A stretch of 64,000 nucleotides of DNA from Dipteris shenzhenensis (Eukaryota): assembly GCA_047967505.1 (NCBI GenBank), contig CM106538.1, one strand, 5' to 3'. Under the pieces are notes generated by a model. It ran no database searches. It was given only the letters and a program-made list of their open reading frames with translations, and was not told the DNA's origin. Positions 1 through 64,000 of the stretch are shown here, in pieces (the first letter of the stretch is position 1; each line of letters opens with the position of its first letter). The position numbers and the translations under genes are program-made.

Positions 1-615
1 TGACAGTTGGTTGGCGCTAACGAACCTACGTTCCGTGGGCTGGGAGATTTAACGACAGAATATAGTTGACAGCACGCCGCCATCTGTTTCGCCGTAGCTT
101 TGGCCCTCCAAGCTCACGTAAACAGATCGTAGTTGGGACTTCTTTGGCCACTAGTTCCGCTTATATGCTGTAGCTAGTTGATTGCAAATTGCTCGGGCTG
201 CAAGCTGTGGGATTCGAAGTTCAGGGAGCACTCTATCTATTTTCCCTTTTGGTTTTCGTTATTCCTGTTTTGTCGGAAGCAATTAGATTTTCTTGGTCAT
301 CAGAGGTCGCAGTTGATGATGCTATGGCAAGAATAAATTATGCTTGAACAGATTATGCCTGTGTGTTTCAGTCGGAGTCAGATTGCAGGAATTTCCTTAG
401 TATAGGGAAAAGCGCCCTCTGTGAGATATGCCTGTATTAAATGCTTGATTAGTGTGAATGTGGGATTGCAGGAATTCCCTAGTATAGGGAATTGTGTTCA
501 GAGTGTTAGTACCCTGAATTGTGTCAGCTTGTGATTACAGTGTTCTAGGGGTGTTTTAAAAATTATTTAAAAAAAAAAAAAAAAAAGCCCCAAAACAAAA
601 CACCTACTGAACTAA

Positions 616-3600
616 ATGGAAGCAGAAGAAGGAGCTTCCAGGAGGGACCCTGGTGAATCAGGAGTCCGGCCGACCCAGCAGGGATCGCGCCCAGTAGCTC
701 ACACTTTATCTGGCAGGATTGCATTGCTGGAGGATGCCTTGCAACAGTTGTTAGCGCAGCAATTACAAGCCAATGCAGGGCAATCTGAACTTAGGAGAGC
801 GTTACAGAGTATGTCTGCCAGACCTTCTCGAGAAGAGAAGGGAAAGGCTCCAATGGAACTGGAGTCTAGTGTCCATACGGTCGAGCCTAGGAAGGCTAAA
901 GTGCCGAATATTGCGAATTACAGACCGGAAAAGTATTCTGGTCGGATGAACGACCGTAGCTCCGATGTCATTGAGACCTGGTTACACAAATGGGACGAGG
1001 CGTTCGCCATTTGTGAGATCAGAAATGACATCAAAAAGATCCGCGAGGCCACCCATATGTTTAGTGAGGCGGCGGATCGGTGGTGGATTAAACAACAAAA
1101 AGATGGCATAGCATCCACTACCTGGGAGGGGTTTAAAAGAGAGTTCAGGAAACACTTCTTACCTCCTGACGAGGGATCCCGAGCTTGGGATCAATATAGG
1201 AACCTTCGTCAGAGAAATTTATCAGTGGCAGAATACACTGATAAGTTTCGAGAGAGTGTAATGAAGGTTGACGAACCCCTGCCTCAATCAATCCAAGTGA
1301 AAGATTTCATATTTGGATTGAATGATCGAATAAAAATGGAAGTTCGGGCTAAGTACGCGAACACGCTAGATGATGCAATAGCTATAGCTCTGAACTACGA
1401 GGATGCCAAGGGCAGCAAGCCAAGTGGGTTTGCACAGGTCGGAACCCAGTATGGGTATCCGAAGAAGTCTGGGTTTAAGAAGAAGTGGGCTAGTAGAGGG
1501 AGTGGTTCGCAGCCGAGTGGTCAAGCCAAGCAGGCGAGACCGGCTGAAACTCCTAAACCGAGTACCACCATTGGAGTGAAAAGGAAAGTAACTCCAATGG
1601 CAGCCCGGGCTTGGTCTAAGTCTCCCTTGAACCCGGAACAAAGGGAAAAAGCGAGGAGAGAAGGCTTATGCTTTGGTTGCCTTCAACCTCATCAGTGGAG
1701 AGATTGTCCACGTAATAAAGATCGTCGGATGGCTGAGATGGTGATCTCAGAGTGCGACGTGGAGATGCAGGGAAGTCCCAGAGCGGAAGAGATGCAGATT
1801 CAGCTAGCGGGATCTTCTCAAAGGTTAGTACCTTGTTTGTTCTGTGTGTCTGTTACTAAGTTAGTGACGAGTGCACCTGATAACATCCTATCTAAGCCCG
1901 CAGCAACGGGGTATACAGTCTTCAATGATACGGAGTTAATCAAAATGAAAGGGCAAGTGGCCAGTCATGATGTCATTGTGTTGTTTGACTCAGCGTCAAC
2001 TCACAATGTGATTAACTCCAAGCTCGTGAAGAGGCTGAAATTAAAGACAAGTCCATCTGACTATGCGTATACAGTCAGGATGGCCGATGGAAGTTCAACT
2101 GAAGTATGGGACCAAAGGGTTACCCAGTTAGAGCTTCGGATTCAGGACTATGCTGAGAAGTTTGATTTTGAAATAACCAAGCTTGCTCATGCGGATATAG
2201 CCCTGGGAATGGCATGGCATTCTAGGAAGAATCCAGCCATTGATTGGAAAAAGCACGTATATCAATTCAAGATGAATGATGTGCTTTATGTCTTGCGAGG
2301 TGAAAGAGATATACCTCAGGGACCGTTGGTTTCCGTGATGGAAATCAGAAAGGCTCAAGTAGAGTTTTTATACCTTTGCACAGCATCGGTAGAGTCGGTG
2401 GATGAGTCTTCGGCTAGCACTGATGTTATGCAAAGTGATGAGATGGCCAAGCTGGCTAACCTTATAACAGAGGAGTTCTCTGAATGTTTTAGGGATGAAC
2501 TACCTTATGGGTTACATCCAGAGCGGAAAGTTTAGCATAAGATTGAGCTGATCCCGGGGGCAGAACCTGTAAATAGACCTCCCTATAGAATGAGCTTTAC
2601 TGAAGAAGCGGAGGTGCGTAGGCAACTGGAAGAATACCTCAAGTTGGGGCAGATTCAACCGAGTTTCTCACCTTTTGCTTCGCCAGTGATATTAAAGAGA
2701 AAAAAGGATGATACGTTTCGCCTCTGTATAGATTACAGAGCATTAAATAATATCACTGTTAAGCACAGGTATCCGATGGCTCGGATTGATGATTTGCTAG
2801 ATGCATTACATGGAGCCGTGATTTTCAGCAAGATAGATCTTAAGTGCGGCTATCATCAGATCCGGATTAGAGCCGAGGATGTGCATAAAACCGCTTTTAG
2901 AAGCAGGTTTGGTCATTATGAGTTTTTGGTAATGCCCTTCGGACTTACCAATGCTCCAGCGACCTTCGTCATGCTTATGAGCGATTTACTACGTCCGTAT
3001 ATCGGAAAGTTCGTAGTACATTTTATTGACGATATCTTGATATTCAGTAAAAGTGTTACTGAGCATTGTGAACACTTAAGGATAGTGTTCAGTACTTTGA
3101 GGAAAGCCAGTCTTTACCTGAATAAAAAGAAAACTATACTGTGTATGGTTAGGCTTGAGTACTTAGGGTTCATAATTACTCCACAGGGGGTAGAAATGGA
3201 TCCGAAGAAAGTGGCTGCGATACTAACTTGGCCAATCCCTCAGAGTCTGACCGCGTTGCGATCATTCTTGGGATTTGTCCAGTTTTATAGAAGGCATATC
3301 AAAGGATATTCCGGAATAGTATCGCCATTGACTGATCTGACCTCAGATAAAGTACCTTTTATATGGGGACAGAATCAACAAGAAAGTTTTAACACCATAA
3401 AACAAGCTGTGGTCACAGGACCGGTGTTAAAAATAGTTGATCCCCAGAAACCGTTGTTCCTAGAAACCGATGCAAGTGGCATTGCGGTAGGAGCAGTCCT
3501 CCTTCAAGAGGGAAGGCCAGTAGCCTTTGAAAGCAAGAAGCTTTCTCCCTCTCAAAGGAATTGGCCAACTCATGAATTAGAGTTGTATGCTGTTATCCAT

Positions 3601-5330
3601 GCTTTGAAAACATGGAGGCATTATCTGTATGGTTCAGAGTTTTATGTGGATGTGGATCATGATACTCTGAAACATTTCTATAAACAGCCTGACTTGAGGG
3701 GCCGCCAAGCTAGGTGGGCAGAGCTCATGCAGGAGTTTAATTTAACGATTTGGTACCGAAGAGGAAAAGATAATAAGGTTGCTGATGCGTTGTCTCGCAT
3801 TATGCACAACCTGAGTTTCACGGTATTAGAGAGTGCTCTAATGACCGAGATCAGAGAAACTCAGAAGGTGGACGAGTTTGTCCAGAGCTTATGGCCTAAG
3901 GCTCATGTGTTAAAACCCGGGGAAAATGAAAAGGATGACCTGGCATCCAGAAAAGGCCAAACGTATGCAAGATATACCATAAGGGATGGTATGCTAGTTA
4001 GAAATGGCAAGGTTGTAGTACCTGGTCAGAATGATCTCAGGCAGAGAGTCATTCGACAATGCCATGATAGCCCGTGTGCGGGACATCCAGGAGTCGAGAA
4101 GACATATGATCTCGTGAAGCGAGATTTCTTTTGGCCAAAGATGAAAAAGCATATTCATGAATATGTGACACGGTGTTTCTCGTGTCAGGTAAGTAAGGCC
4201 GAGCGGGTGAAGCCACCCGGACTTTTACAGCCCTTGGAAATACCACTAAGTAAGTGGGAGAGCATTTCCATGGACTTTATTGTAGGGCTACCTGCAACAC
4301 AAGGAGGGTATAATTCTATCCTTGTGGTGGTTGATCGTCTAACCAAGATGGCTCACTTCATTCCGACTAGAGAGTCTGTTAGTGCCCCGCAAGTAGCGGA
4401 TTTGTTTATTAGACATATATTTCGTCTGCATGGATTGCCTAGATCCATAGTGTCAGACAGAGATGTTAGGTTTACAGGTCACTTTTGGACAGCGGTATTT
4501 GAGACACTAAGGACTGAGTTGGGAATGAGTAGTGGGGATCATCCTGAGACGGATGGTCAGACGGAGAGAGTCAACCAGACTTTAGAGGATATGCTGAGGG
4601 CATATGTGTCATCGAGGCAACATACATGGGACAAGTGGTTGCCATTGTTGGAGTTTGCCTACAATGATAGGAAACATTCATCTACGGGGTTCAGTCCGTT
4701 TGAACTGAACTATGGTTATAGACTAGCTAATCCAACTATAGTTGGAGTACCTCAGAAAGTGCCTAGTGCCGCGAACTTTGTAGTTCAGATGCGGGAGATG
4801 CTAGCAATTGCGAGAGCTAACATCCGCCAGGCTATGGATAGAGCCAAGGTGTATGCGGATGAAAATCGGTCTATAAGAGTATTTGAAGAAGGAGAAAAAG
4901 TTTTTCTCAGAATTCCTTCGCACTCGAAGTCATTGACTTCAGGGGAGTGTGCTAAGTTATCACCTCGATACTGTGGGCCGTGGTTAATTCTAAAGAGAAT
5001 AGGCAGTGTAGCCTATAAATTAGAATTGCCACAGGGGTGTAAGGTGCACCCGGTTTTTCATGTTTCACGCTTAAAGAAATTTTTACATACAGGTGACTCA
5101 CTAATCGAAGGTGTGGTTTTGTTTCAGGAGATAGAGGATATTGCAAGGCGCAAACCAAGCGCAAACCAACAAGAATCCTGGACCGAGGAACAATGCAAAT
5201 ACGAAATCGGAAGATACCCACGGTGTTGGTTGCATGGCATGGTCAGCCTCTATCCGAAGCTACCTGGGAATCCGTATATCAGTTGCGGAGAGTGTTCCCA
5301 GACTTTATCATCGAGGACGCTGATGTCTGA
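616..5330 (+). pseudogene. gag-pol: Disrupted gag-pol polyprotein of chromovirus copy 1
   Basis: Colinear with the 1567-aa ORF of copy 2. CAG>TAG stop at 2533-2535 (copy 2 reads GTT CAG CAT). An 11-bp tandem duplication GCGCAAACCAA (5148-5158 / 5159-5169) frameshifts the chromodomain. The original stop TGA is at 5328-5330. Confidence 0.93.
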
Positions 5331-5342
5331 AGAGGGAAGGAA

Positions 5343-5802
5343 TGTTACGCTCTAGCCGAGGTAGCATGACCTCGGAAGAATCAGTCGACATTTCCCTTAT
5401 AGGATCTATCTTTGTAATATATGTGTTTGCGCTTTATGTAAATGATCGGGAGGGATTAATGTCAAGGTCCTAGGTGAGGGTTGATAGCACCAGACTAGAT
5501 AGATCTGAGACCAAGGGCCTAGTGCAAAGATTGTGCCTAAGGGGCAAGGAATTAAATGCATCCCAAGAGAGGGGTGAAATGTTGCATTAGGAAGGCCCTA
5601 TATGGATGACATGTGGCATCTAGATCTATCTAGGGATTTGGGGTCTGTCAAGGCTAGTGAGAGAAGATAAGGATTTAGTTTTACGTGATTTCGTACACAA
5701 CTCTATCTCTCTTGCTTGGGAGTCTTGGCAGAATTGGCTGGGAGGAAAAGAAAGGTGCTACTCCCGTGATATCTGCAGTGAGAAAATCAGAGATAGGTGA
5801 CA
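5343..5802 (+). repeat. 3' LTR of chromovirus copy 1 (~460 bp)
   Basis: Starts TGTTAC right after the PPT. The first ~313 bp match the copy-2 LTR. The end is placed at ...AGGTGACA by analogy to ...AGGTTACA in copy 2. Confidence 0.85.
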
Positions 5803-5869
5803 GATAGCTGACAGAAGCAGCTCAAAGAAAAAAAAGAAATACGGGAGTAAGACAAGAACAAAGTAGAGG

Positions 5870-6760
5870 AATGTTGGATTTAGAAAAATTGCTCTTATTG
5901 ATGCGCCAAGAGCGCAAGCATGAGGAGGCAATTAGACGCGACCAGATGGTCCAAGCCTAGAAGCAACACAGACTCAACCGAGAAACCATGTTGCTCTAGT
6001 AACTACAGATTTTGGCCACTATGTAGGCTAGCATGAGCACAATAGTTCTTGCCACACAAGCCTTGACATCAACCAAGGTCACTCCACTCACTCGGTCCAT
6101 GCCGAACTTCATGAAATATATCGGTAAGTGTGACCACCCAGCTAATTTACAGTTTATTCATGAGTTTGTTGCTCACTTTTCGTTAGCATGCATTCAGGAT
6201 GAACGAGACAAAGTTTAGAGTGAGCCCATTACAAAAGTTCGTGGCTATGCCATTTGGTCTCAAGAATGCACCGCGAACTTTTAACAAAGTTATGTCTTGG
6301 GTGTTTGCTGAGTACATAGGAGTGTGTCTATTCATCTTTTTGGATGATGTTTTAAATTTTTTAAGTACAGCGGAGCAACACTTAAGAGATGTGTGGAAGG
6401 CCCTTCAGCTTTTGCGCGATTGGCTCTATCTCAATGCTAAAAAGAGCGAGTTTGGGCTGATGGAAATACAATATCTGGGCTTATTATCAGTGTAGATGGC
6501 ACCCGCTTGGACCTTGAAAAGATTCAGGCCATCACAAGCTGGGCAGTCTGCACGATGGCTCAGGAGATCCGGTCCTTTGTTGGGCTTTGCTAGGCTTACA
6601 GCTTTCACATGCTTGGATTCTCCACCATTGCAGTATCCTTAACAAATTCACTAAAAGGGGGTTAAGACACACCGATAAAAGATTTTAGTCACCTTACAGA
6701 GGTTGGCCACCACAACTCCAGTTATAAAGATAGTGTGGGGTGGTGATTTAAGCACACGTA
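5870..6760 (+). mobile_element. Old, internally deleted Ty3/gypsy relic (gag-like plus RT fragment)
   Basis: FVAMPFGLKNAPRTF...FIFLDDVL...LYLNAKKSEFG..EIQYLG are Ty3 RT motifs (6199-6495). Stops and frameshifts are present; boundaries approximate. Confidence 0.75.
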
Positions 6761-8200
6761 ATCTATGCTTGTAGAAAAGCCACCCATCTTGCATTGAGCA
6801 ATGACCAGGTGTGAGAGTCCTGGCTAACTGGTACTACGTGCCGAACTCCAATGAATCTGCATATTGCGCCTTCATACAATCAAGGTCTTTCCCTTGGATC
6901 TCGAGCACAGTGGCCCCTTGAAAATGGTGTGGCCTTATTAAGCTCTTGGTGCACTAGTGCATCCCCACTCACCCCACTCATCATTTTGTTGGAGAGTAGA
7001 CCTCTACATCGAGCTGTAAAGCATACCATCCCTCTGAGCCAAGTTACCATCGTCCATGTGGATACTCAATGTGTGCGCCATAGTCACGAAATACTATTGA
7101 GTGTGCATCTCGAGATCTCTTAGACTATTGGATAGTGCCACCGGGCTAACTCTTGAACGTCTATTCTGCATCAATAATGTGTGCCATCTCATCCCATCTG
7201 CACATCCACATGCTAATGGGGAGGCCTCCATGGGCCAAAATACATATATCTCTCTTGGATGGTGGTTGGATTATAGAGTCACCTACCAATGTGGGTGGTG
7301 GTGGTGTGGCAGGACATTGGCTCAGGTTTGCTCAGGCAAGGACCACGCTCTTCGTCCCACTACGTAGAGTGCCCTTCCCATAGCTAGAGTTGCCATAGAG
7401 CATGGTCCAGGCACCTAGGTTGATAACTCATCACTTGTCTTGTTGTCCAACCACTTTGACCATCTATCATGCTACCATATTAAGAGAGTGCTCAAAATTG
7501 TAATGTCTCGGTATAGGACACGAGGCCCTAGCCGAAGTACTGAAGTTGCCTTTATAGTGCAAAACAAAGGGAGGTCTTTAATTATGTTTGATAAATTATT
7601 TGACTCTAAAAGCACCTCACTCTAAGAGAATTGTCCCTATCAATGCAGCGATGGATCCTTATTTGCATGGCTTAGTCCCTCTTATCAGGTGTTAGGGATG
7701 GGTGTGTCAATGTTCACTATTCATTGTCTAGCTCTCCTTAAGTGCGCTATATTAGCAAATCACTAGCAACTGTGCTATTTTGTTCCCAAGGACCTGGCTG
7801 GGCCATTGTTGCGCTATGTCCAACCATCGTACTTATAGGCCGTCCCCAAGATGGCTCCCTCTGATGTAGATCTAGGAGGCTACATGATTGAGAGCAAGTT
7901 TGAGGAAAAACAATTGAATATTAATTGATGTCAAATCAAGTACATGAGCCCTATTTTATAGGCCGAGGAGCGTTGTCTTTACACAGACTTACTTCATAGA
8001 TGATGTCAGTGAGGTGACATCACACATAATGAAATCTAATCTTGACCCTGTCTAGAGGCCAAGGGTAACCCAACAAGCTCATCTACAAGGAGGGGATGGG
8101 AGGGATGAAGAGACGTGGAAAAAGGCATTGCAACGAGAAGGAAGGTAACGGAGCAGGGAGACGTGAGAGGAGTGGAGGGAAGGAAGAGGGTGAGGTGCAT
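6760..8200 (-). mobile_element. Possible highly degenerate LTR-retrotransposon relic
   Basis: Minus-strand fragment resembling the post-RNase H linker (TVLEIQGKDLDCMKAQYADSLEFG). LTR-like segment from ~7862 with CTATTTTATAGG (reverse TATA). Weak. Confidence 0.3.
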
Positions 8201-8853
8201 GGTGTGGTGGGTATCAGTGCAAGGAGGAGAGTCTACTATCTAGGAGCTGAGCTGCTAGATGTTGTGAACTATTATTGCTCATGAATGTCAATGAGAAATT
8301 GAGGACCCAGAAAATAAGCTTTGCTAGACTCTATCATGTCAGCTTCTTTTTCTGGCTACTGCTATGATCATCAACTCTTGAGTGCGTGGAATTTTCAGGA
8401 ATATGTGACCTTAGTTGTGTATGATGCTTTCATTCTATGCTATGCATTGCTAAGTCTGCTGCTTGAAGTATCTTTGAGAGGAATTTTACAAATGAATAGT
8501 TTATATTTGTGCTTAAAGTTAACTTAGAAAGAAATTTTCTTTGGTAATTTAAATATTACTGAATTGAAGACTTTCCAATGTTGGTATGTTGGATAGCACC
8601 TTGGACTTCACAAATTTACTTGATACGGTAGTCTTCTTATACAATTTGTGGAAAAATTGAAGACAAGCAATACCTACTTTTTAGTCATTCAAGCAGAAGA
8701 TCTAGGTCTGCATCTACTCAGGTCCAGCTTCTATACATGGAGGATATGTGATTTGTACTTACCAGAATTTATACTCATGCTTATGGCTTGCAGATTGCTA
8801 TAGTTCTCTTATATTAACATGTTTCACTGTGCTTGTCCAATTGACTGATGTAG

Positions 8854-8942
8854 TATACTGCCAATGTAAAGGCTGCAGACAGTCAAGCGTCAGGTGAAGA
8901 TGGTAACCACGGAGATTTTTTTGATTTTATTGGAGAAGACAG
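8854..8942 (+). CDS. Host gene exon ([29 protein letters not shown])
   Basis: tag| acceptor and AG|gttc donor; open frame; phase joins the next exon as Arg (AG+G). Weakly conserved sequence. Confidence 0.65.
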
Positions 8943-11900
8943 GTTCAAATTCCCTCTTAAGCCACATTATTTTGTAGATTCCTTTAGAAAAGTATCTGAA
9001 CGATGGCCAATATTTTGATGTTGCTTTTGAGTCTTCCAACTTCCAGTATCCTTGCTATGGTTTCTATTGATTTCATCAAAACCTGTTTTGAGGGATAAAC
9101 AGGGATCAGTGGAGTGATGCCAATGAAGAGGATGGGTCACTTTCCTTCCCATCTTATTTCATTGATGAAGATGTATGGCTCCATCCGTGCTATTCTAACT
9201 TCTGCTCCATATGATGGTTTTTGTTACCTCGCTTCTTTAAGGAAAACTTTATTTTCCCTTAAATTTTAATGCATTTCCAGTTCCTTTCAGAACAAAAATA
9301 ATTGGTCTTTTTCCTTTTTGGCTTTGTAGGCAGTTGTTTGCCTTGATGGAGATGGTTGCCGAGTCCGAGTAGGTCTTGCAGCAGAAGATGGGGAATCTGG
9401 TTTTGAGGATACATCAGTGGCATGCGACTCCTGTGATTGCTGGTGCAACATCTTTTATTGATTCTCATTGATATGCAATTCTTATATTGCTTTTGTTGAG
9501 CGTTAAGGATCAATGTGACGATGTTGCAAAATTCCTTTGTTGAGCGTTAAGGCGTTAAGGATCAATGTAGTGATGTTGCAGAATTCAAAGAAGGTCATGT
9601 TATGGAGCAAGTTGAGCAGGAAAAAGTTACCGGAAAAGTTTTGTAAAGCTTATTTTCTGTGCTCTGGACATACAGGTATCATGCAACGTGTGTTGGATAC
9701 AAAGCTGAATCTCAAAGTGGAGGATCCTGGCTTTGCCCAAGGTTTATTTGCACTGTGGACATTTGTTTTTTGTCTTTCAATGCTTTTCCAGTCTGCTATG
9801 GGTGTTAGTCGGTTGCATTCAGCGTGAAAATATTCAGCATTGAAGGGCATTTAGAGAAGGCACTATAAATGAATTCAGTTCAATCAGCTTTGATGCCTCA
9901 AAGCTTGTTGGAAAAAAAGAATACGAGAAAAGTATCCTGATTGAAGTAGTTAACTATGTAAGTATGGGCAAAAGAGTGGCAGTGCAAAATGGGGCTTTGT
10001 TGATTTGCAACCCTTCAAAGAATTTTATTAACTAACCAGGCTGCTATCCCATCTTGATAAAATCTTCATGGTAGGTAGGACAGGATTGATATGTATGCTA
10101 GTGATCCTGCATTACAAGGGCTAAGCAAAACAATCTCCAGCAGAAAGGGATCAGGGTGGTTACCTGGTTGGATATGATGATCTGAGTTCCTTGAATCATT
10201 CAGAGGTCAAATTGCAGAGGGGGGAACATACAATAAAAGGTGGCCTCATTCTCATTCGTCTATCAAATTTCTGTTTTCCATAAAAATTAATATAGCCCTA
10301 GCAAGGACACGATCTGTGACGTATTCCTTTCTCTATACCTTAGACTTATGGATGGTTTGATGAATGGACACTTGTGGAAGGGTATGCCCTTTCGACGGGA
10401 CACTTCCTATGAGGCACAACCCTTCACAAGAGACACATTCTATTGAAGAGACACTACCATTGTAATGTACCCTCTCGTTAGGGTCACACCCTTCACAAGG
10501 GGTACAGACCTCTTCATGCACATACACTTTGGAGTACACACGTTTTCATGTGTGACTCTTCACTCTCTATATAAGAGAGACCCAACTGTATGGACGATAC
10601 ACTACAGACACTCAAGCAATACACAAATATTCCATTACAGTCTCTTTTCTGTGCCTTAGCACATTTCTAAATATAGTAAATCTAGGATTTCTTACAGTGG
10701 TATCAGAGCTAATTTTGCTACTGCTTGTAGGAAATGCCCCCCACCTTCTAGCACCTTTCTGATTATCTACTTCCACTAGAAGGATATCCATGCACTTTGT
10801 GCATGGAAGAGATGGAGAGAATGAGCGTAAAAAATTTTAGTGCCAACCCCACCTAAGTCATCAGTGGCCTCTCTATCTTCCTCACATCATGAGTTGATGT
10901 GAATGGACACGACAAAAATTGTGTCTTTTGCTTAGTTTCGTAGTGGAGACTCATCACTCTATTGGGCACTCTGTATAAGAGCAATCAGCCTACGCTTGCA
11001 GCCCACTCAATGGCAGCGCAAAGGCATCATGACATTAGGCTGCAACATATCAACCATATTGGCCAATATACATCCACATATCCCCTCAATCATAGCATCA
11101 AGAAGCTCCAACTTTGGGCATCCACCACAGGATCAGTCTCAACTAGAGTGCAGGCAATGAGTAAATTTCCTATTTATGGCATCAAATATTCCTCAATAGA
11201 GCATAACCACACCTTCGGTAACAAGGCATCCACTTGTCACAATTTAGATAAACTGATTTTCTGTTTGTACCTACAGTTCCTACTCCTAGGCACAATCTAT
11301 GCCAATCCTTGCAAACGAAACTAAAAATGGAGGAAAGAAAAGGAAATGGAAGGTGTCACCCAGGGGGGCTGAGACTCCTGCTGCACCTGTTTGGGAGGGT
11401 GCTGGGTCCTGGCCTGCTGATTCTTCTTGCTTTGTGGGGGTGGGGGGGGAGGAGCCCAGCCTTGGCCGCGGGGGCAATCTCTGGCTAGATCCATCTCCTG
11501 CAACGAAGACACTGGCTTGGTAACCGAGAAATCTCCACTCGCTGGCGAAGTGTACCCTCCTCAAGGGTCTCAAGGAGGATCAACTTTGGGAGGGACTCCG
11601 GGCTCTCAATCACCAGTTTGATCCTGGGGACCCCATCATCTGCTGCTACCACTGATGTGGCCGAATCTGGCGGGGACTCTAGCACAGTGCCAAACGCTTG
11701 ACCAATGGAGGGGAGGATGGCTCTATATTCCTTAGGGAGTCTCGGGAAGTAGAGCGTAATCAGAAAACGAGGAACATGGTGTGTCATGTCCATGTCCTCC
11801 ACTGTAAAGCCATGGTACCAAGGGACGAGGTACACCAAATGCGGGCCAAGGAGTGTGGGACTCTGCTCCACAAGTGCAAAGATGGTAGCGGGGGAGCTCA

Positions 11901-14900
11901 ATTGGATGAGGAAGACGCCTCTTCCGTAGATGGTGACTTCTTGAATGTGGTCGCCATCTAGTGCCAAGATCGCCTAGATCCACTCTCGCACTTGTCTCCT
12001 TGTGAGTGTGAGGCCTCACGATCGCCTTGTCCTGGAGGGATTGAACTGCTTGCTGTATCTGTTGCTTGTCGGTTGGAGAAAGAAGGACCTTAACGGCTGT
12101 GGGATTGGAGGGTGCTGCCATAGAGCCTATCTGACCAGACCAAGGGTCACCACCAAGATTTTCCTCCTCCGAACAAACACAAATGCCCCCGCTGTAAAGG
12201 AAGAAGAGGGAGAACCGAAAGGAAGGAGGCGAAGAGGGGGGTGGGACGAGGCAGAGAGGAGGACATGAGGCGAGGAGGGGCGGAGAAGGCGGGGAGGAGG
12301 AGGCAAAGAAGGGAGGCAGGAGAGAAGCGGGAAGAGGCGGGGGGCAGTCGGGGGAGGCGGGGGCGGAGATAGTAGCAGGGGGGGCGAGAGGAGTAGTGAC
12401 GGCGGAGGGGGTGGTAGAGGAGGAGGTGGGGGCAGCGAAGGTGGCGGAGGAGGCGTGGACGGTGGAAGGAGGTAGCAGAGGTGGAGGTGGCATGGACGGG
12501 GGAAGAAGCGGGATAAGGGCATACCCAAAGAATGCATCCACACTCTATGTGATCTATAAGGTGATTGAGTCACGAGAGCACTTTGCTTTCAAATCCTTGT
12601 GTACTACGAGATTTGAGGTTGTTACCATTGTCTTTTGAGAGATTTTTGCTGACCTTCATTCATGAGGTTGTATGACACAAAGATCATCTGCTCAGGGCAC
12701 ACATATGAGATCAGGGTGCTCAGCGAGATTCCACTCAAAGTGTGATCATTGAGTTTTTCCAGCCAGATAGCACGGACCAGCAAGCTCTAGTAAGATGGTG
12801 TAGCTGAGGCCCAGAGTGAGAGACACAACAGAGCCATTAGTGGGTCGGTGCAAAGATCAGGCTTGGGGATCTTCCCTCTATGTTCACTAGACCAGAGGTA
12901 CAACCTATTGGTGTGATAGTGGCACTTGTCCGAAGCAGCGCCATAGCTATGAGACCACAGTGGACCAGACACATTGATCGTCACCATTGCTCTATCATGG
13001 GTTTTGTGCCCCCGCAGCCTCGTGCATCATCGGGACTCCTCATAGGCTCGACGACTCCACCAACATCCAGAGGACCACCTTAGTGATGCCACACCCCAGT
13101 TTTCATTCTGTCCATGGGCTTAGACATATTTTGTACTAGTGTGTCTAGGTTTTATGTTGTACCAGTCTTGGGTGTAGATGCTCGCTTAGAGGCTCCACCC
13201 TTTCAGCTCATCGTATATGGTATTTTCAGTGTCATAGACCCTTCGGTCTTTCAAAGGCTTCTAATAAACTTCCCTTCTTTCAAGGTCCACTCATCTCATA
13301 TCTTGGCTTGTATATGGATGGACACAGCACATACCTTGATGGCCATCTAGCTGAATATGCAGGGATCTTTCAGGGCTGCTGTTGCTAGGAGGACTGTTTT
13401 CCTCAAATTTGTATGGGATACTTGTTTCGCAGTTTCAATCACTTCAGTAGCCGCTTTGGTTGATTAATTGTTTGGAACTCAAACCCATGTTGAATTGCAA
13501 AATACGGCTACAATAACACCGGATCCGCCTAGTATATTTGCATTGCCTCATGGTGAGGGAATTTTTTTGACTGGTCACAGTGTTACTTATAAATAGGCTG
13601 CTAAACCACCAACAGGGAGGAGAAGGATAGAGATGAAGCCACTTTTTACCTTTCTCTAGAAGTGGTAAGGTTTTCATCAAGCAGCAAAGCTTACAAATGG
13701 TGGATGAACTCGCATAATAGTGGTCTAGTCCCTGGTACTTGGTTGGGCATTGTGAAGATATTTCTAAAAGAGTTTCTTCTAGAGAATGAGCAAGAAAAGT
13801 CCTTGAAGATGCGGAAAATTTCTGAGTATGGGGAAGTCCCCATTTAATCAATACATTGCCAAGGCTATTATCACATTAGAAGACCTCACTACGTTCCAAT
13901 AGATTTGGGGATATATACATGAAGGGCCAGCTATGTTTTAAATGTTGCAGCAAGGAGCATATAGCCATAGATTGCCCTAATCAGCTTGAAGGGAATAATT
14001 ATTCACTCATACCTTGGCATGCTCTTGTCATATTAGTGCCCTTTTGTGATAGATATTTCATGGATTCTAAGTGTCTAATTGAAGGCAGGTGTTTCAAAAG
14101 ATACAGATCTACATGGGTGATAAACAAGAAAAGATGATATAGGTGCATGCTGGTAAGAGAGGTTATAAATGGGTCCTGAGGAATATCTGCAAGGGAAAAG
14201 TAGTGGATATTCCTCAAGTAAGAGGGATCATGACTGCATATCATTGAGACAGACAAATTACGAAAGCGTCCTCATGTGCTATGAAATTTTGTCTGAAATG
14301 TCTTGTTGCAATTCTACACTAGGTAATGGGTGCATGAAGCATATCATGGGATGCTAGAGGGCAGCCTAAAGGAGAATTGCCTTTGTAATTAACAATTCAC
14401 TTAATTTGTGGATGCAGGTGTGCTGGTACTGGTGTTTTGGATTTGTTTGACTCCCAGTTTAGCTTTCATTCAAATTTACCTTCTTCAGAAAGGAGTTCTT
14501 CCTTGTTCAAGTTTGCAAATGAGAACAATTCCCGGGAGGCTGGTTGTGCTGTTACAGTAACTGATGCAGGAGAAACAGCTGTGGTGGTTTCCATGGATCC
14601 TGCAGATGGTCTTTCAGATAATGGGAATGCTCTGCCTGTAGTGGCTTCTTCGCATCTATGTGGCAGTGAAATACAAGTTGAGCCTTCTGAGCTGGAAATG
14701 GACAGCAGTACAATAGAAGTTGAGCCTTCTGAGCTGAAAATGGATAGCAGTAGTTCGTTTCTCAGGTTTTCCTTGCTACAATCTTCTGAAGCAGTTTCTA
14801 ACAGGTCTGATTCTGGTATAAAGGTGGCTCAGAACACATCTACCTTCAAAGGCGATATTGATAAGGATATGAACCAGGAAAGAACGGATGAAAAGCTTGA

Positions 14901-17900
14901 AATATCTTGTTCTTCACATTTGTTCCTTACATCTTGTCCTGGTGTTTTGGCGGCGAGTAATAACACCTTGGTTTCAGATGTGGAATCTAGTCCTAGTCAT
15001 ACTATCCAACAAATTTCAGAAAAATTTCATGATGAGCCTGTTCCAAAGAGTGAACATGAGGTTGTAAATGCAGATGTACTGGATAGTTTTGACACCAAGC
15101 TTGAAATGGCCACCGATAAGGAAATTGGACGTGCTGTAGAGAAGGAAGAAGGTAGTGTGAATATCAGACAGGATGAATTTCAAGGTATTTGTGGCAAGAG
15201 GATTAAAGATGCCAAACGAAAGTTGAGATCAGAGGACAGGTATAAGTTACTGCTTTTGAAAATTTTTGATCACATTGGTCCTTAATTATATGTTCATAAA
15301 GTTGGTCTTAAAAGTTAAGGCTTGCTGTCTCTGTAGTTATGGCTATTTCACAGTTCACTGATCATGGCACATATGTATATGAAACACTTGCACATTCCCA
15401 TTGCTCATACATACATGTAAGCTAATGAAATATTACTGAAATGATAGATGTTTGTAAAATTCTTCTCTACCTATAAATGTGGTGTATCGTTTTTCTGGAA
15501 ATATGGTGTGACATGCATTGTATTACGAGTTGCTGATTCGTGATAGTTTCTGCATCTGTCCTGAATTTTACTGTCTCTAAAGCATTGATATATGTGCAAA
15601 TACGACACCCTATGATAAGAATGATGTAGACTTCTTTTGGAACCTCACAATTTAATTCAGATCTGAATAGAAAATCGAAACTAAAATTGTGCTGGTGGAT
15701 AGTCTCGGTTACTTGTCAGTAATGGCAGATAGTGGGCAAGCTCTTTTGGTAGGAAAGTGCTAGGGCTTGGGTGCTGTGCATGTATTTCTGAAGATATGGG
15801 CTTTTGTACACTCTGTTGCATGCAGGGAGTTTTTACCCATAAAAGTTTCACGGCATAATCTATCCAAAAGATCTCCGAGTAAAAATGTAGGTCCTCAAAC
15901 AGGAGAGGAGCTAACAGAGGAAGAGCTTGTACAGCCTATTGCTACAAATAGTATAGTGCAAGATGGTTTCACAGAGGTAAAGTTGGAAACAGTCATGCAT
16001 GAACCTTCCAAAACAAAGGGTGGACCTTTGGATGAGTTGACACAATTGGTGCAGGGTCCCTCTCTCAGAATCCAGAGGAACAAGAGTCTTCAATATGCAA
16101 CTGCAACTAAAGAAAATAAGCACATCAATGATGGGGTAAGGACCAGAAAAATCGTTCACCGAGGGAGTGACCTAGAGGGGAAAACTTCTGTAATAGTGGA
16201 TCAGGTACGGCGGCATTTAAAGGAGGCAACCGGTCCTGGTGCCTCGAAAAATCTAGGAGAAGTTAACGTGACAGATGCAAAATTTATTGCCGCATTCAAA
16301 GCTGCAGTTGTGAGCTCTCAAGTTGGGATGAGACAATATTTGGCTCCTAAGCAGAGGCCAACCATTCCTAGGAAGGGTGTAAGTAACAAAGATGGAGTCC
16401 GACAGAGTTTGGCACAAAAGCTCTATGGTGCCAGTGGAAAGCGGCGCCAAGCATGGGATAGAGACTGGGATATTGCCTTTTGGAAGGAGAGAGCATCAAA
16501 GGAAAAGAAGGCGAGGCATGAAGCAACAAAATTGGATATGGATGTGGCATTGGAAATGGCATTGATTGAGAAAGCAATAGGAGATTCAAAAGAAAGCAGC
16601 AAGGTAGAGGTTGATTCACTTTTGAGTAGAATATACCCTGCAGATGCTTCTCTTTTTCCGAGGCAGCCTGATATAAAGCCTCTTGCTGAACAGCTGAGTT
16701 TTAAAAGGAACCCTGTACAAGCAAAACAAACTGAAAATGCAGGTCATACAAAGCCCGAGAAAGGGGTCACACAACAATTGAAAGTTGCAAATACAGGGAA
16801 TATACCAGCCTTAAGAAAAAAGACAAAAGATTCAGATTCCATAAGTGAGAAATCAGATTCTAGAAGTCTTAGTACATGCAGACCTGCTGTCAATGGTGGT
16901 CAGGACTTGAAGGCTGACAAACGAAAATGGGCCCTTGAAGTACTTGCAAGAAAGACTGCGACTGGAGCAAAAGGTTCAGTTTTAAGAGGAGAGAAGTCGG
17001 CACAGGATGGGTTACCGTTGTTGGTGAGTATGTTGATCTTTGCCTAAAGTTCAAACATCCTCCAGAAAAATGAGAAGTCAGTAGCATGCTGGCTGTTCGA
17101 ATTAAACTGGCTTTCTTTTCTGTTTGACTTTCATTTCTATTTGTTTCAATTGCTCACAATTTTCTTAATTGATTTATATTCTCCCCTTTCTATTTAATGT
17201 CGGCCAACATTGTTTCAGGCAGAGTTACCTTTGCATATGAGGCCGGTACTTGAATATGACCGCCGCAGTAAAGTGCCAACCGCAACTAGGCAGGTACTCT
17301 GTTTTCAAAGTACCTTTTAGCTCTGCACGTCTAACTCTGGCTTTTGGGAGCTTTCTGGGATTGTGCAAAGCTGACTCCTTCTGTTGTAGGCCTTGTTAAA
17401 TTTCTCCATGCTGAGGGAAGCCACTTGCTTCAGGTACATCTCGATCGCTTTGTTGATTATTATCTGCGGAGAGCAAATCTAAAGAGTGTGGGAGAAAATC
17501 CAGAATGCAAAACTGCTATCTTAGCAGCAGTGTGCAAAGAAGCGGCTATTTATGATAGAGCCAACACAAAAGGTGTCTATGTGAACTTTTGTGTACAAGC
17601 TCTTTCTTTTTCCTCAAATGTGGAAAATGAGGTAGAGCTTACTGGGCAAGATACAGCAAAGGCATCAATCACAGAAGTTCCACAAGTGACACAAGATGAA
17701 GACATGGCTGTTATCAGAGCGTGGACAGCAGCTGGGCTCATTTCAGATTCGCCATCTGAAAGCGCATCTCATGAAGAGGGTTCTAACAGTTTATGTGCTG
17801 AAACAAGCCTATTTGATCGCGAAAATAATCCTTCTTCAAACATCTGCCGAGAATGTGAATGCGATCCAGAAATGGAAGCCAAGGAAAATGATCGTAGTAG

Positions 17901-20900
17901 TGCCAAGCAAAATTTCCAGTCTGTCACTCACTGTCATAGTGATGCTGCAGCAGCAGTACTGGCAACTGCTGCCAAAAATGCATCTTGTCAGCTTCTACCT
18001 TCCAATACTAGGTTGGCCTGTAATGAGCTTTATGGAGCAGAAAGGGAAGATGGTGTATCAGACGGGCTGACTGCAGTGGAGGCTTCTCAAGTGGTCAACG
18101 GAATCGACAATGAAAGGGACATGGGAGATAGTTTCATTCCTGAACAGAAAGAGAGTCCTTCCATTGGGAAAGGGAGGGAAGAACCTGGCGCAGAGCTGGG
18201 ACATTTGATTGGTGTTGAGAATAAAAATGCTTCAGAAATAACGTCCAAAACTGTGAGCAGCAGTGAGGTCCAGATTGAGGCAACAATGAGCAGTATTGCA
18301 GCTGTTCACATAGGAAAACAGACAGAATGTCATGAACCCATGATGCCATCCATAAGTAGTGAACCTCATTGCTCAACTGTTGACACAAATATTCAGGAAC
18401 CACCTTTCATATCTATAAGAGAGGCAGAGAAGGAAGCACTAGAGGAGGCACCACAGACAAGTGTAAACATGGAGGCAATTTGGAAGCAGGCAAGTCTCTG
18501 TAAAGAAGTAATTCATCCCATACTAAAACACTCACAAGTAGATTACAAATCACTAGCTACAGAAAGTGTGAACTCAAAGCGTGCATACACTGCATACAAG
18601 ACTGCAAGTCTGATTGTTTCAATATGCTTTGTTTCTAATCAGAAATTTATTGTCAGTTGGCCTCTGTTTTAGCCATGATGTTCGTTGATAGCTTCTACTT
18701 TTCTTGTTGGTGCCTTGTTTGTGTACTAACAGGCTGTGGGCCTCTATCTGAATGTGGAGTTTCTTGTTGCTGACTTCTGCTTTTGATTCTGCGTTTCTCT
18801 TATTGGCACCTCACAGTTCAGCTTAAAGTAATTTATATTTTCAAAATTTGCATAAAATCCCTAAAATTAAGAAGAAAGAAATCTTGTGGAGTTGTGCAGA
18901 AAAAAGCTTACAGTGGCCAACCCAATCAAGCACGGTTCAGCGGCATGTACTGCTAAGAAATTGCTAATTCGGGGGCCATCATCCCAGGACCTCAAAGGAT
19001 TTTGATCTGGACAGAGGCTCCTTGAGCTCATCATCCTCTCTCTCCAGATATGACACAGCAGAGCTCCAGAACAACTTTTTGGCTAAGAACAGAGAATCCA
19101 CTGGGAGACTGAACTTTGGACCTCAAATCATGCTATCTCACTGCCTATTGTCTCCCAAAGCTTTATTAGCACTTGTGACTGGATCTTGAGGGCCATGTGC
19201 TGCTCCTAAGCAGCCATTTCCTGCAGCCGAATCTTCTGCTCACATGGCAGCCAGCATGATCCTCATGTGGCAGCCCTGCTACTCCTGTCAAATCTGTCCC
19301 TGTGGCAGCCTTCTTTGCTGCCTATGTGGCCTCACAGATGTTGCTGGTACATGTGCCCTATGTCCTCCTTATTTAGGGGACTCACAAGTGGGAGGTGACC
19401 TATATTCCTGTCATAGTTGTCCCCGTTGCAGCCTTCCTTACTGCCTATGTGGCATCTCTCTGTCTCAACAGATTCTGCTGGTACACCTCCCCTATGTCTT
19501 CCTCATGTGGGGGCTCACACGTGGGGAGGTGATCTATACAATCCCAACAAGTTCTTATGCCGTTAGCTATGTTAGTCAGTATATGGCACTTCCAAAAGCC
19601 AGTCATTGACGGACAGTCAAAAGGATCCCCAGATACATCAAAAGTACCATGAATTTTGGGATCTTGTCTGGACAGTCCAAAACTCCACAGTTTGCAATGG
19701 TTTTACGACATTGATTAGGTAAGCAGCAAAGACACAAAGCCTACTATAGGCTACACTTTTCACTCAGCACTCACATTATTTTGTGGGTGAGCAAAAAGCA
19801 AAATACTAATGCTTTTTCTTTCACTAAGGCTGAGTATATGGCAGCAATGTCAGCAAATGCAGCAATATTTGAAGTGATTGTCTTCAAAGATTACTTGGTG
19901 ATCTTGGCATACTAGTTGATTCAAAGCATGCACCTAATGGATAGTGTGATTGGAAGCATTCAAGGCTTTTTGAAATGCTTCGACGAATCATCTCTAACTC
20001 ACTTGGATGTTGCCGCCATTGTGTGCGACTCCTCTGCCTGGCCTTAGTTCTGCTTTTGGGTCTTGCCTCTCTCACAATTCTCTCGGAAAATTGTGAGATC
20101 TAAGGAATCTCTCTGAGTCTTATTCAAGACAAGATATAGCTTTTTACATAGAGACCCATCAGAGCCCCCAGAGTGCCCGCGCCCTTTGCCTGTAATTAGT
20201 GGATACACATGGGAGTCAGTATACCGGCATGAGACTCGAGGATAGGTGGAGTGCATGGATTGGGAGGAGTAGCAACACTATACTGATCATCTCTCACTGG
20301 GTTGATCTCCGTTGGGAGGCATGACATATTTTTTGAAGCCCCTCTCGACAGGACCTCTTCATTTCAGTATGCTACTTCCTCCCCTAGACCTCACACTTTG
20401 CTGGAGATGTACGCAGGGAGGGTAGACTTCACTATACACAGCCCTACACCATAACATCATGGGTTTCTCAAGCCGCAAGGAAGAGCTCCTTGTACTTATC
20501 TAGAGAAGTGGTCACTTGGTGGTGCACAAACCACTACAATACAGATATGGACATAGCTAGGCATGATTGGGACGAGTTTCTCAAAGACATCCGGACTCAA
20601 TTTGATATCTAATTAAACATTGACGATAGCAGCAAGTTGGATCTGCTGTCCTTCCTTCACAAGGCTGCACCATGCCACCCAAATGTTCTAGGTTATAATA
20701 CTGGCAAATGGTCTCCCAAATTTTATCCTTACAACAACTCGAGGGTCACTACTTAGGAAGGAGGACCAATGTAAGCCCCCAAGAAAACCATCCGAGCTGC
20801 CCCATGCATCCTTTGTGAAAACACTAAAAAGATGCAATGTACTAGGCCATGGCAAGCAATACCAAGTTGACCATCAATGCTCTGCTTATGAGGGAGAGTA

Positions 20901-23900
20901 AGACAGAGCTTCAATCCAAAAGCTTACATAGAGAATTCTCTCTAGGATTGGAGCCACCTATTGCTTAGCAAATCTGTCAACAACTACAACCTGGTATCCA
21001 AGATAGCTTATGGTATGACCTCTAGGGATCCATTGAAAGTCAAAAGTCTCACTGCAAGGGAGAGATCCCTTGTATAAAAAGAGAAGCCCATTGATTTGTG
21101 TTGGGACTTCAACGCAAGAATGGATCTGTGTCAGGTATCACTTATGGGATTTTGCGATGACTTTTTTTAATTGCAAGATGTTGGTCTAGATGAGGCAGGG
21201 ATATCTCGAGTATCCATAGACAAGCGAGCCCCAGTCACATCTTATGGGCACGCTTTCTTGGACATGGGAAGGATACATGATTTTGTCATTTATAATGGTT
21301 TGGGTGGATGACCCTTCTCGGATAGATTCGCTTGCTTTCCACACGGGGGGGGCTCCAATGTAGTTGATTACCTCATGGGATCCCTTGTCTTCGCCTTGCA
21401 TTTTACTGATGTCTCTCTCTCGCCGGCACCATCAAGAGCTGATTACGCCCATTTCCTCGTTAGTATATCCATCCCCTACCACACGATGCACACCACGATA
21501 CCGTCCACACACACTACATATCATGACATCCACTTTGATCATAGCCTCTCCCTTGAGTATTTTGCATGCCTTTCTACTCTACTCACAGATCTCAAGGACA
21601 TCCAGCTCCAAGAAGGTCGAGATGTTCTGATCACCCGCTCTATGAGGCTGCCCTACATACCTTCATACAGCACTCGCCCACCACCTCTCAGCTCGGTACC
21701 GTGCAACAACTAGTACAATGATGAGTGTAAAGCTGTATGTCGTTAACTCAGATTTGAGGCTAAGCAGCACCTTTTGAGAGGCAAAGATGATACACAATTA
21801 TCACCGCCTAGTCCATTGGTAGAAGCAAGCTTTGGTTGCCAAAACAAGCAAGAGTTAATGTTTAGTCACAACTGTAAGGACTTTTGGCATAAGTTTCCCA
21901 CGTGGCGATCCCCCTCTCCTCTCATGGATACCACACTATGGCATTCTTATGTATGCACATTGTATGACATTCCTCACAAGCCATCACTTGAGCTCTCATA
22001 GTTACCCTGTCCCACCTCTTGCACACTTTTCACCACCGATGGCATTTAACACACAGCGTGAGATCATGTCGGTAGTCATGGCACTCTATGAGAGGGTCTC
22101 AAGTAGGGTTCGGATGGGTACAGGGTGGATAGAGATCATTAGCACTATCAGTGTCAAACAGGTTTGTCCGTTATCACCAACCTTGTTTGGCCTATACATT
22201 GATGAGCTTTTGAGACCGTGATCGGGACACTAAGGGGGCAGGTTGGTGTGTCACTGGTTCCTTGATCCAGATCTTCCTCCATGCAAATGATGTGGTCTTA
22301 CTCTCATCTTTAGCGGAGGGCCTCCAATGACACTCGGTGCATTCCATATCTTCTGCAAGACACATGATTTGAAGGTCAACCTTGGTAAAACCAAGGTCAT
22401 GATCTTCAGCACACCCTAGGCAGCCATGCATAGAAAGCAGTTCACGCTGGATGGTTTACCAGTGGAGATCGTCGCATCCTACACATACTTGGGGATTCCT
22501 TTCTCTTGCCTGATTTTCATGATGCAACTAGTGATCCAGGTTCGATTGAGTAGATTGGGCTGAGCGGAGAGCCTCCAATTTTTCTTACTGTCACAGGTGA
22601 TCCACAGTAGGCCATTGGTTCCACATCAAATTATTCTAGCTGAGTTTGAGGCACCTCCACTGCAGCTTGATGCAGCCTTTCTAATAACCATCTACCTCTA
22701 CCGAGTCAGGAATTATGGTTTCTTGACCTCAGCTGGTGCAGCTTACCATGGCTGACCCTCTCTTTATCGATGACTTTAGTAGCTGAGGGCGATCAGAGGT
22801 GTTGTTTGAGAGTCTGGGGCTCCATATGGGCAGGTTACTTCCCTGTTAGTATAGCTTGAGGCCCCTTTTGTTCCACTCACTTACCACGAGGCTAACCAGG
22901 TTATCTGGGAGGATCTCTTACAGCTATACATATTCTGGACTTGGTTTGCCGCTAGCGAGCCTCCTATGAAGCTCAGCTTGTACATGGATCACTTATGGAT
23001 CGATATTAGAGGAGTGATTCATTGACCTGCCAGGTATACATGGATCAACTGTTCCGCCGTGCTTCTGGTGCTGTCTAGGCTGCTGTTCACCTCAGATCTG
23101 CTCCATATTGCTTTAGACTGCTGCACAATCTGCTTCAAACTTTTCTCGGAGCTGTGGTTCAGTCCCAGACTTTGCACTTGACTGCCCCATGGCAGCCGTG
23201 ATCTTTGTGACCTAGTCACCTCCTTTTTGTCCATCAAATCTGCTCCAACCACCTTCCAAGTGCCACGTAGAGTTACAACCTCCTAAGACAACCGGGCAGC
23301 TCCCTTGTGCTGCACGCATGGCAAACCATGTGCTGCCCATATGGCAACCTTTCATTCTTCGTTAGATCTGCCCAAATGGTAGGCTCAATCACTGTTGATT
23401 CAGGAGCACACATCAACATATATCTGACACCAGTGTCTTCTCCTCCCAAGGAGAGGCCTCGAGATGTGGTCCCCTGTAGCAACTACGAGCTGATGGGTTT
23501 GCATCTTAGCTTCTAGGCACTCACCCTTGAGGTTTTCGACCAGGGTGAGCTTATTCTAGGGTAGGTAGTGTGGATCACTTTGCGGATGGGTGACTCCAGG
23601 ATCGGGGTCCTAAACGTGTACGACCTAGCTTGCAAACAACATCGTCCTTCGTTGTGGAGGCAACATACCGAGAGCCTCCTAGATGTCAACTTTTGGATTG
23701 TTGAAGTCACGTTCGAGGAGGACAAGCAAGGCGGAGCCGCCTTCACAACGATGCCACGTTCGAGAGGGGAAGGTGGGAGCAGTCCATCCTCGCCGATGAG
23801 TAGTTTTGACACATTTAGGGAGGTGGAGTTCCTAGACTTGCCGGCAGTCTTTGCGTTTTCTTTAGCTAGCAGTGGCATGATGGTTTGCTAGAGCAACTAG

Positions 23901-26900
23901 ACAGGCTCTACATTGGGGATTGGGCGAATCAGAGAGGAGCTGTCAGGAGAGAGAGGACAGAGATGGAAGAGAGCGAGAGCAGGCAAGGACGATGATGTAA
24001 GATGATTCCCCGGTCGTGCTTCACTTAGAGCAGCCCTTGGAGGACTCCCATAGAAGGGGGGTTTGCTTCAAGAGGAGGTTGTTCAATAGGCCGTGGCAAA
24101 GATTTGGCAGCAACCACAGAGCCCCCCTGTGGAAGGGTGGGCGACCTGGGTGGCAAACGTGATTCCGAGAAGCATGAGGAGCTCTAAACCTAGGCTCTTC
24201 ATCGTTGTCACACTCTCCGAGAGAGGAGAGAGCACTGAGACAGAATTTGGTCTCAATAGAGCAACTTAGAGAGTCATCGTTGCTTTGAGACCAATATGAG
24301 AGTGAGAGTGCGCTGCTCCAACTTCAGGCTGCGGAGATTGTTCAAGCGGATTTCTCTTATCATTCCTCTAGGATATGGTTGGTTCATGTAACCTGACGTC
24401 TCTATTCTCGCTTCTATTTACTGATCACGGGAGTAGCACCATGTCTATCCACCCAGCCAATTCTACCAAGGCTACCCAGCTTGGGAGAGAGAGAGAGCTG
24501 TATCAATATCACGTAAAAATCACGATTCTTCATTCTCTATCAAGCCTTGACAGACCCCAATTCCCTAGATAGATCTAGATGCCACATGTCATCCATATAG
24601 GGCCTTTCTAATGCAACATTTCACCCCTCTCTTGGGATGCATTTAATTCCTTGCCCCTAGGCACATTCTTTGCACTAGGCCCCTGGTCTCAGATCTATCT
24701 AGTCTGGTGCTATCAGCCCTCACCTAGGACCTTGACATTAATCCCTCACGATCATTTACATAAAGTGCAAACACATATATTACAAAGATAGATCCTATAA
24801 GGGAAATGTCGACTGATTCTTCCAAGGTCATGCTACCTCGGCTAGAGCGTAACATTCCTTCCCTCTTCAGACATCAGCGTCCTCGATGATAAAGTCTGGG
24901 AACACTCTCCGCAACTGATATACGGATTCCCAGGTAGCTTCGGATAGAGGCTGACCATGCCATGCAACCAACACCGTGGGTATCTTCCGATTTCGTATTT
25001 GCATTGTTCCTCGGTCCAGGATTCTTGTTGGTTTGCGCCTTGCAATATCCTCTATCTCCTGAAACAAAACCACACCTTCGATTAGTGAGTCACCAGTATG
25101 TAAAAATTTCTTTAAACGTGAAACATGAAAAACCGGGTGCACCTTACACCCCTGTGGCAATTCTAATTTATAGGCTACACTGCCTATTCTCTTTAGAATT
25201 AACCACGGCCCACAGTATCGAGGTGATAACTTAGCACACTCTCCTGAAGTCAACGACTTCGAGTGCGAAGGAATTCTGAGAAAAACTTTTTCTCCTTCTT
25301 CAAATACTCTTATAGACCGATTTTCATCCGCATACACCTTGGCTCTATCCATAGCCTGGCGGATATTAGCTCTCGCAAGTGCTAGCATCTCCCGCATCTG
25401 AACTACAAAGTTCGCGGCACTAGGCACTTTCTGAGGTACTCCAACTATAGTCGGATTGGCTGGTCTATAACCATAGTTCAGCTCAAACGGACTGAACCCT
25501 GTAGATGAATGTTTCCTATCATTGTAGGCAAACTCCAACAATGGCAACCACTTGTCCCATGTATGTTGCCTCAATGACACATATGCTCTCAGCATATCCT
25601 CTAAAGTCTGGTTGACTCTCTCCGTCTGACCATCCGTCTCAGGATGATCCCCACTACTCATTCCCAACTCAGTCCTTAGTGTCTCAAATACCGCAGTCCA
25701 AAAGTGACCGGTAAACCTGACATCTCTGTCTGACACTATGGATCTGGGCAATCCATGCAGACGAAATATATGTCTAATAAACAACTCCGCTACTTGCGGG
25801 GCACTAATAGACTCTCTAGTCGGAATGAAGTGAGCCATCTTGGTTAGACGATCAACCACCACAAGGATAGAATTATATCCTCCTTGTGTTGCAGGTAACC
25901 CTACAATAAAGTCCATGGAAATGCTCTCCCACTTACTTAGTGGTATTTCCAAGGGCTGCAAAAGTCCGGGTGGCTTCACCCGCTCGGCCTTACTTACCTG
26001 ACACGAGAAACACCGTGTCACATATTCATGAATATGTTTTTTCATCTTTGGCCAAAAGAAATCTCGCTTCACGAGATCATATGTCTTCTCGACTCCTGGA
26101 TGTCCCGCACACGGGCTATCATGGCATTGTCGAATGACTCTCTGCTTGAGATCATTCTGACCAGGTACTACAACCTTGCCATTTCTAACTAGCATACCAT
26201 CCCTTATGGTATATCTTGCATAAGTTTGGCCTTTTCTGGATGCCAGGTCATCCTTTTCACTTTCCCCGGGTTTTAACACATGAGCTTTAGGCCACAAGCT
26301 CTGGACAAACTCGTCCACCTTTTGAGTTTCTCTGATCTCGGTCATTAGAGCACTCTCTAATACCGTGAAACTCAGGTTGTGCATAATGCGAGACAACGCA
26401 TCAGCTACCTTATTGTCTTTTCCTCTTCGGTACCGAATCGTTAAATTAAACTCCTGCATGAGCTCTGCCCACCTAGCTTGGCGGCCCCTCAAGTCAGGCT
26501 GTTTACAAAAATGTTTCAGAGTATCATGATCTACATCCACATAAAACTCTGAACCATACAAATAATGCCTCCATGTTTTCAAAGCATGGATAACAGCATA
26601 CAACTCTAATTCATGAGTTGGCCAATTCCTTTGAGAGGGAGAAAGCTTCTTGCTTTCAAAGGCTACTGGCCTTCCCTCTTGAAGGAGGACTGCTCCTACC
26701 GCAATGCCACTTGCATCGGTTTCTAGGAACAACGGTTTCTGGGGATCAACTATTTTTAACACCGGTCCTGAGACCACAGCTTGTTTTATGGTGTTAAAAC
26801 TTTCTTGTTGATTCTGTCCCCAAATAAAAGGTACTTTATCTGAGGTCAGATCAGTCAATGGCGATACTATTCCGGAATATCCTTTGATATGCCTTCTATA

Positions 26901-29900
26901 AAACTGGACAAATCCCAAGAATGATCGCAACGCGGTCAGACTCTGAGGGATTGGCCAAGTCAGTATCGCAGCCACTTTCTTCGGATCCATTTCTACCCCC
27001 TGTGGAGTAATTATGAATCCTAAGTACTCAAGCCTAACCATACACAGTATAGTTTTCTTTTTATTCACGTAAAGACTGGCTTTCCTCAAAGTACTGAACA
27101 CTATCCTTAAGTGTTCATAATGCTCAGTAACACTTTTACTGGATATCAAGATATCGTCAATAAAATGTACTACGAACTTTCCGATATACGGTCGTAGTAA
27201 GTCGTTCATAAGCATGACGAAGGTCGCTGGAGCATTGGTAAGGCCGAAGGGCATTACCAAAAACTCATAATGACCAAACCTACTTCTAAAAGCGGTTTTA
27301 TGCACATCCTCGGCTCTAATCCGGATCTGATGATAGCCGCACTTGAGATCTATCTTGCTGAAAATCACGGCTCCATGTAATGCATCTAGCAAATCATCAA
27401 TCCGAGCCATCGGATACCTGTGCTTAACAGTGATATTATTCAATGCTCTGTAATCTATACAGAGGCGAAACGTATCATCCTTTTTCCTCTTTAATATCAC
27501 TGGCGAAGCAAATGGTGAGAAACTTGGTTGAATCTGCCCCAACTTGAGGTATTCTTCCAGTTGCCTACGCACCTCCGCTTCTTCAGTAAAACTCATTCTA
27601 TAGGGAGGTCTATTTATAGGTTCTGCCCCCGGGATCAGTTCAATCTTATGCTGAACTTTCCGCTCTGGAGGTAACCCATAAGGTAGTTCATCCCTAAAGC
27701 ATTCAGAGAACTCCTCTGTTATAAGATTAGCCAGCTTGGCCATCTCATCACTTTGCGTAACATCAGTGCTAGTCGAAGAATCATTCACCGACTCTACCGA
27801 TGCGGTGCAAAGGTACAAAAACTCCACTTGAGCCTTCCTGATTTCCATCACGGAAACCAACGGTCCCTGAGGTATATCTTTTTCACCTCGCAAGACATAA
27901 AGCACATCATTCATCTTGAATTGATATACGTGCTTTTTCCAATCAATGGCTGGATTCTTCCTAGAATGCCACGCCATTCCCAGGGCTATATCCGCATGAG
28001 CAAGCTTGGTCATTTCAAAATCAAGCTTCTCAGTATAGTCCTGAATCCGAAGCTCCAACTGGGTAACCCTTTGGTCCCATACTTCAGTTGGACTTCCATC
28101 TGCCATCCTGACTGTATACGCATAGTCAGATGGACTTGTCTTTAGTTTCAGCCTCTTCACGAGCTTGGAGTTAATCACATTGTGAGTTGACGCTGAGTCA
28201 AACAACACAATGACATCATGACTGGCCACTTGCCCTTTCATCTTGATCAACTCCGTATCATTGAAGGCTGTATACCCCGTTGCTGCGGGCTTAGATAGGA
28301 TGTTATCAGGTGCACTCGTCACTAACTTAGTAACAGACACACATAACAAACAAGGTACTAACCTCTGAGAAGATCCCGCTAGCTGAATCTGCATCTCTTC
28401 CGCTCTGGGACTTCCCTGCATCTCCACGTCGCACTCTGAGATCACCATCTCAGCCATCCGACGATCTTTATTACGTGGACAATCCTTCCACTGATGAGGT
28501 TGAAGGCAACCAAAGCATAAGCCTTCCCTCCTCGCTTTTTCCCTTTGTTCTGGGTTCAAGGGAGACTTAGACCAAGCCCGGGCTGCCATTGGAGTTACTT
28601 TTCTCTTCACTCCAATGGTGGTACTTGGTTTAGGAGTTTCAGCCGGTCTCGCCTGCTTGGCTTGACCACTCGGCTGCGAACCACTCCCTTTACTAGTCCA
28701 CTTCTTCTTAAACCCAGATTTCTTCGGATACCCATACTGGGTTCCGACCTGTGCAAACCCACTTGGCTTGCTGCCCTTGGCATCCTCGTAGTTCAAGGCT
28801 ATAGCTATTGCATCATCTAGCGTGTTCGCGTACTTAGCCCGAACTTCCATTTTTATTCGGTCATTCAATCCAAATATGAAATCTTTCACTTGGATTGATT
28901 GAGGCAGGGGTTCATCAACCTTCATTACACTCTCTCGAAACTTATCAGTGTATTCTGCCACTGATAAATTTCTCTGACGCAGGTTCCTATATTGATCCCA
29001 AGCTCGGGATGCCTCGTCAGGAGGTAAGAAGTGTTTCCTGAACTCTCTTTTAAACCCCTCCCAAGTAGTGGATGCTATGCCATCCTTTTGTTGTTTAATC
29101 CACCACCGATCCGCTGCCTCACTAAACATGTGGGTGGCCTCGCGGATCTTTTTGATGTCATTTCTGATCTCACAAATGGCGAACGCCTCGTCCCATTTGT
29201 GTAGCCAGGTCTCAATGACATCGGAGCTACGGTCGTTCATCCGACCAGAATACTTTTCCGGTCTGTAATTGGCAATAATAGGCACTTTAGCCTTCCTAGG
29301 CTCGACCGTATGGACACTAGACTCCGGTTCCATTGGAGCCTTTCCCTTCTCCTCTCGAGAAGGTCTGGCAGACATACTATGTATCGCTCTCCTAAGCTCG
29401 GACTGCCCTGCATTGGCTTGTAATTGCTGCGCTAACAACTGTTGCAAGGCATCTTCCAGCAATGCAATTCTGCCAGATAAAGTGTGAGCTACTGGGCGCG
29501 ATCCCTGCTGGGTCGGCCGGACTCCTGATTCACCAGGGTCCCTCCTGGAAGCCCCTTCTTCTGCTTCCATTTAGTTCAATAGATGTTTTGTTTTGGGGTT
29601 TTTTTTTTTTTTTAAAAAAACACCCCTAGAACACTGTAATCACAAGCTGACACAATTCAGGGTACTGACACTCTGAACACAATTCCCTATACTAGGGAAT
29701 TCCTGCAATCTCTTATGCACACTGACTAGGCATTTGATACATGCATAACCCAAATAGCGCTTTTCCCTATACTAGGGAATTTTCTGCAAACTGACTCTGA
29801 TCGGAGCACACATGCATACACACAAGTATAGTAACCGCAAACTCCTCTATACTAAAACAACAAACTGTATAACCAAACTGAAATTTTATAGTGAAGGAAA

Positions 29901-32900
29901 ATTCGATGCTCCCTGGAAGCTCCACGCAATCCGAGTCCCCAAAGACTGTAGCCTCCACGTATGATCTGCTTGCACTGATATAACCTTCTTTTTTTTTTTT
30001 TTTTTTTTTTTTCCTGTTTGGAATGTGTCGCAGCCTGAGAGAAACCTGCGTGATCTTTGACGAAACCAATCGGTTATCTGTCAACCTACCATCTACCTTG
30101 GCTAGCCTTACACTCAATCTGGGTTCCCAAGGTTTGCTGGATCGTCACAGCTACGAGCAGATTGCTGGTGTCGCAGATTGCTGCACCCACGCGTGCTACC
30201 GAAGCAGACCCCGGCTAGCCAGCATCACTGTGTCACTTCGAGGACCTTGGCGATTTCCCACTGTCCGTCGTCAATCGTATGCACGTATGGAACCTTCGTT
30301 CAATTAATCCAGCGCCCACGGTGCGTAGGTCAATCGTCCGTCAACGCCTGTCGTCGCTGTCCTACGGTACCTCCAACTCCAACCACGAGTAATCAACACC
30401 CCTCTCTTACGGGAGCGCCATCCAACACGGACCACATCGACCCTTCGTTGCGGAGGCTCTTTGCGATCAGTGCGTCACCTACGCCAACTGTCGCAGCAGA
30501 ACGTCCATCGAAGAAGCCCGTCACGTATAGCCTTTTTTCACCACCAGCGATCGTCGACAGGCCTTCCTACGGCCCCTGCTCCGTCACCACGCTTCAGCCC
30601 GTTAAGTTGCGCTGCCCACAGGTCTTACACTCCATACCTTAAGCTCTGATACCAAATGTAACCTGACGTCTCTATTCTCGCTTCTATTTACTGATCACGG
30701 GAGTAGCACCATGTCTATCCACCCAGCCAATTCTACCAAGGCTACCCAGCTTGGGAGAGAGAGAGAGCTGTATCAATATCACGTAAAAATCACGATTCTT
30801 CATTCTCTATCAAGCCTTGACAGACCCCAATTCCCTAGATAGATCTAGATGCCACATGTCATCCATATAGGGCCTTTCTAATGCAACATTTCACCCCTCT
30901 CTTGGGATGCATTTAATTCCTTGCCCCTAGGCACATTCTTTGCACTAGGCCCCTGGTCTCAGATCTATCTAGTCTGGTGCTATCAGCCCTCACCTAGGAC
31001 CTTGACATTAATCCCTCACGATCATTTACATAAAGCGCAAACACATATATTACAAAGATAGATCCTATAAGGGAAATGTCGACTGATTCTTCCAAGGTCA
31101 TGCTACCTCGGCTAGAGCGTAACAGTTCAGCAGGGTGCTAGGATGACTAGTTAGTTCTTTCAGACGATTGGCCCCCAATTAGCAAGGACAGAGCTTCAAT
31201 GGCTTGAGATGCGAGTGGTTAGGTGCACTCAGTCTTGTAGTTGATCTTAGAGATGACCATAGACTTCTATCAGTAGCTGCTCCAGTGCAAAGAGGAGTCC
31301 CGCTAGGCTCTTGTAGCCTGGGAGGCGGTCTAGAGCCAATCCCGACGGTGGTCTTCCCGACTATGAGCATGAAAATGGAGGTGCCTTCACTAATGAGGAG
31401 CGTTTGGAGGCCCTCAAGGCCTTCCCTCCTCAGAAGTACTCTTGGAAGGATGGATTGACACTATCCTTCTTTAGGTGCTTCTGGGGGCTCCACCCCACCT
31501 CGGTTGGCTTTCCAACAGATTTTTGGCTCCAGGTCCCTCCCATAGTCCTTGAGTCGATGGTGGATTTGTATGATCCCGCAGGGGGGGGGGGATATGTTTG
31601 ACATCCTTTAGTGGAGACCCATTACTACACCACTTACAAGATCTTAGCCAAGGTCTTGAGCTTGCAGTTGCGTCCCCACCTTGCTGACATCGTCCACGAC
31701 ATGCAGATATGTTTTATCTATGAATGTAGCATCTTGGACAAAGTACACCAACCGAGGAGGTGTGGAGGTTAGGAGGTGGGGAGGGTTAAGCTTCCGTAGA
31801 AGCTTCCTAGTTGCTTCTTGGAGAAGCCAAAGCTTCAGCCCCATTCTATGTGGCACACTAACACAATGCACCGTAGCAGAGTGCACCAAACATTGCACTA
31901 GATGCCATACTTGCATGTGATTGGCTGCCCTTAGAGTAAGTGAGATGGTGAGTGAATGTCTGTGTGACATGTGCCAAGGCCATAGAATGATGTCAGGTTG
32001 CAACCATCCCCTTCTATGATGGATGTATGCTGGGGCTTGCCACATCATGTGGCCCCTTAAATATCCCAAACCCTTGTCCCTAACAACACGTTACCTTGGG
32101 ACCTAAGGTCTACATACCACTCCTTTTGACCTTTTATTAATCCTAACCTAAAAATTACCCTAAGGGTAATTTAGTGAACTAAGTCCATAGGTCATCACTT
32201 TTTCGCACATACCTCGGCCCTAAACAGGGTAGAGAACGCTTTTTTAGGTTGATTGACTTTGATGTAGCTTTACATTCAGGTCTTGATTTTGTCATGCCTA
32301 TTGCTTCAAATTTTTATGCCTCACCTTCTTACTTAAACCCTGGCACTCCTGCTAGAGATGATGCCAGGGAGAGAGTTTGGCATATTATTCCAAGTTTTGT
32401 AAGACGGGATATCAGGGTTTTACTTCATGCAGTTTTCACTAGTCTAGCATTTAGGATTGCTCTTTTGGGCCTTCATAAGGGCAAATGTTTCTGGTTTGGA
32501 TGGCATCCCTCTCTTTCTTCATTACTTTTTGGGACATGATTGGTGGTCATATTACCTCAGCTTTGCGACTCTAGTGCTATGCTTGATTCAATTACAAAGG
32601 GTCTCATTCATCTTATCCCAAGGGAAAGAAAGGGGGTGGTTTGCAGAAATTTCGTTACCGAATGGAACCCATCACTCTCCTTGGCAAAGGCAATCAGCTT
32701 GTGAGATCTTATTCATGATATACATATTGGTTTGTGCATGGCTAGAGCATTTTTGATAATGTATTTTCCTTTGGGAGGATTCGTATCCATGGCAACCAAC
32801 GTTTGGTCATTCTACTCTTGGATTTGAGAGAATCTTATGATAGAGTAGATTGGGGTTTCTTGGAGGGTACTTGCTGCATTTGTTTTTTCAGATGCTTGGA

Positions 32901-35900
32901 TCAGAGGGATTTCCACCTTGTACAGAGCAGCCCTATCTTTTCGAGATCTCAGGCATATATTTTTGGGCTGAGACTTCCTCTCAGGTAGGATGAGGAGCTT
33001 GTGGCTAGTGAGCTTGCAGATGACATTGCTTGTTTTTTGGATGCCACTGCCGAGACTCTCACCTCCTTCAGGACAACCTTGGATTTATTTTGTACAGTAG
33101 GTGCACATATCAATTGAAATAAGTCTAATGGCTTTGGATTGGCGAGGATGATACCGGGGCTGATTTTAGTTTCACTTGATTCAAAGGATCTCCGTTGGTT
33201 ATTGGGTTGTCAAGTTAGTATGGGCATCTCTTTCTTGTAGCAGCTGGCTCTTGTGTTGGGGAGCATTAGGACAGAATTCCTCTTATTGAGTTCAACTAAA
33301 CTCGTAGTTATCAACTAGACCACAACTTAGTGGGTTTGTTCTTGTTGGTGCCACTATAGGGACTACATCACTCATATTAAAAGGCCAATCACGATTTTCT
33401 TATGGGGTGGACTTGATGGATCAACAGATGCCACAGCTAGGGTAGCTTGGTAGACTTTCATTCTCGCAATGTAGGAAGGGGGCGTTAATATAATTGATCT
33501 AGGTTTGCCATGTAGGGCTTTGCTTTGCAAGGTCGTGATAAGGGGACTTAATGCCAGGACAAGAGCCTTGGAGAGATTTTTATGTATCGGCCCTTGTATC
33601 CCCTTAGGTGGTGATTGGATGGACAACACTAGGCGGATCTTTATTTTGGCACACCTTAGGATGCCTTCCTCCCTTCTTGGTATGGTTGCCATTTTGAAAG
33701 CTAGGACAGCTTCAGAAATTCTCTTCGAAGGATCCCTTCTTCCTCACAAACAGAGATTACTAGGCAGCTTGTCATGTGGAATGAGTTGATTCTTGACGAT
33801 TATGGTAGACACATAGGTGTTTCTAGTGATAGGTATTGGTCTTGGTGGGAGAGAGGCCACGCTTTTGTTGTGGGCCCTTGAAAGGGTTTTAAAAACCCTC
33901 GATAAGAATGCAGGTTTCAGATGCTTAGTCACCGTGCAGAGGAAGTGGAACAAGAACTGAGCAGATTAATGCACCCTTACCCATGAACTGGGTCCTTACA
34001 GACGAGAGATGCCACGATCACATTAGATGGATGGGAGCTTTTTCGAGGACTCAATGACAATAATACTGTTGCCACTCAGGTTTCTCATTGCTGTTCTTCT
34101 TGTTGGTTACTTTCTTCTTGCAATACTTAGCGTAGTGCCTGTTCAGTTGCAGTAGAAGCACATGACCTTCTTCTCCTTTGAATTTGAAGAACCACCTTCT
34201 AGCTAGCCTGTCTTTCTTGGAGCTGATGGATTTTCTTTGCATTGCCCTTTCCTTGGGCATTGAGAGCCTTGTCAGCGTTTGTGCCATCATACATCTTCAT
34301 CAGAAGCTCTCCCTCAAGGATCATGGCCTTGAGCTCCTTAAACGTGTTTGGGTTTCTCTTCTAACTTGTAGTCAATACTGTGACAAAGCCTATGTAGCTC
34401 CGAGGTAGCTTACTCAGTACAAGCCTTGCCAAGTTCTTGGTATCCAGACCATCGAGGCTAATTAGTCTTGAACCACCTCTTTGACCTCTTCACCCTTTGC
34501 CAACTTTTGTGCATAGAGTTGGTTTTGAGGTCCAAGATCCTCCTCGAGTTGTCAATCTCGTATTGATTCTTCAGTATGTTGAATGGATGGAGATGATCTG
34601 GACAGCCATATGCTGTCTTCCACATGCAGCCCTCTCATCCTGATGATGGAGTGGCTGCTCAATGATGCACATGCATCTCATGTTCACCTAGAGTGTCTTG
34701 CTCATGGCTTTTCCTCATTTCATGGCCTTATTGGCGAGCAACTAAGCTGTGGTGAAGTCCAATAGATAGTGGAGAATTGAACTCTAACAACCTTTAGGGA
34801 CTAATGTTTCTCGTCGAGTTGTGACCCTCATTCCATCGAATGTGCACCATTCGACTTGATCGAGTCTGGCTTAGACGAGACACCCAGCTGCTCAATGATT
34901 GATTTAGTCCACTGAGTCTTCATCGTCTGTGTGGAGACAGGACTATGCCTAGCAGCTTGAGCACTCTCTTTCACATCCCTAGCTCTCAGCTGCACAAATG
35001 TTGCTTGCGGTAACTACAAGTTGTGAAATCCCTTTGGTGCAATAGTTCAATGCAAAGATTAGCTAGAGCTTGCTGCCTTAGACTTTACTCTCAGGAACCA
35101 CAGCTCTTGCCAAGTATCAAGAATTAGAGCTCAAAACTGTTTGTTGCGCCAAGGCCAGTTCCAGAGTGGAGGTCACTGTAGGGTTATTCATTACATGAAA
35201 GAAGATAAGCTAAGTCCCCGTATGGTGCCTTAAGGCCATCAAACCACTGTTTGTGCCACAATATGTGGACCCAGCCCAGCTTTTTAGAAGATCAGGGGCT
35301 GTTGCCCTATTTTCTTTGTTAAATTTTCTCTGCTAGGGTGAATCTGAGCTGTGAATCTGGATGAATCCTGCAAAAACCTTGACCTTGACATGGTGATTGA
35401 AGCTAACTTGTATATATTTTGTATCACGATACACCAATAAATTATATTATATAGGATTGATATGCAGACTGTGGGGCCTGGGGGTTTGTCAGGAAAAATA
35501 TCTTACAGCACAGGATAAAAAAGGCATGAGCCGTTTTGCAGTAATAGTCTCAGGGGTTGAAATTTCTTGTAACTGCCAGGACACCACAGATATTTATTTT
35601 ATGTTACTGCATTGCTAGGGCAGTTGTAGCCAGGTTTTGTGTATACTATCAAATGTGTGTAATGACAGCAGTTGTTAAGGAAGCGCACGTAAATGGAAGT
35701 GCGAGCTTGTCATTCTGTGTACCTTGGGCCAATCTTGTTTGTATTCTGTTTCTTCATGTATACTTGAACCTCAAGGTTATGCTTGTTTCATTGGAAGATG
35801 ATGTCCTGATCACATTTTAGCATGCCTATGAAGACAAATATCTTCCTCTTGTTCAGGAATGAAAGGCCATTCAAAAGTCCAATTGTCAACTAATTACTAT

Positions 35901-36144
35901 TATATTTGCTGAGATGCAGGTTGAGAAATATGTGAAAGAGCATATCAGGCCTCTTCATAAAAGTCATGTTATAACAACAGAACAATATCGGTGGGCAGTG
36001 ACTAAGACAACCAACAAAGTAATGCAACATCACACACAAGCAAGGTCTGCACATTTTCTCATTCGTGAAGGTGAGAAGGTGAAAAGGCTTGCTGAGCAGT
36101 ACCTTGAGTCCTTCAAGCAGGAAAAGGCTCAACTTAAAGCTTAG
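8854..36144 (+). CDS. At4g10930-like: Host gene (5'-partial): At4g10930-like PHD zinc-finger protein with PHRF1/SCAF11-like C-terminal domain; join(8854..8942,9103..9172,9330..9442,9676..9741,14418..15239,15826..17023,17219..17293,17434..18489,35920..36144)
   Basis: Exons sum to 3714 nt (1237 aa plus stop) with consistent phases and AG acceptors; donors are GT except one GC. Motifs recalled from plant At4g10930 homologues: [91 protein letters not shown]...[13 protein letters not shown]...[16 protein letters not shown]. The family assignment is from memory, not a database search. Confidence 0.85.
9103..9172 (+). CDS. Host gene exon ([23 protein letters not shown])
   Basis: cag| acceptor, |gtatgg donor; conserved LSFPSY.IDE motif. 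Confidence 0.85.
9330..9442 (+). CDS. Host gene exon, first part of the PHD finger ([10 protein letters not shown]...[11 protein letters not shown])
   Basis: Polypyrimidine tract plus gtag| acceptor, TG|gtgc donor; Cys pattern. Confidence 0.9.
9676..9741 (+). CDS. Host gene exon, second part of the PHD finger ([21 protein letters not shown])
   Basis: tacag| acceptor, AG|gttt donor; PHD H-x2-C and WLCP motifs. Confidence 0.9.
10315..10709 (+). mobile_element. LTR (~10315-10696) plus tRNA-iMet PBS of an old LTR retrotransposon in the host intron
   Basis: TGTGAC...TTACA with CTATATAAG TATA at ~10566; followed by TGGTATCAGAGC at 10698-10709. Confidence 0.7.
11300..12520 (-). mobile_element. L1-type LINE 5' end: ORF1 (DUF4283-like, start of zinc knuckle) and pyrimidine-rich 5' region, frameshifted
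   Basis: [16 protein letters not shown]...LVPW...YFPRLP...IGQAFGTVL...[16 protein letters not shown] (11485-11967) follows the plant LINE ORF1 pattern. Confidence 0.75.
13600..13990 (+). mobile_element. Degenerate retrotransposon gag fragment, probably belonging to the LTR at 10315
   Basis: KAYKWW...PGTW....FLKEFL and [14 protein letters not shown] (CX2CX4HX4C) knuckle. Confidence 0.65.
14418..15239 (+). CDS. Host gene exon (last PHD Cys, [11 protein letters not shown], Ser/Glu-rich region)
   Basis: gatgcag| acceptor, GACAG|gtataa donor; overlaps ORF 14437-15285. Confidence 0.85.
15826..17023 (+). CDS. Host gene exon ([44 protein letters not shown])
   Basis: tgcag| acceptor, TTG|gtgagt donor; long ORF 15767-17047. 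Confidence 0.9.
17219..17293 (+). CDS. Host gene exon ([25 protein letters not shown])
   Basis: tttcag| acceptor, CAG|gtact donor; 25 codons; conserved motif. Confidence 0.88.
17434..18489 (+). CDS. Host gene exon ([16 protein letters not shown]...MEAIWKQ), probable GC donor
   Basis: cttcag| acceptor; CAG|gcaagt donor (an in-phase GT alternative exists at 18508); within ORF 17344-18672. Confidence 0.82.
18900..19549 (-). repeat. LTR-like fragment with internal sub-repeats, same family as 36800-37767
   Basis: Shared motif CCTCAT.TG.GGGCTCACA..TGGGGAGGTGA.C; ends ...CCCAACA (TGTTGG on the minus strand). Left edge approximate. Confidence 0.4.
19550..19950 (+). mobile_element. Ty1/copia RT-RNase H pseudogene fragment
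   Basis: [30 protein letters not shown] and GYTFSL...WVSKKQ...TKAEYMAA are copia motifs. Confidence 0.8.
20500..23050 (+). mobile_element. Degenerate non-LTR retrotransposon (RTE-like) endonuclease plus RT
   Basis: DFNAR (~21105), VVDYL (~21360), [23 protein letters not shown] (22141-22210), [28 protein letters not shown]. Ends approximate. Confidence 0.75.
23500..23920 (+). mobile_element. L1-type LINE endonuclease fragment
   Basis: IGVLNVY....RPSLW....L.DVNFWIV...EEDKQGG...DRLY pattern of plant L1 APE domains. Confidence 0.6.
24387..24854 (-). repeat. 3' LTR of chromovirus copy 2
   Basis: Adjacent to the PPT (TTCCTTCCCTCT at 24855-24866 on +); identical to 30657-31124 except at 24766. 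Confidence 0.97.
24867..29570 (-). CDS. gag-pol: Gag-pol polyprotein, 1567 aa (capsid, zinc knuckle, protease, RT, RNase H, integrase, chromodomain)
   Basis: Single [29 protein letters not shown]. RNase H: TDAS, VADALSR. Integrase: H-H-C-C, SMDF, VSDRD, DGQTE. Chromodomain: PTRILDR...VLVAW....EATWE....FPDF. Confidence 0.97.
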   Translation of the reverse strand: MEAEEGASRRDPGESGVRPTQQGSRPVAHTLSGRIALLEDALQQLLAQQLQANAGQSELRRAIHSMSARPSREEKGKAPMEPESSVHTVEPRKAKVPIIANYRPEKYSGRMNDRSSDVIETWLHKWDEAFAICEIRNDIKKIREATHMFSEAADRWWIKQQKDGIASTTWEGFKREFRKHFLPPDEASRAWDQYRNLRQRNLSVAEYTDKFRESVMKVDEPLPQSIQVKDFIFGLNDRIKMEVRAKYANTLDDAIAIALNYEDAKGSKPSGFAQVGTQYGYPKKSGFKKKWTSKGSGSQPSGQAKQARPAETPKPSTTIGVKRKVTPMAARAWSKSPLNPEQREKARREGLCFGCLQPHQWKDCPRNKDRRMAEMVISECDVEMQGSPRAEEMQIQLAGSSQRLVPCLLCVSVTKLVTSAPDNILSKPAATGYTAFNDTELIKMKGQVASHDVIVLFDSASTHNVINSKLVKRLKLKTSPSDYAYTVRMADGSPTEVWDQRVTQLELRIQDYTEKLDFEMTKLAHADIALGMAWHSRKNPAIDWKKHVYQFKMNDVLYVLRGEKDIPQGPLVSVMEIRKAQVEFLYLCTASVESVNDSSTSTDVTQSDEMAKLANLITEEFSECFRDELPYGLPPERKVQHKIELIPGAEPINRPPYRMSFTEEAEVRRQLEEYLKLGQIQPSFSPFASPVILKRKKDDTFRLCIDYRALNNITVKHRYPMARIDDLLDALHGAVIFSKIDLKCGYHQIRIRAEDVHKTAFRSRFGHYEFLVMPFGLTNAPATFVMLMNDLLRPYIGKFVVHFIDDILISSKSVTEHYEHLRIVFSTLRKASLYVNKKKTILCMVRLEYLGFIITPQGVEMDPKKVAAILTWPIPQSLTALRSFLGFVQFYRRHIKGYSGIVSPLTDLTSDKVPFIWGQNQQESFNTIKQAVVSGPVLKIVDPQKPLFLETDASGIAVGAVLLQEGRPVAFESKKLSPSQRNWPTHELELYAVIHALKTWRHYLYGSEFYVDVDHDTLKHFCKQPDLRGRQARWAELMQEFNLTIRYRRGKDNKVADALSRIMHNLSFTVLESALMTEIRETQKVDEFVQSLWPKAHVLKPGESEKDDLASRKGQTYARYTIRDGMLVRNGKVVVPGQNDLKQRVIRQCHDSPCAGHPGVEKTYDLVKRDFFWPKMKKHIHEYVTRCFSCQVSKAERVKPPGLLQPLEIPLSKWESISMDFIVGLPATQGGYNSILVVVDRLTKMAHFIPTRESISAPQVAELFIRHIFRLHGLPRSIVSDRDVRFTGHFWTAVFETLRTELGMSSGDHPETDGQTERVNQTLEDMLRAYVSLRQHTWDKWLPLLEFAYNDRKHSSTGFSPFELNYGYRPANPTIVGVPQKVPSAANFVVQMREMLALARANIRQAMDRAKVYADENRSIRVFEEGEKVFLRIPSHSKSLTSGECAKLSPRYCGPWLILKRIGSVAYKLELPQGCKVHPVFHVSRLKKFLHTGDSLIEGVVLFQEIEDIARRKPTRILDRGTMQIRNRKIPTVLVAWHGQPLSEATWESVYQLRRVFPDFIIEDADV
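30643..30654 (-). other. Primer-binding site (tRNA-iMet) of copy 2
   Basis: Minus strand reads TGGTATCAGAGC, 2 nt after the 5' LTR end. Confidence 0.93.
30657..31124 (-). repeat. 5' LTR of chromovirus copy 2
   Basis: 468 bp, adjacent to the PBS, followed by the TSD GTTCA. Confidence 0.97.
32250..33950 (+). mobile_element. Degenerate L1-type LINE ORF2 (RT and downstream region)
   Basis: [42 protein letters not shown]...ARVAW......EGGVNIID. Confidence 0.75.
35920..36144 (+). CDS. Host gene terminal exon, conserved C-terminal domain
   Basis: atgcag| acceptor; [38 protein letters not shown]...[13 protein letters not shown]; stop TAG at 36142-36144. Confidence 0.92.
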
Positions 36145-36214
36145 GTTCTAATTATAATCTTGTAAATCTATGTGGAATTTAATTGCTAAGTCCATTTGCA
36201 TTGACTACATTGTC

Positions 36215-36336
36215 ACGCTGCTGTACTGAAGGAAAAATTTGTTCTAGAGCTACATTGCAAAGTGAAACAGACTATACGCTGCTGTTCTGAAGGAAAAAAT
36301 TGTTCTAGAGCTACATTGCAAAGTGAAACAGACTAT
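36215..36336 (+). repeat. 61-bp tandem duplication in the presumed 3' UTR
   Basis: ACGCTGCTGT.CTGAAGGAAAAA.TTGTTCTAGAGCTACATTGCAAAGTGAAACAGACTAT twice, 2 mismatches. Confidence 0.9.
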
Positions 36337-36799
36337 GCCATATTGTAAATTCTAAGAAACTGATGATGCCTTGTATTACCAAGAATCCGGTTCTGCAGAT
36401 TTGAAACATGCTTCCAACTTTCTACGTAATGAGGTTGAGGTTTTTTAGCAAACATGCTAAAGTGTTGGAAATATGTCTTTCTACAAGCTTGTGGTTAATT
36501 GAGATTTAATAACTACATGTGATTAGCTCTGCTGTAGCCTTAGACATGGCTGAGTTTGCTGTTTGCTTCTGGAGAAATGATAGAAAAACAGGATGCTGGT
36601 CTGTATGTCATTGTGTGACTACCAACACTGCTTGCAGCAGAATAATATGTAAACGTATGCATGGAAAACACACAATGCTAACTCAAATCTCACTTTTATT
36701 CTTAATGTGCACGCAATTGCATAGAGAGATGCAGACAGTTATTGAACTATGCTCATGGGAATAGAAACAGTAATTATATATTGTTTAAGGACGGACAAA

Positions 36800-37767
36800 A
36801 CCTTGTATAGAGGTGTGCTCAGTGTGCCACCATCTAGCAGCTAAGGTGCTGCCTAGATGTGGACCCCTGTCACTACAAAACTGTTCCCCTACCTCCTCTT
36901 GGCACCTTCAAAGCACTGTCAGCCTGCATGGTCTCCTAGAGCTTCGGTGGCTGTGTAGATGCTCTGCAAATAGAGCTCCTTACTGCTCTGGTGGACAGAC
37001 AATGGTGAGGCACTGTTTAATCCTTGAGCTCCTTGTTGCTTCCGTCTGCAGGAAAGGTGAGGAACAAGTCTCCTCGATTCCTATCCTCCTTGCTGCTCTG
37101 ACGGGAGCCTGTTGTGAGGCTCTATCACTGAGTTCTCTGGACCTCCCTGCTGCTTGAAGCTCAGCCCAGTCTAAGGCACCAGAGGCTGAATGACTGAATG
37201 AATAACTGCACCCCCAGGGGCCCTTTATATAGGGTTGTAGGCCCCCAAAATAGGCCGACATAGTTCCCACAGACTGGCCGACCTGCCAGTCTGCCAGCCG
37301 ATCCTGTCTGTAGGGTTCCAGGTCAGCCGACCTGATTCCTGGCCTATTTAAGGCCTGTTTGGCATGTGCCTTGCTTCTGGTCCTTGCCCCAGGCCCGCTG
37401 TCTTCTCCAGGCCCTGCAGCAGACCACCCATACATGCTGCAGCACCCAACCAAGTCTGTCATACCCTGCAGTACTACCAACCGGTCACAGACCTCTTGTA
37501 CCTTTGCTGGCCTGCTGTACCTGCTGCTGCTGCCGCTGCACCGTCTGCAGTACCATTTGTACCTGCTGTACCTGCTGCTGTACGAGCCCAGGTACATCCA
37601 CAAGGTTGACCTAACAGTAGATCTATGTGTTGCCCATGTGGCAGCCAGTCTGCTGCCCACATGGCGGTGCTAATCTCACTGTCTTTTCATCTAGTACAAT
37701 AAGTTTTGCTCTCCCATGTCCTCATATGAGGGCTCACAGATGGGGAGGTGACCCTCATATTCCAGCA
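36800..37767 (-). repeat. GC-rich LTR-like element with CTG-rich internal repeats
   Basis: Reverse TATA (CCCTTTATATAGG) at ~37222; right end TATTCCAGCA; shares a motif with 18900-19549; no TSD found. Confidence 0.4.
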
Positions 37768-39499
37768 CTTTATGGCATGTGACCTTCTTATAATATGCCT
37801 GACATATCTCATGATTCATACCTTTGTGAGTGGATTCTTCAGATGTTAACAATGCACGTGTTTTGCTTGTGTTCCGGATTGTAACTTCTTCTGGATAAAC
37901 CTTGTCCTTTTGTAAATAGAAAGTATCTTGACAGGAAACCTACAAGAGGACAAAATGACGCAACTTGAGCCATGAAAGTAATCGTTGTTAGCATCACTGC
38001 AATAGGATACCCATGCGGAACATGTCCAAAAAATCTTTCAGTACAGACGGTATGTATATGAGAGAGATCAACTTTTGTGCAAGATCCCGGAGCTGGCTTG
38101 AAATTCTGGATGCTTAATTTTCTTCACTGTCACCAGTGGGACTAATTGTGTGTGGAAACAGACGTGCTTACTCAGCAAGTCAGTCTGTGGTTGCAAACAG
38201 CAGCTCCTGTCATTTTCCATTGCTACATGCTTCCAGAGTGCCAATGCCAGTTCTGATCCTGCAGAATTTATCCTGTATTTACACCTCAAATCTCTTGTTG
38301 CTGTTTTCCTGAAGTTTAAGGCAAACATCGTAGGCTGTTGGGGAAAGGTGGGGCCTTGCAGACTGATTGTGAGGTGGTCTCACATTTCAGAATATGTTGA
38401 AGAAAAAGGATCATCACAATCAAGAAATATTTTAGCATCAAGGTCCACGTTATGTGTTTCTAGCTTAGCAAATTCCACTGTAGTAAAGTTTGAGCTCAAT
38501 TTTGAGCCCTTTATGATCCAATCTTTGAGGGATCAGCCTGTTCTTGGTATACCTTAATATGATATGAAAAAGTAGATTATTGGGAAGGACTCACATCGAA
38601 AGAGTGCACTCTATCATTCATGTTGCGATAGCATGGTCACTGCTCACATGACAGTGCCCCCATGAAGAATCTGTTGCTTAGATGGATCGTTGGTCGTTCG
38701 TGCATGTCTGGTACAAGTGAGGAGTGGATGACCAAATACAACATCAGCAATGAAAGAAGTCATGTGTTTAAGTAGAATGTGGTTTATCCAATGATGAGAT
38801 CAGAAGCAATGCAAATTTTCAAAATACCTTGAGAAAGCACACAGATGATGAAGATGATGAGGAAGCAAGCTCCAACGATGAAACCGAGCTGCTAAGGCAA
38901 TGTTTTTGAAATAGATGGATAAGGGATACCCAAACCAAGTTGGAAGCGTGACAAGCGATGGGTGAGGTGAAGCTATATCTAAGGAGACTAATGGAGTCTC
39001 CTTGGGTGCATTCAATTTTTGTAGTAATTCCTGGATTTTCTCCAAGGTGGCTACTTTCTCTGGGACGATGCATTCAAGAGGGCACCTTTATGTGTCCTTA
39101 GGTGCGCAAATTGGCACCTTGGTTTGGAGAGGTGCCAATTTGAGCACCTTTGCACCACCCCATTGCGACCAACAATGGCTAGTCCAAGGGACATTTTCAC
39201 CAACACCTAGCAGTTTCTCTAGATGCTGCAAGTTGTGCAGGTACCTGAAATGGGCGTCTTGGTTGGAAAACACATTGGAGGAGATTGTGTAGTTGATGGG
39301 GAAAGTCTTGCTTGTTGTTTGAGTCAATCAAAATTGCAAAGGGAGCTAAGAGGCTTGGATTATGTGGAATTGAAGTAGAGATAAGCTAGATAGTGTGTAT
39401 CTAAGTTATGTAGGTTGGTGGAGGGAAGAGTTTGTTATGTTTTGGCAATTTGAGATCATTTTTAGTATTCAAGCTTGCTTTGCCTATCTTGATGCTAAA

Positions 39500-42400
39500 T
39501 CCTTCTAAACTGACATTTAATATTAATGCTTTAGTGTTGTAGGGATGAAGGATACCTTGGAAAAGGTTACGGCATGCAAGGGGATGCTATGAAAAATCAA
39601 ATATTGGGATCAAGTAGGGGTGAAATTCTCAATCAGTTGATAAAGAACCAGGCTTAATGTGGAAGGTACTGTGAGATGAAACTGTAGGAGGTGAAGGCTG
39701 AAGTGTTAAACTAGGTGAAGGATCCTTGGGATGAGAGAATGGAAAATGTTTTGGTCAATCGATCAGCAAATGGCTGAGATGGAGTTGAAGAAGGCTAAAG
39801 CAGAAAATGTTTAGAGCAAGCAAAGGTGGTTGGTTCGCAAGGATTCATCCTCGAAATGTTTGTTTTTGATTCTCCAGGAAATGAGGAAGGCTAAGATGAT
39901 TGATAAGGTGTAGGATGTCAATGGGAGGATTACTATAGAGCCATGGAGGGTGGGAGGTGTGTTTGTAAGCACTTCAAGCCCATTTTTGGGGCCAAGAAAG
40001 GGGGTTGGCAATGCATTGTGTAGGCAATTAGAGAACCTACTATTCAAAAGAAGCTTTAGGTTTTCATTAGAAGAAATTGAGGATGACTAGGTTTTATGGT
40101 TGAGTGGGCTTACTGTAGAATTTTTAAAGTATTTTGATCAAATTCAAAAAAGATCTTGTGGATATGGTGCAAGATGCATGTCGGAGAGATTAAGAGAGAG
40201 TTCCTATTAGTCATCATGAATGTGTGTCTCATTACAATTATCCCTAATAAGTAGAAGAGGCCAATTTGCATTTTGAATTAAGATTATAATATTATGGCCA
40301 AAAGGCTAAATCGTTTGTTTTGAGGCTAAAGTATGTTTTATCCAATCTCATCGCTAAATAATAGTATGGGTTTATATTTGGAAGACATCTTTGAAAATGT
40401 ATAAAATGTTGCCTTAGCACTGGTTTATACTTTGGAGGAAAGGTTGAGATGTGTTATGCTTGCATTAGACTTACTATGATTTATTGAGGTGGGACTATAT
40501 GACAAAGAAGTTTGGGGCCAAGTTTATCGACATTTGTTGGGGAGGAATTCATAAGGTAAAAAGATCTTTGAGCCCAACAAGTCTATCAAGTAGCCATTAG
40601 TGTATGATTTGGCTACTATTCTATGGATTGCAATAGTAAAGGAATTATAGAAAAAGAGAAGTCCCAAGCTTTAGATTTTCTAAGTTGGAAGCATGTAGCT
40701 TAATAGTCATTTGAAGATGCCATGAATGCATTGTAGTCCCTAAAGGTCATTTCCTTGCTTTATAAAACTTCAAGCTCGAAGTACAATTTGGCTAATTCCA
40801 TGCTATGGCTATTAACAAGGGGGAAAGGTTGGGTTGGATTCACAAGTATGTGTTGAGTTGGATTGCTCCAGAGGTTATAGTGAGATACTTGTGAGTATCC
40901 TGTCAGGATGGAGGTATCCATGAAGTAGAGGTGGCTTGTGGAGAGGAAGCTCATAGTATGGAGGTGTAGGTTTATTGCATGGAAGTCAAGATTGACATTT
41001 TCATAATATGTGTTGAGTTGGATTGTAGAGGTTATAGGGAGATACTTTGAGTTTTCTATCAAGATGGAGGTATCCATGAAGTAGAGGTGGCTCGTGGAGA
41101 GGAAGCTCGCAATATGGAGGTGTAGGCTTATTGCATGGAATTCATGGCATACTATGGCAGGGGATATGGGAGAGCATATGGAGCCATAGGAGGAAAATAC
41201 AAACCAAGATCGACATTATCATAGCATGTGTTGGATGCCTTAGTGGTATATGTGCCAAGCTTATGTACGTTCTTGAAGTCTTATTGGATTATAATGAATA
41301 GGGAACTAAGGAGGTTTAGTAGGCATGATGATGGCGGTAGGCAGATGTATTATGTGTTGTCAAAGGTGGTGGTTACTTCAAAAGCACATGGGCTTTGGGT
41401 TCTCGACTTCACGTTGGGGGCCATTGCATGGCTACTTGAGCTAGATGTATGAGGCGCCGTGGGCTTGGCATGTTGAGATAGTTCTTTGAAAGGGAATTTT
41501 GAAGGAAGGTAGACATCTGTGAGATTTGGAAATGGCATGAGAAAGTGGTGTTCCATTTCGTATAGTGAAGGCTATGAAGTCTAATATTGCTAGTGGGGTT
41601 GGTAAGGGCATGGGAAGAGCTAGTCTAATATTGTAGAGTATGAAGCTAAGGCTACATGGTGATTCTTGTTCATCTAAGAGCATGTGGTGATCTAGAGATA
41701 AGAACAAGGAGGAGGAGACATTTAAGGATCATTGATTGGCAAAAATTTATGAACTAGAATAACAAAGGGTTAAAGTCATGCTGATGTGTTGGTCATAGGT
41801 GGGAGAATGATAAATTAGAAAGCTTTCAAGGAATGAAGATGCTAATTTAGAAGTCGGATAGGGGGAGGCTTGAGGAGGTGATGAAGTGGTGAGAGAGCAT
41901 TGGGAAACTAATAGCTTAAGGTTGGTCTTAGCAGTGGGTAGTGAGTGGGGTGACCTAATCTAGGGGAACAATGATGGATGCTATGGTAACTGGTCAAAGC
42001 TGCTTTAAGGTATTTAAGTGAAATTGATGGGGGATGGGCTTTACCTCATAAACAAGATGGAAAATGTTGAAGAATCATGATACAAGGTGCAAGGGGACAA
42101 AGGAGAGTACTATCCATTTGTTCTAGAGCTGCACAATAACTAAGGTGGCATGGAGCCCGGGTCCAAAAGGGGATTGAGAAATTAATGATTAGATAACAGT
42201 TGGGATGGAAATGGAATAGATACGAGTATTTATTGGGGGTGGATATGAGCCAATGCTTAGGTCAGGGGTTAATTAGGCTTTATGGATAGTGAGGGATTTG
42301 TCTATGCTTGTGTGTTGTAGTTGTTGCGAATAGATTTGAGAATGATAGAGTTGGTGGGATGGTGTTAGTTATAGCTAGTGGCTAAGGATTACTTAGTTAA
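39500..42400 (+). mobile_element. Highly degenerate L1-type LINE ORF2
   Basis: Broken RT motifs (ITIIP...RPICILN...IMAKRL, FEDA for FADD, VRYL, RELRRF...VTSKAHG..VLD). Homologous to 51590-52520. Internal ~160-bp duplication at 40848-41140. Confidence 0.55.
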
Positions 42401-42984
42401 TTCCTCAAATTCTTTTTCTAGTTATGGCCGGGCCTTCCTTAAGGTTTGATACCTATAATAAAGCTATGGAAATCTCGCCTCCCTTTCAGGGTTAAAACAA
42501 TAATTATGTAAAAGCAAGTAAGATCTTATTTTTAATATCCAATTTAAATTTGTAATGACTCTTTCATGCATAAATCTAGCTTGTGTCATGTCTTGTATTC
42601 TCTAAGCTTCACACTTGGTTGTTATTTCCATCTCAAGATCTGACTTAGCTTGGTTGTCATACTTTTGTCATGTTCTAAAGCAATCTTTATTGCTTGGAAT
42701 GGCTTCAATTACTTAGAAACTCCTTTAAGCTAGTAGGTTCTTATTTTCATTGATCATTAGGTTCTGTCATCATACGACAATGTTGCAACAAGATTATTAA
42801 TCTATCCAATTTTACTTTTTGGCCTATTTTAGACCATTGGTTGCTCCTAGTAATGTTCAACCAAGTAGTCATGGAGATATATTTCTTCATCTCTTAATAG
42901 TATTTGCACATTAAAGAGAGTCCATGGAGGTTTTTAAGAATCACAATATTACATAGCAAAAGGCATAAGATGTATGTAAATAAT

Positions 42985-43170
42985 AAATGATTATCGCAAA
43001 CCCACCATAAATATTATGCTTTCTCACAGGAAAAGCTAATACTATGTGGAAAGAAAGCAAATAATGTAAATCCTTTGAAATGATTATCGCAAACCCACCA
43101 TAAATATTATGCTTTCTCACAGGAAAAGCTAATACTATGTGGAAAGAAAGCAAATAATGTAAATCCTTTG
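42985..43170 (+). repeat. Perfect 93-bp tandem duplication
   Basis: 42985-43077 equals 43078-43170. Confidence 0.93.
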
Positions 43171-43700
43171 ATACTAGGTGCAAAAGAAACAAATTCTTGA
43201 TTCATAATGCAAGAAGGACATAAAGGATATAATTGACTTTTAATACTATATAAAAAAGACCACAAAAAATGGGGCTATGCTATAGCATGCTAGCTAGTCA
43301 ATCCTCATTGAAACTAAAGCGTCGGGAAAAAACAAGAAGAAGACCCATCTTTTTTTAGCTTGGAGAATCTACATTTATAACCTCAAGGTTAAGAGGAGAA
43401 TGAGAAGTCTTATGATGATAATTTTATTATGGAGAGGAGTCATCTCATGAGGAGGTGAGCTGCTTGAGCTAGATGAATTGCCTAGCTTCTATCAATTCTC
43501 TCCTCTCATGTCAATGCAGTTAGCATGCACAACTCATCAATTGACAAAGTGTACAAGGGACAGCTAACATATGCATTGAATTTGAACAAATGATAAGGTG
43601 ATTGCACAAGGGTCACCCCAACTAACATAATGGGCATGTAAGGAGGACCTTGCAAGTGGACCTTGAGCTTCCTACTTGCAAGTGCTGAAGTCATGAACTA

Positions 43701-44068
43701 CTAATGGTAGGAACTAGGTGGAATTGATACAATTGTATATCTTAGGTTTTTTTTTTGCATGCTAGGACTAGATATTTATTTGCATGATGGTAGAAATTGA
43801 TTGTTGATTGTGGAATTAGTGGTAGATAGGCCGAGGCATGGGTAAAGAGCATGGAGAGAAAAAATACAGTCACAGCTCCCCCAAAAAAAGCAATAGTCCC
43901 TATTTTTACGATAAGTTTTGATCCATAACTCTAATTTAGGAGTTTTTTTTTGTTGTTGCAAAGTTCAAATTAAGATCTACAACTCCGTACGATAGGTGAT
44001 TGGTTTGTGTTGATAGACTGCTCCTATCTTGCAGTAAAGATTGGACCAGTGGGAGAAGTGTTCCCTAG
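43701..44068. repeat. Dispersed non-coding repeat, copy A (MITE-like)
   Basis: Aligns end to end with 48674-49094 (CTA.TGGTAGGAACTAG...CCTAG). Confidence 0.7.
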
Positions 44069-44069
44069 A

Positions 44070-45250
44070 TCTTGTGGTACCTGAGGCATCGTCTAAGAAG
44101 GGGGGCTGGACAACTTATCCTTGTCGTGAGTATCCAAGCTATCACCACGATCCCGTCCCCTAGCTTGAACTTCCCCCTACATGCTATACTTCCCATCAGA
44201 CTTTTGTGGATCCACTCACTCTTGGACCCCTTTGAGTCTATCATTTCATTGTGTGCCAATTGAGTATTTTTTGAACAGATAGGACAATTCATGACATAGT
44301 GACTTGTTTGCTTGTAGAGATAGCAAGGATTTGCAAAAGGTTCAAAGCAAACCTTCTTAGATAAACAAACCTCCACAAAATTGAGAATATCTTGGCTTCT
44401 ATCCCACAAAATCCATGCTTTTTTGGGCCAAAGTCTCGATGTGCGAGTGAGGGATAACAAAATCCTCCCCAGAGAGTGAGCAATTGCATCGAAGCTAGTG
44501 CACATCCATGCATGCATCGAGGGGAAGTCCACCCACATTGGAAATTCCCAGAACATAAATGCATCACTAGAAAAAAAGGGGCCCCATGCGATTGCCAAAC
44601 TCTTAAAAAAACAAGAGGATGCAATAGAATATCATTATGCAACTCCTTAGACATGCATCACACAAGAAAGGAGCCCTTGCCCATATGTTACACCTCATAC
44701 CCCTAGGAGGAACCTCACATCAAAAGTAACAAACTCCCTAAGCTCCCTAATGGTAGATAATCTACTAGTAAAAATTAGATACAAGCCCTTATTAGCAACC
44801 CTTGTTACTAAAAAATAGATACAAACCCCTGTTAGCAACCTCCAGCTTCATGGCATTGAACTAAAGATGACAAACAGTCTTGTGCTTAACCCCAATCTCT
44901 CGAAGCTCCTTTTTGGCCCCGTGCAAGCAACATCTGTGCATAGGAGATCCCATGGATCCTCATTGAAAGTTTTAAAAACCCGCTCCTCAACTTCTTTGTG
45001 AGAGTTTCTACATAGGACACTTGATCCTCCTTGGCTACCACGAACCTACTCCTTCCTAGCTCCTCCCTCAACCTCAATGGTTGCATGCACCTCAAAAGCC
45101 TCCTCACTCCTGTCACAATAGTCTTTGGACCGGAAGACACCAAAAGCTTATCGCCCACCTCGATAAGCCCACCTGACATTGTTGAGAATTGATTGAGACT
45201 TCTCTTCCGCTTGAGAGAATTCTGTCCATTCCTTTTTCCATTCATTGTTC
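44070..45250 (-). mobile_element. Degenerate LINE ORF1 (DUF4283-like plus knuckle)
   Basis: MGKGSFLV, W.....FPMWVDFP, AIAHSLGRIL, CYLYKQTSHYVMNCP. Confidence 0.6.
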
Positions 45251-46494
45251 CGTGAGAATAAGTGGTTCCTTGATTCTTTGCGAAAGATTTTCTTCTCCAT
45301 TCCTCAAGTGATTCTTGAGAGTCTTTGTGAGGATTTATGAGAGAGAGATACTTTCGTCATCATAGATTTCCATCATTGTGATAGAAAGAATCAAGAGAGA
45401 GATAGGGAGACTCCCCTATTGAGAGAGCTTCTAGTAAAGCATACCATCAATGACTTCATGAGATCGAGCAAGAGGCTGAAGCGACTCTATTAATCAAGAA
45501 ACAAAGAATTTGAAGCAAGCCAACTCCAAGCAAGAATAGCTCATGACTGAGGCTACAAGCAACTGTGCAAAGCACTTTGCACCTTCTGTGTTTCACACGA
45601 CCATTGGGGAGCTCACCTTGATGAGCCCTGTCACACATGCAAAAGAAATGCACTCAGACTGTAGAATGGTGCACAGAACTCACTATCCTCAATGGACCTT
45701 GCCATCTTGTTTTTCAAAGGGGGGACATAAAAGCCTCTCATAACAAAGTAAAGGAGTTCGATGTATGCTATATATAATTAACGTTATTCTCTTTCTCGAA
45801 CTTGACACGCTCTCTTTACATGTGACAACTACACAAAGCTTAGTCTAAAATAAGGTGGCAATCCCACTGAGGTTGCCCTACCTTTTGGAATGTTATTATA
45901 GGTGTAGGTGTTAAGTGCATTATGTGTAAATGTATGCAATGCAATGGTCTCTCCATTATGCAAATGATTAAGTTGTTGGTTCTTTGAATTCTAAGTTAAA
46001 GTGGAAGTAGTCCATCATGGTTTGTAGATTTATTGATTATGATGTTTTTAAAGATGCTGAAGTCACCACCATGGCCTCACTTTCAACATGGTGGCATAAT
46101 CACTAAGCCCATTTAGAGAAAATATAAAGTAGCTTGGATAAATATTGCAACAAAATTTTCTGATAACATCTAAAAGGGAAAAGAAAGGTGTATGAAAGAG
46201 AAATAAAAAATGCAAGTAAAGGTGAATGAATATGGGGAAAGGTAGATGAGTGAAAAGAGAGGAGAGGGAAGAGATGAAATAGGGGATAGGCCATTAAATA
46301 TGAGTGGGGACATGTCCCTTTTGGCAAGAGACCCTCATTTACATGCTTTTATTTAAGGCTTTATCATAGAAGCTAAATGACAAAATACTTCGCTACCTCT
46401 CATGTAAGGCCAAAAACTTAATCCACACAAAGTGACAAAATCATTTAGGACCCTCACAAAAAGACAAAAGCCTAAAGCTCATTACAATGGCCTA

Positions 46495-48660
46495 CACTAG
46501 TCAGAGAAATGGGATAGAGCCTGATCTCGACAAGGTGAAAGCACTAATTTTACTATCCTCTCCTACTTATGTCTAGGTTTATGCCTTTATTATCATAGTT
46601 GCTTTAGCCACTTCTGCAGGCAGTCAAGAAGGATCCTCTTTAGTGGGATGAAGAGTGTGATGAGGTGTTTAGAAAAGTCAAAGAGAATCTTGGTGAGATT
46701 TCAAGTGTGAAAGCTCTTGAAATTGACAAAATATCTACGTTAATCCTTCCATAGGGATAGATGCAATTGGGGCAATTCTCTTGCAACAAGGAAATGAATA
46801 CAGGTATATGACAACGGTATACTATGCCAGCAGAGTAAAAATTGAGGTATAAAGAAATTACATAGAGGCAAAGCTTGTGCTATCAAGCTTGGTTTATTCA
46901 TGTAAGAGATTTATAGATTATTTACTACCCAAACCATTTGTTGTGTTGAGAAACTACACATTTTTAAGCCTACTACTCAATAGTACTAATCTTTTTGAAA
47001 GCATGATAAGGATACTGGAGCTGCAAGAATTTGATATTGAAGCACATACTGGGAGTTTGGCGAACAAAACATATGCATCTCAAAGCTTGGATTCGAGAGG
47101 TGAAGAGGCTATTGGATGCTTTTTGAATGTTGGAGCATTCAACATGTGGCTAAAGAATAGAACCATAATGCACATGAAGTAGATCAACAAGCCATGGTGG
47201 GGATGTATTTTACAACCAAGGTGGATGGACCGTTATATCATGGGAGGGAGTATCTTGCCAAGAAGAAAGCATTTCTAATGACAAAAAGGGTACCTTCAGG
47301 TATGACAAAGCTAGGGAAGTATCAATTTGTGAAGAAATGTAAAAAATTTTGTATTATTAGTGATGCTCTTTTCATGAAACCACTAGATTTGGTATTGATA
47401 AGGGTGCCTTGGAAAGATGAGATTTATTATATATTGAAAACCAATCATGAGGGAGTATGTGGAGGACATTTTGCTTTCAAATCACATCGTTGAAAATATT
47501 GTTGGAGGGCTATGGTAGCCTTATATTCAAAATGATGTGCAGCATTGGTGTAGGTCCTATTTCCAATGTCAGAGAATGGGAAAAAGGGTATTAAATCCTA
47601 AACCATGGAACATCATGCTTGCTTATAACATTTTTGAAAGGTGAGGGATAGATGCCATTGGACTATTGCCTATGACTGCTCATGGGACATGTTACATAAT
47701 TATAGCCATTGACTACTTATCTAGATGTACAGAAGCTAAGGCAGTGAAAGTAGTCAATGTGAAGGAGGTATGCAAGTTCGTGTATGAAAATTTGCTGCAA
47801 GTTGGGAGTACCATTGAAGCTCATCGGATAGAGGACCTGGATTTTAGAGTGAGTTGATGGATCTTTTATGTGAAAAGTTGAAAATCAAACACAGGTATGA
47901 CACCCCTTACTATCCACAATGTAATGGGATGAATGAAAATTCCAATGGTGAACTAACAATCATGCTTAACAGGACTTAGAATCATGAGAAAACATGGGAT
48001 TTGGATCTTCCTTGTGTGCTATGGGCTTACAGTATTGTAGTGAAAGGAAGCACTTGGTTCTCTCCTTTCCACCTTATCTATGGAGTTGAAGCTTTGTTGC
48101 CTATTGAGGTAGAGATTACCAACATTGAGATTCTTGATGAGGATAAATGAGGAGCCTTAGCATTAGTTCAGAATCCACCTTTTGGAATTTCAAAAAGAAG
48201 ATTTGGATCAGATGCAAGCATTAGAGCATGATCAAAAGACCCAAGAGCAAAATCAGCGAAGAGCTAATGAGAAGATCAAGGACAAGAAGATTGGTAAGGG
48301 TGACCTTGTGCTCCATTATGATAGTAAGCTAAATAACAATTTTAAAACTAAGTTTTAGACAAAGTGGGAAGGCTCTTTTTGAGTGTAAGAACGATTCTAT
48401 AATGACTCATATGAGTTGAAGAACTTAGATGACACTCTACACAAGAATAGAGTTAATGGGCTTAAGAAATATATTGTCCAACAAATGATCATCACTACAT
48501 GACAAGTGGGTAGAAAAGAGGATGAGGCATGGTATGAAAATACTATCAAGGAGGAGGAGGACTAGACCAACTCACTAAATTATTTTTTTGAAGACTATTG
48601 GACATGAACATCATAGTAGCTGAGGGGTGTGTAAAAATTATAGACAAATTTTGTGGACCC
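46495..48660 (+). mobile_element. Degenerate non-chromovirus Ty3/gypsy (Athila/Tat-like) pol: RT end, RNase H, integrase, probable PPT and LTR start
   Basis: GIEPDLDKVKAL, AIGAILLQ, VYYASR, HEGVCGGHFA, GIDAIG, YIIIAIDYLSR, TPYYPQCNG.NE, VLWAY...SPFHLIYG.EALLP, KWEG; GAGGGG followed by TGT at ~48622-48632. Confidence 0.85.
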
Positions 48661-48673
48661 CTATTTTAAATTG

Positions 48674-49094
48674 CTAGTGGTAGGAACTAGCCGGAATTGA
48701 TATGATTGTACATCTTATTTCATGTTTTGCATGCTTGAACTAAATATTTATTTGCACGATGATGGTAGAAAGTGATTGTTGATTGTGGAATTAATGGTAG
48801 ATAGGCCAATGGTGGAGGTGTGCATAAAGAGCGTGCATGTTAAAAAAGCAATTGCACCTCCCCCAAAAAAGATTAATCACTGTTTTTGAGATAATTTTTG
48901 ATCCATAACTCAAATTTAGAATATCTTTTTCTTGCAAATATAAAATCAATCTCTAGAACTCTCTAGAAGAAGTCAAGGTCTAAATCCATAGAAAATGGGA
49001 TAAAAAAAGAGAATACAATAGATGACTAGTTTATGTTGATAGGTTGCTCCTATCTTATCGAGAAAATTAGACCTGTGGAAGAAGCGCTACCTAG
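48674..49094. repeat. Dispersed non-coding repeat, copy B (MITE-like)
   Basis: Homologous to 43701-44068; CTAG at both ends. Confidence 0.7.
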
Positions 49095-49397
49095 CTTTAG
49101 AGCTAATCCTCTTGTAAGATGTTATGTATACTTATATTTATGGAAAAACAACTCAAAGGATTGCCTATATCATGTCTGTAAATATTATGTGTCCAACATA
49201 GCATAGTCTAGATGGGATGTCATAAGCGATTGAGAGGTTGAGGAAATATACATGTTATGGGTTTATTTGCGATGCTCTTATTATGTTTGTAAGTTGAAGA
49301 ACTATTATAGTGATCACTTATAGTCCCTTGGTTTCTCTTATCATCATGAGTAGGATTTGAGACACCTTTCGACATCAAAGGTGCAGCGAATCTCATG

Positions 49398-49513
49398 TCA
49401 CTTGACATGCTAAAAGAGATGGGCTTCCCTCTTGCATAGGATGGATGAGATTATATCACTTGACATGCTAAAAGAGACAGGCTTCGCTCTTGCATAGGAT
49501 GGATGAGATTATA
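49398..49513 (+). repeat. 58-bp tandem duplication
   Basis: TCACTTGACATGCTAAAAGAGA..GGCTTC.CTCTTGCATAGGATGGATGAGATTATA twice. Confidence 0.9.
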
Positions 49514-50959
49514 CAATCTTTTCAAGGAGGGGACCCACTATTCCATGGGAACTTGTTTTTGAGGAGAATCCACCCATCCACATCATAGATCCAGGTGTTT
49601 GGCACATGTACACGACATCACTCTATGACATCCCAATCCATCCACCATATGATATGTCCTCTTTCCCTCACCGCACCACACATACATGAAATCACTCTAA
49701 GGCATCCCGATCCATCCACCATCTGATATGTCCTCTTTGCCTAGGCCCATAACATCCATCTTGTTCACTACATAGAATGTGTAAGCTGCATTGCATTGGC
49801 TCCACAATCAAAAAATCTAGGACCATAAGGGGTTGTGGATTAAGCATTTTGCATATGGACATACATCTTGGCCCTTAGTCTTAGTACATATGTTTAATCC
49901 CAAAGGGATGCGTCAATTTTACGAGCAAAAAACTATGAGCAGGTTTATCCAAGCGTGTTTTTCAAGAGATTTAAAATTTGTATTTCTTTAGGAAACATGG
50001 TTTTTATACTTTTATTTTCACTAGAACTAGATCCCTTTATCAAAAAAATATACAAAATAGTCACTCATTCAATTTTACATAACATAAAATTTCTTATTTA
50101 TAGACATCCTTTGTACCCCTATTATTACCTATAAAAAGTGTTGATAAATATTTCCTTTAAGAAACATCCCTCATGATCACTCTCAATGTAATAATATTAT
50201 ACATATATAATTACTTATTAAACACATTTATATCAATATAACAAGAGCTTTCTAGTGTTTTCATAGCATAAATAACAAGATATTTATGGATATGTTTCTA
50301 AAGAAATTTAAATCACTATAAATAAGTATTAATTTGGGCTTATATATCACTCTCATAAAATAAATGTAATATTTAATACTATATATGCAAAATTTTCCAA
50401 AGTATAACCCCATAGATGTGCTCAATTGGGATTTTTCAATCAATTTGAGTGGTTGAATGACTATATTTGGACATTGGATGTGAAGTTATGCCACTATTAA
50501 AAGTGTTGTCCATGGTAGTTTTGCCAACGAAACTACCTTGGAAGACCTACTTCAAAGGGGTTTTGCTGGTGAAACTACCTTGATGGCTTGGTTCAATGAG
50601 GTTTCTTTGGAGAAACCCTTTCATGAAGCCAGGTTGAGAGAGGGTTTTCAATGTCACCCCCTATTAAGTAAAAGTTGGAAGAAGGATGATAAGGATCATA
50701 AGGTCACCCCCTATTAAGTAAAATTTGTAAGAAGGATCATAAGGGAATTTTCATAGAGAAGTCTACTCTACATGTGGGTTTATTCAAAAGCCATCCCATT
50801 ATGTTACTCACCATTCCCAAAGATTCATGTAAATATTTGTGTATAAAATAGGCATTTCTATAATACATTGCATATTTCTAAGTGAAACTATGTTTTGTTC
50901 TGATCTATTTTTGCCATATTTTTTCATAGTTGGAAGCTTTTTTTTCCCTTTGCTCGGAC

Positions 50960-51490
50960 ACTCAGAAGATTTTGCTCAAAAAATGCTCATCCCCAATCAC
51001 ATGGTATGCCATGGCTTCCTCCCTACTTGGAGTACCACCACCATTGTGCCAATACACAAAGTAGGTGATCCCATGGACATAAGGAACTACCACACCCTCA
51101 TGATTGGCCACACTTTGGTAAATATTTATGGATTGGTACTCAAGAGAGAGATCAAATCCTACATAGAGGTACAAGGGTAGTGCACTAGCTCTAGGATAGG
51201 CTGGGTTCTCGAGGCAACATTTGACTATTGCGTCGCATATTCACTCGATGGTTTATCATCGAGTAGGCAAGATCGAAGTCCTAGAAAGCCTATACTTGCT
51301 TTTTAGACTTTTGGAAAGATTTTGACAAAGTACCACAAGAACACATGATTAGGAGGCTCTAGGGGAAGAATTGATGCAGATACCAAAGGATATGATCTTA
51401 GGGTGATGAGTTTATATGAGTCAGACAGTCAAAGGGAGAGTACGTTCCCTTGGAGGCCTATCCCAAAGCATTAGGGCAAGCCTGCAAGGG
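50960..51490 (+). mobile_element. RTE-like LINE RT fragment
   Basis: WSTTTIVPIHKVGDPMDIRNYHTLMIGHTL...YTCFLDFWKDFDKVP. Confidence 0.8.
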
Positions 51491-51589
51491 AGTCTTTTAT
51501 GCCATAACAATTAGGACTAGTTTTTTAGTAGTATTTAGTTTTCTTTACCAATTACAATAGTAATGGATCATTTTAAAATCAAATTTAAG

Positions 51590-52520
51590 CTCAATGCTTT
51601 AGTGTTGTAGGATTCATATTATTGCAAACAAGTGAAGGAGACCTTGGAGAAAGGTTGGGCATGCAAGTAAATGCTATGCAAAATCAAATAAAGAAGGTCG
51701 TAAACCTCTCAATTAATTACATAATAATGAATAAGGCTCAATATACAAGGGACTATGAGATGAAGCCATAGGAGGTTAAGATTAATGTGCTGAACTGGTG
51801 TAGGAGAATTCTTGGGATGATAGAATGGCAAATGTTTTATTGTTAATTGATGACTAGATGGCAAAGCTGAGTTGAGCCAAAAAGGTCTAGAGTAGGCAAA
51901 GGTGATTGGTTGGAAGATATTATTTCTTAAAAGTATTTTTCTCAATCATTAAGGGAAGAGGAAGGCTAGTATGATTGACATGGCATAGGATGTTGATGGA
52001 AGGATTATTACAGGGCCATGGAGGATGCAAGATTTGCTTATAATAATTTAGAGCCCATTTTTGGGGGATAAGAGAGGTTTAGTAATACATTATGTAGGCA
52101 ATTGGAGCAAACACTACTAAAAAAGGAGGTTTATGTATTGACATTAAAAATTTTAAAGTATTCTAGTTGAATTTAAAAAGGGTCGTGGGGGATATGGTGC
52201 AAGATGCATGTCGGAAGGAGTCTATATTGGTCAGCACAAACATGGATCTCATTACACTTATTCCTAAGAAGTAGAAGAGGGTCACATTTAGAGATTCAGG
52301 GCCAAAATTCACATTTTGGATATGGCTAGATCATTTTGTTGAAAGATTATGGAAAATTCCATTTATTTTGAGGCTAAAGTATACTCTATCAAATCTCATT
52401 CACTAAAGAATAACATGGAAATTTATTTGGGAGAGGCATCTTTGAAAATGTATAGAATGTTTCTTTGGCACTAGATTATACTTTGAAGGAAAGGTTTGAA
52501 TGTGTCATGTTATGCTAGAC
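51590..52520 (+). mobile_element. Second degenerate copy of the L1-like LINE at 39500-40460
   Basis: Shared colinear blocks such as AATGCTTTAGTGTTGTAGG, GATATGGTGCAAGATGCATGTCGGA and CATCTTTGAAAATGTATA. Confidence 0.6.
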
Positions 52521-52875
52521 TTGAAAATGACCATGATCTCATAGGCATAGCCAAAACACTCTTTGTACTACATCAAAACACTTTTTTCAAATGTCCAATT
52601 TTCATGCTTTATACTAGAAGTATTTATCTAACCCCTAACAAGGCTCCATTTCAACTTCTATCTAATGGTGAACCCATTTTACATCAAGACTTTGGGTTTA
52701 AACACCAACTACATTTTGGGTTTAGAGATAAAGATAGGATGAAGTGACATATTAGAGTGAGAGTATGCATTGTAGCTAGCTCGAGGACACTCTAATTTAC
52801 ATTTTGCAATTTTGTCTCGTGGTGGACAACTTATTTTATATCAGATGTAAGATTCTAGCATTGAGTGTATTCTAG

Positions 52876-52909
<34 letters not shown>

Positions 52910-54462
52910 CATAACATATAGCTCAAGAAGACATATCTTATTGACTCCAAGAGTTTTCACTATTCTATGTTGATGCAAGACACCTAACAATAGTGTGGAA
53001 AGATAGAAAATGGCCCTACAAAGACAGTGGTTTGAGTATAAATACTCCATAATGCAAAGAAACCACACTAATTGGGTACACTTCTCATGAGTTTTTATAT
53101 GTTCTCTCACTTTTAGTATCCATGCTCCATCATCATTATCAATGTGAGATAGCATGTTGTGACTCTATGACTCTTGTAATCTACCCTCAACCGTTGCAAT
53201 TCAACCTTCATATCTTGCCACTCTCCCTCCCTAGTCCAAAATAGATCTACTACAACTTTATCACCTATTGGCAATCTATTTCTACAATCCTTATCTTCTA
53301 TTGGCAATATATTTCTACAAACCTTTTCTACAACCCCTAATCTACTCCTTTAATCCCATTAGCTCCTAGATTAGATTTCTCAATGCTCCACTCTCAAATC
53401 AGTGAAAGAGATTAGTTCTCCACTCTCTCCTCCTATCCCTTTTCTAAGCCCTATAATTCTTTCTAGTTATCCACTCTCTCATATCCCTATCCCTTTTCTA
53501 AATCCTACAACTCTTTCTAGTTCTCCACTCTCTCAACCTACCCTTTTCTAAACCCTACAACTCTTTGATTCCTAAACCTTTTCTAACCCCTAAGCTCCAA
53601 ATTAAGATGGACATTTCCATGAAGATATGGTAACTTTTTAGTCTGTTCATAGAACCACTTTCCACACTTCCACCTATACCTCTGACTTGAGGCCTTATCC
53701 TACATAGTGAATGATATATGTCACTAGCCTGCATTCTACATTCCATTAAAAAAGGAAATTGAAGAAAAATGTTCCTTTAATGTTTAAGATTATAGCTATC
53801 ATTGTTGTTGTATTAATCTACACATTTGTGAGTTTATAGAATCATTACTATTTTTCCCACCCATAAATGCTCTTATATGCTCACATTAATTAGAAAAAAA
53901 GCATCAAATGCTATCACACCTATCATTGAGTGGGTTAGAAGAAAATTTTCATCAAAATAAGTAATGTATTCTTCATGTGTACTAAGGATGCATGGCCAAT
54001 GCAACCAAAAAAGAGAGCTACTTGTCTGATCATCTTTCTTTCACAAATCAACATGAAATTCATTGCTAAGTAGATTATAAACAAATGTTCATCAAAAGAA
54101 GCAATAACTTCTTCAAATGCACCAAGGATATGTGGCCAATGCAAGAAACCTATAATGAAAAATAAAACTCAAAAATTTCTTTCCCCAATATGCATTAGTA
54201 CAAATAAAAAATAGGCATTTAATGAATTAAACAAGGGATAGGTTGCCATTGTGATGCTAAAAATTGATATCTTTAATTTGGCATTGGTGTTGGTTTTCTC
54301 TATGTTTGATAAGAGTTTGAGTATCAAGTGATAGCCTATTGGCTCTCACTTATTTCCATTTTCTAAGATATTGTATGGGATTGAGAGGATGAGTGGAATG
54401 GATCACTATAAATACCATTTGTATGAATGATAAATACCTTGGTATGGGGTGAGAGTTATTTA

Positions 54463-55270
54463 TGTATGGGATATTATGGGGTTTTTAGAAAATATGAAGA
54501 GTGAGTCATACAAAAGCGGGTGTCATATCCATGTGTTCCAATAATGTAAGAGAGATCACTTGCCAAGCATGTGGAAGGCATGTGGGGGAGTGTGGAGTCA
54601 AGAGGAATCCTTCTAGAATTCCTATGTGGAATAAGGAGGATGTGGACATTTGGAAAAGAGAGGGTCCCTATGGGCTCCATGTGGGGAAACTCTTGACTTT
54701 CTGAATATTTTAAGAGTCTTGAGCATCTTTTGATGGGACACATGTCAAGAGTAGCCAAAAAGGACATGGATGGCGACATATGGGCTTATGTGATTGATGG
54801 GGAAAGGAATCTACATGTAGCAATTGTAAATGGGTGAAGGAGGGTGACAAAATCTCTATAAAAGGATCCCTCCTCTCCCTTGTTCAGCATATCTTCCACC
54901 ATTGAGCCTCATGATGCTATAGCTATAGTCCCCTCAAGCCTCTTCTATGAGCCTTCTCTCTCCCTCTTGTAGATATCCTCTTATGTAGACTCTTGAGTCC
55001 ATATCTCTCTAGTTCATTTGTTTCTATGAGTAGTCTTGGAGCTCTTGCTCCCTCTTGTATGTATGAAACCCCTTCTTCTCCCTTGCATTTGTAGTATTTT
55101 GAGTTGCATTTGAGTGGAGTCTCACTCTATTGGTTATGAAGGTCACTTTAGGTTCTCTCTCTTGAGTGTCTCTCCCCTTTTTCCATTGCTCTCTCTTTCA
55201 AAGTGTTCAAAAGTGTTGTCTATTTGGCCACTCATTATGCATACATGGTTTATCCATTTCCCCAGTCACA
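54463..55270 (+). repeat. LTR-like sequence; same family as 63680-64000
   Basis: TGTATG start, CTCTATAAAAGG TATA at ~54854, CT-rich downstream region; 54945-55262 matches the reverse complement of 63692-64000. Confidence 0.65.
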
Positions 55271-57889
55271 AAGGGAGCTCTTACCTTCCTCCTAGGCAAC
55301 CTATATGGGACTTTAATCGTTGATGAAGTTTGAGCATGGAGGAAGTATTCTCCCAAGTCAGCATCAGTAGAAGTAGATATTTTTTATGACTATTTGACCC
55401 CGTGTCAGTATTTTACTCATAGCTTTCTACTTAGTGCTCCGATTTTAACAAAACTTATATAAGCACGAAGCTCTCTTTAATATACATGAAGTTATGGTTT
55501 CAATTTCTATATCAAATGTGAAATAAAAAAGTTATGAGTCTTTGTGTGTGATTGTATATTTTTTAGACATTTTTTACCCCTTCCAGTAAAATGCCCATAA
55601 CTTTTAAACCGCTTCTTTGTTTCTTAAGAAACTTATATAAGAGCGAATCCCATTTCAAGTCGCATATTGAATTGTATTTGAATATTTGATATCATGTCTC
55701 TACTAGAAGTTATAGGCCTCTATGTCTGATGATAGTTTGCAGAGTGTTTTGAGCTACTTATAGAGGTATCTATGAAGGAGTTGCAATGTTTTCCTGGAAC
55801 CTACCCATCCGACCCATGCAATCTCTTCAAAATCCTTGATATATATAATTTCATGTCATATTGAGCTACAAGATCTTCTTTTAACAACATATCGCTCTTC
55901 TCTTTGGTGTAGACTAGCTTAGGGAGATTATGGTGTCCGTTGATCCTTCCTTCTCCCTATGCTAGACTACAACATCACTTGGGATGTTACCAACTTCATT
56001 CTCATCTAAGGGAGGAAAACGATGGTGTGGTCTCTTGGCATGAAAGCTATGTTTAATTTCCCTTTGCTAGTGATAAAGTTCTTTGTCACTAAGTTTAAAA
56101 GCAGTAGGAAGCTAAGAGGTGCGTGAAGTATTATTACCCCCAACTTTATGTGACACCACCTTGTATTGCTTTTGCTCAAATTATGAGCTTTCTTAGAGTG
56201 TTCTTATGGTATTCAATGTAGCAATTTTAATGTGATAGCTTATCACAAAAAATATATAAGACTTACTACCCCATCTATGCATGATGAATTATCTCTATTG
56301 ATAAACATCGAGTCAAATAGAACACCCAAAATCATAAATGGTCGGACATGTAGAATCTTGTTGTGTTCATCTATCAATTAAAGATTTGGAAAAGATTAAG
56401 CTTTACCTAGACAAAAATGTAAAAGTGAATGAAAAATTTGGTGTCATATTTCAAATGATATTGCAAATACAAGAAAAGGATTATCAATACTAGAGAATGA
56501 ATAAAATGCAATGGTAGTGACACATTATTGCATAATTTAATTTTTGCTGAGGAAGTTCTTTAACATAATCCTCTATGTAAAGATGTGGCCTCTTATACAA
56601 AAACATTCTCTTGGGTTCTATTTACACATTCATGACGTGGTAAACTAGCTTTTTTCAAGATTATTACAAAAAGTAATCCTTAACATGCTCCCCAAAGAAT
56701 GTCTCACTTAGATAAGGCTGATTGGGAGCTTTACCAACAAGTAAATCATGACAATCATTACTTTTTATTTGAATGATCTTAAAGATGATGTTGATATAGA
56801 TTTTAAAACATGGTTGAGTGGGTTGATATCTATGAATATGTCAAAAGAACACTATGTTCTCATTGCTTGCATTCATATTTTTCTTAAAAATAAGGAAAAT
56901 GCTTAACTCTCACTTAAGTTTACAAATGCTCTCTTAAACCTTGCAACCATCAGCTGATACAAGACATGCCATGCTAGCTACATATAGAGATTTCTAAACC
57001 ATATAATCATTTCATGCCTATAGTGTATACACAATAGAACCTATCACCTCTACCACTTAATGGAAATTAGCTAAGACCTTGATTTAGAGACACCAATCAA
57101 TCCTCTTGTCTCTCTTGTCATCATAATTAAATGATTGTGGATGTAGTAATCTACATGTGGTACAAGTGTGAGATGGCATATAATACTTTCCATTCCCACT
57201 TTATTTCAAGTAAGCACCTATGTGCATTAATTTGAGATGTTACACTTTGCCAGTAGATGTTGATTATCCACATGCACACACACATATGAATGTGGCAGCT
57301 ATAGCAACACTTCCTTAAAATATCCACATGTGAAATGATAAATGGCACGTCTATGTAACAAAAGGTTCATGTAATTCATGTTTTATTACATAGGTAACAT
57401 CAATTTACAAATGCCATGCATATGCACATTCATCACATATCATAATGTAACATTAATTCTTATGCATTAAATATCGACCACATACATATCATACACACAT
57501 CTAAGAAAAATATTTCACATTCATTGGATATATTATTCATGCATTAAATATTACAAAGTGAACAATCATACACTAATAGAACCAAGCAAAAAAATCAGGT
57601 TAATAAAATATACTACACGTTTACTTTGTGACCAATATAAGAGTGCCCATAGAACCAAGCCAAAAGATCACATTAATAAAATATATTACATGTTTACTTT
57701 GCGGCCAATATAAGAGAGCCACACAAACTAGTACACTACAGATGAACAATAAAAGTAACAAAATATATTTACCACATCTACTTTGAGTGTTGGTATAGGC
57801 TAGCATTAGCAAGCCACACCAGTTTAGATTGAAGATAAGTAGATACAAGCCAACATAAGTGAGCCACAAAGCTAGTACAAAGGCATATA

Positions 57890-57929
57890 TGCATATATAT
57901 GAATGTATGCATGCATGCATGCATGTCAC

Positions 57930-57964
<35 letters not shown>

Positions 57965-58243
57965 AAATGTATATAAAAAAAAGAGGTAAAAATATTAATA
58001 TATAAATATGTAAATATATACATATATAAAATATAAATATCAAGAGATAGATAGATAGATATTAAAAATATAAAATATAAATAGATTGATGGATAGATAG
58101 ATAGATATAAATATAAATAGATATATAAAATATAAAATATAAATATAAATAGATTGATGGATAGATAGATAGATATAGATATAAATAGATATATAGATAG
58201 ATAGATAGATAAATGGATGGATAGGTCTTGGATAGGTAGCTAG

Positions 58244-58277
<34 letters not shown>

Positions 58278-58340
58278 ACAAAATAAAATAAAATTATTAG
58301 AGTAAATGTATCTCACACATACAAACACTTATTTCTTTAC
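57890..58340. repeat. Compound microsatellite/low-complexity block ((ATGC)n, (TG)n, (GATA)n, (CA)n)
   Basis: Directly visible. Other SSRs: (GA)14 at 52879-52906, (CA)n at ~58757 and ~62506. Confidence 0.9.
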
Positions 58341-61300
58341 ACACGAACACACACACATATTAATACTTCCCCAACTATGAATTATTCTTTTATGTACCCC
58401 TGTGAAATCTTCCCTTTACACTTTCTTTTTAACCACCCCACATACCAAGCCCACTAATCATCCCACACCTCCTATAATCCCTTCTCAACCCATGCACTCA
58501 TTCGCTCCTTACCCCACTTGTGAGTTAAACTTCACTTGTGGCTAATTTGTTTTTAAAATTATCTAAGAATCCATATGGTTATCTATATTCCTTAGGTAAA
58601 GTGATAACAAGTCGGGGAAAATAGGCATTACCTGTCTACCCACATGTAACTATGGTGCTGCTCCAACACCTACTTTGTTTGGATGGTGGTAGGTAAGTGG
58701 ACCCTGACCTCGGAACCTGGACTGCCTCTTGAGGATTCGACATCTTTTTTTCGATGCACACACACACACACACACACACAAATCCCCTTGGATATATTTG
58801 CATTCCTTGGTGTTGTTAGCACTTTGCGATATCTTGCACCTTGCTGTACTATCATGGACTTGATTGAAATCTATAACTCTATGGCATGACCATGATTATG
58901 TATGTGTTATATAAAATTTGAGCTTCCTTGGAATGGCTATTGATTGGGAGCCTATGAGTTATGCATTGATAGAGAGGGATTTTGCCTCAAAACATAAATG
59001 GGTTGGATGCAAATGATATATGTTTAGATCTTTTAGATTTATTATACCTTTAAGAAAAGAAAAAAAAAAAAATTTCCCTCAATCTTTTGGAGGGAAAACA
59101 TTAATTAAAGATCAAGTCCTTATTCTACCAAAACACTATAGAAGGAAGTATTATATTTGGGCATTATTAATGGAAAAGAGGCTAGGATCAATCCAAGAAG
59201 AAATACGTGACAACAATGGAATAAAATGGTGGGATTTTTTACTATTATTTAATGAATATATAGTGATTGCGTGAAATGCATAATGAGGAGGAAAATTATG
59301 CTTTTTCTCAACATGCTCTGTTGGAGAATCCATTACCTTGGGAAGTACATTTTCATTGTGGATATGTGGTGCACAACATCTATGATCTTTCAAGATATAT
59401 GTTGGAGAAGTATTGAGAAAGCAGGATAACTAGAGGGAGAATCCAAGGATCCCCCATTAATGACAGTGACAAAGAGAATGGACACTAATACATTGTCCCT
59501 CCCATTTGAACCTTGGTGAACTATTGATATCATTTCAAGGGCTCCTAAGCTAAAAACTATAGTAAGCTCTATCCCCCGACTAATGCTCATCTTCCTCACC
59601 CCTCATCCCTCACATGCTACTGAGTTGGGAGCAATAGGATGAAGGCAAATCAACTGCTCCACTCTACTCTACAATGATGACTAGGTACAAGGTGCTCAGC
59701 ATGCATCCACTCAGCTATTTTCAAGTACTAGCCGAGTTCTTTACGAATTGTAGAAGAAACTGTGTTCTAGCTCTATCATGCTCTATCAGTTTGAGCTTTG
59801 GTAGAAAAACCGGTATCCTAGTAGTGTGATATACGGGTTTCTACTGCTTAAACTTTGGTCGGAGTCTTGTATAACTACAAAAACTTGGTAGAGGATTTAT
59901 TGTGCTGCAGCCCACTAGCTACTAGACTTTGTGCATTGTCAATGACTGGCAACATCATTTAGAATGATATCTGGCTATGTGCCTTCTCATTGTATTGTAT
60001 TCTGATGCTAGATTTTCCACCCTGGGAGCTATAGAGCTGGGGTTCTTTAGTGAAGGCTTCCAGCTGCCCCCTGGCCTTCAAAAACTGGTTATTTTAACAC
60101 ACCACATCGAGCCTACTACAACAAAGTGTATTTTTTAAGATAAGACTAAACGGTTGAGTTGCATGCTCCGGTCTGATGGTGTCGCCTAACATAGATGGGC
60201 TCAAAGATGAGCGTTATGCTAGATTTTTCCTTTTTACATAGTAGCTAGTGCTATTTCCTATGTACTCTCCTTGTTTGGGTGCCTTTCATAGCATACTAGA
60301 ACCTTTGTGCTGTAGTGGAGTTGGTCCTCTAGGTTCATTGGTTATGCCAGTGTGGGAAATATACTGATGCTAGAAACTACGTTATGCTTTCATAGTATCT
60401 AGAAACTACATTATGCTAGAAACTTTACCTATTCAACCAAATTTATTTGTAGATGCACAATGCATTCCTTGTGTTTGTTCCACTGGCTCATGAACACGCA
60501 ACTCATGAGGAAATGTACAACCATAATAAAAAGGACAACCATGTATATGTGAAGAGGAATTGTAGCTACTGGCTCTCAGTCTGTTGGAGTAGCGTGAGGA
60601 GTCCTCGGACCTATTGGCTCACCTGACATCTGTGTGGTAGCTCTCGAGTGCCACTACACTATTTCAAGCTCAAATAGATTGTCTAAGGATCACCGTGCAG
60701 CTATTCTAGCTGGTTTATCATCTGGCTCGGTGTTGGTTTTTACGAGTGAGTTCTCAGGGACGTTCATGGTTCCCAGAGAGGCCTATACACAATAGAGGCT
60801 GCATGATTAGCTACAGTTTTCACACTCTAGAATGTTGTGTGATCATATACCACTTTACTCTAGCTCCTCTTGGCTTATTTGAGTATGAGTATTTGGCAAG
60901 TTGGTGGAGAAACCTTGATTATTTGGGATCTTTCCTAATATAATCTAGAACGTAGTTTAGTCTCGTGGGTCAGCCATATAGACGTTGACTGTAGAATTTC
61001 AGGGCACTACGCAAAATTATGTAATGGAGGTATTAATGAAGAAGACAAGGTTTGGAGCGAGACCTTAACTCCCAAAATAAGATAGACATTCTTTGATTGT
61101 GTTGTTAGTTACTATTGATTGGATTCCCAAGTGGAATAGCATGGGGAATACTAAGGAAGAAGAGAAATCAGGGAAATATGCTATGGAATATTATCTATTA
61201 TAAGGACATAAGAGAAATCTGACTCGGCCATATATAATAAACTATAAGCTCCTCTTATGACCATATATTTATCATAACATTTATTTAAGTGTGAGTTGAA

Positions 61301-63528
61301 GAGGATCGTACCATTGGAGTTTACTAGGTTCTTTTATTGGAATAGATGGCATCTATATTTCAAAATTTTCTACACAATCGGCTTAGAGTTCATGAAATTT
61401 GATACACTCTATACTTTGAAGAGATTATGCTTACCAAACTTTTTTCCTACAAGAAATTTGATACACTTTATACTTAATCACTGTTTTAGAAAGAGGATTC
61501 TTCTAGAAAACCATCCTTTTATGATGTTCCCTTTGGTTCTACTATTGTTATTATGTTATGTGGATAGGGATGAGTTTCTATGGATGTTTATGGTACCCAA
61601 GAATGTCTCTTCATACCGTATGTTCTTGGGCAATCTCCTTTATGGTTGGAGGTTGCTTCCTTGGGCAATCTCCTTTATAGTTTGAGGTTGCTTCTTGGGC
61701 TATTTCTTTGGCTAAATTAATATAAATTGCCTAACCCCTGTCTCGATTATTTCTTTTATTTTTTAAGGTATAAGTATGAGTATTTATTTTTTGGCCAATG
61801 TATAAGTATATAGAGGCTATATCTGAAATTTTCAGCCTTAAGAATTCCCTTGGACTTGGTTGGAACACCCAAATTTATGGTTTACTTGAGTTTCCCACTT
61901 ATTACTTGGATTTCACTAACATTTTATATGCATTTCTTCATATTTTTAATTGCCCACCTTTGATTACTATTGAATAGTAAAATGCCAAGATTTGATTATG
62001 CTAATCTAGATGGAGTGACACAGATAACAACTGTGTGCCAGCATTGAAGCCTGGCTTCCACAGCTTAAATGAATCGTTCTAACTTTCATTTAGTTGTGAT
62101 GGTGCCAGGTGAGTTGGCATACCTCTCCATCCAGTTTGCATTAGAAAATCTAAGACATGAAGACACGATGTTGGCAACTTTGAGGAGCATTCTACAATGG
62201 ATTTTCTCCAAGTACTGGAAAATAAGATTGAACTCTCTATTGGAGACTAGTCATTAGTATCATTGTACTTTCTGCAATGTACTAATATAAATGTGAGTAT
62301 AATAATTGACTTCCACTTTGACACCTTGTTAAGAGGAATGATATGATATGGATTATTCTCACTTATGCGGTATTGAGAGGTTGGTTATTAATGGACTACT
62401 CTCACTAGGTGTTTGAAAAGGGCAATAGTAGATGTTTGCAATTGGTTTACTTTGACATTGAAAATTGGTCCAGTTGTATAGTAGGATAGATGTTTGATAA
62501 GACAAACACACACATACACACACACACATACACACACACACACACAGTGGGCTAAAACTATAGTTCTAGAATCATAGTTGTGGGTTGATATTGCAGTTTT
62601 GGAATTACAATTGAGTTGAAATTATAGTTTTAGAATTAAAATTCTAAATGTAAATTCTTACAGACTCTAGATTTCTTTGATGGCCCTTTAAACCTTGAGA
62701 CAAATATATATAGTATTTTGGGACAATATTTGACAACAACATAAGATGGCTTCCTGCTATTAAAGTTATGAAATTGACTAGAATTTCTAGAGTATCTTGG
62801 AATGTCAATGGGTTTTTAATAGGCAATTTGTTCCAAAATTCTAAAATGACCAAAGTGCATATATTTGATCTATACTAATGTATGGATATCTATTGGGAAG
62901 TAATAGGTGGCTTTGATAACATTTTTGTAGCATTAATTACATGATGATTTGGAACGATGGTATTATATGGATTTATATGGCATAAGTTTATGATTTTGAG
63001 CTACAATTTTTTGATAAGGGTTTTCCTATGATGCTCACTAGGTTGGATGCAGTTTCCTTATGCAATTATTATGCATCCTTGCAGCTCTGTCCTATACATG
63101 ATGGTGACTAGGGCAGAGTGAACCTATTACCATATGGTTATTATCATATATACAATAGTGAGATATGATTCCATCCCATTAAATCCTCATCATCTGATAC
63201 CTCAATAATTATGCTAAGTTTTATATTTTTTAGGAGTATAGGTGCATAATTATGATTTGAATAGACATGTCTAGCTATGCTATTAGTCTAGTTACCAATA
63301 CTGGCAAAGTTAATGTCAATAAGTCTCATTTATGGTTTTTTATGTTTTGATGATACGGATGAAAATTGCAAGTGCATGGCTTTCACAACTATGTTGGAAA
63401 AGACTCGAAAGATTGCAAATTGGGAAAAGGAATAGAGAGTATTCTGCTAGTGCTTGGTGTCCTTGAAATCGATATTACCAAGAAATGGAGGGTCTTGTTT
63501 TACTTATTTTTAAGGTTGGTGAGCCTAG

Positions 63529-63676
63529 AAATGTGGTTACAGTCCATGCCCATCCAAATGATGCCCGTTGGGATGATACTTTGCACAAGCCTCATGATCA
63601 TATATTTTGAGGCATGTGCAAAGTACCATGCCCATCGGGGATGATTTGGATGGATACAACCATTCTAACCCATGTT
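63529..63676. repeat. Fold-back inverted repeat (small MITE or hairpin-RNA locus)
   Basis: Arms 63550-63594 and 63608-63653 are reverse-complementary (5 mismatches plus 1 gap over 46 nt); weaker outer arms. Confidence 0.75.
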
Positions 63677-63679
63677 TTA

Positions 63680-64000
63680 GTATGCACATGCGGGAAATGC
63701 ATGGACCATGTGTGTGCAATGAGTGGCCGAATAGAAAGAACTTTTAAGGCTTTAAAAGAAAGAAAAGGGAAGAGAGACTCAAGAGAGGGAATACGAAGTG
63801 ATCTTAATTGTCAATAGAGTGAGGCTCCACTCCAATGCAACTCAAAATACTACAAACACAAGCGAGAAAAAGAGGTTTCATACCTACAAGAGGGAGCGAA
63901 AGCTCCAAGACTACTCATAGAGAGAGAATGAACTAGAGAGAGATGGACTCAAGAGTCTACATAAGAGAATATCTATAAGAGGGAGAGAAGGCTCATGGAA
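63680..64000 (-). repeat. LTR-like sequence (runs off the window), inverted relative to 54463-55270
   Basis: Reverse complement aligns with 54945-55262. Confidence 0.65.

Follow-up and report, generated by a model that had tools for sequence, protein, structure and literature searches.

Some plant siRNA loci are built on inverted repeats that form hairpins, and intron-spliced hairpin constructs are in use. In animals, inverted Alu pairs in flanking introns promote exon circularisation, and the plant circRNAs that rely on flanking reverse-complementary sequences are few (PMC9860190). In maize, reverse-complementary retroelement pairs situated beside exons go with more circRNA and less linear RNA, and presence/absence variation of LINE1-like reverse-complementary pairs (LLERCPs) has been linked to the levels of both RNA forms (10.1101/100578). 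In Ceratopteris, the insertion of transposable elements (TEs) into introns has given rise to exceptionally long genes, with 17,745 introns exceeding 10 kb, and TE-filled introns are routine in ferns (PMC9477723).

Here, we describe a fern locus in a 64-kb window (the whole stretch of DNA analyzed) in which two copies of one LTR retrotransposon lie in opposite orientation on both sides of a block of host exons (Table 1). An earlier note on this DNA had proposed circRNA, exon skipping, or dsRNA as possible outcomes of this layout. Our analysis indicates that the layout is real but probably ordinary.

Results

Table 1. Features of the host gene and of the two retrotransposon copies, with positions counted in the window
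Feature	Position	Strand	Evidence and remarks
Copy 1	354..5802	+	Ty3/gypsy chromovirus-type LTR retrotransposon in host-gene orientation; blastn against copy 2, ORFs, Pfam
Copy 1 3' LTR	5343..5802	+	blastn 393/434 against copy 2 LTR; ends ...ACA at 5802
Degenerate reverse-transcriptase fragment of another element	6187..6492	+	between copy 1 and first exon; Pfam RVT_1, E 2.7e-12
Exon a	8854..8942	+	start 8854 from the earlier note; transcript contig aligns from 8872
Exon b	9103..9172	+	tblastn; GT..AG joints 8938>9099 (cut +4) and 9172>9330 in contig X1
Exon c	9330..9442	+	PHD-finger region by homology; tblastn, contig, frame
Exon d	9676..9741	+	PHD-finger region by homology; tblastn, contig, frame
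Exon e	14418..15239	+	tblastn, contig, frame
Exon f	15826..17023	+	protein search, tblastn, contig, frame
Exon g	17219..17293	+	start of EloA-BP1 region by homology; tblastn, contig, frame
Exon h	17434..18489	+	followed by GC donor; tblastn, contig, frame
Copy 2 target-site duplication, left	24382..24386	.	GTTCA
Copy 2	24387..31124	-	complete Ty3/gypsy chromovirus in last intron, antisense to host gene
Copy 2 LTRs	24387-24854 and 30657-31124	-	468 nt each, 1 mismatch
Copy 2 target-site duplication, right	31125..31129	.	GTTCA
Last coding exon	35920..36141	+	conserved C-terminal domain, 73 codons + stop; CAG acceptor, phase 0

The two copies form an inverted repeat that far exceeds chance. A repeat search returned arms at 573-5158 and 25028-29613 (4586 nt, 97%) together with adjoining arms, and blastn aligned 354-5770 with 29818-24424 at 96.1% over 5423 columns. 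When 354-5802 was aligned in MAFFT with reverse-complemented 24387-29818, 5230 positions matched and 190 did not, and there were 41 gap columns, corresponding to an overall likeness of 96.5% across ~5.4 kb. Identity reached 96-98% over gag-pol and the opening ~310 nt of the LTR and fell to ~87-90% at both ends. The earlier note had described the copies as nearly identical over gag-pol and U3, which names the right region and overstates the degree; it had also set the start at 470, whereas the similarity of copy 1 to copy 2 begins at 354. Its spacing of ~18.6 kb agrees with the 18,584 nt measured between the arms (5802 to 24387). The MAFFT alignment contained 78 perfect runs of at least 21 nt, summing to 4469 nt, the longest being 214 nt. 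Since no competing inverted repeat of at least 100 nt was found in 1-40000, pairing would be strongly favored if both arms coexist in one pre-mRNA; the very long arms and the 78 perfect stretches are observations that weigh against the reading preferred below. Assembly artefact or duplication was considered separately and ruled out by the mismatches and indels between the copies, their unlike flanks, and the target duplication that belongs to copy 2 itself.

Copy 2 is a clean recent insertion, because its LTRs differ at only one of 468 positions and its 5-bp target duplication is perfect. These features, together with an intact open frame of 1567 codons (24870-29570), bear out the view of the earlier note that this copy is very young. 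Along the 1567-aa frame, Pfam placed gag, aspartic protease, reverse transcriptase (RT), RNase H, and integrase in this order. The LTRs have TG..CA ends, a purine tract precedes the 3' LTR, and a TGGTATCAGAGC-type primer-binding-site (PBS)-like site, which we take to match initiator tRNA-Met, lies 2 nt after the 5' LTR. The Pfam Chromo match had an E value of 0.0095 for the whole protein and 9.8e-5 for the last 70 residues alone (22.6 bits, under the Pfam cut-off of 25.1 bits), and all five PDB sequence matches to this region were chromodomain proteins, with weak E values of 0.1-0.81.

Copy 1 carries ORFs at 616-2535 and 2536-5355, in which Pfam identified gag, protease, RT, RNase H, and integrase, ordered as in copy 2, and SH3_Tf2-1. 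An in-frame stop at 2533-2535 (codon 640) and a frame change just before the putative chromodomain disrupt its gag-pol, and its C-terminus differs from that of copy 2. The first ~310 nt of its 3' LTR are ~97% like the copy 2 LTR, and the remainder has diverged. No 5' LTR of copy 1 was found within the window, and positions 1-353 showed no similarity to the 5' region or leader of copy 2, short words included; copy 1 may be 5'-truncated or may continue past a breakpoint. Because of the 190 differences, the 41 gap columns, the stop, and the frame change, copy 1 is judged to be an insertion event separate from copy 2 and is probably the older one.

By homology, the bracketed exons are part of a fern At4g10930-like RING/PHD/EloA-BP1 gene. 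Protein searches gave 137 matches at E <= 0.001; fern proteins came closest, with 40-49% identity. In tblastn with four relatives as queries (P0001, P0002, P0005, and P0007), the window exons aligned from residue ~80 to the C-terminus, with residues ~97-190, ~500-1000, and the last ~65-70 mapping collinearly onto 9092-18621 and 35917-36126. The PHD finger, the EloA-BP1 region, and the conserved C-terminal domain, positioned by Pfam on P0001 and P0002, were present and collinear with these relatives, and the last exon showed 60-88% identity to all four. The function of the At4g10930-like family is unstudied; a full-text literature search listed two papers, each naming At4g10930 once. The RING-coding part was absent from the 64-kb window in tblastn with the first 135 residues of seven relatives at E up to 50, the best match to it among the 80 tblastn rows listed having an E value of about 1 (two nearest relatives). 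The RING exon or exons are presumed to lie upstream of the window, and the first exon within it has a good acceptor and no upstream Met. The first piece of the transcript contig begins at 8872 and is immediately preceded by an AG at 8870-8871, so exon a may use 8872 instead of 8854 as its acceptor. At the other end of the block, the donor after 18489 is GC, not GT, and the contig piece of exon h reaches one letter further, to 18490, in keeping with a last exon whose first letter is G.

Transcript evidence was taken from assembled Logan contigs of four small runs placed on 1-20000, none of which is recorded as RNA; such contigs drop rare isoforms. In run X1, a spliced 4421-nt contig (record 6), about 1.5% off the window and thus from a close relative or allele, joined the exons by seven GT..AG joints and reached beyond them on both sides, by 348 letters after 18490 and by about 600 before 8872. 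Linear splicing of exons a-h is accordingly seen in a close relative or allele of the window. In run X2, one contig crossed 17022>17218 and four more lay within exons e, f, and h; the 18490 donor was where record 14 ended. Runs X3 and X4 placed next to nothing on 1-20000. Depth was 0 across 6004-8671 in all four runs, and the ~600 upstream letters of X1 were found nowhere in 1-20000. No back-splice joint from 18489 to 8854/8872, no skipping joint, and no read-through joint was among the joints listed, a result from contigs on 1-20000 only and neutral either way. Exon sequences in the runs diverge from the window by about 1.2-1.5%, and the runs may lack one or both insertions, a point that also weighs against the preferred reading.

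Copy 2 lies in the last intron of the host gene, because the C-terminal exon lies beyond it. For copy 1, the simplest reading is that it is very probably intronic too, since the RING part is absent from the window and the upstream letters of X1 fall outside 1-20000. The earlier note had likewise considered that the RING exons appear to lie upstream and had taken an intronic copy 1 as its condition; both observations support this placement, which we infer. A transcript start downstream of 5802, named in that note as decisive against its proposal, was not what X1's relative or allele displayed.

The eight exons total 3489 nt (1163 codons) and contain no in-frame stop, whereas the two remaining frames hold 56 and 107. 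The block is in phase 0 at both ends and the last exon starts in phase 0, so that by arithmetic a transcript without the block would stay in frame. Doubling the block to mimic a circle still gave no stop, and 17 Met codons were present, the first at codon 172. On recomputation, the size, phases, and lack of stops given in the earlier note all held, as did the endless frame of a circle as a matter of sequence arithmetic. With the 8872 acceptor, the block would shorten to 3471 nt and would remain divisible by 3 and free of stops. The block lacks stops because it is made of the gene's own coding exons, and its intact 1163 codons suggest a functional gene. Of the nine intron positions seen, five are in phase 0 and four share the other phase. 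In-frame bracketing is unremarkable, a near coin-flip outcome reached about four times in ten here, because 16 of the 36 intron pairs of the host gene would bracket an in-frame block.

Elsewhere in the window, 67 ORFs of at least 90 aa lay outside both elements. Eight that overlap exons e, f, and h were left out (three of the eight were Pfam-scanned separately), and one of the 59 further ORFs had a Pfam match, namely the RVT_1 fragment. The window contained no Rfam match at gathering score and no tRNA gene.

Discussion

We propose, with a probability of roughly 0.7, that members of one active Ty3/gypsy chromovirus family inserted twice, independently, into long introns of one gene, and that the pair has no notable effect. 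The older, broken insertion (copy 1) would have entered in sense and the recent, intact one (copy 2) in antisense, and the gene would still be read as an ordinary linear mRNA that includes all eight bracketed exons and then the C-terminal exon past copy 2. The layout offers potential for long-range intron pairing, with little or no product expected; this absence of effect is what we infer. Inverted orientation is unremarkable, because it is a one-in-two outcome for any two insertions. From general knowledge, circRNA, skipped-isoform, and dsRNA/siRNA outcomes seem unlikely because 3.05 kb and 5.9 kb separate the arms from the splice sites, because a circle would comprise eight exons and 3.5 kb, and because the upstream intron would have to stay unspliced through ~19-25 kb more transcription.

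Host read-through could in principle generate a long hairpin that Dicer-like enzymes convert into siRNAs directed in trans against the retrotransposon family and perhaps in cis against the host gene. The abundance of perfect complementary stretches between the arms and their probable location within one transcription unit are consistent with such a course, and the family is represented by many contigs with high summed depth in X1 and X2, so that a target in trans would exist. However, both arms must be present in one RNA, which meets the timing problem of the unspliced upstream intron, and small RNAs of a multi-copy family are hard to assign to one locus. Moreover, RNA-directed DNA methylation (RdDM) is seemingly inactive in Ceratopteris and reported lost in some ferns (PMC9477723). 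On balance, we regard hairpin-derived siRNAs as unlikely.

It is likewise improbable that copy 1 lies outside the pre-mRNA of this allele, either because the RING exons were lost or because transcription starts downstream of or in its 3' LTR, in which case only copy 2 would be intronic and no hairpin would form. The lack of a RING-coding match better than an E value of about 1 in the window among the 80 tblastn rows listed would fit this scenario, as would the origin of the contigs from outside this exact allele, at 1.2-1.5% difference, and the sense orientation of copy 1, whose 3' LTR might drive read-out. Against it, the ~600 upstream letters of X1 are absent from 5803-8871, the first window exon has its good acceptor and no upstream Met, and the intact coding block suggests a working gene.

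The fuller proposal that an insertion of roughly the last 10^5 years made a 5.4-kb intronic inverted repeat, which would now divert part of the pre-mRNA into a 3.5-kb endless-frame circRNA or hairpin siRNAs, appears quite unlikely. If true, a conserved chromatin/transcription-type gene would have had its output rewired by a natural transposon pair that can be dated and may still be polymorphic. The circle in particular, in which the arms would pair in the pre-mRNA and the donor at 18489 would meet the acceptor at 8854/8872 to give a stop-free product of 3489 (or 3471) nt, is very unlikely. Arms of ~5.4 kb at 96.5% in both flanking introns, provided that copy 1 is intronic, a block in multiples of 3 with 17 Met codons and no stop around the circle, and the precedents in maize and animals all speak for it. 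Against it stand the distance between arms and splice sites, the span of eight exons whose seven internal introns include one of 4.7 kb, and the delay imposed on upstream splicing, as general knowledge of co-transcriptional splicing suggests. The lack of a back-splice joint among the listed contig joints is a weak point in the same direction, as it concerns contigs only, and most plant circRNAs are without flanking complementary repeats (PMC9860190). A looped-out block with the upstream RING exon or exons joined to 35920, giving a short RING and C-terminal-domain isoform, would keep the frame by its phase 0 ends but is exceedingly unlikely, the sole full contig being the complete linear form (contigs placed on 1-20000, with 35920 beyond).

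Two insertions into an ordinarily spliced gene remain our preferred reading. As it stands, the locus mainly illustrates that fern genes tolerate full-length intronic LTR retrotransposons in either orientation, and also that in this gene chance alone would put an in-frame block between two insertions in about four of ten cases. Flanking complementary repeats are thought to be minor in plants; if the pair had an effect, it would provide a clean natural test of long inverted retrotransposons driving back-splicing or hairpin siRNA in plants with giant TE-filled introns.

Compared with known systems, the gene resembles At4g10930-like land-plant proteins in its collinear PHD, EloA-BP1, and C-terminal parts and differs in that no RING-coding exon lies in the window. 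Copy 2 shares with plant Ty3/gypsy chromoviruses the gag-protease-RT-RNase H-integrase order with a putative C-terminal chromodomain, TG...CA LTRs, a 5-bp duplication, a PBS-like site, and a polypurine tract, whereas its chromodomain match falls just under the Pfam cut-off (22.6 versus 25.1 bits). As in plant hairpin siRNA loci, a long near-perfect inverted repeat could be contained in one RNA; unlike them, the arms here occupy different introns of a protein-coding gene, with 18.6 kb between them, and RdDM may be weak or missing in some ferns (PMC9477723). In contrast to animal Alu pairs and maize LLERCPs, the arms are 5.4-kb LTR retrotransposons instead of short SINE/LINE pieces, they lie kilobases from the splice sites, and the block between them, at eight exons and 3.5 kb, takes in almost all of the coding region; its circle is hypothetical. 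What this locus has in common with those pairs is the presence of reverse-complementary retroelements in introns flanking exons with canonical splice sites.

Host gene and exon block

The first 36 kb of the window hold most of one long, TE-filled plus-strand gene together with two oppositely oriented LTR retrotransposon copies (copies 1 and 2). The large plus-strand frames between the copies matched At4g10930-like RING/PHD/EloA-BP1 proteins (137 at E <= 0.001), the closest being a transcript-derived protein (49% identity), followed by those of the ferns Adiantum and Ceratopteris (40-42%). These matches identify the window as fern DNA. In tblastn with four relatives, residues ~97-1300 mapped collinearly onto 9092-18621, and the conserved final ~65-70 residues mapped to 35917-36126, past copy 2. 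The RING finger of one relative, P0001, occupies residues 31-71 (Pfam); a permissive tblastn search with seven N-termini revealed no counterpart of the RING-coding part in the 64-kb window (best E about 1 among 80 matches listed).

An earlier note had proposed eight exons between the copies, and frame and splice-site computation bore them out: they sum to 3489 nt, or 1163 codons, with no stop in frame (56 and 107 in the other two frames), and the block is in phase 0 at both ends, its doubled sequence being likewise stop-free. The absence of stops is due to these being native coding exons. An AG acceptor precedes 8/8 exons, and a GT donor follows all but exon h. The final exon begins at 35920 in phase 0 behind a CAG acceptor. 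The donor after exon h reads AG/GCAAGT (18489-18495), with GC in place of GT, and the 17.4-kb last intron that it opens also contains the young copy 2. Exon e carries a 42-nt tandem duplication (14663-14752; 2.1 copies, 89% matches), an in-frame repeat of a 14-residue acidic peptide, and a 61-nt tandem duplication (36215-36336; 2.0 copies, 96% matches) lies shortly 3' of the stop codon and probably belongs to the 3' UTR.

Retrotransposon copies and host exons between them (exon a with the boundaries of the earlier note)
Feature	Position	Strand	Remark
Copy 1, LTR retrotransposon	354-5802	+	domain order as copy 2, broken
Host exon a	8854-8942	+	
Host exon b	9103-9172	+	
Host exon c	9330-9442	+	
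Host exon d	9676-9741	+	
Host exon e	14418-15239	+	
Host exon f	15826-17023	+	
Host exon g	17219-17293	+	
Host exon h	17434-18489	+	GC donor
Copy 2, LTR retrotransposon	24387-31124	-	complete

The inverted retrotransposon pair

The inverted pair was confirmed with small corrections. A repeat search identified arms at 573-5158 and 25028-29613 (4586 nt, 97%) plus shorter adjoining arms, which blastn merged into one match (354-5770 with 29818-24424; 96.1% over 5423 columns). When 354-5802 was aligned by MAFFT to the reverse-complemented 24387-29818, 5230 positions matched and 190 did not (134 transitions, 56 transversions), with a further 41 gap columns; identity was 96-98% across gag-pol and 87-90% at either end. 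Perfect runs of at least 21 nt numbered 78 (4469 nt in total), 49 of them at least 40 nt and the longest 214 nt. The stretch between the arms measures 18,584 nt, and the repeat search found no second inverted repeat of at least 100 nt within 1-40000.

Copy 2 is intact, with two 468-nt LTRs differing at 1 position and bounded by TG and CA, a perfect 5-bp duplication (GTTCA, 24382-24386 and 31125-31129), a primer-binding site of TGGTATCAGAGC type two bases inward of the 5' LTR, and, ahead of the 3' LTR, a purine tract. Its frame of 1567 codons (24870-29570) encodes Retrotrans_gag, aspartic protease, RVT_1, RNase H, integrase zinc-binding and core, and SH3_Tf2-1 domains (Pfam). The last 70 residues scored slightly below the Pfam Chromo cut-off (E 9.8e-5; 22.6 against 25.1 bits), and all five PDB sequence matches were chromodomain proteins, each weak (E 0.1-0.81); on this sequence evidence the label chromovirus appears reasonable, though formally short of the cut-off. 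The 1/468 LTR mismatch and general plant substitution rates very roughly place the insertion within the last 10^5 years.

The reading frame of copy 1 is interrupted by a stop at codon 640 (2533-2535) and changes just ahead of the chromodomain, leaving the element with a C-terminus unrelated to that of copy 2. Only its 3' LTR (5343-5802) lies within the window. Similarity ends at 354, and 1-353 did not match the copy 2 5' region. Although 1-353 is unrelated to the copy 2 leader, an 819-nt contig from run X2 matched 52-268, so this segment may represent a different repeat or mark a breakpoint in copy 1. A second X2 contig runs from the LTR end (5793) back to position 889 within gag, probably a rearranged family copy elsewhere in that organism.

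Other repeats accompany the gene. An RT fragment of a further element (6187-6492) also lies in host introns, and 10006-11339 in intron 4, with very high summed contig depth (123 in X1 and 160 in X2 for bin 10006-10672), is probably an abundant small repeat; proline-rich minus-strand frames nearby (11488-12544) had no Pfam match. In the AT-richer downstream region (GC 32-37%), no ORF of at least 90 aa had a Pfam match. Diverged repeat pairs lie 3' of the gene, one direct (39499-40472 and 51567-52522, 67%) and one inverted (54943-55262 and 63692-64000, 83%).

Transcript evidence and the position of copy 1

Exon evidence came from assembled contigs of sequencing runs X1 and X2, which carry no RNA annotation on record. 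The pieces of a 4421-nt X1 contig fall on host exons, and its seven GT..AG joints (8938>9099, 9172>9330, 9441>9675, 9739>14416, 15236>15823, 17022>17218, 17290>17431), after cut shifts, match the proposed internal boundaries exactly, which identifies the contig as a spliced transcript. Because 46/3081 letters in the three listed X1 pieces and 20/1705 in the five listed X2 exon pieces differ from the window, both derive from a close relative, a different allele or a homeologue and not from the window's own sequence. The last X1 piece stops at 18490, an extra letter consistent with the G opening the exon at 35920, and the 348 letters beyond it approximate that exon plus a short 3' UTR in size.

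Two candidate acceptors for exon a, both in phase 0, lie 18 nt apart (8854 and 8872). The 67 letters left of the first X1 joint place its start at 8872, immediately after AG at 8870-8871, so the acceptor used was probably 8872, and 8854-8871 may be intronic or alternatively spliced. Counted from 8872, the block would measure 3471 nt and stay in frame and stop-free.

By subtraction, ~600 letters of the X1 contig lie upstream of 8872, and depth was zero at 6004-8671 in 4/4 runs (low-depth contigs at 1-667 are separate records); the upstream exons are therefore not between copy 1 and exon a. From these two observations we infer that the simplest placement of copy 1 is within an intron of 8.9 kb or more. 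That copy 1 falls outside the pre-mRNA of the window's own allele is unlikely.

Interpretation

The inverted repeat is real, but its significance is modest. Any two insertions from the same family face each other in inverted orientation in half of cases. Of the nine intron positions identified, five are in phase 0 and the remaining four have one other phase in common, so that 16/36 intron pairs bracket a multiple-of-three block. We favor, with a probability of 0.72, the reading that copies 1 and 2 inserted independently and are tolerated in introns, and that the pre-mRNA is spliced mainly into ordinary linear mRNA. The premises of the earlier note are partly supported, and circRNA, exon skipping and dsRNA are candidate consequences only.

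A hairpin of the arms feeding siRNA is improbable, since pairing could matter only if the upstream intron were still unspliced when transcription reaches copy 2, roughly 19-25 kb further on; moreover, RNA-directed DNA methylation appears inactive in Ceratopteris, according to a study of that fern (PMC9477723). Back-splicing driven by arm pairing, which faces the same delay, is still less probable: 3.05 and 5.9 kb separate the arms from the splice sites, eight exons would have to enter the circle, and few plant circRNAs depend on flanking reverse-complementary sequences (for example, 46/6074 in rice and 1/5152 in Arabidopsis), as passages of a review state (PMC9860190). A skipped isoform leaving out the block is highly improbable.

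Inverted retroelement pairs flanking exons are a structure of known kind. Maize is the main exception in the passages of that review, with LINE1-like pairs at 17.3% of circRNAs (PMC9860190), and according to the abstract of a maize study, such pairs go with more circRNA and less linear RNA (10.1101/100578). Exceptionally long genes arising from intronic TE insertion are described for Ceratopteris, with 17,745 introns >10 kb (PMC9477723).
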